From contig LFTI01000087.1 of assembly GCA_001513285.1 (NCBI GenBank), forward strand, positions 1 through 60,521: 60,521 nt of DNA, written 5' to 3'. Position numbers and translations under genes: made by a program. The notes beneath the pieces are model-generated. The model worked only from the letters and a program-made list of their open reading frames with translations, had not been told where the DNA came from and ran no database searches. Below are positions 1 through 60,521 of the stretch, piece by piece (within the stretch, counting starts at the first letter, position 1; the number at the start of each line of letters is the position of its first letter). Source of the DNA: Rikenellaceae bacterium DTU049 (GTDB lineage: Bacteria; Bacteroidota; Bacteroidia; Bacteroidales; DTU049).

Positions 1-98
1 TCAATTTTTCTTTATTTTTTTTAAAATAAAATATTCAAATTGACTTTTTAAGGGATGACTAATTAATATTTTATATCATAATATTTTAAGAATTATTA

Positions 99-174
99 GG
101 TTAATATTTAACTGTCCAATAATATATAAAATTATTCTCTTTTAATTTTTACCCATATAAAACGTTATAGAACC
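99..174 (-). mobile_element. MITE end (copy A of a dispersed GGTTCTATAAYGTTT terminal sequence, ISL3-like)
   Basis: Reverse complement reads GGTTCTATAACGTTTTATATGGGTAAAAATTAAA...TATTATTGGACAGTTAAATAT, matching the sequences starting at 15736 and 53999. Confidence 0.7.
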
Positions 175-191
175 AAACTTTTATAAGCCCA

Positions 192-3143
192 TTAATATAT
201 AACTAATACTTTCCCAATTAAATTATGAAATTCTCCTTTTTCTAAATCAGCAAATTTAATGACATAAACATAACTATCTGATTTTACTAATTGACCATTG
301 AATGTACCATCCCACCCTTGATTTATATCTATAGTATAGAATAATTGTTTTCCCCATCTATCATAAATTCTCATTTCAAAAGTATTCGGATTTATGTTAG
401 TCCCCTTAATATTAAATAATTCATTTAAATCGTTTCCATTTGGTGTAAATGCATTAGGAATATAAAAGGTACTAGCCTCTTCTTTAATAATTATATTTGC
501 TCCCACTGTATCTACACATCCATATTCGTCTGATACTAATAAAATAACATGGTATTCACCAGGATTTGTATATGAATATGTAGGAGAATATTCTGTTGAT
601 ATATTTCCATCACCAAAATCCCATTCATAAAAACTCGCACCAGTAGAATAGTTTTCAAAATATATTATTGGATCTTCAATAGTTGTGATTTGTGGTTTAG
701 GTGCAAAATTTGCTTGAGGCATAGGGGCTTCTGTCAGCGTTATAGAAATAGATGAGCTACATCCATTAGCATCGATAACTGTTAAATTATAATTTCCAGC
801 AGAAATATTATTTAAATTTCCACTATTCGCTCCATTAGACCATTGATAAACATATGGAGGAATACCACCAGTTACATTGGTTATTATATTCCCATCTGAT
901 TGTCCACAATGTGATTGTGTAGTGGTATAATGAATTGTTGGCAATGGATGAACAGTTATTGTAACTTCTGCTGTGCCAGTACAACCTTCATTAGTAGTTC
1001 CTGTAACAGAATACGTTGTAGATGTAGATGGTGCTATAGTAATATTATTTCCCGTGAAATTATTACTCCAAACAAAAGATGTGACAGGTATATCAGAATT
1101 AGCTATCAATGTTGTACTTGAGCCAATACAAATCGATAATTGTGAAGGATCAATACTTACCGTCGGCAATGGATTTACCGTTACACTTATAGTGGCAGTG
1201 CCTGTACATCCTGCATTTGTCCCTGTTACTGTATATGTCGTCGTTGCATTTGGTGTTACTGTTATACTTGCTGTGCTGTCTCCTGTGCTCCAACTATATG
1301 AACTTGCTCCACTTGCCGTTAATACTGAGGTGTCACCTGAACATATTGACGATGGTGTAGCTGTAACATTAATTGTTGGTGAAGAACTCACTGTAATTGT
1401 AACAGTTGCAGTATTTGAACATCCTACTCCATTTGTTCCCGTTACAGTATATGTCGTCGTTGCATTTGGTGTTACTGTTATACTTGCTGTGCTGTCTCCT
1501 GTGCTCCAACTATATGTACTAGCTCCGCTGCCATTTAAAACTATAGAATTTCCAGTGCATATTTGAGGATTGTTTGGAGTTATTTGTACAGAGATGTCAT
1601 TAATGTTTAAAAAAGTACTTATAGAATCTTCCATACAAGATTCAGGTCTTGTAAAATACATTGTTAAATTATATGTACCTGAAGATTGATAACTATGTGA
1701 AATATTTACTCCATTTGCAGTATTACCATCACCAAAATCCCAATGTATATTGTAAATATGAGAAGATGTATCAGCTATAAATGTTATTAATTGGTTATTG
1801 CAAATAGTATCATGGAATAAGCTATATGGTATAGTATCATTATTAATTACAATAGATAGCTCTATTTGTAGAGCTTTAACATTGGCTCCAGCCAAGTAAC
1901 CATAAGAATCTACATTACCAAAGCCATAAACTATAGCTGTAAATCCGCTATCCGAATCTAGAATATGAGTTCCTTGATCAATATTTATTCTTATGTATGA
2001 AAATAAATTATTTGATGGTACAGTTGACCATCCAGTTAAAGTACTACCATCTAAAGTAACCAAGTTAGTATTGGCTGTTTTAGTAATAATATTAGTATAA
2101 AATTGATTAATTACACTAGTACTAAAAGCTTGAAAAACAATATTATCAATAAATTGCTCAACAGGAGATAAAATTATCATAAATGGATCAGAAGTAACAT
2201 TATCGCAAGATGTACCTTGGCTATATTGAGCAACAGATATAGGATTATTTGATGTAATAAAAGAAGCTTGACTTAAAGAAGTTTCATAATATTGGCCAGC
2301 ATTTAAATTAATTGGTGTTCCACCATTTATCTGAATTGATGTAGAATTTTCCATTGCTAATATTCTAAATTGGTCACTACTACGAGTCATTAGAGGTGAA
2401 GTAATATAATTTTTACCCCATGTTTTTAAAGGTAGCATTTGTTCATATAGGTGATCACAATATGAACATGTGGTTGGTACATTAGCACATTTATTACCAG
2501 CAAATACTGCGAAATTATTACAAGAATTTAGATTTGTTGCTTTTACAGTGGAACCAGTGAGATCGCCATAAGATTGGACCATATAAACTTCTCCAGCATT
2601 TAATGTAATGTCGAATGGTACATTTGCTCCTACACCTCCTATTACAGCAGCTTTAGGTATTATTTGTATAGATGTATTATTTTCTATACCAATAATTATA
2701 AATTCAGATGGATTATTTGATAATACTGTATATGACATTATCATATATTGGTCACCAAGAGCTTGTACTGGCAAGACTAAAGTGGCATCTGAGGAAGCAT
2801 TTCTTTGATTAGCAGCATATACTGCTATAGGATTGTTAGATACTACATGAACACCTTTATTTAAAACCACATTACTATTCTCAATATTTGGATTTTGAGC
2901 AGCAGGTATTTGAATTCCTATCGATGCGTTAGCTCCAACAGTGAAATCTTGGCTCCATCCACTACCAGGCATACTTACAGTACCTGTTGCACCTTGTGGA
3001 GATGTAATATAGATAATACAATTGGTAGGAACATTATAATTTTGCATAAAAGATACCCAAAAATCATTTCCTAAGGTAGAATATTGTGCATTTAAATTTA
3101 AAAAATTTAATAAAAATGCAAATAACAAAAGAAATTTTTTCAT
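192..3143 (-). CDS. T9SS type-B (gliding motility-associated CTD) surface protein with IgGFc-binding-like N-terminus, PKD and Ig-like/SprB repeats
   Basis: Signal peptide; SDATLVLPVQALG, DHLYEQMLP and DPFMIILSPVEQF motifs; WDFGDG PKD motifs; TTTYTVTGT repeats; C-terminal YIPNAFTPNGN..IYDRWG..WDGT. Confidence 0.88.
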   Translation of the reverse strand: MKKFLLLFAFLLNFLNLNAQYSTLGNDFWVSFMQNYNVPTNCIIYITSPQGATGTVSMPGSGWSQDFTVGANASIGIQIPAAQNPNIENSNVVLNKGVHVVSNNPIAVYAANQRNASSDATLVLPVQALGDQYMIMSYTVLSNNPSEFIIIGIENNTSIQIIPKAAVIGGVGANVPFDITLNAGEVYMVQSYGDLTGSTVKATNLNSCNNFAVFAGNKCANVPTTCSYCDHLYEQMLPLKTWGKNYITSPLMTRSSDQFRILAMENSTSIQINGGTPINLNAGQYYETSLSQASFITSNNPISVAQYSQGTSCDNVTSDPFMIILSPVEQFIDNIVFQAFSTSVINQFYTNIITKTANTNLVTLDGSTLTGWSTVPSNNLFSYIRINIDQGTHILDSDSGFTAIVYGFGNVDSYGYLAGANVKALQIELSIVINNDTIPYSLFHDTICNNQLITFIADTSSHIYNIHWDFGDGNTANGVNISHSYQSSGTYNLTMYFTRPESCMEDSISTFLNINDISVQITPNNPQICTGNSIVLNGSGASTYSWSTGDSTASITVTPNATTTYTVTGTNGVGCSNTATVTITVSSSPTINVTATPSSICSGDTSVLTASGASSYSWSTGDSTASITVTPNATTTYTVTGTNAGCTGTATISVTVNPLPTVSIDPSQLSICIGSSTTLIANSDIPVTSFVWSNNFTGNNITIAPSTSTTYSVTGTTNEGCTGTAEVTITVHPLPTIHYTTTQSHCGQSDGNIITNVTGGIPPYVYQWSNGANSGNLNNISAGNYNLTVIDANGCSSSISITLTEAPMPQANFAPKPQITTIEDPIIYFENYSTGASFYEWDFGDGNISTEYSPTYSYTNPGEYHVILLVSDEYGCVDTVGANIIIKEEASTFYIPNAFTPNGNDLNELFNIKGTNINPNTFEMRIYDRWGKQLFYTIDINQGWDGTFNGQLVKSDSYVYVIKFADLEKGEFHNLIGKVLVIY
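1231..1516. repeat. 70-bp exact intragenic direct repeat (1231-1300 = 1447-1516), period 216 bp
   Basis: Identical GTATATGTCGTCGTTGC...CAACTATATG in two adjacent 72-aa Ig-like repeats. Confidence 0.95.
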
Positions 3144-3281
3144 ATATAATATTTTTAAATTTTATAAACAATTTTTTCTCTAAACAAATTTAATATATTT
3201 TTTTAATTATCTCTATTTTTTAAATATTTTAGCTATAATATATAATATTTTATTTTTAATTTAAAATAAAAGTATATTTTA

Positions 3282-5630
3282 TTAATGAATAACATTAATA
3301 ACTCCTCTATAAATTTTATCTTTCATATTTAAAGTTGTAAATTTTATTACATAGATATAGGTATTAGAATTTATTTCTCTATCATTTTTGTCAGCAATAT
3401 TGCCATCCCACGGCTTATTAATATCAGTAGTATGAAACATTAATTTACCCGTTTTGCTATAGATAAAAATTTCATAACTTTCTGTATCTATCCCCTGTAT
3501 AAATGGAGTAAAATAATCATTTAGATTATCTCTATTTGGTGTAAAGGCATTAGGTATAAATATTTGAAAATTCTCAATAACAACGATTGAATCTTCATAT
3601 ACGGATGTGCAATTATATTGATCTGTAGCATACAAAGTAACTACAAAAGTGCCATCATTTGTATATCTATGAGTTGGATTAGCTTCTTCGCTATAAGTGC
3701 CATCACCAAAATCATATAAATAATTTGTAGCTCCTATAGTATAATTATAAAATTCAATAGGTTCACCATCCATATACCAAGTATAAACACTTGGAGTAAA
3801 TCTAGCATTAGGTCCAGACCAATAGGGAACATTGATGCTAGCTTCTTGAGTACATAAATCATCTGTTATAGTCACGAAATAAGTACCACTTTGCAAATTA
3901 TATAATTCATTAGTATCTAAAATAGAGTTATGACTCCAATGATAAGAAATAGGGAATAAATTACCAGTAACGTTTATAATAATTGTACCATCTCGATTTC
4001 CACAATGTTCTGGAGAAGATTGTGTTGTAAAAGTAAAAGGTGGCTTAGTTTCAATGAAGGTTTGCCCAACAGTTCTACAACCATTAGCATCGGTTACAGT
4101 TACAAAATATACCCCACCACTTAGCTCAGTAATAGTTTGTGTAGTTGCTGGAGGAATAGTATTCCATAAATATTGATATGGTGGAGTACCAGTCAAATTA
4201 GTGATTTCTGCTAATCCATTATTGGCATTACAATAAGCTGGTTGAGTATTTATGTCAAAGCTAGGTAGAGGATTTACAGTAATAGTAACTGTGGCAGATG
4301 AACTACAATTTGTTCCAAGGAAACCTGTTACAGTATATGTAGTAGTTTGATTAGGTATAATCATTAAATTTGCACTATTGCTACCATTACTCCAATGATA
4401 ATTATCTGCACCAGTTACGTGTAGATATGCTGTATCACCAATGCAAATTGCAGTATCATTAACAACAAGTTGTGGATTGGTTAATACTGTTACGATAGCA
4501 GTTGCACTGTTTGTGCAACCATGATTATCTGTTCCTGTAACAGAATATGTGGTAGTAGTTGTTGGATTTACTTGAATAGTATTAGTATTTTGTCCATTGC
4601 TCCAGCTGTAATTTGTAGCTCCTTGTGCAGATAAAATAGCTGTATCTCCTAGACATATAGTTTGATTATTTACAGTGATAGTAGGCAAGGAATAAATATT
4701 TATAGTAATTGAATTTGAATCAGTACAACCCTCAAGACTAGTACCAGTAACGCTAAATGTAGTTTGTTGATTAATAATTGGATTGATAGTTTGAGTATTT
4801 TGCCCATTTGACCACAAATAACTATTAGCTCCGTTAGCGGTAATATCGACTGAAGAACCTTCACATACGGTAGAAGGATTGGCTATAATAGTAATATTAG
4901 GTAAAGGATTTACTACAATAGTAGCTGTAGCACTAGCAGTACATCCTAAAGAACTAGTACCTGTAACTGTATAAATAGTAGTTGTAGTAGGATTCAAATT
5001 TAATGAAAATTGATTGCTACCATTATTCCATTGATAGCCAATGGCGTCGCCAGTTACTGAAATTGTACCAGTTTCACCATTACAAATTGTATCATTAGTA
5101 GTCGAAATAGTTGGACTACTTGCTATTAAAATAAATATTGATAAAGTAGAATAGCATCCATTGGGTGCCGTGCCTGTAACTTGAAAAAGTGAAGAAGTAT
5201 CAACAGAAATTATTATTTGATTTGTATTATCGCCAGTATTCCAATTGTAATTTGTTCCTGGAATATCAGAACTAACAGTTATGGTATCATTACCGCCAAT
5301 ATCACAAAAAACAGTTGTAGTAGCTGAATAAGATAGATTAGGTTTAGGTAAAACTGTTATCGTTACTGTCGCAGAAGCAGTTTCACTAGCTGGAGATGTT
5401 CCTGTAACTGTGTAAGTAGTTGTAAGTGTAGGAGATACATTAATAGAATTTGTAGTACTGTCATTAGACCATAAATATGTAGTGCCAGGAATATTACTGT
5501 TTGCATTCAAACTAATAATATCGCCATTACAAATAGATGTGTCACTCGGTGAAATGCTTACTACCAATTGCCCATAAGTAAAACTTATGTTAGTTAAAAA
5601 TAAATAAAATAAGACTAAATAATTCTTCAT
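3282..5630 (-). CDS. T9SS type-B CTD surface protein with Ig-like, SprB and PKD repeats
   Basis: Signal peptide; repeated Y.WSNG...TTTYTVTGT..GC units; DFGDG; FIPNAFTPNRDNLND..WDG C-terminus. Confidence 0.88.
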   Translation of the reverse strand: MKNYLVLFYLFLTNISFTYGQLVVSISPSDTSICNGDIISLNANSNIPGTTYLWSNDSTTNSINVSPTLTTTYTVTGTSPASETASATVTITVLPKPNLSYSATTTVFCDIGGNDTITVSSDIPGTNYNWNTGDNTNQIIISVDTSSLFQVTGTAPNGCYSTLSIFILIASSPTISTTNDTICNGETGTISVTGDAIGYQWNNGSNQFSLNLNPTTTTIYTVTGTSSLGCTASATATIVVNPLPNITIIANPSTVCEGSSVDITANGANSYLWSNGQNTQTINPIINQQTTFSVTGTSLEGCTDSNSITINIYSLPTITVNNQTICLGDTAILSAQGATNYSWSNGQNTNTIQVNPTTTTTYSVTGTDNHGCTNSATAIVTVLTNPQLVVNDTAICIGDTAYLHVTGADNYHWSNGSNSANLMIIPNQTTTYTVTGFLGTNCSSSATVTITVNPLPSFDINTQPAYCNANNGLAEITNLTGTPPYQYLWNTIPPATTQTITELSGGVYFVTVTDANGCRTVGQTFIETKPPFTFTTQSSPEHCGNRDGTIIINVTGNLFPISYHWSHNSILDTNELYNLQSGTYFVTITDDLCTQEASINVPYWSGPNARFTPSVYTWYMDGEPIEFYNYTIGATNYLYDFGDGTYSEEANPTHRYTNDGTFVVTLYATDQYNCTSVYEDSIVVIENFQIFIPNAFTPNRDNLNDYFTPFIQGIDTESYEIFIYSKTGKLMFHTTDINKPWDGNIADKNDREINSNTYIYVIKFTTLNMKDKIYRGVINVIH

Positions 5631-5645
5631 TTATTAAAAATTAAA

Positions 5646-8393
5646 TCATTTTACAACTGTAATTGAACCTTTATATACTTTATTAGGATTGTTTGGTCCA
5701 TTTCCTGTAAATAAAACATAATAATATGTACCACCTGGCTGGTCTTTAGCATCCCAAGTATTATCATAACCATTAGCTTCATAAACAGTATTTCCCCATC
5801 TATTTAAAATAGTAAGTTCAGAATAAGGATATTTATCAATATTTTCAATATAAAATACATCATTTATGCCATCACTATTAGGAGTAATTACATTAGGGAT
5901 TTTTAATATATCATCTAATAAGACCACATCATAATAACTAGTATCTGAGCATCCCCATCCATTAAATGCAACTAGCGTGATAGTGTATTCACCTTCATTC
6001 ATATATGAATGAGATACATAATCTATAGTAGACGTTGTAGAATCTCCAAAATCCCATAATATATGAGTATCTCCATTACTTTCATTATAACATTGAATAG
6101 TGTAGGTAGGATCATTACTTGCATATATTATCGTTGGATATATATATCCATTAGCATTTGGTCTAGGATAAACTGTTATTAAATCTTCATAATGAGCTGT
6201 AGTATCACAACCAAATTCATTGGTTACAGTAAGCCAAACATCTATATTCCCTGGTGTATTAAATTTATGTAAAGGATTATAAATAGTATCACCAAAACTC
6301 CATAAATATTTATTAGTAGGAAAATATTCATAATTAGTTTCAACAAATTGTACATATAGTGGTTGACAACCAATGGTAGGTTCTGCCATAATATTCACAG
6401 GTGGTAAGTCATGAAGTTCAATTAGAGAAATACTATCATTAACATAACAACCATAATCATCATAAACGTATATTGTATAATTACCTTTTGGTAGACTATC
6501 GAAAATATTTAAGTTAGAATTGATATTATTAGGCAAGAGTGTATAATTATAAGGTGGTGTGCCACCATTAGCGTTTATCATTATTATACCCGTTGAATCA
6601 TGCTCACACCAAATATCAACTTTATCTAAATTCACATATATTGGTGGATTACTAGCAACATTTACGCTATCACTCACACTGCAGCCGCCTTCATCTGTTA
6701 TTGTAACACTATAAGTACCCACTCCTACCATTATTGAATCAATTGGAATATTTGTAATAGTATCTCGATTTGTAGACCAATGAAAATTATATGGAGGCAT
6801 ACCATTATTTCCCCAAGCTATTATTACTCCATTTGTCATACCTTGGCATAAAACTGTATCCCCTACAATATTCATATTTAATGATGGAGCAGAAGTCATT
6901 AGTTCTGGTGGAAATATAGAATCATGAAATCCTGCTATTTCCCATGTATCATCCATCCATGTCAAAGCAAAATCAGTTATATGCAAGGTATCATCTAGAA
7001 AAGGACCGAAATGAAAACTAAAATTAGCTTTATCAGCTGATAAATTTTGTTGTTGTCCACTAAAACATGCTTCATTAACTTCATCTATATCTACACATAA
7101 ATGAGGTAAATCATTTATTGCTTGCTTTATTAAATTTAAATCAATATTAAGAGTAAAATCCAAACCAGTAATACCAAAATTAAGAACTATACTATCCCAT
7201 ACATGATTATTGAATTCATTTTCCATAAAATGTAATATTGGTCCAGTAGATAAACTATCCAGTCCGAAACAAGGCCATAAAATATTCAGATTATTACCAA
7301 CTTTGAAAGTAATTGTATCATTTATGCCACTTTGAACAATGTTATTATTAGTATCAACTTCTTCATATTGAACAGGTGTTGGGAAATGAAAAGTAGTATA
7401 TAAAGTAGGGCAAAAAGTTAAATCTTGATGTAAATAATGATTAGTAAATAAGCTTGCTTGATCTATTAAGGTATAATCTAAGCTAATATTAATATTAGCA
7501 TCATTAACAATTTGAATTGTACCGCTCAAAAGATCAATAAAGTCATTAATAGCATCTGCAGTAGACCCTCCTATTATTTCTCCCATAAATTGGATAAATT
7601 GTATTATATCTAGTCCTAGAGTCATGTAATAATCTTGTCCTTTAGCTATTAAGCATTTATTAGGTAATATGTAATCATTGTATGAAGCAATATATGGTAT
7701 ATCAGCCCATAGAGATAGACCTATTCCACCTATATCATTAATAATAAGTGGGATAACTTGACTTTGACATATATCAGGATAATCATTTACAATACATGGA
7801 TAAGTGGCAATCCCAGTATAAGTATTTAACTCAATTAATGTTAAGGAATCATAGGGGACACCCACATTAAAAATATTTATTGGAGTACAACCTCCGACAC
7901 ATAACTGTCCACTTAAATCTATATTTGCGCCAAATGAAAAATTCATTCCTATAATTCCTTCTTCAGGGAAATGAGGATTTAAGTAAGCACTTGGCAAAAC
8001 TGTATAATCGGAGTTTATAGTAGCCCATTGACCTGGAATGATTGTACCATAATCAGGAAATGTGAGAGTAATATCAACTGGATAATTAATATCTACCCAT
8101 CCATTATTAAATCCACTAGCATAATATGTTAGTGCCATAGATAAATATGCATTTAAATCAAATTCTGCTCCCCAGTCTCCTAAAATTCCTAGATCTTCAA
8201 TGTGCCCAAAAGTTTGGTTTTCGCTAAAAGTATAATTGAAAATATCTTGGTGTATATTCAAACTCCAAGTACTACCATTAGGCCCCCACATATATTGATG
8301 ATTCAAAGCCCAATCGATAGGGTGATGTACTGTATATGTTTGACAAAAAATATTTATTGGCAAAATAAATAATAAAATATATATTTTTCTCAT
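5646..8393 (-). CDS. T9SS type-B CTD surface protein with unrecognised N-terminal region, SprB and PKD repeats
   Basis: Signal peptide; GG.PPY motifs; WDFGD; IPNVITPNSDGINDVF..NRWG..WD C-terminus. Confidence 0.85.
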   Translation of the reverse strand: MRKIYILLFILPINIFCQTYTVHHPIDWALNHQYMWGPNGSTWSLNIHQDIFNYTFSENQTFGHIEDLGILGDWGAEFDLNAYLSMALTYYASGFNNGWVDINYPVDITLTFPDYGTIIPGQWATINSDYTVLPSAYLNPHFPEEGIIGMNFSFGANIDLSGQLCVGGCTPINIFNVGVPYDSLTLIELNTYTGIATYPCIVNDYPDICQSQVIPLIINDIGGIGLSLWADIPYIASYNDYILPNKCLIAKGQDYYMTLGLDIIQFIQFMGEIIGGSTADAINDFIDLLSGTIQIVNDANINISLDYTLIDQASLFTNHYLHQDLTFCPTLYTTFHFPTPVQYEEVDTNNNIVQSGINDTITFKVGNNLNILWPCFGLDSLSTGPILHFMENEFNNHVWDSIVLNFGITGLDFTLNIDLNLIKQAINDLPHLCVDIDEVNEACFSGQQQNLSADKANFSFHFGPFLDDTLHITDFALTWMDDTWEIAGFHDSIFPPELMTSAPSLNMNIVGDTVLCQGMTNGVIIAWGNNGMPPYNFHWSTNRDTITNIPIDSIMVGVGTYSVTITDEGGCSVSDSVNVASNPPIYVNLDKVDIWCEHDSTGIIMINANGGTPPYNYTLLPNNINSNLNIFDSLPKGNYTIYVYDDYGCYVNDSISLIELHDLPPVNIMAEPTIGCQPLYVQFVETNYEYFPTNKYLWSFGDTIYNPLHKFNTPGNIDVWLTVTNEFGCDTTAHYEDLITVYPRPNANGYIYPTIIYASNDPTYTIQCYNESNGDTHILWDFGDSTTSTIDYVSHSYMNEGEYTITLVAFNGWGCSDTSYYDVVLLDDILKIPNVITPNSDGINDVFYIENIDKYPYSELTILNRWGNTVYEANGYDNTWDAKDQPGGTYYYVLFTGNGPNNPNKVYKGSITVVK

Positions 8394-8407
8394 ATTATAT
8401 ATTTGTT

Positions 8408-8887
8408 TTAATTTTTAATTTCTAAAGTTTTAAATGATTCTGTTAGATAGGTGAAAAAGATTTCATCTATTTCATTGGGATATGCCGCTGTTAATATTAC
8501 TATATGTGAGTCATCGCCTGTAAAATATGTTGTTCTAATAATATTAATTTTTTTATCACCTTCATTTATCAAAATATATCCTTTTAATAATATTCCACTT
8601 TTATAATCTATCTGATAATTATTTTCAATTAATAGTGGAATGATATTATTTTTTTGAAAAAAATTATTTGTATCAAAATTCTTTTTAAAATTTTCAAAAT
8701 TTTTATTTGGAAGAATTTTTATTTGAATATTAATAAATCCTAATGAATCTTGATAATTATAAATATCATTTGTTGCAGAATTATCTATATATTCAATTCC
8801 CTCTGGTGGATTATAATTAATAGTTTGACTAAATAAAATTTGAGAAAAAATTAATAAAATGCTAATTAATAAAAATTTATTATTCAT
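8408..8887 (-). CDS. Hypothetical secreted protein, first gene of the T9SS cargo cluster
   Basis: 159-aa ORF with signal peptide (..LFS/Q), 14 nt from the next gene. Confidence 0.7.
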   Translation of the reverse strand: MNNKFLLISILLIFSQILFSQTINYNPPEGIEYIDNSATNDIYNYQDSLGFINIQIKILPNKNFENFKKNFDTNNFFQKNNIIPLLIENNYQIDYKSGILLKGYILINEGDKKINIIRTTYFTGDDSHIVILTAAYPNEIDEIFFTYLTESFKTLEIKN

Positions 8888-9079
8888 TTGTTTTTTATTT
8901 ATTGCAAATTTAAAATAATTTTTTAAATAAATGATTAATTTAATAAAAAAAATTGATTATTTAGAAATTAAAATTTAAAAAAATACACTGATAATTAATA
9001 TAATTATATCTAAAGTAATTATAAAAATTAAATCTAGAGAGAAATATAAAATGGGAGATTATGAATAGAAAAATAATAT

Positions 9080-10087
9080 TTATGTTAGGTTTTCTATTGG
9101 TTTATTTCTAAGCTTAATATATTCGTACCATGCACGCCTATCTGACGCCGCTAAATTTAATATCCTCCCCACATCCTCTATTAATTTATTTAATAAATAC
9201 TTGTGCTTCACTATATACCACATTATATAACTCTGTAAATATTTCGTAGCTACTCCTCTAAACTGCTTGTCTATCCACTTCGCAAACCTTACTGTATGCT
9301 GTCTCACTGTATTTATGTTGTATGTATCATTCTGATCTTTCACTAGTTCTCTTTTTACTGTCTTACTCTTTAAATTCTTTGACCTAAATTTCTTGAATTC
9401 TTTCCTATCTTCTCCACATATAGTGCTACTTGTAGATACTTTTTTTCTTAATATCTTTTCTATTTTCACCTTCTTTATTTTATCAAAGCATATTAGATTG
9501 AATAGCATATTGCCACTTCTGTCTTTCATCGCTAGCACTGCCACATTGTGCTGCTTCTTCTCCTGAGCTATCAAATATTCTTCTTTGCTTTTATATCTTC
9601 TACCTTTTTCTGAATATTTCATCAGCAACTCTTCGAGTTCCATTATCCCAAAAAAGTTAACATTATCATCGAAGCTCCTCAATGCTGTCAATATTCTATG
9701 TCTCCATTCGAAACTTGTCGTTAGATCTATTCCTATTTCTTTAGCACATTGGCGTAAACTTTTTCCTTCGAGCATACAGAGAATGTAGTCCAGCATTAAT
9801 TCTTTTTTATGCAGATTGTAAACAAAAGTACCGGTTGTAACTCGGAAGTTTTTGCCACATTCTTTACATTGATAGAGCTGCTGACCTTGTTGATGACCAT
9901 TCTTTATAATGTTTATGCTCTCACATTTGGGACATTGTGGCGATACACTTTGAGCCTTGAGACCTTGGTAGTCTACTACATCTGCATCTTTTTGTTTTAA
10001 TAGGTAAAAAAGTCCATCGAGGAATGCTAAATGCTCTTGTTTGCCCATAGATAAATGTTCTACTAGATTATCAACTAATTGTTTCAT
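9080..10087 (-). CDS. IS1595-family transposase-like protein, copy 1 (catalytic residues degenerate)
   Basis: CPKC..CKEC zinc ribbon, HTH ending WRHRIL, FRGVATKYLQSYIMWY signature; ELEE in place of E.DE. Confidence 0.85.
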   Translation of the reverse strand: MKQLVDNLVEHLSMGKQEHLAFLDGLFYLLKQKDADVVDYQGLKAQSVSPQCPKCESINIIKNGHQQGQQLYQCKECGKNFRVTTGTFVYNLHKKELMLDYILCMLEGKSLRQCAKEIGIDLTTSFEWRHRILTALRSFDDNVNFFGIMELEELLMKYSEKGRRYKSKEEYLIAQEKKQHNVAVLAMKDRSGNMLFNLICFDKIKKVKIEKILRKKVSTSSTICGEDRKEFKKFRSKNLKSKTVKRELVKDQNDTYNINTVRQHTVRFAKWIDKQFRGVATKYLQSYIMWYIVKHKYLLNKLIEDVGRILNLAASDRRAWYEYIKLRNKPIENLT

Positions 10088-10223
10088 AATTAATTATTTT
10101 TTATAAAATTAATTAAAATTTGGAAATGTAATCAAATAAATTTCCAAACAATAATTATTTTATTTCTCCCACATTTTCAATCAATACATAATTTTTTAAT
10201 ATTTTTGTAAAAAATTTTTGCCT

Positions 10224-10670
10224 ATGCTTTTTAGAAAACAAAACATCGTATTGTTCATCGCCTGGATTTTATTGATTTTATTATTCTTTATACCCTTTAT
10301 TAAGTTATTAACTCCTAGTTTTATACCTCTTTCTATTTATGATACTAATTCTCCGGTTCATCCTATCGGCTGGTTATATACTTTGATGGTAGTTCATATT
10401 TTAATGGTTTTATTAATACCCATTATTATTTATTATGTTAGAAATTTGGTAGTTCAATTAAGGTTAAATGCTGTAGCTTTTTTCCTTAATGTACTTTTAT
10501 TACTTGGTATGTTGCTAATACCTGATATCTGGGCTAAAAACGGTTTTTTATTTAAATATGATACTTTTGGTGTTTTAATACCTATTATTTCTTTTATAAT
10601 GATAATTTTAGCAAATAAATATATTAGATCAGATATTCAAAAAATTAGCAGTGCTAGTAGGTTAAGATAA
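10224..10670 (+). CDS. DUF4293-like membrane protein
   Basis: Four hydrophobic segments; Q.RL motif; C-terminal ANKYIRSD....ASRLR; ATG at 10224 preferred over TTG at 10218. Confidence 0.7.
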   Translation: MLFRKQNIVLFIAWILLILLFFIPFIKLLTPSFIPLSIYDTNSPVHPIGWLYTLMVVHILMVLLIPIIIYYVRNLVVQLRLNAVAFFLNVLLLLGMLLIPDIWAKNGFLFKYDTFGVLIPIISFIMIILANKYIRSDIQKISSASRLR

Positions 10671-10701
10671 TTAATAATTTTTTTAAATAAAAAAATTTAT
10701 G

Positions 10702-10709
10702 TATCTTTG
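10702..10709 (+). promoter_or_regulatory. Bacteroidota -7 promoter box for SRP RNA
   Basis: TATCTTTG fits TAnnTTTG, 5 nt upstream of the SRP RNA. Confidence 0.75.
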
Positions 10710-10714
10710 CAATT

Positions 10715-10812
10715 GGGGTAAGTCTTACACAACCAGCTCCTGCGAACTCCCCCAGGTCCGAGAGGAAGCAAGGGTAAGTGGTCGTAGCGGTGTGATGTAA
10801 GGTGCTTACCCC
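10715..10812 (+). ncRNA. ffs: Small bacterial signal recognition particle RNA (4.5S)
   Basis: Long hairpin GGGGTAAG...CTTACCCC with central CCAGGTCC-GAGA-GGAAGCAAGG helix-8 motif, followed by a T-tract. Confidence 0.93.
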
Positions 10813-10842
10813 TTTTTATTGTTTTAAAAATTTTACTCTATT

Positions 10843-11460
10843 ATGAAATTATTTATTAATACAATAAATATCGAAGATGTTAGAATTATTAAAGATTTTG
10901 ATATAATAAGTGGTATTAATATTGATCTATCTGATATAGAAGCTTTAGGTATTAAAGATAATAATCAGATTTTAACTCATTATAATTCTATCTGCAATTT
11001 AATTAAAAAAGAATTATTAGTAAATATTAAAGCTAAAAATTATGAAGATATTTTAAGAGAAGTAGATATTTTAATGTCTATTAATGAACTTATTACTGTA
11101 AAATTGCCTGCTACTACTGATGGAATAAAAGCTATTATTAATTTATCAAAACAAAAAATTAACACTTTATGTGATAGCATTATGTCCTCTTCTCAAGCAA
11201 TTTTAGCTGCTGAGGCAGGTGCTTCTTATATTAATATACCTATTATAAACACCAAGCAATCAGGTATCGATTCTATGCATTTAATTTCTCAGATTGTTAA
11301 TATATATAATGAGCAAGGATATGATACTTTTATTTTAGCTGACCAGATTTCTAGTTCTATAGAGTTATCTCAAATAGCTATTTTAGGTGCTGATGGCCTT
11401 ATCACTAATATGAGCACTTTCCTAACTTTTTTTAAAAATACAATAAACATCATTGATTGA
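10843..11460 (+). CDS. Transaldolase/fructose-6-phosphate aldolase family protein, degenerate active site
   Basis: VKLP Schiff-base lysine, DGIKAI, QAILAAEAGASY and GAD retained; DTA, TTNPS and SPF.GR motifs lost. Confidence 0.8.
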   Translation: MKLFINTINIEDVRIIKDFDIISGINIDLSDIEALGIKDNNQILTHYNSICNLIKKELLVNIKAKNYEDILREVDILMSINELITVKLPATTDGIKAIINLSKQKINTLCDSIMSSSQAILAAEAGASYINIPIINTKQSGIDSMHLISQIVNIYNEQGYDTFILADQISSSIELSQIAILGADGLITNMSTFLTFFKNTINIID

Positions 11461-11511
11461 CATTTCGTTTAAAATATATAACAAATTTGATAATTAATAA
11501 AATAAAAAAAT

Positions 11512-12159
11512 ATGTTATTAAAGATTCATCCAGAAGATCCTCAACAAAGGCAAATTAATAAAATAGTAGAGATACTAAATGGAGGTGGTATTGTGATTAT
11601 TCCTACAGATAGTGTTTATGCTTTTGCTGCTAATCCATTTAATAAATCTGCAGTAGAAAAAATTTCTATGATAAAAAAAATAGATTTCAATAAAGCTACT
11701 TTTTCGTTTTTAGGCTCTAATTTATCTATTCTAAGTGAATATACTAAACCTATTCCTAATGAAATTTTTAGATTAATGAAATCTGTCTTACCAGGTCCAT
11801 ATACATTTATTTTACCTATTAATAATAAAATACCTAAAATTTTAGAAAATCGTAGAAAAACTATTGGAATACGTGTACCAGATAATAAAATTGTTCACGC
11901 CATTGTAGACACTATTGGGCATCCCATAGTTTCTTCTTCTATTAAAGTAAATGAGCAGATAGGCAATGAATATATTTCAGATCCAGAGCTTATCTATGAA
12001 ATGTATATGGATTTAGTAGATGCTGTTATAGATGGAGGTCCAGGTGGTCTCATACCTAGTACTGTGATAGATGCTACTGGTGAAATACCCGTTTTAGTTA
12101 GGGAGGGAGCAGGATCAATTAATTTTTTAGATTTGTTAGATGAAGGAGAAAATATTTAA
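11512..12159 (+). CDS. Sua5/YciO/YrdC family protein (YciO-like)
   Basis: IHPEDPQ.R, PTDSVYA, LPGPYTFIL, RKTIGIRVPD, PSTVID motifs. Confidence 0.9.
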   Translation: MLLKIHPEDPQQRQINKIVEILNGGGIVIIPTDSVYAFAANPFNKSAVEKISMIKKIDFNKATFSFLGSNLSILSEYTKPIPNEIFRLMKSVLPGPYTFILPINNKIPKILENRRKTIGIRVPDNKIVHAIVDTIGHPIVSSSIKVNEQIGNEYISDPELIYEMYMDLVDAVIDGGPGGLIPSTVIDATGEIPVLVREGAGSINFLDLLDEGENI

Positions 12160-12463
12160 CTTTTTTCATTATACGATTAAAAATAAATCCATTGAAAATT
12201 ATTTTAATGTTCTAAATAATGATTCCATTAGAATAGAACGAATTATTTCCTTTGGGCAGCAAAGTCCCCCAGATTTTTGGTATGATCAAGATGAGAATGA
12301 ATGGATAATGTTGCTAAAAGGTAAGGCTAAATTAGAATTTATAGATAGAAAAATTACTCTACAAAAAGGAGATTGCTTACTCATACCTGCTCATGAGAAA
12401 CATAGAGTAGCTTATACTCATAAATACAAACCTACTATTTGGTTAGCAGTTTTTTTTAGATAA
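12140..12463 (+). CDS. Cupin domain protein
   Basis: IERIISFGQ.SP..FWYDQ.E.EW, IPAH.KHRV..T, TIWLAVF. Confidence 0.85.
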   Translation: MKEKIFNFFHYTIKNKSIENYFNVLNNDSIRIERIISFGQQSPPDFWYDQDENEWIMLLKGKAKLEFIDRKITLQKGDCLLIPAHEKHRVAYTHKYKPTIWLAVFFR

Positions 12464-12534
12464 ATCTATCTATAGTATAGTATATAGCTCAATCAAATTA
12501 GATGTAATCAACTAATATACTATATATCAATATC

Positions 12535-14484
12535 TTACTGAAATTTTAGTTTCCACTTGTCTATTTCTATTTTTTTAAAATCTATGCTATCTGGCAGGCT
12601 ATTTATTTCTTTTTTATTTCCTATGATATATACATCATCAGCATTAGAAATTATAGGATTATTAATATAAAATGAATGAGTTTTTACTTTTTCATTTATT
12701 TCATATTTATTTTTTTCTTTACAGAAATAATATGTACAAAAATCATCTATTTTTGACTGAACATTTGGTAAATCTACTGAATCTGGTTTAATAACAAGAT
12801 AATTAAATTTTTGTTGTTCTTTTTGCCCAATTATTGCATATTTATAATTTAATGATTCAAAAGAGGGATTGTATTGAATTCTTTTTATTAACGAAAAATT
12901 ATAGGTTATACCAAAGAGTAAGACAGCAGTTAATAAATATGGAAAAATTTTTATTTCTTTAAAATAAATTTTAATTGTTATCAATATAATTATTATTCCT
13001 ATCATTATTGCTGACAATGGCGTTAGAAAAATATTAGGTATAGTAGAGTAAGGTAAATCAGATATCATTCCGATAAAATTTATAAATATTTTAACTAAGA
13101 ATGAAAATATTATTGCAATAAATTCACCTATTACGGGTATAAACGAGAATATTATTGTAATAAATCCCGCATAAATCAATAAAGAAGCGAATGGTACTGC
13201 CATTAAATTTGCAATTATAAAATAAGTAGGAAATTGATGAAAATAAAATAATGTAAATGGTAATGTGCCTAACTGTGCAGCCATGGTAACTGATAATGAA
13301 CCAATTACCCATTTAAGCCATTTTTTATTCGTTTTGAAAATATTTATTAATGGAGTATAAAAAAAGAATATACCTAATACAGCTGAAAAGGATAACTGAA
13401 AACCTAATGAGTATAATTGCAAAGGATTAACAACTAAAATAATCAATGCTGCCGCTGCTAATGAATTATATTTATTCACATTTCTATTAATTACTGGACC
13501 TATTTGTAATAGTGTAAGCATAATGGCAGCCCTTACTACTGATGGCATAGCTCCAACCATAAATGTATATAGCCATAATGTTATTATTGCTAATGGTATT
13601 GTAATTTTATTTTTATATTTTAATGGAATTATTAATGAAAATAGTAAATATATTGCTCCATAAATTATAGCTACATGAAGTCCAGAAATAGCTAAAATAT
13701 GTACAACTCCTGCTTGTTGAAAGTCTTTTATTATATCTGCATCCATTACATCTTTATATCCTAATAGCATTGCACTTATTAAGTTAGCAGATGTGTTATC
13801 TTGAATATTTTCATAAATTAATTTTATTAGTTTATTTCTAAATATTAAAAATTTCTCTAATATATTACTTTTGCGTTCAACAATTTTGAAATCATAATCA
13901 TTTATATAACCGATATGATATATTTGGAGGTTTGCTAGATATTTAGCATAATCAAATTCATATGGGAATCTGATTTCGTTAGGTGATTGTAAAGAGTTTC
14001 TAAATAAAATCGAATGATTTGAACGATTAAAACTATCAAGAGGTAAGTTGAGATATAATAATACTTTACCATTGGTATTAATCCATTGACTATCTATTAG
14101 CATTTTATTGATCTTTACTGTAGCTTTAGTTTTAGTTTGAGAAAAAGACTTTGTATTTAGTATATCTCCATATAGATATGATGCTTTATCAATATAATTT
14201 TCATAGTAATCTACCCTATTCTTTTCATCAATAGAATAACTTCTAAAATATCCTAATGATAATATGGCAATAAATATAGCTATTGATAAAAATTGCGTTG
14301 ATGATATGATGGATTTAGTATAAAAAAGATAAAAACCATAAGAAATAAATAATAGAAAAGTTGTAGTCAATGTTATGAAATAATAAATATTATGATTTGG
14401 CCAAAAATGATATATGCTTATACCTATTATATATAATAATGCTATTCTAACTATTGGTGCTTTTGACCAATTCATAATCATCAA
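12535..14484 (-). CDS. comEC: ComEC/Rec2 family competence membrane protein
   Basis: FDYAKYL, HILAISGLHV, SVVRA, GFQLSF, LFYFHQF motifs. Confidence 0.9.
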   Translation of the reverse strand: MMIMNWSKAPIVRIALLYIIGISIYHFWPNHNIYYFITLTTTFLLFISYGFYLFYTKSIISSTQFLSIAIFIAILSLGYFRSYSIDEKNRVDYYENYIDKASYLYGDILNTKSFSQTKTKATVKINKMLIDSQWINTNGKVLLYLNLPLDSFNRSNHSILFRNSLQSPNEIRFPYEFDYAKYLANLQIYHIGYINDYDFKIVERKSNILEKFLIFRNKLIKLIYENIQDNTSANLISAMLLGYKDVMDADIIKDFQQAGVVHILAISGLHVAIIYGAIYLLFSLIIPLKYKNKITIPLAIITLWLYTFMVGAMPSVVRAAIMLTLLQIGPVINRNVNKYNSLAAAALIILVVNPLQLYSLGFQLSFSAVLGIFFFYTPLINIFKTNKKWLKWVIGSLSVTMAAQLGTLPFTLFYFHQFPTYFIIANLMAVPFASLLIYAGFITIIFSFIPVIGEFIAIIFSFLVKIFINFIGMISDLPYSTIPNIFLTPLSAIMIGIIIILITIKIYFKEIKIFPYLLTAVLLFGITYNFSLIKRIQYNPSFESLNYKYAIIGQKEQQKFNYLVIKPDSVDLPNVQSKIDDFCTYYFCKEKNKYEINEKVKTHSFYINNPIISNADDVYIIGNKKEINSLPDSIDFKKIEIDKWKLKFQ

Positions 14485-15614
14485 TAATTAAAAGTATTGA
14501 TCTTAGTATTTGGATAATAAAAGTCTAAAATTTCAGTAAAAGTTTTACCTTCTTTAGCCATTTCTATTGCTCCCTCTTGGCTCAAACCTACCCCATGTCC
14601 ATAGCCTCGTCCATTAAATATCACTTTGTCGCCTTCAGTAGTAATATTAAAATAGGTTGATTTGAGATTGAAATCTTCTCTTATTTTCCTTAATGTTAGC
14701 GTATCTATAAAGAATTTTTTTCTTAACGGTTGGTAAAAATTAGTAACATTTTCAAAATTTTTATTTGTAGAATCTATGCCAAATTTAGCTAAGTAAGACA
14801 GCCATTGCTCTTTGGGCATAGTGTATGTCCATGTACTATTCTTAGATTTAGTGCTATATTCATCATTTTTAGTAATAAGATATGGAAGAGATTTGCCCCA
14901 ATAATTTTCTGAACTATTTGTCAGTCCTCCACTATTAGAATGGTAAACAGCCAAAATAGGTAAATTATCATTGTCTACAATTATCATATTTTTTGTTTCA
15001 TTACATGCATTAATTATTGTTTGATTATTGCATTTACCTCTATACAACTGACAATGCGTCGTATTACATAAATCATATTTATCATTTATATGTTTTTTTT
15101 CTATATTTATCATATAAATAGTATATGTACGGACAACTATCGCTTTGGCTTTATAAAATTCATAAGGTAAATTAGGATATGTCTCTGATAATATCACAGA
15201 AGCAACGTATTTATCTATATCTATTTGATTTATAAATGTAATGTTATTAGCATTTTTAGGATAAAATATTGCATTATCTTCATATTCTATCCATTTACCA
15301 TTAATTTGGGTACTAAAAGAACTATTTTCTTTTTTATTAATTAATAAAATGCTGTCTCCTTGTATATTATCTACTCCATATCTTACATTTAATTTATTAG
15401 AATTATTATCAAGAGTAATACTATCATTCTTTTTCAAAAAAATCGTATCATGCCCGTTAGTTAGAGCATAATCACCTTCTGATATTTTGATTTTCAGATT
15501 GCGTAAATCATTTTTAATGCCTATTCTAACTAAAACTTGTGCTTTTACAGGACAATTTAAAAATAATAAATTTAACCAAATAAATAGGTACAAACTAATT
15601 TTGGGGAAACTCAT
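14481..15614 (-). CDS. SpoIID/LytB domain protein
   Basis: KAKAIVVRTY, DLCNTTHCQLY, YHSNSGG.T, GYGHGVGLSQEGA, IL.FYYP. Confidence 0.9.
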   Translation of the reverse strand: MSFPKISLYLFIWLNLLFLNCPVKAQVLVRIGIKNDLRNLKIKISEGDYALTNGHDTIFLKKNDSITLDNNSNKLNVRYGVDNIQGDSILLINKKENSSFSTQINGKWIEYEDNAIFYPKNANNITFINQIDIDKYVASVILSETYPNLPYEFYKAKAIVVRTYTIYMINIEKKHINDKYDLCNTTHCQLYRGKCNNQTIINACNETKNMIIVDNDNLPILAVYHSNSGGLTNSSENYWGKSLPYLITKNDEYSTKSKNSTWTYTMPKEQWLSYLAKFGIDSTNKNFENVTNFYQPLRKKFFIDTLTLRKIREDFNLKSTYFNITTEGDKVIFNGRGYGHGVGLSQEGAIEMAKEGKTFTEILDFYYPNTKINTFNY

Positions 15615-15735
15615 AAATAATAAACTCTATTTACACAAATTATTCATTTGGCAAATTTAAAGAAAAAATTTTTGCCATTCATTAATGTTATTTTAAAAAA
15701 ATAATTAAGATTGGCATTTAGACAATAAATTTTTC

Positions 15736-15870
15736 GGTTCTATAATGTTTTGAGTGGGTAAAGATTAAAAAAGACTAATTTTATAAAAATGAATTTTATT
15801 TATTATTGGACAGTTAAATATAAACCACAGAGTTCTCAAAGAATGCACCAAGAACACAGAGTATGATAGA
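15736..15870 (+). mobile_element. MITE left end (copy B, ISL3-like terminus); no matching right end found
   Basis: GGTTCTATAATGTTTTGAGTGGGTAAAGATTAAAAAAGA...ACCACAGAGTTCTCAAAGAATG aligns with 53999-54110. Confidence 0.75.
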
Positions 15871-15943
15871 AATTTACCCCGTGAGATAATTAAATATTCT
15901 AATTTTAATGTATAATTTATTCTGTATCTCACGGGGTAAATTT
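15870..15943. repeat. 74-bp palindromic element with 19-bp perfect inverted arms
   Basis: AAATTTACCCCGTGAGATA (15870-15888) / TATCTCACGGGGTAAATTT (15925-15943). Confidence 0.9.
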
Positions 15944-16019
15944 AGTGAGATAACTACTATCCCACTAATCTAACAAATCCCAAGATGACTAAATAGCATG
16001 AGCGGAGACTTTTCTTTTG

Positions 16020-16054
16020 TTACTTTTCTTTGTGTGGTTGACAAAGAAAAGTAA
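16020..16054. repeat. 14-bp inverted repeat hairpin
   Basis: TTACTTTTCTTTGT-GTGGTTG-ACAAAGAAAAGTAA. Confidence 0.8.
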
Positions 16055-16226
16055 ATTAGATAAAAATTTATTCAAATTCAAATTATATTCTTAAAAAATA
16101 TAGATATTACTGGCACATTCACAAAATAATTTGGTTATTATTAAACACCTAATTCAAATATCTTTATGTGTAATTTTTAATTACAATAGTCTATACTGGT
16201 CTTATTCACAAAGCGATAAAATAAAA

Positions 16227-17162
16227 TTATGTATTTCTATCAAAAAAACGTAACGCTAATTCTCTATCCTTGTATATTTGTTGTATTAAATCCTCTACAT
16301 TATCAAATTTTATTTCATCACGTATTTTCAAAAGAAATTCTATTTTGATTGATTTATTATAAATATTATTATTAAAATCGAAAAGGTGTGCTTCCAGATA
16401 AATATTATTATGTGAATATTGAAACGTAGGTCTAAAGCCGATATTCATTATACCTCTATATTGTTCATCTTCTACAAAAGCTCTTATTATATATACACCA
16501 CTACCAGGAATGATTTTTTCATCAGCTACTTCTCCAATATTAGCGGTAGGAAATCCAAGCTTACGACCTATTTTACTACCTTCTATCACTCTTCCTTTAA
16601 TGAAATAATTATATCCTAAAAGTTTATTTGCTTCAGAAACAAAACCTTTTATTAATAAATTGCGAATCTTTGTTGAGCTGATAAAGACGCCATCATCTAC
16701 AAAAGGTTGAAATTTATGTAAAAAGAAATTATATTTATATGATAATGCTTTTATATCTTCATAAGAGCCAGATCTATTTACACCAAAGCTATGATCATAT
16801 CCCATAACTAAAGCTTTCATATTAAAATTTTCTTTTAAAATTTTTATAAACTCTTCTGGTGTCAACTCTGAAAACTCTTTAGTAAATTTTTGAATATATA
16901 CAATATCTACAGGTATTCGAGACAATATCTCTAATTTTTCTTCTAAAGTTGTCAGTAAAAAATGAGCTTGTATTTCCTTTGCTAACACAAAACGTGGATG
17001 TGGATCGAATGTGATTATCATATTAGTATATTGGTATCTTTTAGCTAATTCATTGGCATACTCTATTACAAATCTATGTCCACGATGCACACCATCAAAA
17101 GTGCCAACAGATATAATAGTAGGTAGATTAATTTGTTTTGGTGTATATAAAATTTCCATCAA
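16227..17162 (-). CDS. ribF: Bifunctional riboflavin kinase/FAD synthetase
   Basis: GTFDGVHRGH, TFDPHP, ISSTKIR, GRKLGFPTAN, EAHLFDF. Confidence 0.95.
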   Translation of the reverse strand: MMEILYTPKQINLPTIISVGTFDGVHRGHRFVIEYANELAKRYQYTNMIITFDPHPRFVLAKEIQAHFLLTTLEEKLEILSRIPVDIVYIQKFTKEFSELTPEEFIKILKENFNMKALVMGYDHSFGVNRSGSYEDIKALSYKYNFFLHKFQPFVDDGVFISSTKIRNLLIKGFVSEANKLLGYNYFIKGRVIEGSKIGRKLGFPTANIGEVADEKIIPGSGVYIIRAFVEDEQYRGIMNIGFRPTFQYSHNNIYLEAHLFDFNNNIYNKSIKIEFLLKIRDEIKFDNVEDLIQQIYKDRELALRFFDRNT

Positions 17163-17240
17163 TTAAGTTTATCAGTATGCAAAATTAAATCTTATTTAAT
17201 TCATCAACAAAATAAAAAATTTCTATTCCTTTTACTAATT

Positions 17241-18119
17241 CTACTTTCTATTATCTTGTCCCCACATTAGTTTATTTCTTAATACTTTGTAAAAAGAATT
17301 ATCCTCAAACTCTATCAATGGGAAATAATTTTTAGATTTTTTCAGAGTAATTTGTTGGCCAGCCATAATAATATGATTATTAGCATCAGCAGTCAATAAA
17401 ATAGGAATATCAGGATATTTGACAATTAACGTTAACTCTGTATCATCACGTATCACTAGAGGACGACTTGTTAGATTATGTGGAGCTATGGGAGTAATTA
17501 CAAAATTAGCTGCTGTAGGTTCTAATATAGGACCACCACAACTTAATGAATAAGCTGTAGATCCAGTAGGGGTAGCTACTATCAATCCATCAGCCCAATA
17601 TGAACAAACAAAATTATCATTGATTAATAAGTCTATAGATATCAAATAATGATCTTTATATTGCTTAATAGTTACCTCGTTTAGAGCATTATGAAATAGC
17701 GAAGTATGATCTTTAATGTTTAGCTCTATAGTTGTCCTTTTAGAAATCTTATATTCCTTGTTTTTAATTCCATTCAAATACTCTATGATATATTGTGGAT
17801 CTCCCCAAGTGAGAAAACCTAACTTACCATAATTTATACCATAAACTGGTAATTTATATTTTAAACTAATAGGTAAAGTATCTAATAAAGTGCCATCGCC
17901 ACCAAGAGAAATTATACAACAATATTGATTTTTAAAATTATTATTTTCAATAATTATATTATCAAATTGTGAAATTTTATCTTTTATCCCCTCATTATCG
18001 CTTTGATTGTCAAAATATATTCCCACAATACCATTTTCTTTTTCACAAAATAAACATATAGCTTGTATTGTATCAAAGAAGATATCTCGCCATTGAGAAA
18101 AGAAAATTAAAATATTCAT
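17241..18119 (-). CDS. nadK: NAD kinase
   Basis: GGDGT, GKLGFL, ALNE, DGLIVATPTGSTAYSLSCGGP. Confidence 0.95.
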   Translation of the reverse strand: MNILIFFSQWRDIFFDTIQAICLFCEKENGIVGIYFDNQSDNEGIKDKISQFDNIIIENNNFKNQYCCIISLGGDGTLLDTLPISLKYKLPVYGINYGKLGFLTWGDPQYIIEYLNGIKNKEYKISKRTTIELNIKDHTSLFHNALNEVTIKQYKDHYLISIDLLINDNFVCSYWADGLIVATPTGSTAYSLSCGGPILEPTAANFVITPIAPHNLTSRPLVIRDDTELTLIVKYPDIPILLTADANNHIIMAGQQITLKKSKNYFPLIEFEDNSFYKVLRNKLMWGQDNRK

Positions 18120-18122
18120 ACA

Positions 18123-18785
18123 TTAAATATTTAAAAATCTCATTAGAAAGTCGTAATTATGTTGCAATTCTTCGTAAAATTCTTCCTCTTGATATGAAGC
18201 ATATATTATGTAATCGTATCTATTAAAGGTTTGCACAATGGGGGCTAAATCCATTTTGTCTAATTTCAAAAAAACATATAACAAATTTTTATCTGAATCT
18301 GCATGAATAAATGTAGCCAGAATGTGAGCATCATTAGATTCTACTATACTAGCTATTTGCGTCATAGTATAATCTACTGGTTTAATTTCTAAAATGATAG
18401 TACCACCAGGATTATCTATATTCATAAATGGAGATAACTTTTGCAAAAGATCTATACCAATTATAGAACCTAAATATTGCATATTAGAACTAGTAACTGG
18501 ACAAATAGACAATTTATATTGACCCAAAAATTGTAATATATCAAAAATATGCGAATCTGACTGCACAGATACAATTGGAGTAGATAAATCTACATTACCT
18601 ATTGGTGTACTAACATCATTGATAGCTAATAAATCTTCTTCATTTAAGATGCCAAGTAAAATATCATTATTGACAATAGGTAAATGAGAAACTTTCCATT
18701 CATTCATTAGCTCTCTAGCCTCTCTAATAGTAGTAGAAGTTTTAATTGCTACAAATGATGAATATATAAAATCCTTTGCAAACAT
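18123..18785 (-). CDS. CBS domain protein
   Basis: Tandem CBS motifs (SHLPIVNN..LLGIL), IVESNDA.IL, ending ..LMRFLNI; ATG at 18785 (MFAKD) chosen. Confidence 0.8.
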   Translation of the reverse strand: MFAKDFIYSSFVAIKTSTTIREARELMNEWKVSHLPIVNNDILLGILNEEDLLAINDVSTPIGNVDLSTPIVSVQSDSHIFDILQFLGQYKLSICPVTSSNMQYLGSIIGIDLLQKLSPFMNIDNPGGTIILEIKPVDYTMTQIASIVESNDAHILATFIHADSDKNLLYVFLKLDKMDLAPIVQTFNRYDYIIYASYQEEEFYEELQHNYDFLMRFLNI

Positions 18786-18945
18786 TTTTTCAAAAATTAT
18801 TATATTGATAAAACAAAAATACAAAAAATATTATAATTATGATATTGATTAGACTTATTTTCTTAATAAATTTAATTTCAAAAAAATAGCAATATAAACC
18901 AACATATAATTTCATAATTTTAACGTAAATTTGTTAAAAAAAAAT

Positions 18946-19740
18946 ATGGAAACTAAATTTTATGACACTTCACAAGGTAAAATTTCTTATAGTATCAATG
19001 GAAGTGGCCCTGTAATATTATTTTTTCATGGATTTCCCTTTAATAAAACTATATGGTATCCTTATATGAAAAAGATGAATGAATTCACAACTTTAGCAAT
19101 TGATCTACCAGGTCATGGAGATAGTGATCTATTCAGTGAACCAGATTTATACCAATGGTCACAAAAAATTTATGAACTTTTAATATTTTTATCAATAAAT
19201 CATGTTACTATCATAGGACATAGTATGGGAGGCTATCTAGCATGCAGTTTTGCTGAATTATACCCTAGCATGATCAAAGGCTTAGGACTATTTCATAGTT
19301 CAGCCAGAGCAGATACTGATGAGAAAAAACAAAATCGAGATCGTATAATAAAAACTATCGAAGAAGATCATATTAAATACATTGCCAATTCCATCCCTTC
19401 ACTTTTCTTTCCCGATAATCGCATAAAATATAATAAGGAAATAGCAACATTAATAGAACAATCAAATAAAATGGATAAACAAGCCTTGATAAATGCTCAA
19501 CTAGCTATTAGAGACAGAGAAGGACATCTAGAGATGTTAAATACTGCTCTATTTCCATTTTTATTTGTTATCGGCAAACAAGACCCTAGTGTACCATATG
19601 AAACATCATTGGCACAAGCTACTCTAACTAAGGTATCACTAATATTAATGTTAGAAAACTGCGGACATATGGGCTTCATAGAAGAGTTCAATAAAACATT
19701 AGTAGCTATAAAAAGCTTTGCTACACTTTGTAATGAATAA
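18946..19740 (+). CDS. Alpha/beta fold hydrolase
   Basis: FHGF, DLPGHG, GHSMGG nucleophile elbow, CGHMG; ATG at 18946. Confidence 0.9.
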   Translation: METKFYDTSQGKISYSINGSGPVILFFHGFPFNKTIWYPYMKKMNEFTTLAIDLPGHGDSDLFSEPDLYQWSQKIYELLIFLSINHVTIIGHSMGGYLACSFAELYPSMIKGLGLFHSSARADTDEKKQNRDRIIKTIEEDHIKYIANSIPSLFFPDNRIKYNKEIATLIEQSNKMDKQALINAQLAIRDREGHLEMLNTALFPFLFVIGKQDPSVPYETSLAQATLTKVSLILMLENCGHMGFIEEFNKTLVAIKSFATLCNE

Positions 19741-20950
19741 AAATCAACTATTCATGTACAATAAAAATTTGCTAATTATTACTAATCTATTCCCATATCC
19801 AGAAAATGAAACTCGCGGAATATTTATATCCCGCAGATTAGAATTTATGAAGAATTATGGCATTACATTTGACGTTTATTGTCCTATTCCTAAAGAAGGT
19901 AATAGCTTGAAGGTAGTTAGAAAAATTATTGGAAGTGAAGGAATTAATGTTCATCAACCTTTCTATGAATTTGGTGGTATTAGATACAAATATGTGTTTT
20001 ATGATAAAAATCTCTTTGATGTTTTTTCTAAAAAGGTGCTTAAAAAAAATGAAGAAAAGAAATTATCCAAACAAATTGCAACCAAAATATACAGTAATAA
20101 TAACCTAGATTTTGATATAATTCACGCTCATGGAATGTTTGATCCGCCAGCTGGCTTGGTGGCAAAGCTTTTATCAGATAAATTGAATATTCCATATGTT
20201 GTTACTTGCCATGGTAGCGATATAAATTTAAGAATGCCAAACAACAAAGAATTATACAATGATGTTTTAGAAAATGCTGCCAAAGTAATTTTTGTAAGTA
20301 ATGCGTTATTGAATAAGGCAAAATCTTATAGCTATTCAGGAAGTAATTCAGTTGTAATTCCTAACGGAATAGAACCAGATTTATTCAAACCTTTAGATAG
20401 AGAAAAGATAAAAAGAGAGTTAGGACTGAATAAAAAAGTGGTGGGTTATGTTGGGGGATTAAAACCTATCAAAAGGGCAGATAAATTTCATGAAATATTT
20501 GAAACTATAGCTTCAACCCAAGAAGTTGAATTTTTGGTAGTTGGAGATGGTGAGTTAAGAGAAAAGATTGAAAAAGAATGCAAACAAAGAAAGATAAATG
20601 TAAAATTTGTAGGTAGAGTTCCTAACGATGAGGTTCCATATTATATTAATGCTATGGATGTATTGATATTACCTAGCAGAAATGAGGGATTTGGTACAGT
20701 AGTTATAGAAGCACAATCTTGTGGAGTGCCAGTAGTAGGTAGTGATAATGGTGGCATACCAGAAGCTATAGGCGATGGTGGGATTGTTGTCAAAGAAGGT
20801 GATTATTTTGAAAAAAGATTCTCTGAAGCTGTAATAGAATTATTAGGCAATCCAAAAGATAGAGATATACTTAGACAAAGATCTTTAAGTTTTTCATGGG
20901 AAAATATTGTTAACAAGGAATTAGAGATATATGAAAATTTAATTAAATAA
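19718..20950 (+). CDS. Glycosyltransferase family 4 (GT-B); start uncertain
   Basis: HAH, HGSDI, IPNG, EGFGTVVIEAQSCGVPVVGSDNGGIPE. Confidence 0.88.
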   Translation: MLHFVMNKNQLFMYNKNLLIITNLFPYPENETRGIFISRRLEFMKNYGITFDVYCPIPKEGNSLKVVRKIIGSEGINVHQPFYEFGGIRYKYVFYDKNLFDVFSKKVLKKNEEKKLSKQIATKIYSNNNLDFDIIHAHGMFDPPAGLVAKLLSDKLNIPYVVTCHGSDINLRMPNNKELYNDVLENAAKVIFVSNALLNKAKSYSYSGSNSVVIPNGIEPDLFKPLDREKIKRELGLNKKVVGYVGGLKPIKRADKFHEIFETIASTQEVEFLVVGDGELREKIEKECKQRKINVKFVGRVPNDEVPYYINAMDVLILPSRNEGFGTVVIEAQSCGVPVVGSDNGGIPEAIGDGGIVVKEGDYFEKRFSEAVIELLGNPKDRDILRQRSLSFSWENIVNKELEIYENLIK

Positions 20951-20975
20951 TTTTTTATTATTAAAAATAAATTAT

Positions 20976-20983
20976 TAATTTTG
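20976..20983 (+). promoter_or_regulatory. -7 promoter box for the tRNA pair
   Basis: TAATTTTG 15 nt upstream of tRNA-Pro. Confidence 0.6.
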
Positions 20984-20998
20984 CAAACGAAAAATAAA

Positions 20999-21073
20999 CG
21001 GGGCATAGCGTAGTCCGGTTATCGCGCCTGCTTTGGGAGCAGGAGGTCGCAGGTTCGAATCCTGCTGCCCCGA
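20999..21073 (+). tRNA. tRNA-Pro(TGG)
   Basis: Acceptor CGGGGCA/TGCCCCG, anticodon arm CCTGC-TTTGGGA-GCAGG, GGTTCGAATCC T-arm; CCA not encoded. Confidence 0.97.
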
Positions 21074-21091
21074 TTTATATTTTACTTCTAA

Positions 21092-21165
21092 GGTCTCGTA
21101 GCTCAGCTGGATAGAGCGGCAGCCTTCTAAGCTGCGGGTCGTGGGTTCGAATCCCGCCGGGATCA
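21092..21165 (+). tRNA. tRNA-Arg(TCT)
   Basis: Acceptor GGTCTCG/CGGGATC, anticodon arm GCAGC-CTTCTAA-GCTGC, GGTTCGAATCC T-arm. Confidence 0.97.
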
Positions 21166-21171
21166 CAAGCA

Positions 21172-21834
21172 ATGAAAAAAATTTACCTTTTTTTATTTTT
21201 CAATTTTTTAATATTCAATCTAATAGCTCAAAATTTTATTGGCATAGCTAATGTAGGTTTTAATATTTCGCAAGTTGATGGAGATGAGATTTATGGATTT
21301 AGAAAATTTGGAGCTAATGTAGGTCCTAGCGTTATGTACTCTTTTGGCAAAAATAACCAATGGCAAATAATTTTGGAAACTAATTTTAGCCAAAAAGGTT
21401 CTTATCAGAAATATCCCAATACATACGTAGATACTATGAAATTGCCATACTATAACTTAAGATTAAATTATGTAGAAATACCATTTCTTATATTATATAA
21501 TGATAAAAATTTAATCAGCTTTGGTGGTGGTTTTAGCTATGGTAGACTAACAAATGCCAAAGAATATGAATATGGTAATTTGATTAATTATAATACACTA
21601 CGAGGACCTTATGATGCTAATGATTTTGAAATTATTGCAGACGTACGTTTTAGAATATACCAAAAGCTATATGGTAATATTAGATATTCATATAGTATAA
21701 GCAAAATAAGAACTAGAAGTTATGATAATGGAGTAAACAGGTGGACGAGGGACCAATATAATAATGTAATATCAATAAGGTTTTTGTGGTATTTCAATCA
21801 GAAAATAGAAGATAAGCCGTCAAATAAAAAATAG
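21172..21834 (+). CDS. Outer-membrane beta-barrel (porin/PorT-like family) protein
   Basis: Signal peptide; G.N.SQVDGD...GF.K.G; SQKGS; LNYVEIP. Confidence 0.75.
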   Translation: MKKIYLFLFFNFLIFNLIAQNFIGIANVGFNISQVDGDEIYGFRKFGANVGPSVMYSFGKNNQWQIILETNFSQKGSYQKYPNTYVDTMKLPYYNLRLNYVEIPFLILYNDKNLISFGGGFSYGRLTNAKEYEYGNLINYNTLRGPYDANDFEIIADVRFRIYQKLYGNIRYSYSISKIRTRSYDNGVNRWTRDQYNNVISIRFLWYFNQKIEDKPSNKK

Positions 21835-21878
21835 TAAATTATTCAAATGTGTTAAGAGGGAAAGTAAACATGTTAATA

Positions 21879-22954
21879 TGTTATACTTTAAATATTTTAT
21901 TATTTTAATAAATTTTATTAATTTTGTACAAATTTTATAATTATGAAAGAATTATTAGAAAACATCGATAAATACTTGGCTCTACCTAAGGATCACAAGC
22001 GTGATTTCCTGGATGAGCTATATCAATATCTCGTTAATCACAATGCTACAGCTGTAGATTATCAAAAAGTAAAAATTCAATCTACCGCAGCCATATGTCC
22101 AGACTGCAAAAGCGAAAATGTCATAAAAGCGGGGAAAAGAAATGGCAGACAAGTTTATAAATGCAAAACATGCGGTTATCAATTCCGTGAAACTGCCCGC
22201 ACCTTTGTCTATCGTATGAGAAAATATCCATTAATGCTCAATTATATGAGATGTATGCTAGAAGGTAAAAGTCTGCGTGCTTGTGCTGATGAGGTCGGTA
22301 TTTGTCTAAAAACAAGCTTCGAATGGCGACACAAAATATTAGCTGCAATAAGAGCATTAGAAGGTGGTATAAGCTTCTCTGGTATAGTGGAAACTGATGA
22401 ACTGCTAATGAATTATTCAGAAAAAGGTAGAAAATTTAAAAGCAAAGAAGAATATCGACGAGCTAAAAAGAAAAAACATCCCAAAGTAGCAGTATTAGTA
22501 GTTACAGACAGAGAAGGCAATTTACTTTTCAAACAAGTTGGAGAGAAAAAAGTAAAAAATGAGCAATTGAGAGATGAACTCAAAAATAGATTGTCAGAAA
22601 ACAATCTGATATGTGTGAAGCCAAAGAAAGAGTTTAGAAAAGCAGTTAAGAGTTTACAAAGTAAAAAGGTCATAGTAAACAAAAGACAAATTAAACGAGG
22701 GATATATAGTGTAAAGATAGTAGAAAGCAAAATAAGTGATTTCAAGATGTGGTTGAGTAGATTTCATGGAGTAGCTACGAAGTATTTGCAAAGCTACTTG
22801 ATGTGGTTTGTGATAGTGAATAAGTACTTAAAAGAGTTGATAGAATCTGACATTGGCAGATTACTAAACCTGTCATCTCACGACAGATGGGCGTGGGACA
22901 AATATAGAGAGATAGTCAGTCAAAGATATGATTAACATATTGTAAAGTATAACA
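21879..22954 (+). mobile_element. IS1595-like element copy 2 bounded by inverted repeats
   Basis: TGTTATACTTTA (21879-21890) / TAAAGTATAACA (22943-22954), a perfect 12-bp inverted pair enclosing the transposase-like ORF; no TSD recognised. Confidence 0.6.
21943..22935 (+). CDS. IS1595-family transposase-like protein, copy 2
   Basis: CPDC..CKTC, WRHKIL, GIVETDE, RFHGVATKYLQSYLMWF; second Asp absent (ICVKP); -7 box TAATTTTG at 21919-21926. Confidence 0.85.
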   Translation: MKELLENIDKYLALPKDHKRDFLDELYQYLVNHNATAVDYQKVKIQSTAAICPDCKSENVIKAGKRNGRQVYKCKTCGYQFRETARTFVYRMRKYPLMLNYMRCMLEGKSLRACADEVGICLKTSFEWRHKILAAIRALEGGISFSGIVETDELLMNYSEKGRKFKSKEEYRRAKKKKHPKVAVLVVTDREGNLLFKQVGEKKVKNEQLRDELKNRLSENNLICVKPKKEFRKAVKSLQSKKVIVNKRQIKRGIYSVKIVESKISDFKMWLSRFHGVATKYLQSYLMWFVIVNKYLKELIESDIGRLLNLSSHDRWAWDKYREIVSQRYD

Positions 22955-23108
22955 AAAATTTGATACTTCATAACCCCTCCCTCTCCTTTCTTCTCTACAT
23001 CCTCCCTATTAAAAATTTTTTGACTTTTTAACAATTCTTTCAAATAATGATATTTATTCTATTTGCTTTTTATATAAACTAATATTATTAATTTTGTGAT
23101 ATAATTAT

Positions 23109-24203
23109 TTGATGATGAAAGAAAAAATTTTAGAAGCTTTAAAATCAGTAATTGATCCTGATCTCAAAAAGGATATAGTATCTTTAGGAATGGTTCAAAA
23201 TTTGGAAATCAATGGTAGTAAAGTTAGTTTTTCTATAGTTTTAACTACTCCTGCGTGTCCATTAAAAGAAATGTTTAAAGATCAAGCCATTAATGCAGTT
23301 AAGTCTGTAATGCCAAATGCAGATATTGATGTTAAGATTACTTCTAATACTACTACGGCTAGGGCTCATTCAATTATGGGAAATATTAAAAATATTGTAG
23401 CTGTAGTTTCAGGCAAAGGTGGCGTTGGCAAATCTACTATTGCAACTAATTTAGCTGTAGGTTTAGCTCTTAGAGGTGCTAAAGTTGGGTTTATTGATGC
23501 TGATATTCACGGTCCTAGTGCTCCTTTAATGTTTGGCTTGGAGAATGCTCAACCTGAAGTGGTTGAAAACAATGGTAAACAAATTATTACTCCATTAGAA
23601 AAATATGGAGTGAAAATAATGAGTATGGGGTTTTTTATTGATCCAGAAAAAGCCCTTATATGGCGTGGCCCTATGATTGGCTCTGCTTTTAAACAAATTA
23701 TGGAGGATACTAATTGGGGAGAGTTGGATTATCTCATTATTGATACTCCTCCTGGTACAGGAGATATTCATCTGACACTTGTTCAGAATTATAGTCTTAC
23801 TGGTGTTGTCATCGTTACTACTCCTCAAAAAATTGCTATTAATGATGCAGTGAAAGCTATTAATATGTTTAAGGACTCCAATATTAATGTGCCTATTTTA
23901 GGAATTGTAGAAAATATGTCTTATTTCATCCCCCCAGATGCTCCAGATAAGAAGTATAATATTTTCTCTGGACTTGGCTCTATAAATGATATTGCTAAAA
24001 AATTTCATACAAATATTCTTGGACAGATTCCTATCGATCCACAAATATGTGATGAAGCAGATAACGGCCGTCCAGCTATATTAGATGATAATACAGCTTA
24101 TTCTTTAGAGCTTAGAAAAATGGTAGATGCTACTACTCAGGCTATTTCTATTCGTAATGCTACTCTTCCAGAGACTAAAATTGTAGAAATTAAAAATCAA
24201 TAA
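23109..24203 (+). CDS. mrp: Mrp/NBP35 (ApbC) Fe-S cluster carrier ATPase
   Basis: DPDL..DIV, TTPACP, SGKGGVGKST, DADIHGPS, WRGPM, DTPPGTGD, ENMS. Confidence 0.93.
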   Translation: MMMKEKILEALKSVIDPDLKKDIVSLGMVQNLEINGSKVSFSIVLTTPACPLKEMFKDQAINAVKSVMPNADIDVKITSNTTTARAHSIMGNIKNIVAVVSGKGGVGKSTIATNLAVGLALRGAKVGFIDADIHGPSAPLMFGLENAQPEVVENNGKQIITPLEKYGVKIMSMGFFIDPEKALIWRGPMIGSAFKQIMEDTNWGELDYLIIDTPPGTGDIHLTLVQNYSLTGVVIVTTPQKIAINDAVKAINMFKDSNINVPILGIVENMSYFIPPDAPDKKYNIFSGLGSINDIAKKFHTNILGQIPIDPQICDEADNGRPAILDDNTAYSLELRKMVDATTQAISIRNATLPETKIVEIKNQ

Positions 24204-24214
24204 ATTTTAAAATC

Positions 24215-24457
24215 ATGGAATACGAAGAAATTAAAAAAAGAGTCCTTTATCTTCTAGATCAAATGCGTCCATATTTACAAAATGATGGTGGTGATATGGA
24301 ATTCATAGAATTGACAGATGATTTTATTGTAAAATTAAAATTAACTGGTGCTTGTCATTCTTGCCCAATGTCTGTGATTACTATAAAAAATGGAATTGAA
24401 GAAACTCTAAAAAAATATATACCTGAAATCAAGGAAGTTGTAAATGTATTAAGTTAA
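24215..24457 (+). CDS. NifU C-terminal (Nfu) domain protein
   Basis: RPYLQNDGGD, GACHSCPMS. Confidence 0.92.
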   Translation: MEYEEIKKRVLYLLDQMRPYLQNDGGDMEFIELTDDFIVKLKLTGACHSCPMSVITIKNGIEETLKKYIPEIKEVVNVLS

Positions 24458-24489
24458 AAAAAAGTTAATATCAACTAACTTTTTTTAAC
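24453..24489 (+). terminator. AT-rich hairpin after nifU, probable terminator
   Basis: GTTAAAAAAAAGTTA...TAACTTTTTTTAAC near-perfect inverted repeat at the stop codon. Confidence 0.5.
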
Positions 24490-24526
24490 CAAGTACTTTC
24501 ATTTATTAACCTAAAGTGTAATTGTT

Positions 24527-24736
24527 TTATTTGTGCTCATTTGTGTGTATTGGTGGATAATAAATAACAACCCACAATGCCCATAATTTCATCCACAGAT
24601 TTACACAAATTAACAATGATGAAATAGTTTTTGATTGAATTTATGAATTAATTCACATCTAATATCTTACTAAACTGATCAACTTTTCAACTCATCAACT
24701 TTAATTTCTTATTTGTGCTCATTTGTGTGTATTGGT
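24527..24736. repeat. Intergenic repeat cluster: 28-bp exact direct repeat plus a degenerate inverted copy
   Basis: TTATTTGTGCTCATTTGTGTGTATTGGT at 24527-24554 and 24709-24736; ATCCACAGATTTACACAAAT at 24591-24610; TCAACT microrepeats at 24679-24700. Confidence 0.85.
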
Positions 24737-24840
24737 AGACGTTTTTTAATCACATTTTCCAATAATTACATTATATTTTAAAATTATTATTAGCAAAATT
24801 TAAAATATTGCTACTTTTACTAAATTATTTATAATTTTTT

Positions 24841-26181
24841 ATGGAAACAATTGTTACCGAATTTATCAATAAAAAAATCTGTATTTGGGGATGGGGACGA
24901 GAAGGCAAAAGCACATTACAATTTATAAATAAATTTGTTCAAAGTCCAGATGTAGTGATTGCTGATAAAAATTCTATTGATAATATTGCCATTCCATATA
25001 TTTCTGAAAATGAGCTGATTGCTAACATAGATAAATTTGATATTATAATTAAAGCTCCAGGTATTAGTCTATATAATTTGAATATTAAAAAAACTAATAA
25101 TATTACAAGTCAAGTTGAATTATTCTTAAAATATTTTAAAGATAAAACTATTGGTATTACTGGTACCAAAGGCAAATCTACTACAACTAATTTAGTATAT
25201 TTTTTATTAAAAAATTTAAATTATAATGTACAAATTGGTGGAAATATTGGAATACCTGTATTTGACCTTTTAATGAATGATAAACAACCAGATTGGTACG
25301 TCTTAGAATTATCTTGTCATCAATTAGATAGTATAAATTATTCACCTCATTTAGCAATTTTATTAAATATTTTCCCAGAGCATCTAGATTACTATCAATC
25401 CTTTGAATCGTATAAAAATGCTAAATTTAATATCATTGCTCATCAGAATAATAATGACCTTGCTATAATAAATAACAATATTTCTGATATTCCAAATATA
25501 GATAGTGAAATTTGGAATTTCGGTGAAAACATTAAAAATAGTCAAAGAGGATTATTTTATATTAACAATAATTTAATTTTTAAAGATGCTAACAACACTA
25601 AAAAATTATCAATCGATCAAACCAAATTAAAACTACAAGGTCAGCACAACATTCATAATATTTGTGCAGCATTACTAGCTACACATTTTGTTACTGGCAG
25701 AGAAATAGAAACATTTTTACATGAAATTTATGAATTTCAGCCTTTACCACATAGATTGGAGTATGTAGGTAAATTCAAAAATATTCATTTTTACAATGAT
25801 AGCATCTCTACAATACCACAATCTACTATTGCAGCATTAGAATCACTGCACGATGTAGACACTTTAATAATAGGTGGGATGAATAGAGGTATAAATTATT
25901 CTGAACTTTTTGATTATTTAAAAAAATCTAAGGTAAAAAATATATTTTGCATAGGAGAATTAAAAGATTTTTTATATCAAAATTTAGACAATTATAAAGA
26001 TAAAAATGTAATTAAATTTGAAGATTTACAACAAGCTGTGGATGCTGCTTTTCAATTTACCTCTCCTGGTAAAATTTGTTTATTATCGCCTGCAGCAGCT
26101 AGCTATGATCAGTTCAAAAATTTCGAAGAGCGTGGTGATAAATTCAAACAATATATAGAAAATTTTTATACAAAAATCTAG
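24841..26181 (+). CDS. murD: UDP-MurNAc-L-Ala--glutamate ligase (MurD family, MurD2-like signatures)
   Basis: GITGTKGKSTT, GGNIG, ELS, PHRLE, NDSIST, LLSPAAASYDQFKNFEERG. Confidence 0.92.
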   Translation: METIVTEFINKKICIWGWGREGKSTLQFINKFVQSPDVVIADKNSIDNIAIPYISENELIANIDKFDIIIKAPGISLYNLNIKKTNNITSQVELFLKYFKDKTIGITGTKGKSTTTNLVYFLLKNLNYNVQIGGNIGIPVFDLLMNDKQPDWYVLELSCHQLDSINYSPHLAILLNIFPEHLDYYQSFESYKNAKFNIIAHQNNNDLAIINNNISDIPNIDSEIWNFGENIKNSQRGLFYINNNLIFKDANNTKKLSIDQTKLKLQGQHNIHNICAALLATHFVTGREIETFLHEIYEFQPLPHRLEYVGKFKNIHFYNDSISTIPQSTIAALESLHDVDTLIIGGMNRGINYSELFDYLKKSKVKNIFCIGELKDFLYQNLDNYKDKNVIKFEDLQQAVDAAFQFTSPGKICLLSPAAASYDQFKNFEERGDKFKQYIENFYTKI

Positions 26182-26216
26182 TTTAAGGTTAATAGTTATA
26201 TGCTTCTATACCATTA

Positions 26217-26753
26217 TTATACAAATTTTTCTTTTTCTTCTTTATGAAATAACCAAGACCTTATTAATTCAGCAATGCAAATAAATATAATAGTAAAAAC
26301 TATTTCTTCGATAATAAAAAAGAATCTAATATGCATCCATGAAGAGAGATAATTTATGATATTTACTAAAAAAGTAAAAATTGTTGAAAAAATAGTTATA
26401 TATATTAAAAAACTCCTCCATCCTAGCAAATTTGAATTGGCATAAAGTGAAGTATCTATCTTTTTAAATTTATTATATTGTGGTAATAAAAAATAATAAT
26501 GCTGAATAAAAATAATAGCTATAGCACCAAAAGCATATAATCCATAAGTGAATGTAAATAAATCTCGTAAAAGACCAATCAAAAAAGCAATAAATATCAA
26601 AGATGTTTTATTTATATTAAATGGGATCAAACATAAAATAATATAGATGAATAAATTAATCTGTACTCCATACGATAGTGGTAAATGATCTAATATTAGA
26701 ACTTGAAAAAGGAAAATTAATATAGCAAATAATACTTTTTTAAAAGTCTGCAT
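26217..26753 (-). CDS. mreD: Rod shape-determining protein MreD
   Basis: Hydrophobic; FQVLIL, AFLIGL..D.F; downstream of mreC. Confidence 0.75.
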   Translation of the reverse strand: MQTFKKVLFAILIFLFQVLILDHLPLSYGVQINLFIYIILCLIPFNINKTSLIFIAFLIGLLRDLFTFTYGLYAFGAIAIIFIQHYYFLLPQYNKFKKIDTSLYANSNLLGWRSFLIYITIFSTIFTFLVNIINYLSSWMHIRFFFIIEEIVFTIIFICIAELIRSWLFHKEEKEKFV

Positions 26754-26756
26754 GAA

Positions 26757-27584
26757 TTATTTATTTTGATTAAGTTGCATTATTTGATCATTATCAATAA
26801 ACTTAACTACATAAACGAAATATACATTGTATAAATTTTCTAAATAATTAAATTTATATGTCATCGATTGATTGTCTGGGTTAAAATATTTAGAAGTAAC
26901 AACTCCAATAGGTATATTTGGTGGAAAAAAAGTTGAATAAGCACTAGTAAAAATAGTATCACCAAGATTAATTTTAACAGTGAATGGTACATTTACTATT
27001 TCACCCGTTCCTATATGTTTTCTATCCCATTGAGCTATACCAACGTAGTTATTATTTATTGCAGCGGAGATTTTGACATCAGGATGCATATAAGTTTTTA
27101 GCAAACTATATCTATCAGAAACAGAGCTTACTATCCCTAGGATTCCATTAGGTGTAAAGACACCACTATTTTCGCTTATGCCATCTCTCCTACCCTTTTC
27201 TATAATTGCATAATTCTTTGATTCATGAATGGTCATAGACAATAATCTAGCAGGGAAAAAAGAATATAAATTTTTTAACGAGTCTGGTATTAAAAACGTA
27301 CTATCAGAAACAGATATGCATTTAACATTCATAGAATTATGCAATCTATCATTTAGGATTAAATTCTCTATAACTAGTTCTTCGTTTTCTTTTTTTAAAG
27401 AAAAATAATAAGAAATATTACTCGACAATTTATTGAATGGAGAAACTATGAAAGATGAAATTTTAAAAAAATAAGCTTTATGAATTTCAGAATTATAAAT
27501 AAAAAGCCATAAACAAAAAATAGATAATATGAGAAAAGTAATAGTAAAATTATATTTTTTAAAAAATCTTAGCCAGCTCCACAT
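26757..27584 (-). CDS. mreC: Rod shape-determining protein MreC
   Basis: N-terminal TM, YFSLKKENEEL..EN, KG..DGI, GDTIFTS..S..FP..IPIG. Confidence 0.9.
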   Translation of the reverse strand: MWSWLRFFKKYNFTITFLILSIFCLWLFIYNSEIHKAYFFKISSFIVSPFNKLSSNISYYFSLKKENEELVIENLILNDRLHNSMNVKCISVSDSTFLIPDSLKNLYSFFPARLLSMTIHESKNYAIIEKGRRDGISENSGVFTPNGILGIVSSVSDRYSLLKTYMHPDVKISAAINNNYVGIAQWDRKHIGTGEIVNVPFTVKINLGDTIFTSAYSTFFPPNIPIGVVTSKYFNPDNQSMTYKFNYLENLYNVYFVYVVKFIDNDQIMQLNQNK

Positions 27585-27587
27585 GAA

Positions 27588-28607
27588 TTAAATAAGGAAA
27601 GGGAATTTATTAAAATTTTTAAGAGCTACGCTAGTACCTCTAGCTACAGCTAAAAGAGGATCTTCGCCCAACTGCACTTTTAATTTTATTCTAGATGACA
27701 ATCTTTTATCTAAGCCACGAAGTAATGAGCTACCGCCAGTAAGATAAACACCATTTTTCAATATATCTGCAGATAGTTCTGGTGGAGTATTTTCTAATGC
27801 ACTAATTACGGTATCTTCTATTTTAGAAATAGTTTTATCTATAGCATGAGCTATCTCTTCATGGTTAACATGTACTGAGCGAGGTATACCAGTTATTATA
27901 TCTCTACCATTAACTTCTATAGGGTCAGGTGGATTTTCAATATTAGGTATAGCAGCACCAACATCAATTTTAATACGTTCTGCTGTTCTTTCACCGATAC
28001 TGAGATTATGAGCACGTCTCATATAATCTTGTATATCTTCATTGAGTTCAGTACCACCTATGCGAATGCTTTTATTACTAATAATACCACCTAAAGCAAT
28101 AACTGCCACCTCAGTAGTACCACCACCTATGTCTACAATCATATTACCTGTATTGTCTAATACATCTATACCTATACCTAAAGCTGCAGCCATAGGTTCA
28201 TAAATTAATTTTACTTCTTTAGCGCCAGCTTGTTCAGCAGAGTCGTGTACAGCTCTCATTTCTACCTCAGTGATACCACTAGGAATACCTATTACCATAC
28301 GATAACTATAATTAATGATAGTATTTTTCCAAGGTATCATTTTAATAAATTCCCTAATCATTATCTCAGCAGCATAGAAATCTGCTATTACTCCATCTCT
28401 CAATGGGATAATAGTTTTTATATGTTCATGAGTTTTGCCATGCATCATCATAGCTTTTTTGCCAACAGCCATCACAGTATTTGTAGTATTATCTATCGCA
28501 ACGATAGATGGTTCATTTACTACCACTTTATCATTATACATTATCACTGTATTAGCTGTACCTAAGTCTATTGCTATTTCTTTTGTTAAAAAATTAAACA
28601 AAGCCAT
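27588..28607 (-). CDS. mreB: Rod shape-determining protein MreB
   Basis: IAIDLGTANT, PLRDGVIADF, EPMAAA.G, DIGGGTTE, TPPELSAD. Confidence 0.97.
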   Translation of the reverse strand: MALFNFLTKEIAIDLGTANTVIMYNDKVVVNEPSIVAIDNTTNTVMAVGKKAMMMHGKTHEHIKTIIPLRDGVIADFYAAEIMIREFIKMIPWKNTIINYSYRMVIGIPSGITEVEMRAVHDSAEQAGAKEVKLIYEPMAAALGIGIDVLDNTGNMIVDIGGGTTEVAVIALGGIISNKSIRIGGTELNEDIQDYMRRAHNLSIGERTAERIKIDVGAAIPNIENPPDPIEVNGRDIITGIPRSVHVNHEEIAHAIDKTISKIEDTVISALENTPPELSADILKNGVYLTGGSSLLRGLDKRLSSRIKLKVQLGEDPLLAVARGTSVALKNFNKFPFLI

Positions 28608-28623
28608 CTTATTCCTCTATTTT

Positions 28624-30147
28624 TTAATGTTTAAAATTCCTAATATTTGTAAATGACAAAATTAAATCATTTTCTTGACAATAAGATATAATATCTCTAT
28701 CATGTATAGATCCACCAGGCTCTACTATAGCTACGATGCCATTTTTATAAGCTAAATCTACACTATCTGCAAATGGGAAAAATCCATCACTAGCTAATAT
28801 TGCTCCATTGAGGTCGTGACCAAAAATTTTTGCTTTCTCAATTGCTAACTTAACAGCATCTACTCTGCTAGGTTGCCCACATCCCATACCTATCAATTGT
28901 TGATCTTTAACAATAGCAATAGCATTAGATTTTAAATATTTAGCAATGGATACACCAAGCGCCATATCCTCAATCAATTTATCATTTAATTTTTTGTTTT
29001 TAACTATCCATTCCCATTTAGATGTATCAGGGATATAATCATCTCTCTGCTGTACCAAACTACCACCTAAGACACTACGCCACATCCAACTATCAGGTTT
29101 AGCATCTGATATAGAAAGCAAAATTCTATTTTTTTTAATTGATAATTTCTCTATTTGTCCTTCTAAAAATCTGGGAACTATGAGAACTTCAAAAAACAAA
29201 CTATTTAATTTTTCTATAGTTTCATCATCGATAGGTGTATTAAAAGCAAAAATACCACCATAGGCAGATACAGGATCTCCAGCCAAAGTTTTTTCGAAAG
29301 CATCTGCAGGTCTATTGCTCACAGCTACACCACAAGGATTAGTATGTTTAACTACTACACAAGCATTTGGACTCAGTTCATTGACTAGTAACCAAGCACT
29401 ATCTATATCTAAAAAATTATTATATGATAAATCCTTACCATGATGTTTTTGATAGTTCATACTACCATCATGCATATAAAATGCTTGCTGATGAGGATTT
29501 TCGCCATAACGAAGTGGAGTTATTATATTTTTATTTACTATTTCAGTTTCTTTGCCAAAATATGGCTGAGAGAACCACTGAAATATAGCAGCATCATACA
29601 TCGTAGCAATAGCAAAAGCATTTTTGGCTAATAAGCGTCTATCTGACTCTAAACTATTACCATTTTTTATACATTCAAAGAAATGATTGTAATCACTTTT
29701 GTCAGCAGCTACTAGCACATCTTTGAAATTTTTAGCAGCAGCACGTATGAGCGTTATACCTCCGATATCTATTTTTTCGATAATTTCTTCTTCATTAGTA
29801 GCATATTTGCATGTTTCTCTAAAAGGGTAAAGATCTACCAGTACTGCGTCTATTTTTGCTAAATTATATTTGTTTGCTTCTTTTAAATCATTTTCATTAT
29901 CTCGTCTAAGCAATATTCCACCTAATATAGCTGGATGTAGAGTCTTCACTCGTCCATTTAAAAGAGCTGGATAATTAGTTAATTCATCTATTTCTATTAC
30001 ATCAATTCCATATTCATTAAGAAATTTACTAGTTCCACCTGTAGATATAATTTGGCCTCTATAATTTTTCAAAATTTCTATATAAGGTAAAAGCAAGTTT
30101 TTATTATATACTGAAATTAATATAGAATTTATTGGTTTGAGAGACAT
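28624..30147 (-). CDS. purH: Bifunctional AICAR transformylase/IMP cyclohydrolase
   Basis: ISTGGT, GRVKTLHP, IDIGG, LRYGENPHQ, KHTNPCG, SDGFFPF, RNFKH. Confidence 0.97.
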   Translation of the reverse strand: MSLKPINSILISVYNKNLLLPYIEILKNYRGQIISTGGTSKFLNEYGIDVIEIDELTNYPALLNGRVKTLHPAILGGILLRRDNENDLKEANKYNLAKIDAVLVDLYPFRETCKYATNEEEIIEKIDIGGITLIRAAAKNFKDVLVAADKSDYNHFFECIKNGNSLESDRRLLAKNAFAIATMYDAAIFQWFSQPYFGKETEIVNKNIITPLRYGENPHQQAFYMHDGSMNYQKHHGKDLSYNNFLDIDSAWLLVNELSPNACVVVKHTNPCGVAVSNRPADAFEKTLAGDPVSAYGGIFAFNTPIDDETIEKLNSLFFEVLIVPRFLEGQIEKLSIKKNRILLSISDAKPDSWMWRSVLGGSLVQQRDDYIPDTSKWEWIVKNKKLNDKLIEDMALGVSIAKYLKSNAIAIVKDQQLIGMGCGQPSRVDAVKLAIEKAKIFGHDLNGAILASDGFFPFADSVDLAYKNGIVAIVEPGGSIHDRDIISYCQENDLILSFTNIRNFKH

Positions 30148-30280
30148 TTTTTTGCAAAATTAAAAATAAAAATGATATTTTTATTATAATCGAGAAAGAT
30201 TATTTTTTTAATATAAACCATTAATATTTCGCAGAAAAATACTGCAAAACATTAAGTAGAATGAAATTATAATTGTAGCT

Positions 30281-31477
30281 TTACCACCTACTTATGCCTG
30301 CTATTCCACCAAATTCATTATACAATTTATCTTTAATATCAGCTTTTACAAATTCTATTTTAGTAGAATATTCTTCTGCTAAATCTGTTATATATTCTCT
30401 TAAATTAATTTCTGCAGGATTATTACAATGTTTTTTTGCCTCATCTAGGAGACCAAATATTAATCCATCTTCGCACCTATAAGCTTTAGCATCAAAATCC
30501 CAAGGCAAAAGTAAAATTTGTAATCTTCCTATTTGCAGAGCTTCTAAAACATCTGACAAACCAATAATTCCATAGCCCTGATAAATTAAATCGAAATAAT
30601 ATTTTTCTTCATCATATTCTGTTTTTTCGAGCAAAGGAGTGATCTTTTCAAGAATTTCTTTATTAGAAATATTATCAGGATTAGTGAGATTAGAGACATG
30701 TCCGATAATTAATTTTTTAACATCATGGCTAAGGTAATTTTCGAAAAAACTAAGTTGCCAATCAGTACCTATCAAAACAAGTCTACTGATATTTAATTGA
30801 TGAATAGACTTTGCTAACATATCAGCTAATCGCTTATATAGTTTGTGAGACCAATTTTGATATTTAGATTTATATTTGTCTTTAAATTTTTCTCGAGCAT
30901 AGAAATGACGTTCTCCATACAGAGTTTGATCAATTGCAGATAAATGATCTTGAATTTCTTTCCATTCATTACTAGTAATTTCAGCAAAAGTATCCGTTAT
31001 TTCCTGAACTTCATTTAAGAAAATTTGGTAAAATCTCCATTTAGTCCCATAAATATGCAAAATACCTGTTCTATCATACTCATCAAATGCATAATAAATA
31101 GGTAAAAGATAAGGTTTCCCATAATGTACATCTATTTTGCCTAGAGTCAAATCTATAGCAGGCAAATCTATTTGTAATTCAAAGGTTTCGCTCTCCAATT
31201 CATTTTTATCATTTACCCAAGCAAATTTAGCTAAAGTCCTTGTCTCTGGATGTACAAATTGTAAAGAAAGTAAAAAATCTTCTAAAAATGTTCTTCCATT
31301 ATTTAATTTTACATCTAGAGATTTAAAATCTTTTAAAGCATTTTTAATTCTAATGATCCAGGCCATATTCTTATTTTCTTCCTTCGATGGATCAGTATCA
31401 CAATAAACGGATAATACTGGTACTGCTAATGACTCAATTCTTTCTTTAAATGCATTGATTTGTTCCAGGGTTATCAT
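30281..31477 (-). CDS. aeRF1-type (baeRF/VLRF1-annotated, Balon-like) release-factor homologue
   Basis: VLSVY.DTDP, W.IRIKNALK, PYL.P, L.L.G, G..G..DVLEALQ.GR...L, ending GGIAG..RW; no GGQ. Confidence 0.72.
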   Translation of the reverse strand: MITLEQINAFKERIESLAVPVLSVYCDTDPSKEENKNMAWIIRIKNALKDFKSLDVKLNNGRTFLEDFLLSLQFVHPETRTLAKFAWVNDKNELESETFELQIDLPAIDLTLGKIDVHYGKPYLLPIYYAFDEYDRTGILHIYGTKWRFYQIFLNEVQEITDTFAEITSNEWKEIQDHLSAIDQTLYGERHFYAREKFKDKYKSKYQNWSHKLYKRLADMLAKSIHQLNISRLVLIGTDWQLSFFENYLSHDVKKLIIGHVSNLTNPDNISNKEILEKITPLLEKTEYDEEKYYFDLIYQGYGIIGLSDVLEALQIGRLQILLLPWDFDAKAYRCEDGLIFGLLDEAKKHCNNPAEINLREYITDLAEEYSTKIEFVKADIKDKLYNEFGGIAGISRW

Positions 31478-31501
31478 GGCACTACAATTTTATGATTACT
31501 T

Positions 31502-31557
31502 ATATAAAAATTAATACAAAAATTATACAAAAATTATACAAAATTTTTACAAAAAAT
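31502..31557. repeat. Tandem ~11-bp repeat ATACAAAAATT (about 4-5 units) upstream of the aeRF1-like gene
   Basis: Exact units at 31514 and 31525; degenerate units at 31502, 31536 and 31547. Confidence 0.7.
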
Positions 31558-31590
31558 AAATAAATTAATTCAAAGTAAAAACAATTGAGA

Positions 31591-32148
31591 TTAATGATTC
31601 CAGAAAATTTCTGATTTTCCTTTTAATAATAAAATTTTTCTGCCTAATATAAAAAAATAATCGCTTAATCTATTAATATAAGCCATTATTAAATCATAAT
31701 TAGAAATAGATTCATTTTCGGCCAATTCACAAATTTTTCTTTCTGCTCGCCTAACAATAGTTCTAATAATATGACAAAATGACATATCAGGATCACCAAC
31801 TGGTAAAACAAAATTGGTTAATTCACCCAACTCATTAGAATATTGATCAATTTTATATTCTAAAAAAATAACTCTATCATTAGAAAAGACAGGCAATGTA
31901 TCAGTAGAAATTGATTTATTAGCTATATGAGATTCTATAATAAAAATATCATTAATAATAGTAAATAAATCATCACGAATATCAGGTACATCAATTATCT
32001 CATAAAAATATCCAATAAAAGAACATGCTTCATCTAGAGTACCATAAGCTTCTACACGAGGATCATATTTAGGGACATTTTCTCCAGATAATAGTTGAGT
32101 ATATCCTTTATCACCATTTTTTGTATATATTTTTTTAATATTTTTCAT
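31591..32148 (-). CDS. PduO-type cob(I)alamin adenosyltransferase
   Basis: KIYTKNGDKG.T, RVEAYGTLDE, RTIVRRAER, YINRLSDYFF. Confidence 0.93.
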   Translation of the reverse strand: MKNIKKIYTKNGDKGYTQLLSGENVPKYDPRVEAYGTLDEACSFIGYFYEIIDVPDIRDDLFTIINDIFIIESHIANKSISTDTLPVFSNDRVIFLEYKIDQYSNELGELTNFVLPVGDPDMSFCHIIRTIVRRAERKICELAENESISNYDLIMAYINRLSDYFFILGRKILLLKGKSEIFWNH

Positions 32149-32173
32149 ATATCTTGATAATTTTTGAGAAAAT

Positions 32174-32671
32174 TTATGCTAAAGGGACATTAATATGAGC
32201 TCTAGCAATAGCCACACGTTGTCTTTGTCCACCAGACAATTCATTAGGTTTATGATGTATTCTATCCTTCAGACCTACTATTTCGAACATAGGCTCTGCA
32301 CGAGCAATACGATCATTCTTATTAACACCAGCATAAATGAGTGACAACATCACATTTTCTAATGCATTATAACGAGAAAGTAAATAAAAAGTTTGAAAAA
32401 CAAAACCTACCTCTTTATTTCTGATACCAGCTAATTCATCATCACCAAGCCCACTAACTAATTGATTATTAAGATAATACTCTCCGCTCGTAGGAGTATC
32501 AAGACAACCTATAATATTCATTAGAGTAGTTTTTCCCAAACCAGATGACCGAGTGATGACGACAAAATCATTTTTATTAATTTTCAAAATAATACTCTGT
32601 AAGACATTAACAACGACTTGACCGATGGAATAAGTCTTTTGAATATTATTAAGAGAAATGATAGAATCCAT
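32174..32671 (-). pseudogene. Truncated LolD/MacB-type ABC ATP-binding protein
   Basis: Walker A altered (TRSSGLGKTT), LSGGQRQRVAIARA present, ORF ends before Walker B; only 25 nt to the next gene. Confidence 0.8.
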
Positions 32672-32722
32672 AAAAAATTTTAACAAAGATAAAAGAAAGT
32701 TTTATGAAAAAGGATAAAACAT

Positions 32723-33730
32723 TTAAATGTTATGTATTAAATATGTTAATGATATCAAATTACTGTACCGCTCCCATGCACGCCTATCCGACGCCGCCAA
32801 ATTCAGCAACCTCCCCGTATCTTCTATAATCTTCTCCGCCAAATACTTCCCCTTAACTACAAACCACATTATGTAGTTTGTCAAATACTTTGTTGCAACG
32901 CCTCGAAACTTATAATATATCCAGCCAACAAAATCTGTTATCTTCTTATGAATAGTTGATACACTGTATATACCATCTTTCTTCTTTTTCTTAGAAGATA
33001 TCTCTTTGTGTTTGATGTGCTCAGCATTAACTGTTTTGAAAGCTTTTTTATCGCTGCCGCATACCACTGAATTCTCAGATATCCTATATTTTAGAAAATC
33101 TGATATGTGTTCAGCCTGAACTCGTTTATCTTCTAATTTTTTGAACAAAATATTTCCACTTCTATCTGTAGCAGCTAATACTGCTACATTCGTTGGCTTC
33201 TTTTTCTTTAGCTTTTTTAATTCTTTCTTGTCACGCTTCTTTTTGCCTTTTTCGGAATAATTCATTAGTAACTCTTCTAATTCTACTACTCCAAAGAAAT
33301 TAACATTATCTTCAAAAGATTGCAAAGCACTTAAAATTCTATGTCGCCAAAAGAAGCTCGTTTGCAGACAAATACCTACATTTCTGGCACATTCTCTTAA
33401 AGTCATACCTGCAGACATACATTTGATGTATTCGAGCATTTTATCTCTGTGGTGAATGCCATACATAAAAGTACCGGTTGTAACACGGAATTGCCGTCTA
33501 CAATTTTTACACTTATAATTTTGTACTCCATTTTGTAAGCCATTTTTGATTACGTGGCTGCTATTACAATCTGGGCAAAGTATGCCTGTAGACATGGCTT
33601 TTTGCTCTTGATAATCGACAATGTCTTTGCCTTCATTTTTTATTTTATTATATAAATTGTCGTAATACTTGCGTGCTTCTTCTTTAGTGAGGGCAAAGAC
33701 ATCTATTTCTTCTTCAAATATTTTATCCAT
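32723..33730 (-). CDS. IS1595-family transposase-like protein, copy 3 (catalytic residues degenerate)
   Basis: CPDC..CKNC, WRHRIL, ELEE, FRGVATKYLTNYIMWF; start at 33730 (MDKIF) by analogy with copies 1 and 2 (TAATT-ATG, -7 box TATATTTG at 33754-33747). Confidence 0.85.
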   Translation of the reverse strand: MDKIFEEEIDVFALTKEEARKYYDNLYNKIKNEGKDIVDYQEQKAMSTGILCPDCNSSHVIKNGLQNGVQNYKCKNCRRQFRVTTGTFMYGIHHRDKMLEYIKCMSAGMTLRECARNVGICLQTSFFWRHRILSALQSFEDNVNFFGVVELEELLMNYSEKGKKKRDKKELKKLKKKKPTNVAVLAATDRSGNILFKKLEDKRVQAEHISDFLKYRISENSVVCGSDKKAFKTVNAEHIKHKEISSKKKKKDGIYSVSTIHKKITDFVGWIYYKFRGVATKYLTNYIMWFVVKGKYLAEKIIEDTGRLLNLAASDRRAWERYSNLISLTYLIHNI

Positions 33731-33793
33731 AATTATAATATTTTTACAAATATAAAAACTTTTTATAACTAAAAACATATTTATTTCAAAACA
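32728..33793 (-). mobile_element. IS1595-like element copy 3 bounded by imperfect 20-bp inverted repeats
   Basis: TGTTATGTATTAAATATGTT (32728-32747) vs reverse complement of 33774-33793, TGTTTTGAAATAAATATGTT: 17/20 match. Confidence 0.6.
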
Positions 33794-33807
33794 AAAATTT
33801 TTATCAA

Positions 33808-33842
33808 ATAAGAATAACCTGTTTTTAACAGGTTATTCTTAT
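33808..33842. repeat. Perfect 16-bp hairpin between divergent genes
   Basis: ATAAGAATAACCTGTT-TTT-AACAGGTTATTCTTAT. Confidence 0.85.
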
Positions 33843-33971
33843 ACCTCTTCAAAACTATTCCCTATCTTTTTGCATTAAAAATATGAGAGTGTTATCTAAC
33901 GATAGATAAAAATATATTTTGAAATTATCTAAAAATATTTATTAATTTTATAAATTAAATTTTTGATATTC

Positions 33972-34469
33972 ATGAAAAAAATCTTCTCTCTCCTTTTATT
34001 AGGAATTTTTCTCATCGGATGCAATTTGGATGATAATTCTTCTGCAGATTTAAATGTAATTTCTGATAGAAAGGATATCCCTTTTAAAGAAATAATTTTT
34101 TTAATTAATTTAAAAACTAATGATAGTAATTATGTAGTAGTTAAAGAAATAGATTCTATTAATATTTATGTAAATACTTTTGCCTGGGCTAAGCTCAACT
34201 CTGCATCTATAGACACTACTAAAATCAGCAAATTTATTGTTAATAATAGGTTTGAGTCTAATAATAAAATAAGTTATTTAGTCGTTGCTAAACAAGAACT
34301 CACTCAATCTAATTTTAATACTGCTGGTGATTATGCTCAATATCTTAATTCATTATATGAATTGCAACCAGGGGAGTATGCATGCTTAATTGAATCATTT
34401 CAAAATACCTTGAATGATTCTACAACTGTGAAATATTATTCATACTTTTATAAAAGTTTCAGAGTGTAG
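33972..34469 (+). CDS. Hypothetical lipoprotein, possibly 3'-decayed
   Basis: MKKIFSLLLLGIFLIG-C lipobox; ATG at 33972. Confidence 0.65.
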   Translation: MKKIFSLLLLGIFLIGCNLDDNSSADLNVISDRKDIPFKEIIFLINLKTNDSNYVVVKEIDSINIYVNTFAWAKLNSASIDTTKISKFIVNNRFESNNKISYLVVAKQELTQSNFNTAGDYAQYLNSLYELQPGEYACLIESFQNTLNDSTTVKYYSYFYKSFRV

Positions 34470-34601
34470 TCTAAATATGAGAAGTGTTTTTATTGGTGAA
34501 TTCGGTATAAAATAGATTAATATGAAAAAATTACAATTTATTTTTATAAAATATATAATTTATATTTTTCAATCATGTTACTAATCCTAATCAATTAATA
34601 T

Positions 34602-35123
34602 ATGCCTCTAATAAAAAGTGTAAAAGGTATTTCGCCTAAATGGGGAAATGATTGTTGGATAGCAGATAATGCTACTATTGTAGGAGATGTTATTATCGGT
34701 GAGCAATGTACTATTTGGTTTAACGCTGTTGTGCGTGGTGATGTTCATTATATTCACATTGGTAATAAGGTAAATATCCAAGATCAAGTTGTTATTCATT
34801 GTACTTATCAAACTTCTCCTGTAGAGATAGGTAATAACGTGTCAATAGGTCATAGTGCTATTATTCACGGATGCAAAATTGGAAATAATGTTTTGATAGG
34901 TATGGGAGCAATTATCATGGATGATGTGATTATCGAGGATAACTGTATTATTGCTGCTGGTGCTATTGTTACTAAAAATACTTTTATTCCTTCATACAGT
35001 GTTTTTGCTGGTATTCCTGCTAAAAAAATTAAAAATTTATCTGAAGAACAATTCCAAAAAGAAGTTTTGGATATAGCTAATCACTATCCAATGTACGCTA
35101 GCTGGTATAATGAAATTAAGTAA
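34602..35123 (+). CDS. Gamma carbonic anhydrase family protein
   Basis: Hexapeptide repeats, WFNAVVRGD, NIQD..VIH, IGH.AIIHGC. Confidence 0.93.
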   Translation: MPLIKSVKGISPKWGNDCWIADNATIVGDVIIGEQCTIWFNAVVRGDVHYIHIGNKVNIQDQVVIHCTYQTSPVEIGNNVSIGHSAIIHGCKIGNNVLIGMGAIIMDDVIIEDNCIIAAGAIVTKNTFIPSYSVFAGIPAKKIKNLSEEQFQKEVLDIANHYPMYASWYNEIK

Positions 35124-35145
35124 TTGAATATTGGGACTAATTATT

Positions 35146-35871
35146 TTATCTATTTTTCTGGAAAATATATAAATATGTTAACCCAAAAGTTAATTTTTTT
35201 ACTTTCAAAGTTTTGAAGCCTAAACTTTCTATGTAAGAGGCTAAATCTTCACCACAAGGGAATTCATCGGATGTATTTTTTAAATATGCAAAAGAATTTG
35301 GATATTTTAATATAAATTTTGAAAAAGTGCTCATAATGATATTTTGATACATCTTATATAAAATATCAAAAGCTATATCAGGCTGACCAAATTCCAATAT
35401 TGCTAAAATACCTTTTGGCTTCAGCACTCTATATGATGACAAAAGAGCCAAATGAGAGTTTTCGAAATTTCTAATGCCAAAAGAAATAGTTACTGCATCT
35501 ACAGATGAGGTAGATAAAGGAATATTTTCTGCAAAAGAATTGTAAAATTCTATATTAGGTTGTTTTAATCTATTTTTTGCTATATTAATCATTTTATCTG
35601 ATGGATCTAATAGCATCAATTTTTGAGGATGTAATTGCAACAACGATTTAGCTTGAGAGCCAGTGCCACATGCTACATCCAAGATTATTTGAGGCTGAAA
35701 ATGTTTTAATTCACTTGTAAGATATTTTCTCCACAGATGATCTATACCAAATGAAAATATTGAAGTAAATTTATCATAATTTGGTGCTATAGCATCAAAC
35801 ATATCTATAATTTCATTTTTACTTTTACCAATAATATGTTTATTGAGCACCTGAGCGATAGCTTTTGCCAT
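35146..35871 (-). CDS. ubiE: UbiE/MenG family methyltransferase
   Basis: MFDAIAPNYD, SFGIDHLWR, LDVACGTG, FGIRNF, RVLKPKG...LEF. Confidence 0.85.
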   Translation of the reverse strand: MAKAIAQVLNKHIIGKSKNEIIDMFDAIAPNYDKFTSIFSFGIDHLWRKYLTSELKHFQPQIILDVACGTGSQAKSLLQLHPQKLMLLDPSDKMINIAKNRLKQPNIEFYNSFAENIPLSTSSVDAVTISFGIRNFENSHLALLSSYRVLKPKGILAILEFGQPDIAFDILYKMYQNIIMSTFSKFILKYPNSFAYLKNTSDEFPCGEDLASYIESLGFKTLKVKKLTFGLTYLYIFQKNR

Positions 35872-35956
35872 AAGTATAAATTTTATATGGCTAAATTAAA
35901 TATTATATATTATTAAAAATACAAAAATTATATATATCATTTTTTTTTAAGTCAAC

Positions 35957-35993
35957 AAAAAAAAGTAGCTTACAGTTTTGTAAGCTACTTTTT
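35957..35993 (-). terminator. Intrinsic terminator of thrS-infC-rpmI-rplT
   Basis: A8-GTAGCTTACA-GTTT-TGTAAGCTAC-T5. Confidence 0.85.
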
Positions 35994-36031
35994 ACCAACA
36001 TTAAAATCAATAAGTTAAAAATTTAAAAAAA

Positions 36032-36379
36032 TTAATTTTTTAAACTTTCAACTATTTTAGCAAAAATTTCTGGTTCGTTCATTGCTAAATCGGCTAAAGT
36101 TTTTCGATTCAGAGCAATGTTCTTTTTATGAATTAATCCCATAAATTGTGAATAAGGCATACCATTTAATCTGGCTCCAGCATTAATACGCTGAATCCAC
36201 AATTTTCTATAATCACGTTTTTTTAATTTTCTACCAACGTAAGCGTGATTTTGTCCTTTTTCCCATCTATTTTTGGCTACTGTCCAAACATTTTTATTAC
36301 GACCTATATAACCTTTGGTTAAACGTAATATTTTTTTTCTTCTAGCCCTTGATGCTACATGATTAACACTTCTTGACAT
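36032..36379 (-). CDS. rplT: 50S ribosomal protein bL20
   Basis: [36 protein letters not shown]. Confidence 0.98.
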
Positions 36380-36384
36380 AATTT

Positions 36385-36435
36385 ACCTCCTTTTTGTTTC
36401 AGCGGCTAATTTTTATGCTCTTTGGAGCTGATAAC
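36385..36435 (-). promoter_or_regulatory. rplT leader: hairpin followed by a strong Shine-Dalgarno sequence
   Basis: Minus strand GTTATCAGC...GCTGAAAC stem, then AAGGAGGT 5 nt before ATG. Confidence 0.55.
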
Positions 36436-36452
36436 AATTTTTTTAAAATTTT

Positions 36453-36647
36453 TTACTTTAATAACATTTGTTTAACATTTTTAGCAGTTTTGCCTTCAAT
36501 AATGGCATAATGCCCAAGATTTCTCTTGCGTTTTTTACTTTTTTTAGTCAAAATATGACTTTTGTATGCATGTTTACGTTTCACTTTACCAGAACCAGTA
36601 ATGACGAAACGCTTTTTTGCACTTGATTTACTCTTCATTTTAGGCAT
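36453..36647 (-). CDS. rpmI: 50S ribosomal protein bL35
   Basis: [30 protein letters not shown]. Confidence 0.98.
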
Positions 36648-36660
36648 ATCTTATTATTTT

Positions 36661-37194
36661 TTATTTTTTCTTATTAATTTTAGGAGCTAAAATCATAGAC
36701 ATCTCTTTTCCTTGGAGTTTAGGTAATTGCTCTACTTTTGCAATATCAGATAAAGCATCAGCAAATTTTAATAATTGAAACTCTCCTTGTTCTTTATACA
36801 CAATAGTTCTACCTTTATAGATAATTTTTACTCTTACTTTATTTCCTTCTTCTATAAACCTTTGAGCATGTTTCAGTTTAAAATTAAAATCATGTTCATC
36901 AATATTAAAACCTAGTCTAATAACTTTAACGACCATTTGAAAAGTCTTTGCTTTGATTTCTTTTTCTTTTTTTCTACGTTCAAAAAGAAATTTGCTATAG
37001 TCCATTATACGACATACAGGTGGATTAGCTTGCGGTGAAATTTCAACTAAATCTAAATTTTTTTCATTAGCTAGTGCAATAGCTTTATCAATGGGTAAAA
37101 TTAAAGGTTCAAAATCATCTCCTACTACTCTGACCTCACGAGCTGTGATTTCTTCATTAATTCTATAACTAAATTTTTCTTTCTGTGCTCCCAA
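36661..37194 (-). CDS. infC: Translation initiation factor IF-3 (non-AUG start)
   Basis: INE.I.A.EVR, DLVEISP.A.PPVC.IMDY.KF; no in-frame ATG at the start, TTG at 37194 or ATA at 37203. Confidence 0.96.
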   Translation of the reverse strand: MGAQKEKFSYRINEEITAREVRVVGDDFEPLILPIDKAIALANEKNLDLVEISPQANPPVCRIMDYSKFLFERRKKEKEIKAKTFQMVVKVIRLGFNIDEHDFNFKLKHAQRFIEEGNKVRVKIIYKGRTIVYKEQGEFQLLKFADALSDIAKVEQLPKLQGKEMSMILAPKINKKK

Positions 37195-37202
37195 GTTTTT
37201 TA

Positions 37203-39152
37203 TTAAATTTTATTTGTTAAACTTTTATTTAATTCGTCTGAAAATAAATTAATAAATGCCTCAGTATCCATACTACCGAGGTCGCCTTGTCCTTGACGAC
37301 GTACAGACACAGCATTCTCATTTTTCTCCTTTTCGCCCACTATAATCATAAATGGAATACGCTGTAGCTCTGCCTCACGGATTTTTTTGCCTACTTTCTC
37401 GGATCTATCATCCATTTCAGTTCTTATATCTAAATTAGTCAGCAAAGATACAACTTTTTCTCCATATTCAATATATTTTTCACTTATAGGTAAAACTATC
37501 ACTTGTACAGGTGATAACCATAATGGTAATTTACCCGCTGTTTGCTCTAAAAGCAATGATACAAATCTTTCCATTGAACCAAAAATAGCTCTATGTATCA
37601 TCACTGGACGATATTTTTGATTATCAGCTCCTATATATTCTAGATTAAATCTTTCTGGTAAATTATAGTCTACTTGTATAGTTCCTAATTGCCAGCTACG
37701 GCCTATAGCATCTTGCACCATAAAATCTAATTTTGGTCCATAAAAAGCAGCTTCACCTTTAGCAATTATCGTATTAAAACCAGTATTAGAGACACTTTCT
37801 AATATTGCTTCTTCTGCTTTTTCCCAATTTTCTTCGCTGCCAATATATTTTCCTTTATTTTCTGGATCACTCAATGACACTTGTGCAGTGAAATTTTTAA
37901 AATCAAAAGTATTTAAGATTAGCAATACTATTTCCATCACTTTATGGAATTCATCTTTTAGCTGATCATTTGTACAGAAAATATGTGCATCATCTTGAGT
38001 GAAACTACGTACACGTGTGAGACCATGAAGTTCTCCACTTTGTTCATATCTATAAACTGTACCAAATTCTGCTATTCGCAATGGTAAATCTTTATATGAT
38101 CTTGGTTTAAAAGCATAAATCTCACAATGATGAGGACAATTCATTGGTTTGAGCATAAACTCCTCGTCTTCAATAGGAGTAGATATTGGACGAAATGAAT
38201 CTTTGCCATACTTTTCATAATGTCCAGAGGTAATATATAGTTCCTTTTGTCCAATGTGCGGTGTTATAACATGCTGATAACCATATTGCAATTGTACATT
38301 TTTAAGAAATTTTTCTAATTCTTGTCTAACAATTGCACCTTTAGGTAACCACATGGGCAAACCTTGTCCTACTTTAGGACTAAACATAAAAAGTTCTAAT
38401 TCTTTACCCAATTTTCTATGATCTCTTTTGCGAGCTTCTTCTAAAAAATTAAGATAATCATCCAATAATTCTTGTTTAGGAAAGCTAATACCATAGATAC
38501 GTGTCAGCATTTGTCTATGCTCATCACCCCGCCAATAGGCTCCCGCAATATTTAATAGTTTAATAGCTTTTACATATTTAGTGGATGGCAAATGAGGTCC
38601 TCTACATAAATCTACAAAATCACCTAAAGTATATAATGTTAATTGTTGATTTTCTAATTCTTCTATCAATTCTATTTTGTAGGTATTATCAATTTTCTTG
38701 AAATAATCTAGAGCTTCTTGCTTAGTTACTTCTTTTCTAACAAAAGGTATATCTAGTTTAATGATTTCTTTAATCTTGTTTTCTATTTTTTCTAAATCTT
38801 CTTCGGAAACTTTATGATCACCAAAATCAATATCATAGTAAAATCCATGCTCTATGCTAGGTCCTATGCCAAATTTAGCATCTGGGAAAAGAGAACAAAT
38901 AGCTGCAGCCATGATATGAGATGATGAATGCCAAAATATACTTTTACCTTCTGGGTCGTCCCATGTGATAATTTTAATCTGTGCATCGTGCTCTATAGCT
39001 CTATTTAGATCATACATTTGATCATTTACTTTAATAGCTAAAGCTTTATTTAGCAAGCTCTGACTAATAGCCTTAGCTATTTCAAAGCCAGTGATACCAG
39101 CAGGGAATGACTTTTTATTATCATCAGGAAAAGTAATTATTATCTCTCTCAT
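37203..39152 (-). CDS. thrS: Threonine--tRNA ligase
   Basis: TGS domain, [37 protein letters not shown]. Confidence 0.98.
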
Positions 39153-39290
39153 ATCTTTTTTAAAAAAATATTTGCAAAATTAATGTAAAATTTTTAAATG
39201 AAAAGTAAACTTATTCTAACAAAATTGTATTATAACTAAACATAAACTAGAAATTTTGTATAAATCAGTTCACAAATTGATTAGTAGATA

Positions 39291-39321
39291 TTATTTAAGA
39301 ATGATAATTCATCTTAAATAA
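39291..39321 (-). terminator. Weak AT-rich hairpin after the threonine dehydrogenase gene
   Basis: TTATTTAAG(A)ATGA-TAAT-TCATCTTAAATAA. Confidence 0.4.
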
Positions 39322-39328
39322 ATTTTTA

Positions 39329-40300
39329 TTATGTCAAACCAGGGACAGGTATTTGTAATTTTTTACTAATAGCAATGAGCATTTCTTTAGTCATACGAGC
39401 TAAATCATAGTCTGGTTGCCAACCCCATTCTTCTCTAGCACAACTATCATCTATAGATTGTGGCCAACTATCAGCTATAGCTTGTCTGAAATCTGGATTA
39501 TATTCAATTTTAAAATCTGGAATATATTTTCTAATCTCAGCAGCTAATTCCTCTGGAGTGAAACTCATAGCAGTAACATTAAAATCTGAATGATGTTTTA
39601 GTTTAGTAACATCAGCTTCCATGAGCATAATAGTAGCTTTTATACAATCAGGCATAAACATCATAGGCAATCTAGTATCTGATTTTAAAAAGCAATTGTA
39701 ATATTTATTTTTCACTGCTTCATAAAATATCTCAACAGCATAGTCAGTAGTGCCACCACCAGGTAAAGTTACACTACTAATGATACCAGGATATCTCATA
39801 CCACGTATATCCACACCAAATTTATTGAAATAATAATTTCCTAAAAGTTCTCCCGATACTTTAGTAATACCATACATAGTAGTTGGTTGCAAAATAGTAT
39901 CCTGTGGAGTATTTACTCTCGGAGTTGTAGGACCAAAAACTGCTATAGAGCTAGGAACAAAAACTTTTTCCAATTTCAATTCTCTTGCTACTTCTAGAGT
40001 ATTTATTAATCCATTAATATTGGTATCCCATGCTTTCAATGGATCTTGCTCACCTTTAGCAGATAAAATAGCAGCTAAATTAATAATAGTGCTTATATTG
40101 TATTCTCTACAAATTTCTTTAAATTTATCAGTATTTCTGACATCTAATTGTACATATGGACCAGCTTTAGCTAAATCATCTGGTAATGGAGTACGGTTAT
40201 AAGCTAAAACTACGTTTTCGTTTCCATATTTTTCTCTCAATGCTGGTGTAAGTTCAGAACCTATCTGACCAGCAGCACCTATTACTAATATTTTTTTCAT
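39329..40300 (-). CDS. L-threonine 3-dehydrogenase, SDR/epimerase type
   Basis: GAAGQIG, LAAILSA.GE, MYGITK, PGGGTTDYAV, RQAIADSWP. Confidence 0.9.
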   Translation of the reverse strand: MKKILVIGAAGQIGSELTPALREKYGNENVVLAYNRTPLPDDLAKAGPYVQLDVRNTDKFKEICREYNISTIINLAAILSAKGEQDPLKAWDTNINGLINTLEVARELKLEKVFVPSSIAVFGPTTPRVNTPQDTILQPTTMYGITKVSGELLGNYYFNKFGVDIRGMRYPGIISSVTLPGGGTTDYAVEIFYEAVKNKYYNCFLKSDTRLPMMFMPDCIKATIMLMEADVTKLKHHSDFNVTAMSFTPEELAAEIRKYIPDFKIEYNPDFRQAIADSWPQSIDDSCAREEWGWQPDYDLARMTKEMLIAISKKLQIPVPGLT

Positions 40301-40384
40301 GGTTTTATTTTTTTTGCAAACTTACATTAAAAATTTAAATATATAATAATTGAAATATGAGTTGTATTAATAAAAAGTTGATAA

Positions 40385-40560
40385 GGAGACGGGGAGAGGG
40401 GGTGACTGGGTGAAGAGGTGACTGGGAGAATAAGTGATTAGTGATAAGTGATAAGTGATAGGTGATAGAGTTGATAAGTTGATTAATTTAAAAGTTTAAG
40501 CAAAATGTTTAAACTACATTAAACTACATTAAACTACATTAAACTACAATAAACTAAATT
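40385..40560. repeat. Low-complexity cluster: GGTGACTGGG x2, TAAGTGA-type heptamers, AAACTACATT x5
   Basis: Directly visible; 28 G/3 C in 40381-40440 and 0 G/9 C in 40511-40560. Confidence 0.9.
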
Positions 40561-40593
40561 ATTATATTTTTGTATTATTAAATAAATATTTTT

Positions 40594-41817
40594 ATGAGAT
40601 TAAATAAAGTAATCAATGATCCGATATATGAATTCATACCTATCCCTGATGAGATAATTCTCTCACTAATAGACCATGAATATTTTCAGAGATTAACAAG
40701 AATAAAACAATTAGGTTTTTCATATTTAGTTTTTCCCGGTGCACATCATACTAGATTTGCTCATAGCTTAGGAGCTATGTATTTAATGCAAAGAGCACTA
40801 AATCAATTAAATGACCAAGGCGTATATATAGATGATAAAACATATTTATCTAGTCTAATAGCAATACTAATGCACGATATAGGGCATGGTCCATTTTCAC
40901 ATACACTAGAAGCCTTGCTTGCCGATAATATCACACATGAATTTATCACCGATTTTGCAATGAAAAAATTAGAAAAATCTTATGGAGAACCTATGACTAT
41001 AGCCAGACAAATTTTTAATAATTCTTATCCAATAAAATTTTATCATCAGCTGGTATCTAGCCAATTAGACATGGATAGATTAGACTATCTCACACGCGAT
41101 AGCTTCTATACCGGTGTGAGTGAGGGTATAATAAATACTCAACGTATTATATATATGCTCACTCTAACAGCTGATGGAGATTTAGGAATATTAGCCAAAG
41201 GAATTTATTCTATAGAAAAATTTATCATTGCTCGCAAAATAATGTATTGGCAAGTATATTTTCATAAAACTACAATGGCTGCAGACGAAATGCTATCTCA
41301 AGTGATTAAAAGAGCTAAATATCTCACTCATAATGGAACAAAGGTATCTGCTACTGAACCATTAGAATATTTTCTCAAATATCACAATAAAAAATTTACT
41401 GAAGATGATTTAGATGTTTTCATGCAAATAGATGACTATGATGTAATGACAGCACTGAAAATATGGAGTAATCATGATGATAATATCCTAAGGCTATTAT
41501 CTCGCAAACTATTGAATAGAAACCTTTTCAGATGTATTATACAAAATAATGATCCTCTAAATGATGAAAAAAGAATTAATGAATTAAAACAAAAAATTTT
41601 AAATAAATATAAAATTGACAAAAATGATTTACATTATTTGATAAGTATTAAATCAATAGAAAATCAAGCATATACACCTCATAGAGATCAAATAAATTTA
41701 GTTTATAATAATGGAGAAGTTAAAGATATCTCTATGGCTTCAGATCAGCTACATATGGAATTGTTACCCAATGATACGATGAAATATTTTTTATTTTATC
41801 CAAAAGAAATAGAATAA
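40594..41817 (+). CDS. HD-domain phosphohydrolase (SAMHD1/YwfO-like)
   Basis: DPI, FQRL.RIKQLG, HTRFAHSLG, HDIGHGPFSH, D.DRLDYL.RD, MYWQVY.HK. Confidence 0.92.
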   Translation: MRLNKVINDPIYEFIPIPDEIILSLIDHEYFQRLTRIKQLGFSYLVFPGAHHTRFAHSLGAMYLMQRALNQLNDQGVYIDDKTYLSSLIAILMHDIGHGPFSHTLEALLADNITHEFITDFAMKKLEKSYGEPMTIARQIFNNSYPIKFYHQLVSSQLDMDRLDYLTRDSFYTGVSEGIINTQRIIYMLTLTADGDLGILAKGIYSIEKFIIARKIMYWQVYFHKTTMAADEMLSQVIKRAKYLTHNGTKVSATEPLEYFLKYHNKKFTEDDLDVFMQIDDYDVMTALKIWSNHDDNILRLLSRKLLNRNLFRCIIQNNDPLNDEKRINELKQKILNKYKIDKNDLHYLISIKSIENQAYTPHRDQINLVYNNGEVKDISMASDQLHMELLPNDTMKYFLFYPKEIE

Positions 41818-41826
41818 TGAAAAAAT

Positions 41827-42405
41827 CTACCTTTTCACTATACCATATAGCACCATATCTATGAGGCTATCCATCATTTCATCATAATTAGAAATATAAT
41901 CAGGTATGATAAAAGGTAATTCTGAAATTTTCAATGCAGTAGCTATGACAAGAGTTGCATTTTCTATATTAGGGAAATAAAAAATATTTCTTCTATCGCC
42001 CTCTTCTAATATGCCTTTGATAATATTTATTTCTTCTTCATCATATTTTTTTCTAATCTCATTAACAAATGCAACCTGTGGAGTCATCTCATTAGTTTTG
42101 ATCATAAATAAATTAACTAATTCTTTAGTCTTTTTCATTCTTAATTCGAAATAGATTCTCAATTTAGTAATAGGATCTACGGTAGTATTTAATTTTTTTA
42201 TGACTTCATTTTTGAAATTTTCAATTTCATTTTCTAAAACTTCTTTAAATAGTTCTTCTTTATCATTAAAATAGTAATAAATGCTACTTTTAGCTTTACC
42301 AATTTTTTTGGTAATATCTTCGATAGTAGTTTTGTCTATACCTTTAGCTGCAAAAACTTCTGCAGCTTTTTTTAGAATCAAATTTTTGGTTTTATTTTTG
42401 TTCAT
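41827..42405 (-). CDS. TetR/AcrR family transcriptional regulator
   Basis: IL..A..VF..KG..KTTIEDI....G.AKSSIYYYF..KEELF. Confidence 0.92.
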   Translation of the reverse strand: MNKNKTKNLILKKAAEVFAAKGIDKTTIEDITKKIGKAKSSIYYYFNDKEELFKEVLENEIENFKNEVIKKLNTTVDPITKLRIYFELRMKKTKELVNLFMIKTNEMTPQVAFVNEIRKKYDEEEINIIKGILEEGDRRNIFYFPNIENATLVIATALKISELPFIIPDYISNYDEMMDSLIDMVLYGIVKR

Positions 42406-42407
42406 AG

Positions 42408-42713
42408 CTATTCATAAATTAATGTATCAATATTCCATGCTTCCATGGTTATATATTGATTAATATTAGTAACATTTTTATTATAATTTTGAATATTATT
42501 TAATAAAAATTCAAATTTATCAACATCCCTAATTTGTAACATTATTAAAACATTATAACCAGGCCAAATACTATTATTCATACGTGGATCGCCAAGTCTA
42601 TTTTTCACTCTTACTTTATCAATAATTTGGAAGCTACTTATATTACATTGCTCTAATATTGCAATTATTTCGTTTGCTTGAGCAACATCACAATGAATAT
42701 TTACATGTTTCAT
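42408..42713 (-). CDS. PG0541-like transporter-associated protein (PII-like)
   Basis: GDPRM.NSIWPG.N motif, 101 aa, overlaps the RND permease stop. Confidence 0.75.
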   Translation of the reverse strand: MKHVNIHCDVAQANEIIAILEQCNISSFQIIDKVRVKNRLGDPRMNNSIWPGYNVLIMLQIRDVDKFEFLLNNIQNYNKNVTNINQYITMEAWNIDTLIYE

Positions 42714-45700
42714 AAATTTAATGATTTTTTAGGTTTGATATTTGCAAAAAACAATGAGTAAAGCACTGGTATCCAAATTAAAGTAATTAATGTGGCAAAA
42801 GCTAATCCACCAATACTTGTAATGCCAAAAGGAGCCCATATTTCGTGGAGTAGTCCTTTGTTTACAGCCATTGGTAGCATACCCATTATTGTTGTAATTG
42901 TCGTCATCAATACGGGACGTAGCCTAGACCTTCCTGCTATGACAAGGGCATCATATAATGCATAACCGCGTTTAATAAGCATATTTGTATAATCTACCAG
43001 CACTATACCATTATTTAATACTACTCCCATTAGTAATATTATTGCCACAAAAGAAATCAAACTTAAGGTAGTGCCAGTAATATAAAAAGCAAAGATAGAA
43101 CCTACTACAGCAAAAGGTGAGGAGAGAAAGATGATGAAAGGTTGTAATAAACTACCAAACTGTGCAGCCATAATCATATATACAAGTATAATGCTAATTA
43201 TCAATATTAATTGTAAATTTGAGAAACTCTCTTGTTGCTCTTCTACCTGTCCTTTTAATTGTATCATTACATTATTAGGATGATTAATATTATTAATTAT
43301 TTTTTGTACTTCTTTTGACATTGTGCCCAGGTCTATATCATTTGTAATATCAGCACCTACTATAGCTACACGTTGTTGATTATCATGCATTATTTCTGCA
43401 TAGCCATTATCAATATTTACATCAGCTACTTCTCGAAGGGCATAAGAATTACCTGTAAGAGAAGATATTCTAATATTTAAAACATCATTTATTGATGTAA
43501 GTTCATCACGCTTGTATCTGACATTAATAGGAATTTCATTGCCTTGTTCATTATATTTACCTGCTTCAGTACCATATAGGCTCTGACGCACTTGCATGGC
43601 TGCCATAGCAGGATTTATCTTAAGATCTGCCATATGATCTTTATCAAAAGTTACCCGAAATTCAGGTTTTGTATTTGCTAAACTATTTTGAATATTAATT
43701 AAATTAGGATTTTTTTTCAAAGAATCTTCAATAATTTTAGCATATTTACTTAATACCTCTAAATCATTGCCAGTAATAACTATTTCAATTGGTTTAGCAT
43801 TTCCGAGCAAAGCACCACTAAGTATTGATCCACCAGTTACATTAAATTGCTCTATCTCTGGCATTTTTTTCAACTCTTTTTCAACTAATTTTGCTATTTG
43901 TTGAGAACTACGTTTTCGCTGATCTGGTGGCACCATATGATATACGATAGTAGCTAAATTTTTGTTTTCTTTGAAACCAACTGAAGATAAAATACCTTGA
44001 TCAGTTTGTCCTGCTACAGTAAAGCCAAAAACTATTTCTGGTACATTCGATTCAATAAATTTTTCAATTTTTGCAGCAGCTTTTTCTGTTTCTGCAGCAC
44101 TATATCCTTCAGGTAACTGTATAACTGTTATTAAATCGCCACCATCAATATTAGGAATATACTCAGTACCAATGAACCATTTACCAATGACTACTGATAG
44201 ACCTATTATAGTTATCATTATAACTACAATTACTGTTTTATGATGTAAGCACCATTTAATCAATTTGCTATAATAATTCTCTAAACTAACATACCATTTT
44301 TCGGAAATTTCATATATCTTGAGTTTCTTTTTTTGTTTTGCAGGTTCCACAAGCATTTGGCTTGTAAGTGTAGGAGTAAGGGTGAGAGCTATCAATAGTG
44401 AACCAAGCATTGTAGCAGCGCCAATTATAGAAAATTGTTGAAAAAATATACCAACAATACCACCAGCAAAAATCAAAGGAAAAAACACAGCAATAGTAGT
44501 TAAAGTAGAAGCACTGATAGCAAGTCCCATTTCACCAGTAGCAAACATTGATGCTTCTTTCTTTTTTATACCTCTATCAAGGTATTTATTAATATTTTCT
44601 ACCACAACTACACTATTGTCTACTACCATACCTATAGCAACGACCATAGACATAAGAGTGAAAACATTGATCGTAAAACCACTAATCATCATAGTAACAA
44701 GTGCTATAAGCATAGAAAAAGGAATAGAAAGACTTATTATTAAACTAGAACGCCAAGCTCTCAAAAATAACCATACAACTAAAATAACCCACAATCCTCC
44801 CCATAGCAAAGTTTGCACTATATTATTAATAGAACCATTTATGATTTCTGTAGTATTAAAAACCTCGTATAAATTAGTACCTTGTGGTAAAGGGATGTTA
44901 TTGATTTCTTTCATCACAGCATCATAGACTTGTAAAGCATTAGCTTGAGATTGTTTTTGTATTAATAAAGCAGTAGCTCTACTTTGATGAGTTCTAGCTA
45001 TTTCATCTTTTGCTTTTATTTGTTTTTTTACAGTAGCGATATCTTTAAGCCTAATGACCTGACCAGTATATGTATTTAATGGTAAATTTTCTAAATTTTC
45101 TAAAGAATTTACTTGTCCTTTTACAGTTATATTTATATCCCAAATACCAGATTTTAAAGAACCAGCAGGAATATTTAAATTCAAGCTTTTTAATAAAGTA
45201 GAAATATAGTCCATAGATAATCCATATTTTTCTGCTTTTAACGGATCAACCTCGATAGCGATTTCATATTCTGGTTGAGCTATTGGCATTACGCTACCTA
45301 CACCATCTATATGCTGTAAACGTGGAGAAATAACTTTATCTATTAGCTCACTTATATTTACATTCTCATCAGAAGTTTGTAACCCAAGAATAACAACAGG
45401 CATCACAGAAGAGTTAATTTTCATTATCATTGGCTGCTGAGCCTCTCTAGGTAATTGATATTTAACTAACTCTATGAGATCTCTTGCATTAGCCGAAGCC
45501 TCACTAATGTCTGTACCCCAATTGAATTGTAAAGAAATAGTAGATACATTATCTTTTGAAAAACTTTGAATTTTTTTAATATTTTCTGTACTAGCTAAAA
45601 CAATTTCAAGAGGATTAGTTACTTCCTTCTCTACTTGTTCTGCATTAGCACCTGGATATACTGTTATTACTGTCAAAGTAGGTAGCTCTATATCTGGAAA

Positions 45701-45808
45701 TAAATCTCTCGGTAATCTAAATATAGCTAACAATCCAAAAAGTATTATAGCAGCATATACCATATAAATAGCTACTGGATTTTTTACTGATGCATCTGTA
45801 ATTTTCAT
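42710..45808 (-). CDS. RND efflux permease (AcrB/AcrD/AcrF family)
   Basis: YPGA..E.VE..VT, AIGMVVDNSVVV.EN, NNGIVLVD, RLRPVLMTT. Confidence 0.95.
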   Translation of the reverse strand: MKITDASVKNPVAIYMVYAAIILFGLLAIFRLPRDLFPDIELPTLTVITVYPGANAEQVEKEVTNPLEIVLASTENIKKIQSFSKDNVSTISLQFNWGTDISEASANARDLIELVKYQLPREAQQPMIMKINSSVMPVVILGLQTSDENVNISELIDKVISPRLQHIDGVGSVMPIAQPEYEIAIEVDPLKAEKYGLSMDYISTLLKSLNLNIPAGSLKSGIWDINITVKGQVNSLENLENLPLNTYTGQVIRLKDIATVKKQIKAKDEIARTHQSRATALLIQKQSQANALQVYDAVMKEINNIPLPQGTNLYEVFNTTEIINGSINNIVQTLLWGGLWVILVVWLFLRAWRSSLIISLSIPFSMLIALVTMMISGFTINVFTLMSMVVAIGMVVDNSVVVVENINKYLDRGIKKKEASMFATGEMGLAISASTLTTIAVFFPLIFAGGIVGIFFQQFSIIGAATMLGSLLIALTLTPTLTSQMLVEPAKQKKKLKIYEISEKWYVSLENYYSKLIKWCLHHKTVIVVIMITIIGLSVVIGKWFIGTEYIPNIDGGDLITVIQLPEGYSAAETEKAAAKIEKFIESNVPEIVFGFTVAGQTDQGILSSVGFKENKNLATIVYHMVPPDQRKRSSQQIAKLVEKELKKMPEIEQFNVTGGSILSGALLGNAKPIEIVITGNDLEVLSKYAKIIEDSLKKNPNLINIQNSLANTKPEFRVTFDKDHMADLKINPAMAAMQVRQSLYGTEAGKYNEQGNEIPINVRYKRDELTSINDVLNIRISSLTGNSYALREVADVNIDNGYAEIMHDNQQRVAIVGADITNDIDLGTMSKEVQKIINNINHPNNVMIQLKGQVEEQQESFSNLQLILIISIILVYMIMAAQFGSLLQPFIIFLSSPFAVVGSIFAFYITGTTLSLISFVAIILLMGVVLNNGIVLVDYTNMLIKRGYALYDALVIAGRSRLRPVLMTTITTIMGMLPMAVNKGLLHEIWAPFGITSIGGLAFATLITLIWIPVLYSLFFANIKPKKSLNL

Positions 45809-45830
45809 ATATTTTACTAATTTAAATAGT

Positions 45831-46880
45831 TTATTGTATTACCTGTACTGTAGTGCCAACTTCTAAATTTTTTTTACTAGAAATGATAACTTTATCACCC
45901 TCATTCAATCCTCCTTCTAAAATTACATTTTCACCCAAATACTGTATAATATATACTTCTTTTTTTTCTATTTTATTTTGATTATTAACAATATAAACAA
46001 AGTAAAGATTACTCTCTGGTTCTTTGATAATAGCTTGTAAAGGAATGGAAATGACATCATTATTAATAATATCGATAAAAACTTTACCTGTCATACCAGG
46101 TTTATATTTCATTGACGTATTATTAATTTTAGCTCTAATAGTAGCTGTAGCTTTAGTAGAATTAAGTGTAGGACTGATGAAATCTATCACACCTGTCAAT
46201 GTATCAGTATTATATGAATTTGCAATGAGTTTTATTTTAGAATTATTTTTTATATGAGGTAAATCTTTCTCACCGACTTCAAATTCGAAATATAAAGGAT
46301 TTATTTTTACTAAATGTAGAATGCCTGTTGACAATGTTTGTCCTATGTCAATGGATGCTGAAAAAAAATAATTCTCTCCTTCATGAGCTAATAATTTATC
46401 GACGACACCATCAAAAGGAGCTTTAATTTCTGTATTTGATTTTAAAAGATTATATCTAGCCTCAGCAGCTTCATACTGTGCTGTAATGTGATCAAGGTCT
46501 TGCTGGCTAACAGATTGTTTTTCAGCTAGATTTTTTACTCTTTGATAATCTTTTTTCAGAGCCTCATATTCAGCTTGTGATTGTAAAAGCATTTCTGAAG
46601 ACATCTGTACAAGAGTTTGACCTTGTCTAACAGCAGAGCCTTCATCCACAAAAATCTTTTCTATTTTACCTGGTATAGTAGTGCCAAGAGTTGCTTCTTT
46701 AAACGGAATAAATTTACCCAAAAACACCAAAGTATTTGGAATGGTTTGTTTACTTACTATATAAACCTCTACTTTTGATATGGTATCGTTTTCAGAGGTA
46801 TTAATAGCTTTATCTTTATTACTACAACTAGTAAGTAAAAAACTCGAAAAGATTGTTATAAATACAATTGTTTTTTTCAT
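45831..46880 (-). CDS. RND periplasmic adaptor lipoprotein
   Basis: LTSC lipobox, G.I..I.V.EG..V..GQ.L, IKAPFDG, KPGM, GLNEGD.VI. Confidence 0.92.
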   Translation of the reverse strand: MKKTIVFITIFSSFLLTSCSNKDKAINTSENDTISKVEVYIVSKQTIPNTLVFLGKFIPFKEATLGTTIPGKIEKIFVDEGSAVRQGQTLVQMSSEMLLQSQAEYEALKKDYQRVKNLAEKQSVSQQDLDHITAQYEAAEARYNLLKSNTEIKAPFDGVVDKLLAHEGENYFFSASIDIGQTLSTGILHLVKINPLYFEFEVGEKDLPHIKNNSKIKLIANSYNTDTLTGVIDFISPTLNSTKATATIRAKINNTSMKYKPGMTGKVFIDIINNDVISIPLQAIIKEPESNLYFVYIVNNQNKIEKKEVYIIQYLGENVILEGGLNEGDKVIISSKKNLEVGTTVQVIQ

Positions 46881-46897
46881 ATTTTTTAAAAATTTAA

Positions 46898-48364
46898 TTA
46901 TTCTAAAATTCCATAAGCTTTTCTCAATTTAGCATAAAAGGCAAGAACCTCAGCATATGCTTCATAATAAGATGTCTTAGCCTCTAGCCACATAGTCTGA
47001 GCTTGCATTAGATCTGCTAATTTAATAACCCCTTCATGATATAGATCGGTTTGTAATCTTAGGTTTTCTGTAGCTAAATCAACATTTTTTTCAGTAACTT
47101 TTAACTGCATTAATTGTTCTTTTAGTTGATTAGTAGAATAATTAGCATCTATAGAAATTAGATTTTTTGCTTCATCCATTTGCATTTGTGCAATTTTATA
47201 TTGAACTAGAGCAGCTTGGCGTTTATTATATTTTTCTAAAGCATGAAATATAGGCACTCTAATGGTAACTCCTAAAGTATAATCGTCTCCAAATTCTTTA
47301 GCTAAACCATTATAAGGATTAGGATTTACGAAAAAATAATTAGCAGTAAAACCTATTTGCGGTAACATATCAGCTTGTGTTACTCTCATCATGTTTTTAT
47401 TAAATTCTACATTTTGTTCTAATAATTTAATTTCTGGCCTATTATTTATATCATTTTCACTATTAAGGAATAATTGTAAAACTTCTTGATCAAGTATTAA
47501 TAAATCCTGAGGTATGAAATCTGTGTTAATTTCTCTACCCATTTTTTGATTTAGTAATTGCTTTTGCAAATTCAGTCCATTTAATGCTTTAAAAACATTA
47601 ACCTCTGCTTCATTAATTTTTGTTTGTATCATTAAAAGTTGATTATTAGTAGCCATGCCCTCTTGAATATAATTTTTTACATCATTTTCTAATTGTTTCA
47701 ATAAGTCCAAATAATTTAAAGCAAGTTTATATTTTTTTTCAGTTATCCATAGTTTATAATACATATCCTCTATTTCATACAGAAGAGATTGCTTATCTAC
47801 ATCTGTTTGATATTTTGCCATCATCACAGCATTAGAAGTCATTTTATTAGCGTAATAAATCTTGCCACCAGTAAAAATAGGTTGTAATAAAGAGAAATTA
47901 AAAATATAATTATCTTTAACGCCGAATTTAGCCTGATCTGCAGGTAACATGGCATAATTTCTAAAAATAGGATTACCTTCTGCATCAGTAAGTGGCTTGA
48001 GTGTACTAGGATCTATTGCAAAAGTTAATAAACTAATTAAAGGGTTTGTGAAACTGCTAGGATTCAATTGCATTGTCGACAAATCGATTGCTTGATAAGG
48101 TACTACAGGTAAAAATAAATCATTTTCGAACAATTGAAATTGATTGTTCAAACGTAGATATGTACCTGAAAAATTTATATTAGGGAAAAAATTAGCAAAA
48201 GTAGCTCTCTTATTATATATAGCCATATTAATATTTGCACTGTCAATTTGTAAATTTATATTTTCTTTTAAAGCAATTTGTTTACATTGCTCTAAACTTA
48301 ATACTTCTTGAGCTGATAAGTACATTGATAATAATATCAATAAGATAAATACATTTATGCGCAT
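46898..48364 (-). CDS. TolC family outer-membrane efflux protein
   Basis: Signal peptide, LSLEQC..IAL..N, QPIFTGG, RPE, PIF repeats; ATG at 48364. Confidence 0.9.
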   Translation of the reverse strand: MRINVFILLILLSMYLSAQEVLSLEQCKQIALKENINLQIDSANINMAIYNKRATFANFFPNINFSGTYLRLNNQFQLFENDLFLPVVPYQAIDLSTMQLNPSSFTNPLISLLTFAIDPSTLKPLTDAEGNPIFRNYAMLPADQAKFGVKDNYIFNFSLLQPIFTGGKIYYANKMTSNAVMMAKYQTDVDKQSLLYEIEDMYYKLWITEKKYKLALNYLDLLKQLENDVKNYIQEGMATNNQLLMIQTKINEAEVNVFKALNGLNLQKQLLNQKMGREINTDFIPQDLLILDQEVLQLFLNSENDINNRPEIKLLEQNVEFNKNMMRVTQADMLPQIGFTANYFFVNPNPYNGLAKEFGDDYTLGVTIRVPIFHALEKYNKRQAALVQYKIAQMQMDEAKNLISIDANYSTNQLKEQLMQLKVTEKNVDLATENLRLQTDLYHEGVIKLADLMQAQTMWLEAKTSYYEAYAEVLAFYAKLRKAYGILE

Positions 48365-48666
48365 AAATTTTTTGAACAAAAATATATATTTATTCTAAAT
48401 GGAAAAAATTTTTTTTAATAATTATTAAAAAATATAAAAAATTAATGAATGCAAAATGAATCAAACATAATTATAATCGCAAATTATAGTTTATTTAATA
48501 AAAAAATTAGAACAAAATATATTTTGAATAAAACATTAAATTAGTTCAAAAAAAATTCATAGATTTTTTTATAATTAAATATTAGATTTCCTTAGATTTT
48601 ATCTTGGTTAATAATCTTTAATATTTCTGTTTTTTTTAATAGATAATTTATTTGTCTTATTTTAGA

Positions 48667-50523
48667 TTAATTTTTAATCAATTTTTCCCAAATAATTTCA
48701 TCATTTAGATCAATAATTTTTATCAGATAAAGTCCATTATTTAGATTATGAATATTGATATTTTCTTGCTGATTAAATTCATATTTTTTACCCATTATGT
48801 CGTAAATTTCTATAAATTTAATTTGATTAAAATTTGAAATTGTAAATGAACTATTAGTAGGATTAGGATAAATAATGAATCTTTCTGAATTTGAGAAATC
48901 ACAAATATTATTTGAATGTAATATCGGTAATGAAATACTAGATTTATGATCTGTTTCGTAATATACAACATTAGTAGCTATTATAGTATCTCCTGCGGTA
49001 TACATTTGTTTACCATTATTAAGGTTATTATCATATTTGGGATAATTTGATGATGAAATATCTATTCTGATTTTATGTCCTGGTAAAAATGTATAAGCAG
49101 TATGAGGCAAATCAATATCAATTTTATAGATGACACCATTTATCATAGAAGCTGTATCACTTGTTTGGTAGCCATTTCTGAAACGCATCCTTTTAATTCC
49201 ATCATTTATAAGTATTGACCTATTATCTGGATAAACATCACAGAATCTAATGGCAAAATCTGTATCTTTACAATCACTACTTACGAATAAGGTAATTTTT
49301 ACTTTACCAAATACCCTAATAGGTTCATTAAGTGTAGAAGAAGTAAATATGAGTAAATCACTTCTAGATTCTACAACTTGTGATTGATCATAGGGACCTT
49401 GCAATAAATCTTGTCGTAATGTAGTACCACCATAAGTGGGTGATGGATCTGCTGGATTGTAAATAAAATATTCATTTTGATTTTGTACATCTGGAGGAAT
49501 TGTTGAGAGATAATTATCACTGTTCAAAAACATTTGTAATGTATCAATATTGATAGCAGACAAACTAGTAGCTTGTTGCCATTGGTTATCACCTATTTGG
49601 TAATATTGTACTACAGGTTCATTATTCCATCCATTATTAATATTTTTAAGATAGAAATCAAAAAAACGTAAAGAAAGAGAATCATTCCAATTGCTTGCAT
49701 TGTAAAAAAATAATTCTCCCTGTTGGTTAGACCCTACCTGTGATATTCCATGTCCACCATGTACCCACGGTCCTATTAATAGCTTATGTTGCGAAGCTGC
49801 TGGGGATTGTTGCTGCAAAGCATTAAAAAAACTAAGCAATTGATCTATTGTATGATCGTACCATCCACCAATCATAAAAAAAGGAACATTAATAGAAGAA
49901 GGATAAAAAGTACTATTTTCTACAAATTGCCATTGCAAATTATAAAAAGGATTGCTTAATAGCCAGGTAGAAAAACCAAAACCTAAATTATCTAATTGTT
50001 CCACATATTCTGTCCTATATACTCCACCAGGAAAATATTCTAGATATGTCATTTGTGGATTTGATACTAAAGGCACACAACAAATCAGATGTGGAGGTTG
50101 CTCTTTAGCAGTTTCGAATTGTATTTTGCCTAGAGCTGAAGGTCCATAAGTACCTATTTTCCCATTACTCCATGATTGCTGTGCTATCCATTCTACAATA
50201 TCATAACCATCGAGACCTCTATTATAACCTAATACATTTGCAGATGAGCTACCATAGAACCCTCTCCAATCTGTAATAACAAAATTATATCCATAATCTT
50301 CTATATTTTGACCTACTAATGGTAGATTTAGTCTATAATATATCCTATTATATGGAGTTTGGATTAATATAGTTGGTCGTGGATTTATAGAATCTATAAT
50401 ATATATATCTGCTGCTATTTTTTTGCCATCACGCATAACTATAGAGTCTATAATTGGAGTATATATTTGTGCTATCAAAATATTTGATATACAAATAAAA
50501 ATTAAAACTATTGATTTATACAT
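48667..50523 (-). CDS. CocE/NonD family hydrolase with T9SS type-A CTD
   Basis: MRDG..IAADIY, TPY, WSNGKIG..G.S..G, GWYD, GPW.H, IR.DISSSNYP; C-terminal IYPNP...KLIK. Confidence 0.9.
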   Translation of the reverse strand: MYKSIVLIFICISNILIAQIYTPIIDSIVMRDGKKIAADIYIIDSINPRPTILIQTPYNRIYYRLNLPLVGQNIEDYGYNFVITDWRGFYGSSSANVLGYNRGLDGYDIVEWIAQQSWSNGKIGTYGPSALGKIQFETAKEQPPHLICCVPLVSNPQMTYLEYFPGGVYRTEYVEQLDNLGFGFSTWLLSNPFYNLQWQFVENSTFYPSSINVPFFMIGGWYDHTIDQLLSFFNALQQQSPAASQHKLLIGPWVHGGHGISQVGSNQQGELFFYNASNWNDSLSLRFFDFYLKNINNGWNNEPVVQYYQIGDNQWQQATSLSAINIDTLQMFLNSDNYLSTIPPDVQNQNEYFIYNPADPSPTYGGTTLRQDLLQGPYDQSQVVESRSDLLIFTSSTLNEPIRVFGKVKITLFVSSDCKDTDFAIRFCDVYPDNRSILINDGIKRMRFRNGYQTSDTASMINGVIYKIDIDLPHTAYTFLPGHKIRIDISSSNYPKYDNNLNNGKQMYTAGDTIIATNVVYYETDHKSSISLPILHSNNICDFSNSERFIIYPNPTNSSFTISNFNQIKFIEIYDIMGKKYEFNQQENINIHNLNNGLYLIKIIDLNDEIIWEKLIKN

Positions 50524-50654
50524 AATTTTTAAAAATTTTTATATAAATTTTTAAAATTAATATTTTTTATATTAAAATGTAAATAAACTATCTCATTAAA
50601 ATTTTTATTAAAAATAAAGATAATTATTTTATTAAAACAAAAAAATATTTACTT

Positions 50655-51407
50655 TTGCATAAAATATTATTTGTGCATAGTCAAGCTTTAGTAATTATAC
50701 CGACATACAACGAAATAGAAAATATAGAGCTTATTATTAAAACTGTATTTTCATTACCAGAAGCTTTTGATATTTTAGTGGTAGATGATAATTCACCTGA
50801 TGGCACAGCTGATATTGTAAAAAAAATGATTCCGCAATATCCAGATTCATTACATTTATTATTAAGAGAGCAAAAAGAAGGATTAGGTAAAGCATACATA
50901 GCAGGTTTCAAATGGGCTCTAGAGCAAGGTTACGATTATATTCTAGAAATGGATGCTGATTTTTCTCATAATCCTGCCGATTTAGTTAGACTATTAGCTA
51001 CTTGTAGAGACGAAGACTATGATTTATCTATTGGCTCTCGCTATATTTCAGGTATTACAGTGATGAATTGGCCACTATCTCGAGTACTTTTATCTTATTT
51101 CGCTTCTAAGTATGTAAATTTAATCACTGGCATGCCTATTAAAGATTCTACGGCTGGTTTTGTATGCTATAGAGCTAATTTTTTATCTTATATTAATTTA
51201 GATAAAATATCATTTGTAGGATATGCTTTTCAGATAGAAATGAAATATTATGCATATAAGCTTGGATTTAAAATCAAAGAAATACCAATAGTATTTTCTG
51301 AGCGTCTAAAAGGGCAATCTAAAATGAATAAAAAAATTGTTTTTGAGGCTATGTGGGGTGTCCTGCAACTACGTTTTCATAATACAAAAAAAATTGTAAA
51401 ATCATAA
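50655..51407 (+). CDS. Polyprenol monophosphomannose synthase (GT2, DPM1-like); start may be GTG 50673
   Basis: IIPTYNE.ENI, VDDNSPDGT, GLG.AY..GF, MDADFSH.P, GYAFQIE. Confidence 0.92.
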   Translation: MHKILFVHSQALVIIPTYNEIENIELIIKTVFSLPEAFDILVVDDNSPDGTADIVKKMIPQYPDSLHLLLREQKEGLGKAYIAGFKWALEQGYDYILEMDADFSHNPADLVRLLATCRDEDYDLSIGSRYISGITVMNWPLSRVLLSYFASKYVNLITGMPIKDSTAGFVCYRANFLSYINLDKISFVGYAFQIEMKYYAYKLGFKIKEIPIVFSERLKGQSKMNKKIVFEAMWGVLQLRFHNTKKIVKS

Positions 51408-52741
51408 TGGACAATTATCATATTATAAATGTCCATATTATTAATGAAGGTCAAATATCTTGGGGCGAAGTATTCATTTCTAAAGGAATTATTGAAAAAA
51501 TAAATTTTAATATTACCAGTAAAACACCAACAAATTATCAACAAATTGATGGCGATGGTAATTATTTAATTCCAGGGATTATTGATACGCATGTGCATTT
51601 TCGTGAACCAGGCTATAATGATAAAGCTAGCATTTATTCAGAGTCATTAGCAGCTCTCTATGGAGGTGTCACTTCATTTATAGATATGCCAAATACTCTG
51701 CCACCTACTACTGATAAAAGCCTTCTAGAGCAGAAATTAGATATTGCTAGTAAAGATTCTTTCATAAATTATGGCTTCTATCTGGCAGCTGTAGATGATA
51801 ATTTCTCTGAAATACAAAAAATAGAACCTAGTGAGTTAGCTGGTATAAAAGTTTTTTGGGGCAATACTACTGGCAATCTGTCCCTCAAAAATCCAACTGT
51901 AATTAATCAAGTTTTTCAATTGCCATATTTGATAGCTGTACATGGCGAGGATAATACTACAATCAACTTAAATCAAGAGTTGTATTTAGATCTTTTTGAT
52001 AACGATGTTTTTATTCATCCAATTATTAGAAATATAGATGCGTGCATCAATGCAGCCAAAGATATTTTATCTATTGCAAACAAATATAATACTCGTTTGC
52101 ATTATTTACATATTTCTCACATAAATGAACTAAATTTCATTTATAATTTTAAAAATAAACTTTCTAATTTGTCAGTAGAAACTTGTCCACATTATCTATA
52201 CTTCGATTTATCAGATTATACTACTTATGGCAATTTAATAAAAGTAAATCCATCAATAAAATCTACTCAAGAGCAACGAATGCAATTATTAAATTCTTTA
52301 GATTTGATTGATACTATTGGTAGTGATCATGCTCCACATTTGAAAAATGAAAAATTGAATTCTTATGAATTATCTCCATCTGGCATACCTTCTATTCAAC
52401 ATGAATTAGGTCTGATGTGGGCTCTGGTAGAAAAAAATTTTTTGTCTTTACCATATTTAATAAATAAAATGGCTCATAAACCAGCTCAAATATTTAAAAT
52501 TGATAAAAGAGGTTTTATCCGTGAAGGATATTACGCAGATTTAGTTTTAGTAAAGAATAATGCTCATGAATTAATAACTAGTGATAAACTGAAATATAAA
52601 TGTGAATGGAGCCCATACGAGAATTTTACAATTCCAATTACTATTGATAAAGTATGGATAAATGGACAAATGATACTCGACAATAATTCAATAATTCCAA
52701 ATAAATCTGCATTACCTCTACATTTTAATAATTCGAAATAA
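51407..52741 (+). CDS. pyrC: Dihydroorotase (long form)
   Basis: PG.ID.HVHFREPG, DMPNT.P, H.E, H..H, KVNP, SDHAPH, KC.WSP. Confidence 0.9.
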   Translation: MDNYHIINVHIINEGQISWGEVFISKGIIEKINFNITSKTPTNYQQIDGDGNYLIPGIIDTHVHFREPGYNDKASIYSESLAALYGGVTSFIDMPNTLPPTTDKSLLEQKLDIASKDSFINYGFYLAAVDDNFSEIQKIEPSELAGIKVFWGNTTGNLSLKNPTVINQVFQLPYLIAVHGEDNTTINLNQELYLDLFDNDVFIHPIIRNIDACINAAKDILSIANKYNTRLHYLHISHINELNFIYNFKNKLSNLSVETCPHYLYFDLSDYTTYGNLIKVNPSIKSTQEQRMQLLNSLDLIDTIGSDHAPHLKNEKLNSYELSPSGIPSIQHELGLMWALVEKNFLSLPYLINKMAHKPAQIFKIDKRGFIREGYYADLVLVKNNAHELITSDKLKYKCEWSPYENFTIPITIDKVWINGQMILDNNSIIPNKSALPLHFNNSK

Positions 52742-52811
52742 TTTTTAATAATAGAAATATTTTAACTAATTTTGACATTTGATTAAAAATATAAAAGCTA
52801 AATAAATACTA

Positions 52812-53390
52812 ATGAATTTAAATAATTGCTATAAAATATTAGGGATAGATCCAGGATCCAATATAACAGGTTACGCTATAATAGGAGTAGATAATTATAA
52901 TCTATTTACTATAGACATGGGATGTATAAATGTAAAGAAAGTAAAAGATCATTTTGAGCGAATTAAAATAATACATAAAACAGTGAAAGAATTAATAAAT
53001 TCTCACAAACCAAATGTATTGTCAATAGAAGGGCCTTATTATGGGCAAAATGTACAATCTATGCTAAAGCTAGGACGTGCACAAGGTGTAGTGATAGCTG
53101 CTGCATTAGAGTATGGCATTGATGTTTATGAGTATGCTCCTAGAAGAGTAAAAATTTCTGTAACAGGCAATGGTAGGGCATCTAAAGAACAAGTAGCAGG
53201 TATGATAAATAATATTCTTCAAATAAAAGATGATTCTTTACCTTTTGATGCTACAGATGCTGCAGCAATAGCTTTATGCCATTATTATTCTGATTATTCT
53301 AGTATAATACCTAAAGAAGATTTACATTTTAGAAAAAATAAATGGCTCCAATTTATCGAAGATAATCCTGATAGAATCATTAAAAAATAA
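52812..53390 (+). CDS. ruvC: Holliday junction resolvase RuvC
   Basis: ILGIDPG, N.QSMLKLGRAQG, G.G.ASKEQV, DATDA.AIA.CH. Confidence 0.96.
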   Translation: MNLNNCYKILGIDPGSNITGYAIIGVDNYNLFTIDMGCINVKKVKDHFERIKIIHKTVKELINSHKPNVLSIEGPYYGQNVQSMLKLGRAQGVVIAAALEYGIDVYEYAPRRVKISVTGNGRASKEQVAGMINNILQIKDDSLPFDATDAAAIALCHYYSDYSSIIPKEDLHFRKNKWLQFIEDNPDRIIKK

Positions 53391-53407
53391 AATAAAAAAC
53401 AAATATT

Positions 53408-53992
53408 ATGAAAGAAACAATTAAAAATTTAGTAAAAGCCTTTATAGGAGAAAGTCAAGCTAGAAATCGCTATACCTTTTATGCTAAAATAGCAAAAAAT
53501 GAAGGTTATGAGCAAATAGCTGAAATATTTACTATGACGGCAGATAATGAACGTGAGCATGCTAGCTGGTTATTTAAACATATTAATGAACTAAAAAAGG
53601 AATCTACTGAAAATTTAGATGAAATTACTGTAGAAGCCGGTGCTCCAACTACATTAGGCACAACTGTAGATAATTTAAAAGCAGCAATAGCAGGCGAAAC
53701 ATATGAATTTACAAGTATGTATCCAGAATTTGCTGATGTTGCTGAGAAAGAAGGCTATACTGCTATAGCTAATAGATTGAGAGCTATTGCTGTGGCTGAG
53801 CAACACCACGCTGAACGTTATGATAAAATTCTAAAAGAGGTAGAAGCTGGTACATTCTTTAAAAAAGATCAACCAGTAGTATGGTTCTGCAGAGAATGCG
53901 GTTATGTTCATATCGGTACCGAACCACCTCAAGTATGCCCTGCATGTTCACATCCTCGTAGCTTCTATCAATTAAAAATAGAACAATATTAA
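53408..53992 (+). CDS. rbr: Rubrerythrin
   Basis: AF.GESQARNRY, E.EHA, GE..E...MYP, E..H, C-terminal CRECG..CPACSH. Confidence 0.95.
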   Translation: MKETIKNLVKAFIGESQARNRYTFYAKIAKNEGYEQIAEIFTMTADNEREHASWLFKHINELKKESTENLDEITVEAGAPTTLGTTVDNLKAAIAGETYEFTSMYPEFADVAEKEGYTAIANRLRAIAVAEQHHAERYDKILKEVEAGTFFKKDQPVVWFCRECGYVHIGTEPPQVCPACSHPRSFYQLKIEQY

Positions 53993-53998
53993 TTTTTT

Positions 53999-54342
53999 GG
54001 TTCTATAATGTTTTGAGTAGGTAAAGATTAAAAAAGAGTAATTTTATAAAAATGAATTAATATTGTGTTGTTAAATATGAACCACAAAGTTCTCAAAGAA
54101 TGATAGAAATAATTGTCTGAACCAGAATTAGTGGGAATAAGGATTTTGGGATTTTGTTTTTCAGGGCTAAAGCCCACATCTTTTTCTATGTTCTACCTCG
54201 ACCTAAAGGTCGAGGTTAATAATCTACTCTTTGCTATCTGACCTAAAGGTCAGGGTTAATAGTTTACTCTTTGTGACCTTTGTGTAATATCTTGGTGTCC
54301 TTTGTGGTAAAATAATTAACCTACAATAAACGTTATAGAACT
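53999..54342. mobile_element. 344-bp non-autonomous element (MITE copy C) with terminal inverted repeats and internal REP-like palindromes
   Basis: Left GGTTCTATAATGTTT, right AAACGTTATAGAACT; no ORF; lies between convergent rbr and response regulator. Confidence 0.75.
54164..54273. repeat. REP-like palindromes within the MITE
   Basis: GGGCT-AA-AGCCC (54164-54175), ACCTCGACCT-AA-AGGTCGAGGT (54195-54216), CTGACCT-AA-AGGTCAG (54238-54253); the last two lie in a 40-bp-period duplication. Confidence 0.85.
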
Positions 54343-54390
54343 GAAATATAGTTAATACCTTGAATGAACTAGTAATAATTTAGTTATTAC

Positions 54391-55080
54391 TTAAACGCCT
54401 ATTTCAATTAACTTATATCCCTGCCTTGGTAAACTTATTAATTCTAAATGTGAATCTTGTTTTATCCATTTCCTTACTTTAGCTATATATACGTCCAGAG
54501 TACGAGATTTGAAATAATCTACATCTCCATATAGGTGCATTAATAATTCATTTTTTGTAGTTATATTATTTATATTTTGGAATAATATTTTCAATATTTC
54601 TAATTCAATAGGTGATAGCTTGATTTCTTCTTTATTATTTAAAATTAAAACATTCCTATTAACATCTAATATAGAATTACCTGCTTCTAATTTTGTAATA
54701 TTTGATTGAGGATAAACCCTATTGAGTAATACTTGCATACGAGCTAATAATATATCTACAGAGAATGGTTTAATCACATAATCATCAGCTCCCACCTCAT
54801 AACCAGTTAATATATCCTCGTTTTGACTTTTTGCTGTAATAAAAATTATCGGTATTGATGGATTGATAGTCCTTATTTCTTTCACAAGAGTAATACCATC
54901 TTTTTTAGGCATCATTATATCTACGAGCATGAGATGATAAAAAGGATTATTTTTATATTTTTCTAATGCAATTTCTCCATTTTCGTACCAATCAACATCA
55001 TAGCCTTTAGTTGTTAAAAAGCTTTTTAGCACATATGCGAAATGTTTATCATCTTCTACTAAAAAAATTTTATATTTCAT
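54391..55080 (-). CDS. OmpR-family response regulator (RprY-like)
   Basis: LVEDD, DIMMP.KDG, TAK, GADDY..KPF, SRTLDVYI.KVRK. Confidence 0.92.
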   Translation of the reverse strand: MKYKIFLVEDDKHFAYVLKSFLTTKGYDVDWYENGEIALEKYKNNPFYHLMLVDIMMPKKDGITLVKEIRTINPSIPIIFITAKSQNEDILTGYEVGADDYVIKPFSVDILLARMQVLLNRVYPQSNITKLEAGNSILDVNRNVLILNNKEEIKLSPIELEILKILFQNINNITTKNELLMHLYGDVDYFKSRTLDVYIAKVRKWIKQDSHLELISLPRQGYKLIEIGV

Positions 55081-56792
55081 AAATCATCATTTTTAATAGA
55101 CAGAAAATATAAATCAAAAATTGTGCCCTTATCTATTTCGCTTGTTACTTCTATTTTGCCTTTATGAGCTTCTACTATTGCTTGCACATAGCTGAGACCC
55201 AATCCATAGCCTTTAGTATTATAAATATTTCCTGTAGATACTCTATAAAATCTATCAAAGATATGTTTGATATCTTTCTTTTTTATTCCTATGCCATTAT
55301 CTGCAATTTCTACAATTAAACATTTAGTATTTTGTTGTTTTATTTTAATAGTAATTTCAGGATGATCTTTGGCATATTTGCACGCATTATCTATTAAATT
55401 ATAAAATACTTGTCTCAAGTGCACTTCATCACCCATGATAATTGGATCTTCTATATCAAATTCTGTGTGTACAATTGCATTATAATCTTTTAAAAAAAGT
55501 TCTAGGTCATTTAACAAATTTGTTAAAAAATCATTTAAATTAATTTTAGTTAAATTTAATTGTATAGAAGTTTTATCTAATAGCGAAGTTTGAAGTATTT
55601 TCTCTATCAAAGTTTGCATTCGAGTATTTTCATCTTTAATAATTTTTATCATTCTACTAGCTTCATCTGGTGGTAAATTATTAATAGTTTCACAAGCAAT
55701 GTCAATAGTCGCTATTGGTGTTTTCAGCTCATGTGTTACATTATTTATGAAATCTGTTTTCATTTCAGATAAACGCTTTTGTCTAATTAAATTATATATT
55801 ATGAAAGTAAATGAACCTAAAACGCCTAATATTAGTAATATTGATAAAAATAGAAAATTACTTAATGTAGATAAAATATAGCTTGTTTTATTAGGAAAAT
55901 ATATAATCAAATATTCTGGAGGTGCAAATAAATCGCTTGGATACAATCGAAACATCATACCTTTTTGTAGTATTTTTTCGGCTGATATAGAGTCATTTTC
56001 TAGAAACATAGTTTTTCTATGGGGACTATAAATACCGAAATAGTATTTTATATTTATATTATTTTCTGCTAAAGAGCTGGCAATTAATGAATCTAATGCT
56101 TTAGCATTTATCCTTTGTTCTACGGGAATGAAATGTTTGATATTGAAAAAATCTTCCATCACATCACCTATGATGAAGCTACGTCTGAGAAACCTATCTA
56201 CTGCTTGATAGACAGAATCTACTTTAAATGGCAAAATAATATTAGGTACTCTCACCCACCCTACCATACTATCTAATTGGTCTTTTACTATCTCATCTTT
56301 GCTAACTGGCAAATTAGATTTATTAGATAAATCCAATAATGTCGCACTATCTGCGTGTTGCTTTTCTATGTTTATGATGTGTGTATCTACTTTTTGGACA
56401 AGTTCACCATATTTATTTGTGTATATCTGTACTCTAATTCTTTCTCTACTTATATTAATTACACTGTCTGAGAGAGTGGTGTCTAAGCCTACATCTTTTA
56501 AAGATTTAAATAATTCTTTGTTTAACGAATCTATGGTTTGCATGACTCTAGCACCTTTATATTTACTTAATTTAGTTTCTAATAAATCTGCTATTTCTTG
56601 CTTTTCATATTGGTAAATCACTTTAGACATGCTCTCTTGGATAGTTTTATCGAAATTTGCTAGTGCTGCATTTATTGTTGATGTTATAAAATAATATTGT
56701 ATCAATAATATACCAATGAATGATATACCAGACACTACTAAAATAGTTATTGTCCAGCGTTTTTCTTTATTTTTAATTTTTTGTTTTAACAT
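55077..56792 (-). CDS. Sensor histidine kinase (RprX-like)
   Basis: Two TM segments, DFINNVTHELKTPI, NLIDNA.KY, DNGIG, IFDRFYRV, G.GLGL. Confidence 0.93.
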   Translation of the reverse strand: MLKQKIKNKEKRWTITILVVSGISFIGILLIQYYFITSTINAALANFDKTIQESMSKVIYQYEKQEIADLLETKLSKYKGARVMQTIDSLNKELFKSLKDVGLDTTLSDSVINISRERIRVQIYTNKYGELVQKVDTHIINIEKQHADSATLLDLSNKSNLPVSKDEIVKDQLDSMVGWVRVPNIILPFKVDSVYQAVDRFLRRSFIIGDVMEDFFNIKHFIPVEQRINAKALDSLIASSLAENNINIKYYFGIYSPHRKTMFLENDSISAEKILQKGMMFRLYPSDLFAPPEYLIIYFPNKTSYILSTLSNFLFLSILLILGVLGSFTFIIYNLIRQKRLSEMKTDFINNVTHELKTPIATIDIACETINNLPPDEASRMIKIIKDENTRMQTLIEKILQTSLLDKTSIQLNLTKINLNDFLTNLLNDLELFLKDYNAIVHTEFDIEDPIIMGDEVHLRQVFYNLIDNACKYAKDHPEITIKIKQQNTKCLIVEIADNGIGIKKKDIKHIFDRFYRVSTGNIYNTKGYGLGLSYVQAIVEAHKGKIEVTSEIDKGTIFDLYFLSIKNDDL

Positions 56793-56820
56793 TTTTTAAC
56801 ATTATTTAACATTTCTTAAC
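56786..56820. promoter_or_regulatory. Four TTAAC direct repeats at exact 10-bp spacing, putative OmpR-type binding array
   Basis: TTAAC at 56786, 56796, 56806 and 56816; the first overlaps the kinase start codon. Confidence 0.6.
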
Positions 56821-56854
56821 TTTAAATAATAAATTTTTTGTATTATTTTGTAAT

Positions 56855-56945
56855 GTAATTTTTTTATATCCATTTATAAAAAAATAAATTTAATGTTTTT
56901 TAGGGTTTGACACAGCGACTCATTAATGAGTCGCTTTTTATTTTT
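56855..56945 (+). ncRNA. Candidate small RNA divergent from the kinase; 5' end uncertain
   Basis: Plus-strand terminator with no upstream plus-strand ORF, downstream of the repeat array and a near-consensus -7 box (TTATTTTG, 56843-56850). Confidence 0.35.
56914..56945 (+). terminator. Intrinsic terminator
   Basis: AGCGACTCAT-TA-ATGAGTCGCT followed by TTTTATTTTT. Confidence 0.8.
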
Positions 56946-57145
56946 GTAAAATTAAACAATTTTAATAGATTTGCAAAAATTATTGTTTATCATAATAAAC
57001 TTTTACAATTTTGAAATGTCTAATTAGTATAATGAATTTAGATATTTTGTTTTGCTACTTTAATTTTATGATTATTTTACTTAATTATAATACATGTTTA
57101 AAAAAAATTTTATATAAATTTGCATAAAATATTAAATTATAAATT

Positions 57146-57556
57146 ATGAAAAAATTTCTTTTTATTTTAGTTTTAAATATGATTACACTTATATCATATT
57201 CTCAACAATTTGATTCTAGATTAGAGAAACATTTTGGCAGAGATAAATTGATTTATTGGCAAAAAAATTATCCAGATAGTCTAGGATATTACCAATTTGT
57301 AATAGATAATGCTGTATTGATAATGGATGAGAATGTTGCGAAACAAAGATTAGGTGGAGAGCAAGTAAGTGAAATAGAGATTCCAAATTTTGATGAAGCC
57401 ATTAAAAATCATAAACTTCTAGATATTTTTTCACTCGGCATAGAGTTAAAACCCGATACTTATCAATATATTAAAGTAAAAAATGAGCCATATTATTTAT
57501 ATGTAAAATCAAGCAATTATTTATGGAATAAATATCAAGCAGGAAAACAAAATTAA
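57146..57556 (+). CDS. Hypothetical secreted protein (paralog of 60279 ORF)
   Basis: Signal peptide ..SYS/Q; -7 box TAAATTTG at 57115-57122; 6 nt from the next gene. Confidence 0.8.
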   Translation: MKKFLFILVLNMITLISYSQQFDSRLEKHFGRDKLIYWQKNYPDSLGYYQFVIDNAVLIMDENVAKQRLGGEQVSEIEIPNFDEAIKNHKLLDIFSLGIELKPDTYQYIKVKNEPYYLYVKSSNYLWNKYQAGKQN

Positions 57557-57562
57557 AACATT

Positions 57563-60196
57563 ATGAAAAGATTGAAATTATTTATATTATTTTCATTAAT
57601 AATATCGACGGCAATAGCTTTTGGACAAAACCCAACCATTAATTTAAATGCTAGTACACATAATACTGAAATAGAAGCTTGTGGATATTGGTTTTATGAT
57701 GATGGAGGTTCTGGTGGCAACTACTCTAATAATCAAGATAGATGGATAACTTTTTATTCTACTGATCCCACATATAATCACATAAAAATAGAATTCGCAT
57801 CTATGGATTTAGGTGCTGGTGATACATTAATAATATATGATGGACCTAATACAAGCTCACCAGTATTAATAAGGTATTCTCAAGCTAATCCATTAACACC
57901 AGCTAACTCTGCTGTTCAAGCCACTATAAATAATCCTGGAGGCAGACTAACTGTTAGATTCAAGGCTGATGGAACTGGTAATGCTGCTGGATGGAATTCT
58001 GCTATTGGATGTATTAAAATGTGCCAAAGAATCACACCAGTTCTAGATAGTATATTAACTAATCCACTACCTACACCTGATTATTATATTAATTTATGTG
58101 CATATGATACTCTCACTTTAGCTGTGAAAACTGATTCTTCCACCTTTCCAGATAATCACATCATTTATAATCAAACACTAGCAAATACTACTTTTGCATG
58201 GGATATGGGTGATGGTACTACACTATATGGACCAGTTGTTAGTTATCATTATAATATACCATCAGGATACAATGTTTCATTATCCATTATAGACACTATG
58301 GGCTGTACAAATACTTTATCTTTTAACTTCAGAGTTAGAATAAGTGATAATCCTATCACAGGTGTTAATCCTGTGCCAGACATATGTGAAGGTGATTCAA
58401 TAATATTAACTAGCGGAATAAATTTGGGGAATATCGTTGTAATAGATCCATTCACTAATGAAGTAACAGCACAAGGCATATATGATTCTATTACTTTTAT
58501 TCCTGATGGACCTAATTGTCCTACACAATGCTATGGCACACCAGTTAGTTTTGATCAATTCCCTCCAGGTGCTACTGTACAGCAAGCTACTGATATCGAG
58601 TCTATATGTATATTTATGGAGCATTCTTATGCTGGTGATTTATCTTTTAAAATTATCTGTCCTAATGGGCAAAGTGTTATTTTAGATTCATACGATCAAA
58701 GTGGTGGTAATTATTTAGGACAAGCTTACGATTATTCATCAGGATGCGATCCCAATAATCCACAAAATGCTCCTGGCACACCTTGGCTCTATTGTTGGTC
58801 AGAGGTCTCTAATTATTCTTATCAAGGTACATTAAATGTAGTTGATAGGTTAGGACCCTCACCTATCCCTGCTACTGATACAATAAACCATACTAATTAT
58901 TTGATACCAGAAAATCCTCTTAGTAGTCTCATAGGTTGTCCACTAAATGGTACTTGGAGTATAGAAATTTGTGATTTATGGGGAGCGGATAATGGTTGGG
59001 TTTTTGAGTGGATGCTTACTTTGTCTAGTAGCTCTGGTGTAGCTGGCTGGCAATATTCTGTTGAGGTAGACTCTCTCGACTGGGGCGGGCCTTATTTTTA
59101 TCCTATTAATGATACTACTGTTCTATTCAAACCAGATAGTAGTGGCACATACAGTTTCTTAGTAACAGCTTATGACGAATATGGTTGTATATATAATTCT
59201 AATATGCCTATAAATTTAAATGTAATACCAAATCCTGTTGTTGATTTAGGTGATGATACAATATTATGTAACGGCACTATATTTACACTAACTCCAGGAC
59301 CCGATTTTGATGAATATTATTGGAGCAATTATTCTACGACTCCTAGCATCACAATAGATAGTGCTGGTATTTATTCTGTGACAGCTATAAATTATAATAG
59401 CAGTGGGTCAGTATCATGCTCTAGTAGTGATACTATTGAAATAATGTATGTACCTGTAGCATCTGTAGATTTAGGTCCAGATTTATGTGTTACAGAAGGT
59501 CCAATAATTTTAGATGCTTCTCAACCAGGATCGGGTTTTACTTATATCTGGTCTACAGGAGCAAATACTCCTTCTATACAAGTAAATAATTTAGGGAATT
59601 ATTGGGTTAAAGTATATTATGGTGATTCAAATGCCTGCGGCGATGCAGATACAATATATGTAAAATTGCTACCTACTCCTATAATAAATCTCCCAGAAGA
59701 GATTACCGCATGTCATAATGATATTTTCGAATTATCAGCTCTACAACCTCACAATCCTAATTTATATACCTACAAATGGTCTATAGGGTTAAAAGAACCA
59801 GTATATTATGTTTATCGTCCACCTGTAGGAATTTATCCTATAGAAGTAATGGTAATAGGTTGCGATACTGCTACTGCTACTGTAAATATGACAATCGAAG
59901 ATTGCACTATTTACCCACTAGTTATAGTACCTACTGCCTTCACTCCATATAATTCTGATGGGGTCAATGATTATTTTCATATTGTAGCTGATGGCATAAA
60001 AAAAGAAAACTTCTCATTTAGAATTCTTAATAAATGGGGAGAAACTATTTTCTATACTAATGATCCCAGTTTTAGATGGGATGGTAGATATAGAGGTGAT
60101 ATATGTCCCCAAGATGTTTATACTTATAAGATTAGCTATACTACAGAGAATAATATTACAAAAGATGAATATGGATATTTTATTTTACTACATTAA
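57563..60196 (+). CDS. T9SS type-B CTD surface protein with CUB-like, PKD and proprotein-convertase P-like domains
   Basis: FYDDGG..GNYSN, IYDGP, WDMGDG, MEHSY.GDL....CPNG, CPLNGTW....D.W..DNG, VPTAFTP..DG.ND.F..NKWG..WDG. Confidence 0.88.
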   Translation: MKRLKLFILFSLIISTAIAFGQNPTINLNASTHNTEIEACGYWFYDDGGSGGNYSNNQDRWITFYSTDPTYNHIKIEFASMDLGAGDTLIIYDGPNTSSPVLIRYSQANPLTPANSAVQATINNPGGRLTVRFKADGTGNAAGWNSAIGCIKMCQRITPVLDSILTNPLPTPDYYINLCAYDTLTLAVKTDSSTFPDNHIIYNQTLANTTFAWDMGDGTTLYGPVVSYHYNIPSGYNVSLSIIDTMGCTNTLSFNFRVRISDNPITGVNPVPDICEGDSIILTSGINLGNIVVIDPFTNEVTAQGIYDSITFIPDGPNCPTQCYGTPVSFDQFPPGATVQQATDIESICIFMEHSYAGDLSFKIICPNGQSVILDSYDQSGGNYLGQAYDYSSGCDPNNPQNAPGTPWLYCWSEVSNYSYQGTLNVVDRLGPSPIPATDTINHTNYLIPENPLSSLIGCPLNGTWSIEICDLWGADNGWVFEWMLTLSSSSGVAGWQYSVEVDSLDWGGPYFYPINDTTVLFKPDSSGTYSFLVTAYDEYGCIYNSNMPINLNVIPNPVVDLGDDTILCNGTIFTLTPGPDFDEYYWSNYSTTPSITIDSAGIYSVTAINYNSSGSVSCSSSDTIEIMYVPVASVDLGPDLCVTEGPIILDASQPGSGFTYIWSTGANTPSIQVNNLGNYWVKVYYGDSNACGDADTIYVKLLPTPIINLPEEITACHNDIFELSALQPHNPNLYTYKWSIGLKEPVYYVYRPPVGIYPIEVMVIGCDTATATVNMTIEDCTIYPLVIVPTAFTPYNSDGVNDYFHIVADGIKKENFSFRILNKWGETIFYTNDPSFRWDGRYRGDICPQDVYTYKISYTTENNITKDEYGYFILLH

Positions 60197-60278
60197 ATTC
60201 CCATCTTATTTAGAATTTTTTTTAATTTATAACATTTTTAAAAAATTTTATATAAATTTGCATTAAATATTAAATAAT

Positions 60279-60521
60279 ATGAAAAAAATTCTTTTGATTT
60301 TAGTTATAAATATGATTGCACATGTATCATATTCTCAACAATTTGATTCTAGATTAGAGCAACATTTTGGCAAAGATAAATTAATATTTTGGCAAAAAAA
60401 TTACCCTGATAGTTTAGGTTACTATGAGTTTGTAATAGATGATGCTTTTCTAATAATGGATGAAAAAATAGTAAGTGCTAGGCTGGGAGATGAAAAAGTA
60501 AAAGAAATAGAAATACCTAAC
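60279..60521 (+). CDS. Hypothetical secreted protein, paralog of 57146-57556 (runs off the window end)
   Basis: MKKILLILVINMIAHVSYSQQFDSRLEQHFGKDKLIFWQKNYPDSLGYYEFVID..., near-identical to the 57146 ORF; same upstream promoter (TAAATTTG 60253-60260). Confidence 0.88.
   Translation, partial: MKKILLILVINMIAHVSYSQQFDSRLEQHFGKDKLIFWQKNYPDSLGYYEFVIDDAFLIMDEKIVSARLGDEKVKEIEIPN

Follow-up and report, generated by a model that had tools for sequence, protein, structure and literature searches.

Strand-asymmetric G-rich and C-rich arms at the ends of predicted IS1595-type insertion sequences in an uncultured Bacteroidales genome

Putative IS1595-type insertion sequences of an uncultured Bacteroidales genome are bordered by short arms that, read along the transposase gene, are G-rich upstream and C-rich downstream of the element. 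The signal has three layers, namely a coding-strand skew, a positioned tip motif and a further tail. Comparison of occupied and empty sites suggests that the arms are part of the mobile element and not damaged host DNA. Three copies lie in the window, by which we mean the whole stretch of DNA that was analysed (60,521 nt; contig LFTI01000087.1 of Rikenellaceae bacterium DTU049).

Elements and their copies in the window

The transposases match PF12762 with 34–43 bits (Pfam cut-off 27), and all three window copies match the NCBIfam IS1595 transposase model NF033547 with 105–129 bits (cut-off 75; copy 1 has 105). The N-terminal IS1/IS1595 Zn-binding domain NF050000 scores 46–51 bits against a cut-off of 28, and Cys pairs are invariant in the transposase alignment. 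By these matches the elements are classified as IS1595-type insertion sequences; the assembly contains one IS family only. Each element has an alignable core of ~1.09 kb with inverted TGTT...AACA boxes at the core ends and encodes a transposase of 330–351 aa. Homology between copies always ends ~75 nt 5' of the ATG and ~28 nt 3' of the stop codon (2555 different-site pairs). In a three-copy alignment, the window copies share 93–95% of gene DNA and 97% of protein sequence. Their features are as follows, with base counts on the plus strand.

8990..9079, minus: copy 1 downstream arm, C-rich in sense and thus G-rich on the plus strand (9 G/1 C at 9021–9080); between-copy homology ends at the stop codon
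9080..10087, minus: copy 1 transposase gene, 335 aa (PF12762, NCBIfam IS1595, Zn-binding domain), sense strand G-rich in the 3' two-thirds (6 G/22 C at 9121–9180); plus-strand skew -0.36 to -0.45 at 9100–9749 and ~0 at 9700–10149
10088..10154, minus: copy 1 non-coding 5' region, conserved as far as the TTATTGTTTGG (TGTT) box, which lies 67 nt upstream of the ATG (three-copy alignment)
10155..10245, minus: copy 1 upstream arm, G-rich in sense and thus C-rich on the plus strand (0 G/11 C at 10141–10190), unalignable with the other two copies
21790..21877, plus: copy 2 upstream arm with a tip-like GAGGGAAAG near 21856 (sequence, eight-copy alignment), skew +0.35 / +0.20 (31 G/12 C at 21721–21870); the left part is shared with the 3' end of an outer-membrane beta-barrel gene (21172–21834)
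21878..22958, plus: copy 2 alignable core with ATGTTATAC box, 5' UTR, transposase gene (21943–22935; 16 G/4 C at 22801–22860) and GTATAACAAAAA box (alignment)
22959..23050, plus: copy 2 downstream arm, CCCCTCCCTCTCC tip from 22974 and then a pyrimidine-rich tail, skew -0.66 (1 G/21 C at 22961–23020)
32640..32722, minus: copy 3 downstream arm, plus strand weakly G-rich (11 G/4 C at 32641–32720); overlaps the start of ORF 32174–32686 (partial ABC_tran)
32723..33730, minus: copy 3 transposase gene, likely start MDKIF at 33730 in an ORF open to 33778 (Pfam, NCBIfam, nine-copy alignment, skew profile; 10 G/41 C at 32761–32860)
33731..33841, minus: copy 3 5' non-coding core with a strong predicted hairpin at ~33810–33841 (alignment; fold z = -4.07, equalled by 1 of 200 shuffles)
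33842..33900, minus: copy 3 upstream arm, plus strand C-rich with a skew of -0.40 (1 G/10 C at 33841–33880)

Skew at the element ends

A sequence-only reading of this DNA had reported a switch from G-rich to C-rich strand at the ends of the three genes. Its nine base counts, which are those listed above, were all exact on recount. Six of the nine intervals fall in the outer 2% of same-length genome windows (22801–22860 at 1.6%, 33841–33880 at 1.9%), and the remaining three are found at 2.6% (21721–21870), 7% (9021–9080) and 15% (32641–32720). The intervals 9121–9180, 22801–22860 and 32761–32860 and most of 21721–21870 lie inside genes, and their skew arises because of the ordinary coding-strand skew, which amounts to +0.108 across 1023 ORFs and +0.227 across the 38 IS genes.

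The comparison with other gene boundaries extended the switch to the whole family. A score for G-rich upstream and C-rich downstream flanks averaged 25.3 for the 37 full copies vs -1.03 (sd 9.1) for 977 control ORFs (Mann–Whitney U test, p = 1.2e-23). For 32 of the 37 copies this score was equalled or beaten by at most 3% of the controls, and for the other five by 6–16%; that of copy 3 was equalled by 6% of control ORFs. At 11–30 nt from the ends of the TGTT boxes, the upstream side consists of 27–31% G and 5–7% C, and the downstream side of 29–35% C and 1–2% G. Both skews are strongest close to the element end, which is adjoined by an A/T-rich spacer of ~10 nt, and have faded by ~90 nt. Five sister metagenome-assembled genomes (MAGs) scored 14–18 upstream and 11–19 downstream, while the most distant sister MAG, DTU001, was weaker (3.8 and 8.3) and the single copy on a contig labelled Patescibacteria gave 1 and 10. 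At 43 metagenome sites the expected sign was seen upstream in 39 and downstream in all.

The geometry claimed by the sequence-only reading was borne out: the switch has its centre at the ends of the element, third codon positions included, it extends into non-coding DNA that differs from the 977 control gene ends, and its polarity is the same whichever way the gene points because the pattern is mirror-symmetric (inverted). It is indeed weaker inside the 5' ends of the genes, where the skew is ~0 in the first third, and it survives control for coding strand, with third-position skew running from -0.4 to +0.55 along the gene.

Tip motif, tail and gradient within the gene

The motif (A)AGGGG / CCCCT(T) sits 11–30 nt outside the alignable core, and 67 of 103 runs of at least four G lie at this distance from the core end. 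In the proximal 1–30 nt of 161 arms, AAGGGG was seen 31 times vs 3.6 expected (z = 14.9); AGGGG is enriched farther out as well, with 24 occurrences vs 7.1 expected at 31–140 nt. The G-run tip is not universal, since runs of at least four G occur in 76 of the 161 arms and runs of at least three G at 8–40 nt in 102; non-ORF DNA of the genome has 0.96 runs of at least four G per kb. A G-quadruplex motif (four runs of at least three G, loops of 1–12 nt) was found in only 2 of 75 arms. In ISApl4 and other IS1595/IS1016 elements the inverted repeats have a G-run at the tip, and the putative tip found here agrees with it. The tip leaves the tail unexplained: ~60 nt of unique sequence past it have the same polarity, with G-C of +8.1 vs -0.23 in 1999 control windows (p = 1e-40).

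Within the genes, third-position skew is -0.19 to -0.40 in deciles 1–3 and +0.50 to +0.55 in deciles 9–10. In the last two deciles C3 is 0.09–0.11 vs 0.088 in other genes and G3 is 0.33 vs 0.095, i.e., the skew at the 3' end is a gain of G and not a loss of C. The arms have a G content of 0.20–0.31 vs 0.11–0.14 in control upstream DNA (a two- to three-fold rise), T of 0.28 vs 0.36–0.38, and C of 0.03–0.06 vs 0.09–0.12 in controls.

Origin of the arm DNA

The tracts are missing at all six orthologous gene ends that lack an IS. One clean lineage-specific case is available, an insertion found only in genome G003 that added ~1.4 kb, made up of the core and arms of ~120 and ~165 nt. Its site is empty in G000, G001, G002, G005 and G006, and in these five species neither a G-rich nor a C-rich tract is present at the empty site; the arms are extra DNA. 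They have no template in seven genomes of the genus, where searches returned chance-level matches only (E >= 4e-5). A second site (C24, occupied in G002) is ambiguous, as part of its upstream flank may match the empty-site sequence while being G-richer (GATTTT vs GGGGTT). These comparisons underlie our view that the arms seem to be part of the element.

Arms of orthologous copies can be aligned from species to species and are inherited. The copy 2 downstream arm has orthologues in G006, G005 and G002 that differ by indels at the IS-proximal edge; in G004 the corresponding gene has no such arm upstream. Length differences are located at this edge in all three orthologous arms examined, which would suit the idea of some event at the element ends. 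Between close copies, however, the arms are wholly different even at 97% gene identity (mean z 0.0–0.4 beyond 40 nt, 63 pairs). For the A/T-rich target-site duplication of 8 bp (7–9) that is typical of the IS1595 family, direct repeats gave no signal above chance, the longest within 110 nt of the ends averaging 7.27 nt in matched and 7.70 nt in mismatched flank pairs, with the element termini undefined. Of 3160 locus pairs, 558 do not have both flanks in common; those listed share one flank only, which shows an exchange of flanks, and such exchange and the undefined termini may hide duplications.

Probable gene conversion and the age of the copies

The paralogs C83 and C76 are 97.2% identical, whereas orthologous copies in G001 and G002 share 87%, and both insertions are apparently common to several species. 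A homogenised core and freely drifting arms meet at a sharp border, which is a clear case in nature of IS copies evolving in concert, and a caution that paralog identity is unsafe for dating insertions. Gene conversion would make the identity between paralogs unreliable for dating, and arms without resemblance could just be of great age. Among different-site pairs none is more than 94.8% identical, which leaves no fresh transposition to examine.

Outward transcripts

RNA leaving the element over 78 nt has a median C/G ratio of 3.9 (75 arms) vs 0.85 downstream of 1017 other ORFs. The ratio is above 1 in 97% of the arms vs 34% of the control 3' regions, and above 2 in 87% vs 6%. Outward arms accordingly have the composition of a rut site, a C-rich, G-poor transcript of ~70–80 nt. 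A rho gene is present on G000 C58, where a 590-aa open frame matches PF07497 with 103 bits, and it occurs in G002 and G006 as well. In four of four runs from three studies, contigs assembled from RNA libraries lead out of the IS, cross the arm and continue through the neighbouring gene; they may represent DNA or read-through. One record of ~1.8 kb bridges 22815–24610 in all four runs and shows neither termination nor read-through.

Interpretation

We give about half of our belief to the reading that the mobile element itself carries the G-to-C switch, which was then not written by damage into host DNA. Its first layer would be the transposase gene, with G over C in the sense strand, most clearly in the 3' two-thirds. 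The second would be the true inverted-repeat tips, G-runs of the form (A)AGGGG at the left end and CCCCT(T) at the right end, 11–30 nt beyond the core, which presumably are the ends recognised by the transposase. The third would be the arms, a further 30–90 bp of non-conserved DNA of the same polarity that travel with the element. If a single design is repeated in inverted form at the two ends, each strand runs from G-rich at the left to C-rich at the right for any gene direction. We infer that the arms are old end regions that homogenising gene conversion among the copies does not reach, in which the sequence would have drifted while the composition was kept. The trait kept would be a C-rich, G-poor RNA for ~80 nt leaving the element either way, and this Rho-loading (rut) make-up of outward RNA would insulate neighbouring genes. 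The third-position gradient in the gene is not predicted by element-borne arms, and since arms are unlike at 97% gene identity, this reading needs the gene-conversion argument to hold.

Other explanations account for parts of these observations. The arms might have been added at the junctions, with 3' ends of the flank strands extended by template-independent or slipping synthesis, at joining or after repeated cuts, to give filler made mostly of G, A and T with little C, like terminal-transferase N regions and newest beside the element. The unique arm DNA of the one lineage-specific insertion (seven genomes), the absence of anything in common between arms of copies with 97% identical genes, the skew that peaks beside the end and fades outward, the IS-proximal indels in three of three orthologous arms and a polarity equal to that of 3'-end extension of flank strands all speak for such an addition. 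Nonetheless we regard it as unlikely: unrelated arms may be old for the reason given above, the 94.8% ceiling leaves no fresh event, and the proximal peak is a specific motif common to the family's inverted repeats and not random filler. We know of no bacterial enzyme for strand-biased addition of this kind. Alternatively, the transposase could pick sites that were already G-rich, A/T-rich in the centre and C-rich, similar to the symmetric target GGG(N)5CCC of IS231. The mirror-symmetric pattern with its ~10-nt A/T-rich spacer would agree with this, as would possible homology of the C24 upstream flank to the empty-site sequence (GATTTT vs GGGGTT), but a tract-free empty site kept in five species, the lack of tracts at six of six IS-less orthologous gene ends and a tract length of 60–90 nt, beyond a target footprint and in a genome with 0.96 G-runs per kb of non-ORF DNA, make a target preference distinctly improbable.

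The sequence-only reading had proposed that breaks at the ends are resected and that the 3' single strands lose cytosine by deamination, with opposite skews in flanks and interior. Its end-centred mirror geometry stands: the polarity is right in all four regions (both arms and both interior gene ends) and at third codon positions, the pattern is seen in three of three window copies, and C is depleted in the arms (0.03–0.06 vs 0.09–0.12). Cytosine deamination of host DNA, however, is not supported as the cause and is very improbable, as C to T changes would raise T and leave G alone, whereas in the arms G is up two- to three-fold and T is down; furthermore, the last two gene deciles show a G3 gain with C3 near the value of other genes, the arms are apparently not mutated host DNA, and the peak is a positioned motif. 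That there is nothing special at all, only intervals picked by eye and ordinary coding-strand skew at gene boundaries, could point to the four of nine intervals in genes with a G-rich sense strand and to the two ordinary flank intervals at 7% and 15% of genome windows. This is ruled out by the control gene boundaries (37 copies vs 977 gene ends, p = 1e-23), and its probability is negligible given that the effect recurs in further species as well as at 43 metagenome sites, and given the tail past the tip (p = 1e-40, 1999 control windows).

A broader proposal is that the element ends are long-lived sites of a transposase-triggered, strand-asymmetric process, in which repeated nicking or cleavage followed by biased synthesis or repair, outward and inward, would produce both the C-free, template-less arms of 30–200 nt and the gene-wide gradient of synonymous-site skew. 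We consider this rather doubtful; if true, it would be a mutational or synthetic footprint undescribed for bacterial insertion sequences. Should the arms instead be element design, annotated IS1595-type ends in these genomes would be 20–90 bp too short, and the arms would be two-sided, sequence-free insulators that could explain why a 2-Mb genome tolerates some 40 or more intact copies. Arms made or rewritten at junctions would be a record of a strand-biased DNA transaction at transposon ends, for which we know of no bacterial precedent.

Comparison with known systems

The closest relatives in design are members of the IS1016 group of the IS1595 family, which resemble the elements studied here in their IS1595-model DDE transposase with N-terminal zinc-binding domain, their many copies per genome and the A/T-rich DNA adjoining their ends. 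According to the excerpt of its description used here, the inverted repeats of ISApl4, a member of this group, are 14 bp long (GGGGCTGTACTAGA) and its direct repeats are A/T-rich and measure 8 bp; the G-run starts its inverted-repeat tip as it does in GGGGTTTGTAT... of the c2 copies here. By the same excerpt ISApl4 differs in its length of 712 bp vs ~1.1 kb (330–351 aa) and in its 8-bp direct repeats, none of which are detectable here, where the termini are undefined. The present elements also have a variable A/T-rich spacer that parts the tip from a second conserved TGTT box, and 30–90 nt more of skewed unique sequence, which that excerpt does not describe for ISApl4.

Amoebophilus asiaticus likewise has a small, transposase-crowded Bacteroidota genome, for which the consulted part of the report gives 16 IS elements and no sign of recent transposition (PMC3196728). 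The genome studied here resembles it, as far as that part goes, in being an IS-rich member of the Bacteroidota without different-site pairs above 94.8% identity, but has a single IS family vs 16 IS elements there.

Subterminal repeats of transposons such as Ac/Ds, En/Spm, Tn7 and Mu consist of a short motif that is inverted in both end regions, with a mirrored strand-asymmetric make-up, and lie inside defined termini in regions conserved between copies. The enrichment of AGGGG at 31–140 nt is similar to these repeats. In contrast, the outer termini are undefined here and the arms are unalignable between copies.

To our knowledge, rut sites are not known as regular two-sided flanks of insertion sequences, and a brief literature search, covering parts of the sources, returned no report of rut sites on both sides of such elements. 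The arms are rut-like in composition, and RNA-library contigs bridge them. Rut sites are described as cytidine-rich in the portion of the source consulted (PMC6797219), and the arms resemble them in giving ~80 nt of C-rich, G-poor RNA that has no consensus and leads outward from both ends of the element.

Host genome and insertion sequence family

The assembly to which the window belongs comprises 1.54 Mb in 104 contigs with 29% G+C. Related records are metagenome-assembled genomes (MAGs) labelled Bacteroidales or Rikenellaceae, with anaerobic digesters as their source, and the stretch is present in both RNA and DNA libraries from digesters. It carries three insertion sequence (IS) genes:

9080-10087, minus strand, copy 1, IS1595-like gene (PF12762, NF033547, IS1/IS1595 zinc-binding domain)
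21943-22935, plus strand, copy 2, IS1595-like gene (PF12762, NF033547, IS1/IS1595 zinc-binding domain)
32723-33778, minus strand, copy 3, IS1595-like gene (PF12762, NF033547, IS1/IS1595 zinc-binding domain)

All three score above the cut-offs of Pfam PF12762 and NCBIfam NF033547, and pairwise identity among the transposases is only 46-48%. Genome-wide, tblastn located 69 IS places, 38 of them full length and 36 of these 38 free of internal stops. IS1595-type elements are the sole multi-copy gene family of the assembly, in which no second IS family was found, and their GC3 is 31%, compared with 18% in other ORFs. Adjoining copy 3 are two short neighbouring ORFs (31591-32148 and 32174-32686), which may be a split ATPase gene; the latter has a partial ABC_tran match only (profile positions 1-125 of 137).

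Strand skew at the ends of IS genes

The G-rich to C-rich switch noticed in a sequence-only reading of the window is confirmed and generalised, and its nine base counts were all exact on recount. The four windows lying inside genes follow ordinary coding-strand skew (+0.108 in 1023 ORFs, +0.227 in IS genes), whereas the non-coding flanks exceed control ORF ends. Two of the windows (9121-9180 and 32761-32860) correspond, in antisense, to a C-terminal coding stretch that is conserved (...GR.LNLAASDRRAW). Subfamilies with only 48% protein identity have this 3'-terminal stretch (9121-9180 and 32770-32830) in common even in its nucleotides; its codons mostly end in G, and it may also function in cis as part of the right end.

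In sense orientation, G exceeds C by 13.4 in 37 copies over the 80-nt stretch between -160 and -81 relative to the ATG, and C exceeds G by 11.9 over the 80 nt that follow the stop. These values add up to a flank score of 25.3, whereas 977 other ORFs score -1.03 (sd 9.1; p = 1.2e-23). No more than 3% of controls reach or surpass the score of 32 of the 37 copies, and 6-16% do so for the remaining five. Equally large switches at ordinary gene boundaries had been named as the outcome that would speak against the observation, and the 977 control ORFs are without switches of this size. The claim that polarity is the same whichever way the gene points also holds, as both ends are mirror images: where a strand enters the element in the 5' to 3' direction, it is rich in G and poor in C at either end, and both strands therefore go from G-rich at the left to C-rich at the right.

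Scores in five sister MAGs are 14-18 for the upstream and 11-19 for the downstream flank, and DTU001, the most distant sister MAG, has weaker values (3.8 and 8.3). At 43 distinct sites from metagenomes, which belong to the c2 subfamily (named after copy 2), the expected sign was obtained for 39 upstream and for all 43 downstream. A single copy on a Patescibacteria-labelled contig scores 1 upstream and 10 downstream. The IS on the 2.3-kb contig JAKJDW010000034.1, with 93% protein identity, belongs to a MAG labelled Patescibacteria, most likely through a binning error.

Anatomy of the ends

The stretch alignable between copies, here called the core, extends from approximately 75 nt before the ATG to approximately 28 nt past the stop, limits that hold in 2555 different-site pairs of the same subfamily with 80-95% identity, and it includes inverted TGTT...AACA boxes. 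Anchored on these boxes, the non-conserved skewed flanks (arms) comprise three zones, the innermost being roughly 10 nt of A/T spacer. The skew then peaks at 11-30 nt, where one side has 27-31% G and 5-7% C and the other 29-35% C and 1-2% G, and it declines along a tail that peters out by ~90 nt. This peak goes beyond mere composition and is a positioned motif: 67 of 103 runs of at least four G fall at 11-30 nt, and in 161 arms the 30 nt closest to the element contain AAGGGG 31 times, with 3.6 expected. In c2 copies this tip motif reads AAGGGGTTTGT...TAACAT. It accounts for part of the skew only: over the 60 nt beyond the tip, G minus C is still +8.1 and above zero in 95% of 102 arms (mean of 1999 control windows, -0.23; p = 1e-40), and it reaches +5.2 in the 59 arms without a recognizable tip.

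Hairpins adjoin the ends in some copies and are copy- or subfamily-specific. A stem between G-side and C-side across the terminus found no support, since folds of five of the six window termini are no more stable than those of shuffled sequences (z = -1.10 to +0.59) and the sixth (z = -4.07) owes its value to a local hairpin. G-quadruplexes were likewise rejected (motif in 2 of 75 arms). So were the ideas that the left and right arms of a copy together make up one palindromic target or hairpin (score 21.0 in matched and 21.4 in mismatched pairs, p = 0.56) and that arms are relics of other IS copies (27.3 for real and 26.8 for shuffled arms aligned to seven representative genes, p = 0.08). Just beyond the right arm of the IS on contig C76 (14672-15676), a tRNA-like sequence (ggggtattagctcagctggctagagcg...) begins about 70 nt past the IS gene stop codon.

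Arms, host DNA and divergence of copies

The skew had been described as extending into host DNA, but comparison with related genomes of the genus (G001-G006) gives evidence that the arms are not host DNA. IS-less relatives have the same gene ends without the tracts at four junctions in G004 and two in G006/G003, although the flanks are never adjacent there. No empty sites were found for four copies of the window's own genome, G000 (c2, C24, C94, and C83); every relative is either occupied or has the flanks on different contigs. Searching in the opposite direction yielded two sites that lack the IS in G000 and are occupied in a relative. At C74:50955-50974, sequence is continuous in G000, G001, G002, G005, and G006, and about 1.4 kb is added in G003 only. 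Paralogs in G003 match just the hairpin-plus-core part of this insert (91-93%), and its outer C-poor ~120 nt and G-poor 165 nt have only chance-level matches in the seven genomes (E at least 4e-5). The C24 site, occupied in G002, is less clear: the insert adds only ~1115 nt, its upstream flank may in part share ancestry with the empty site, though with more G, and other species have unrelated repeats at the same spot.

REP/MITE-like elements sit in G006 and G005 at an intergenic site where G002 has an IS. One such repeat (...gaactgggatttgcgggattaaaggattttgggatt...cagggctaaagccc...ccctgacctaaaggtcagggttaa...) is found in the window at ~54100-54230 and 24500-24640 and on contigs C3, C5, C98, C102, and others of G000. 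Non-coding DNA at ~40430-40560 consists of a tandem 'gtgataagtgataag...' run followed by a tandem 'actacattaaactacatt...' run; the genome has comparable 'ttgataagttgat' runs in other places.

Arms of the same subfamily are unrelated beyond 40 nt (mean z 0.0-0.4 over 63 pairs). This applies even to C83:19102-20103 and C76:14672-15676, whose genes are 97.2% identical, yet identity to C83 is only 87% for its orthologs in G001 and G002, and the C76 site is apparently occupied in G002, G005, and G006 as well (flank contigs there stop 115-335 nt from the junction). These relationships indicate concerted evolution through homogenization by gene conversion, with the arms probably outside the converted stretch, and paralog identity is no clock for these copies. 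Orthologous arms are inherited, alignable, and fast-diverging; in all three arms examined, length differs at the edge next to the IS.

No recent transposition pair was detected: none among 80 genome loci reaches 97% identity, and none of 2555 different-site pairs among 80 metagenome loci exceeds 94.8%. Of 3160 locus pairs, 558 do not share both flanks, those listed sharing one only. The metagenome loci L176/L178, L204/L206/L194, and L201/L217, which are 99.3-99.5% identical, have one flank and the whole IS in common and differ completely from the IS end onward; they represent strain-level rearrangements at IS copies. Such rearrangement is common, which would explain why target-site duplications did not exceed chance in matched flank pairs.

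Origin and possible role of the arms

The sequence-only reading proposed, as an alternative to a local fork block, C loss by deamination after breakage centered on the element ends. The geometry of this proposal fits well. Third-position skew on the sense strand of 37 IS genes is -0.19, -0.38, and -0.40 in deciles 1-3 and +0.50 and +0.55 in deciles 9-10, and the switch is, as had been noted, weaker inside gene 5' ends, with skew near zero in the 5' third of all three window copies; therefore, all four regions around the two termini have the polarity expected from resection at end-centered breaks. The chemistry does not fit, because arms (A 0.43, C 0.05, G 0.20-0.31, T 0.28) differ from control upstream DNA (A 0.37-0.40, C 0.09-0.13, G 0.11-0.14, T 0.35-0.40) by G gain and T loss. 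Within the last gene deciles, G3 is 0.33 versus 0.095 in other genes, and C3 (0.09-0.11) is no lower than their 0.088. Deamination is thus not supported. Most likely, the switch reflects the design of an IS1595-type element with mirrored ends, in which a G-run tip and composition-constrained arms are placed atop coding skew. On the boldest reading, the arms might arise at ends cut by the transposase, through strand-biased synthesis or mutation.

A role in transcription might be considered. Read outward, RNA of both arms is C-rich and G-poor (median C/G 3.9, above 2 in 87% of arms, compared with 6% of 1017 control 3' regions). Rho-loading sites have this make-up, and a rho gene is present. Selection acting on make-up alone would account for arms that keep their composition but not their sequence. 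RNA-library contigs span the arm into the next gene in four of four runs, assembled contigs being unable to show transcript ends.

Comparison with known elements

In the parts of the literature available to us, no report of skewed flanks at insertion sequences was found. According to the accessible part of its description, ISApl4 of the IS1595 family has inverted repeats that read GGGGCTGTACTAGA, and its 8-bp direct repeats are rich in A/T. Because these inverted repeats resemble the G-runs outside the core, we take the latter, by analogy with this partial description, to be the real inverted-repeat tips, which would be located beyond the alignable stretch.

Follow-up and report, generated by a model that had tools for sequence, protein, structure and literature searches.

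Dozens of old IS1595-type elements with open frames and altered catalytic triads at shared loci in a Bacteroidales genus

Known transposase relatives and the copies in the window

The IS1595 family of insertion sequences is said to include D-D-N(K) subgroups, as reportedly laid out by Siguier et al. in 2009 and in ISfinder. Its members duplicate 8 bp of target DNA. The elements described here resemble these insertion sequences in their length of ~1.1 kb, their short terminal inverted repeats, their many copies per genome and their single ORF of ~330 aa with a zinc ribbon, a helix-turn-helix and a DDE_Tnp_IS1595 RNase H-like domain. They differ in lacking the triad, the YH.Q motif and detected target duplications and in having an added conserved C-terminal tail; in addition, the copies are old (dS 0.25-0.74), occupy the same loci in several species and are under strong purifying selection. 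In eukaryotes, domesticated or inactive transposase paralogs are represented by SETMAR, the P-element KP repressor and the ciliate PiggyMac-like proteins. As in the present family, their DNA-binding part and fold are kept, their catalytic residues are lost and the frame is under purifying selection. However, they are one or few genes that have shed the transposon ends, whereas here dozens of copies per genome retain both ends and promoter, and the host is a bacterium. Among bacteria, it has been reported, in the sections of the paper available to us, that Amoebophilus asiaticus combines a small genome and an exceptional transposase gene number with no evidence for recent transposition, that DDE motifs are found in ISCaa3, ISCaa4 and ISCaa9, those of two being called typical, and that the HuH motif of one element is partly altered (PMC3196728). 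The term "purifying" is absent from the text of that paper (PMC3196728). As far as those sections go, the likeness lies in a small genome with a heavy transposase load and no recent transposition seen, and the difference is that no subfamily here retains the triad and that selection and shared loci were measured.

The window, i.e., the whole stretch of DNA analysed (60,521 nucleotides), comes from a Bacteroidales metagenome-assembled genome (MAG) of 1.54 Mb that is 64% complete (G000). Three IS-like elements lie in it:

9080..10159, minus strand: copy A, subfamily g6, with a 335-aa ORF at 9080-10087
21861..22967, plus strand: copy B, subfamily g1, with a 330-aa ORF at 21943-22935
32720..33805, minus strand: copy C, subfamily g3, with a 335-aa ORF at 32723-33730

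The three ORFs are real and are IS1595 family members. Copies A, B and C all pass the NCBIfam profiles transpos_IS1595 (NF033547; 105-129 bits, cut-off 75) and IS1_IS1595_Zn (NF050000; 46-51 bits, cut-off 28) as well as Pfam DDE_Tnp_IS1595 (PF12762; 34-43 bits, cut-off 27), and their proteins are 46-48% identical in pairs, which confirms the original prediction of three intact, divergent ORFs of this family. The motifs that it listed (CxxC..CxxC, WRH(R/K)IL, YSEKG, F(R/H)GVATKYL..Y.MW and LNL..DR.AW) are all found in the alignment of the three. Its third ORF, 32723-33730, stands as a 335-aa form starting at an internal ATG at 33730, but the longest frame itself reaches 33778 (32723-33778, minus strand, 351 aa); the other ten copies of g3 start at the residue matching 33730, and the rest of the family lends the longer frame no support. 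In scale, the prediction of three paralogs was wrong: tblastn gives 69 places for the family in G000, 37 of them full length and 37/37 of these open. They form six subfamilies, and a seventh (g7) is found at contig ends only.

Catalytic sites, fold and element ends

Canonical IS1595-family insertion sequences were represented by 27 relatives (alignment A4), against which the triad was read as E.DE / C(S/T)D / YH.Q.(V/I)N; D, D and N are kept in 26/27 of these rows at each site. Copies A, B and C carry E, D and E at site 1, E, K and S in the canonical D column of site 2, and R, E and H at the canonical N of site 3. This alignment bears out the earlier claim that none of the three has a full triad. 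The second-site D claimed for copies A and C is present but shifted one residue past the canonical column, where B has P. The contexts of the three sites in each subfamily are as follows:

g6 (copy A): ELEE / CGEDRK / NTVR
g1 (copy B): ETDE / CVKPKK / KIVE
g3 (copy C): ELEE / CGS(D in 6/11, N in 5/11)KK / STIH, copy C itself having CGSDKK
g2: EADE / CFKPNE / NVAE
g4: ELKQ / CSDDNE / TAIE
g5: EIDE / CSPDNE / SIVK
g7: EIDE / CTGTKY / AIVK

By alignment, a complete D-D-(N/E/H) triad is absent from 7/7 subfamilies of G000. It is likewise absent from the 12 full-length copies, of three subfamilies, examined in G004, the most distant species searched, and the residues at the triad sites there differ from those in G000. 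All copies of any one subfamily have the same residues at sites 1 and 3, and g3 has either D or N at site 2. Site 1 is K in g4, and g1, g2 and g7 have no acid at or beside site 2. Meanwhile, E150, two residues before site 1, is invariant, and a D stands at C+3 in g3 (6/11 copies), g4, g5 and g6; the set of copy C (E, shifted D, H) is presumably not far from the DDH sets of some IS1595 subgroups. Ranked by column entropy, the triad columns lie at the 6th percentile among the canonical relatives and at the 72nd, 99th and 80th percentiles in this family. The YH.Q motif ahead of site 3 is lost. Residues 294-321 are conserved in this family and variable in the canonical set, and the conserved C-terminal tail is, judged from the alignment, a gain relative to the canonical relatives.

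The four zinc-ribbon Cys are invariant in 42/42 rows of A4. In the AF2 model of copy B (pLDDT 89.5), the N-terminus holds a zinc ribbon followed by a helix-turn-helix (strands 60-82, helices 95-142), and the RNase H fold has its beta/alpha order; the best Foldseek matches of the model are the ISCth4 and Mos1 transposases and retroviral integrases. Sequence and predicted structure thus combine lost catalytic residues with a retained DNA-binding part and fold, the pattern of domesticated transposases, and catalysis has probably been lost. In the tree, the family falls within a 15-row clade (SH-aLRT 95) that consists solely of triad-less proteins. The metagenome relatives in this clade (P0126, P0127, P0131, P0132, P0140, P0141, P0190 and P0200) are 25-31% identical to copy B.

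Every copy spans ~1.1 kb and comprises a promoter box, a single gene for a protein of 330-335 aa and, at its ends, short inverted repeats that are specific to the subfamily. The following features were located around copies B and C:

21879..21890, plus strand: left inverted-repeat core of copy B, TGTTATACTTTA, conserved over eight g1 copies with substitutions in several
22943..22954, plus strand: right inverted-repeat core of copy B, TAAAGTATAACA
21919..21926, plus strand: TAATTTTG box, 24 nt upstream of the copy B ATG
33747..33754, minus strand: TATATTTG box, 24 nt upstream of the copy C ATG
22968..23010, plus strand: C/T-rich, G-poor stretch (CCCCTCCCTCTCCTTTCTTCTCT...) directly outside the 3' end of copy B

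The two cores of copy B are complementary at 12/12 positions, and the cores of several subfamilies are alike (ATGTTA-type). The subfamily-specific ends are conserved over ~70-85 nt upstream and 0-35 nt downstream. For instance, the upstream end of copy A is conserved over ~72 nt, and its stop codon is overlapped by the 3' end of the element (CCTAACATAA). With p-distances of 0.135-0.30 versus 0.17-0.40 at four-fold sites, the inverted repeats and ends are somewhat more conserved; such conserved ends would suit a mobile element too. Domesticated genes are expected to be single or low-copy and to have shed their ends, but all subfamilies here retain them. The TAATTTTG box matches TAnnTTTG, which we take to be the Bacteroidetes -7 promoter consensus. 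A promoter had been predicted for each copy, and this consensus is found at -24 in copies B and C and at -21 to -27 in 33/37 copies, compared with 6.8% of random 70-nt windows, but copy A has TAATTTTA at that place. Similarly, the start context TAATTATG is shared by copies A, B and C but is not family-wide.

The 3' flank of copy B is a local case of a skewed flank composition seen throughout the family: over the 37 copies, C and G make up 29% and 2% of the first 20 nt downstream and 7% and 28% of the last 20 nt upstream, the genome having 14.6% C and 14.8% G. As for target duplications, a direct match of at least 8 nt across the ends occurs in 5/37 copies, compared with 12% in shuffled pairings. 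Target duplications of old insertions could have been lost.

Distribution, shared loci and selection

The family is genus-wide, with dozens of IS-like copies per genome. In same-genus genomes (sister species), 42-75 family matches each were found in 6/6, and genomes of other genera have 0-8, which are much weaker. In G000 (bin 64% complete), 35/35 matches to PF12762 are members of this family, with no canonical IS1595-type partner among them. Not every copy has been kept: G000 has several internal remnants, of which the one inspected (C83) is a pseudogene, G004 has many fragments among 98 matches that include 18 full-length open copies, and a 1-nt deletion shifts the frame of the copy C ortholog in G002. 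All genomes compared are metagenome bins, in which repeat interiors could be assembly mosaics. About 26 contig ends of G000 fall inside copies; the 37 full-length copies lie inside contigs and have unique flanks, and the same picture is seen in seven independently assembled genomes.

All 8/8 loci tested are common to G000 and at least two sister species. Orthologous copies of copy A are present in G002 and G006; for copy B, both junctions match those of G005 and the right junction is common to G002; and the copy C locus is common to G002, G005 and G006. The G002 counterpart of copy B has lost its left repeat, with the promoter and assembled ORF parts remaining, and one G002 contig joins the copy A flank to the flank of another g6 copy. 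The most distant species has contigs without the copy-B insertion beside either flank gene, which indicates that insertions did occur within the genus.

Among in-genome copies within subfamilies, mean dS is 0.25-0.74 and dN/dS is 0.03-0.09. Locus orthologs give dN/dS values of 0.035-0.06 for copy A (G002 and G006), 0.033-0.04 for copy B, 0.05-0.09 for copy C against the G002 copy, and 0.056-0.058 for one g2 copy. These are equal to or below the values of most flanking genes, which mostly range from 0.06 to 0.4, with one at 0.025. Strong purifying selection at orthologous loci has therefore kept the frames open at the four loci measured. The original prediction, that selection acts for a non-transposase role, was to be refuted by near-identical copies, by empty target sites in relatives or by dN/dS near 1. 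No near-identical pair was found in G000 (mean dS within subfamilies at least 0.25), no empty site was seen at the 8 loci compared with sister species, and dN/dS stayed at 0.03-0.09 among in-genome copies and same-locus orthologs. Together with the triad loss these results speak for that role, but the apparent multiplication after decay is left unexplained by it. At synonymous sites, locus orthologs have diverged 1.4 to 6 times as much as their flanks, so the copies do not behave as simple, static orthologs. Divergence between locus orthologs is as high as between paralogs, and copies cluster by genome, not by locus, a clustering that suggests concerted evolution.

Competing explanations and significance

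It is unlikely, in our judgement, that these are still-autonomous insertion sequences in which an unorthodox active site gives low-level transposition, with element-level selection and gene conversion keeping the frames. The residues of such a site would be those carboxylates that remain, the shifted D, a His, or a Lys replacing a metal. The inverted repeats and promoters intact in every subfamily, the many copies per subfamily with the same triad state, the fully retained RNase H fold of the model, the invariant E150 with the D at C+3 in g3 (6/11), g4, g5 and g6, the copy-B insertion missing from the most distant species, and the fragments and pseudogene, as in ordinary IS families, are all consistent with it. 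However, seven subfamilies have seven different defective sets (K at site 1 of g4, no acid at or beside site 2 of g1, g2 and g7), few columns of the family are less conserved than those of the triad, and site 2 varies between D and N inside g3. The same loci are occupied in several species with no empty site (8/8), near-identical pairs and target duplications above control were not detected, and element-level selection cannot act on a stationary copy, yet same-locus orthologs have dN/dS of 0.03-0.09.

Quite unlikely is a second possibility, that the elements are non-autonomous and that a canonical IS1595-type transposase, encoded elsewhere or by now lost, moves them in trans or did so in the past, their own proteins being repressors or immunity factors. 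As dead transposases, these would sit on the ends and poison the active enzyme. On this view copies could multiply after triad loss and still have conserved ends, and with similar ATGTTA-type cores one enzyme might serve several subfamilies. Dominant-negative transposase derivatives, such as P-element KP and the Tn5 inhibitor proteins, are moreover a known kind of regulator. Against it, the PF12762 matches of G000, at 64% completeness, all belong to this family and include no canonical partner, matches in other-genera genomes are few and weak, and a repressor role by itself would hardly account for selection on every one of dozens of redundant copies. An artefact of metagenome assembly or binning, in which repeat interiors are mosaics of paralogs or strains that inflate synonymous differences and blur orthology, is very improbable. 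The contig ends inside copies, the locus orthologs as divergent as paralogs and the G002 contig that joins two g6 flanks would fit it, but mosaics cannot create open frames, low dN/dS or shared flank junctions, the full-length copies have unique flanks inside contigs, the picture recurs in seven independent assemblies, and the triad states come from the alignment, not from divergence estimates.

The explanation that we favour, with modest confidence, is that the elements are immobilised, selected and probably non-catalytic DNA-binding derivatives of IS1595-type insertion sequences. Ancestral insertion sequences would have given rise to a genus-wide multigene family whose proteins kept the zinc ribbon, the helix-turn-helix and a well-folded RNase H-like domain, lost the D-D-N triad and gained a C-terminal tail. 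Such proteins would no longer cut and paste DNA; they may instead be sequence-specific DNA binders, probably end-pairing, at their own inverted repeats adjoining their own promoters, with the inactive catalytic domain and the added tail as a putative multimerisation scaffold. The copies would be fixed in place across species, kept open by selection, and would exchange sequence by concerted evolution. Any benefit might lie in autoregulation, in insulating neighbours or in damping active elements related to them. The triad residues common to each subfamily and the triad-less wider clade imply that the copies appear to have multiplied after decay; a dead transposase does not explain this, and some mobility or copying seems to have been involved. 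More tentatively, the genus may have made the family into a high-copy array of dead transposase genes, or the family may be a new kind of selfish element that persists by protein-guided pairing and gene conversion in place of transposition. The array itself, dozens of copies in each genome if not more, with IS shells kept, orthologous loci, concerted evolution and purifying selection at least as strong as on most flanking genes compared, is a possible reading that we put forward with similar reserve.

A bacterial insertion sequence is expected to be present in young, near-identical copies or in decaying ones. In this genus, each genome has dozens of old copies that are open, with dN/dS of 0.03-0.09 and the same loci in several species, and catalytic positions drift while frames persist, so that the upkeep of a transposase gene is separated from transposition itself. 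For annotation, the label "IS1595 family transposase" in these MAGs may not mean active enzymes. If the proteins still move DNA, the active site of the RNase H fold tolerates far more than assumed. If they are dead DNA binders, they would be a rare case of prokaryotic transposase exaptation, on a scale known only from eukaryotes, and if the array reading is true, the family would represent large-scale transposase domestication in a prokaryote.

Open frames, catalytic sites and fold

The three IS1595-type elements of the window (copies A, B and C) carry these open reading frames:

9080–10087, minus strand: copy A, subfamily g6, 335 aa
21943–22935, plus strand: copy B, subfamily g1, 330 aa
32723–33730, minus strand: copy C, subfamily g3, 335 aa, frame open up to 33778

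The coordinates and lengths originally predicted for the three frames were confirmed, and the zinc-ribbon, helix-turn-helix and C-terminal motifs listed with them are common to the three proteins in the alignment. All 11 g3 copies begin at the ATG matching 33730. The proteins are 46–48% identical pairwise and score 105–129 bits with the NCBIfam IS1595 transposase model (cut-off 75 bits); they also pass the IS1/IS1595 zinc-ribbon model and Pfam DDE_Tnp_IS1595.

A profile search against 1.84 billion representative proteins gave 6711 matches, in which the best proteins beyond the triad-less genus family reached ~226 bits and below. Six subfamily representatives, the homolog P0121 and 35 relatives (24–31% identical to copy B) were aligned, and a quick maximum-likelihood tree of these 42 rows has two clades. 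The 27-row clade carries the canonical contexts E.DE, C(S/T)D and YH.Q.(V/I)N, with D, D and N each in 26 of 27 rows; the 15-row clade (SH-aLRT 95) unites the genus family (7 rows, SH-aLRT 99) with eight further proteins, and a complete D-D-N triad is absent from every one of its rows in this alignment. Measured against the 27 canonical rows, the earlier claim that no copy in the window has a full triad thus holds, the mapping of the triad resting on sequence alignment and secondary-structure order (see the table below).

Table. Subfamilies in the DTU049 bin and their residues at the three triad sites
Subfamily; full-length copies; site 1; site 2; site 3
g1 (copy B); 8; ETDE; CVKPKK; KIVE
g2; 8; EADE; CFKPNE; NVAE
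g3 (copy C); 11; ELEE; CGS(D/N)KK, D in 6/11 and N in 5/11; STIH
g4; 4; ELKQ; CSDDNE; TAIE
g5; 3; EIDE; CSPDNE; SIVK
g6 (copy A); 3; ELEE; CGEDRK; NTVR
g7; known from contig ends only; EIDE; CTGTKY; AIVK

The canonical site-2 D column lies at Cys+2. Four subfamilies hold D one residue further on, which may reflect a one-residue register shift at this site, and in g1, g2 and g7 neither the canonical position nor the next is acidic. The genus member that is most distant (genome G004) was examined at 12 full-length copies from three subfamilies; all are without the triad and have other residues (EMDE/CSSNKK/STVK, EADE/CVKQKK/QVVD and ESDE/CIGNNV/SIIQ).

When alignment columns are ranked by entropy, those of the triad stand at the 6th percentile among the canonical proteins and at the 72nd, 99th and 80th percentiles in the genus family. 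Residues 294–321 (KYL..D.GR.LNL..D..AW..Y) and the DYQ motif at residues 39–41 show the opposite pattern, conserved in the genus family but variable among the canonical proteins. An AlphaFold2 model computed for copy B from the 42-row alignment (pLDDT 89.5, pTM 0.87) has the strand and helix order of an RNase H-like domain: beta1 (148–156) carries site 1, beta4 (222–225) is followed by K226-P227, and the helix at 258–274 carries E261. Foldseek ranks the ISCth4 transposase (E 2.9e-4), the Mos1 transposase and retroviral integrases as the closest structures to this model. The entropy of the triad columns together with this model indicates that the fold has been retained while the catalytic positions are free to vary. 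The PF12762 bit score was tried as a separator of triad-less and canonical proteins and rejected, as both groups score 29–47 bits.

Copy number, element structure and distribution

The original framing as three paralogs does not stand: tblastn with the three proteins found 69 places in the bin (1.54 Mb, 104 contigs with the window as C44, 29.4% G+C, 64% completeness), of which 37 are full length, and the frame is open in 37/37. About 26 contig ends sit within a family copy, and internal remnants are few, one of which (C83:2560–3373) proved on inspection to be a pseudogene. Six subfamilies account for the 37 full-length copies, which are 79–99% identical inside a subfamily and 41–63% across subfamilies. 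All 35 PF12762 matches in the bin are members of the triad-less family, and a PF12762 search of this 64% complete bin found no canonical IS1595 gene.

Within each subfamily, similarity reaches ~70–85 nt 5' of the ATG and 0–35 nt 3' of the stop, and the similarity blocks are bounded by short inverted repeats (TGTTATACTTTA / TAAAGTATAACA in copy B). A TAnnTTTG box, which fits the Bacteroidetes −7 promoter consensus, lies 21–27 nt 5' of the ATG in 33/37 copies, compared with 6.8% of random 70-nt windows. Since the ends with inverted repeats and the promoter box are conserved, the copies can be described as IS-shaped units of ~1.1 kb. In copy A, TAATTTTA replaces the box (window 10104–10111), so its promoter may be weakened; the two closest paralogs keep the box.

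Outside the elements, base composition is skewed at both ends of the 37 full-length copies: the last 20 nt upstream have 28% G and 7% C, and the first 20 nt downstream have 29% C, 2% G and 47% T, against a genome background of ~14.7% each for G and C. Examples outside the copy B ends are window 21855–21872 and 22968–23010. The skewed sequences themselves are dissimilar from copy to copy, and several copies carry just one of the two. A transcript exiting the element either way would be C-rich and G-poor and would resemble a candidate Rho-utilisation-like site; the idea that the two flanks are the arms of one hairpin target was dropped, as they are not consistently complementary by eye. Several g2 and g3 copies have a perfect or near-perfect hairpin immediately outside their left end, including one with a 16-nt stem next to copy C (window 33808–33842); versions in four g3 copies are homologous and those in g2 copies are unrelated in sequence. 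Such a hairpin could terminate transcription of the preceding gene or be a site preferred for insertion. On contig C76 of the bin, ~130 nt 3' of the g5 copy at 14672–15676, there is a sequence (GGGGTATTAGCTCAGCTGG...) that looks like the start of a putative tRNA gene.

All six same-genus genomes carry the family, with at least 42–75 matches each and up to 223 first-look candidates, while genomes of other genera in the same family and order have 0–8 much weaker matches. Public proteins 63–95% identical from Bacteroidales MAGs are labelled "IS1595 family transposase", and PF26358 is annotated on some homologs; a Pfam scan of the homolog P0007 with a profile set lacking PF26358 returned 0 families. 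Anti-phage defence profiles gave chance-level matches alone (E >= 0.0014). The stretch around copy B (window 20500–24500) has at least 60% of its sampled words in each of 20 runs, which belong to 13 digester, sludge and wastewater studies; 6 of the 20 are metatranscriptomes, these being word matches only and not counted as transcription. Copies 61–93% identical also occur on single contigs (L045, L096 and L114, 1.3–3 kb) in Patescibacteria, Spirochaetota and Caldisericota MAGs; at this size they appear to be repeat contigs binned wrongly, not cases of transfer.

Selection, shared loci and probable exchange between copies

By the Nei-Gojobori method, in-genome copies of one subfamily have dN/dS of 0.03–0.09 at mean dS of 0.25–0.74, and same-locus orthologs have dN/dS of 0.033–0.09; neither range is near 1, in agreement with the selection originally proposed for the open frames. 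At the upstream element ends, conservation is only moderately above that of four-fold sites (p-distance 0.135–0.30 vs 0.17–0.40).

Table. Same-locus ortholog comparisons between the DTU049 bin and same-genus genomes
Comparison; dN/dS; dS of copy; dS of flanks
Copy B vs G005; 0.033; 0.74; 0.10–0.13
Copy B vs G002; 0.04; 0.80; 0.27–0.38
Copy A vs G002; 0.035; 0.50; 0.36
Copy A vs G006; 0.05–0.06; 0.23–0.38; 0.07–0.19
Copy C vs G002; 0.05–0.09; C-part 0.69, N-part near saturation; 0.19–0.37
g2 copy vs G006; 0.056–0.058; 0.53–0.57; 0.13–0.23

Flanking genes mostly have dN/dS of 0.06–0.4 (one 0.025), and by this comparison the family proteins are among the most constrained genes of their neighbourhoods. 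The 98 differences of the copy-B ortholog pair are evenly distributed, 79 of them at third codon positions. Because synonymous divergence exceeds that of the flanks, the locus orthologs are not simple, static ones. At the copy-C locus in G002 (L147, contig C3, ~2030), a T-run near codon 146 is short by 1 nt, which splits the gene into two frames, both with dN/dS still at 0.05–0.09; either the gene has recently become a pseudogene or the missing base is a homopolymer error. The g2 ortholog in G006 (L148, contig C46) has a 9-residue in-frame insertion (KKVLVKSPTEKILV) that looks like a local duplication, at a low-confidence linker preceding the last catalytic-domain helix.

At all eight loci tested (copies A, B and C, two g4 copies and one each of g2, g3 and g5), the same insertion recurs beside the same flank genes in two or more further species, mostly as shown by contigs that run out of the flank into the copy. 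Empty target sites in relatives would have spoken for mobility; at these eight loci, no contig of the sister species compared joins both flanks without the element. For copy B, both junctions can be aligned base for base between the bin and G005. At the same locus in G002 (L119, contig C68), comparison with window 21798–21901 shows ~90 bp deleted, including the left inverted repeat; the deletion spares the TAATTTTG promoter box, the ORF start and the assembled ORF parts. In the most distant species, the copy-B flank genes lie on separate contigs, neither with an adjoining copy, and the insertions therefore occurred within the history of the genus. Target duplications gave no signal above control among the 37 copies.

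The nucleotide tree built from 24 g1 copies of four genomes is star-like, and copies group in it by genome or species pair and not by locus: the sister of copy B is another copy of the same bin (SH-aLRT 97), not the same-locus G005 copy, and four G002 copies form a separate clade (SH-aLRT 100). The simplest reading is that gene conversion and recombination across repeats explain the grouping by genome. One G002 contig (L126, C128, 4400–7000) runs from the left flank of copy A through a full g6 copy into the flank of another g6 copy (91% identity to C67:40285–42886 of the bin), by either recombination between copies or chimeric assembly. Mosaic repeat assembly in metagenome bins could mimic part of the by-genome grouping; set beside the loci shared between species, an assembly artefact is very improbable as the explanation of the family.

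Alternative explanations and a possible role

The family copies are like IS1595-family elements in profile, architecture and ends, but they differ in the catalytic criterion and in every mobility sign tested; by triad and mobility signs, as read from sequence, they do not count as functional members. Among bacteria, the closest parallel found is Amoebophilus asiaticus with its heavy IS load, for which three elements are described as retaining DDE motifs, and the passages on its elements do not discuss selection (PMC3196728). No description of triad-less IS1595 expansions was found in the titles and abstract openings of the literature searched.

Our reading is that the family represents immobilised IS1595 derivatives whose products would be kept for a role other than DNA cutting. 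Two observations speak against it. The residues that each subfamily now has at triad sites 1 and 3 were already in place while it multiplied, so some way of copying was still at work once the triad had decayed; and the copies are not all kept, as in the most distant species 18 of 98 matches are full-length and open and the remainder are fragments or contig-end pieces. The former would suit an unorthodox transposase with residual activity, which is unlikely beside the variable triad columns and the shared insertions. Elements mobilised in trans, whose proteins act as repressors, would also have multiplied without a triad of their own; this is quite unlikely.

As for the role of these immobilised derivatives, binding and pairing of repeats appears most likely from the sequence features: the proteins would bind and pair their own repeats sequence-specifically via the zinc ribbon and helix-turn-helix, with the presumably inactive RNase H domain and the added C-terminal tail as a scaffold. 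Because the repeats adjoin the promoter, autoregulation would come at no added cost, and the pairing of ends could promote exchange between copies of the kind seen in the g1 tree.
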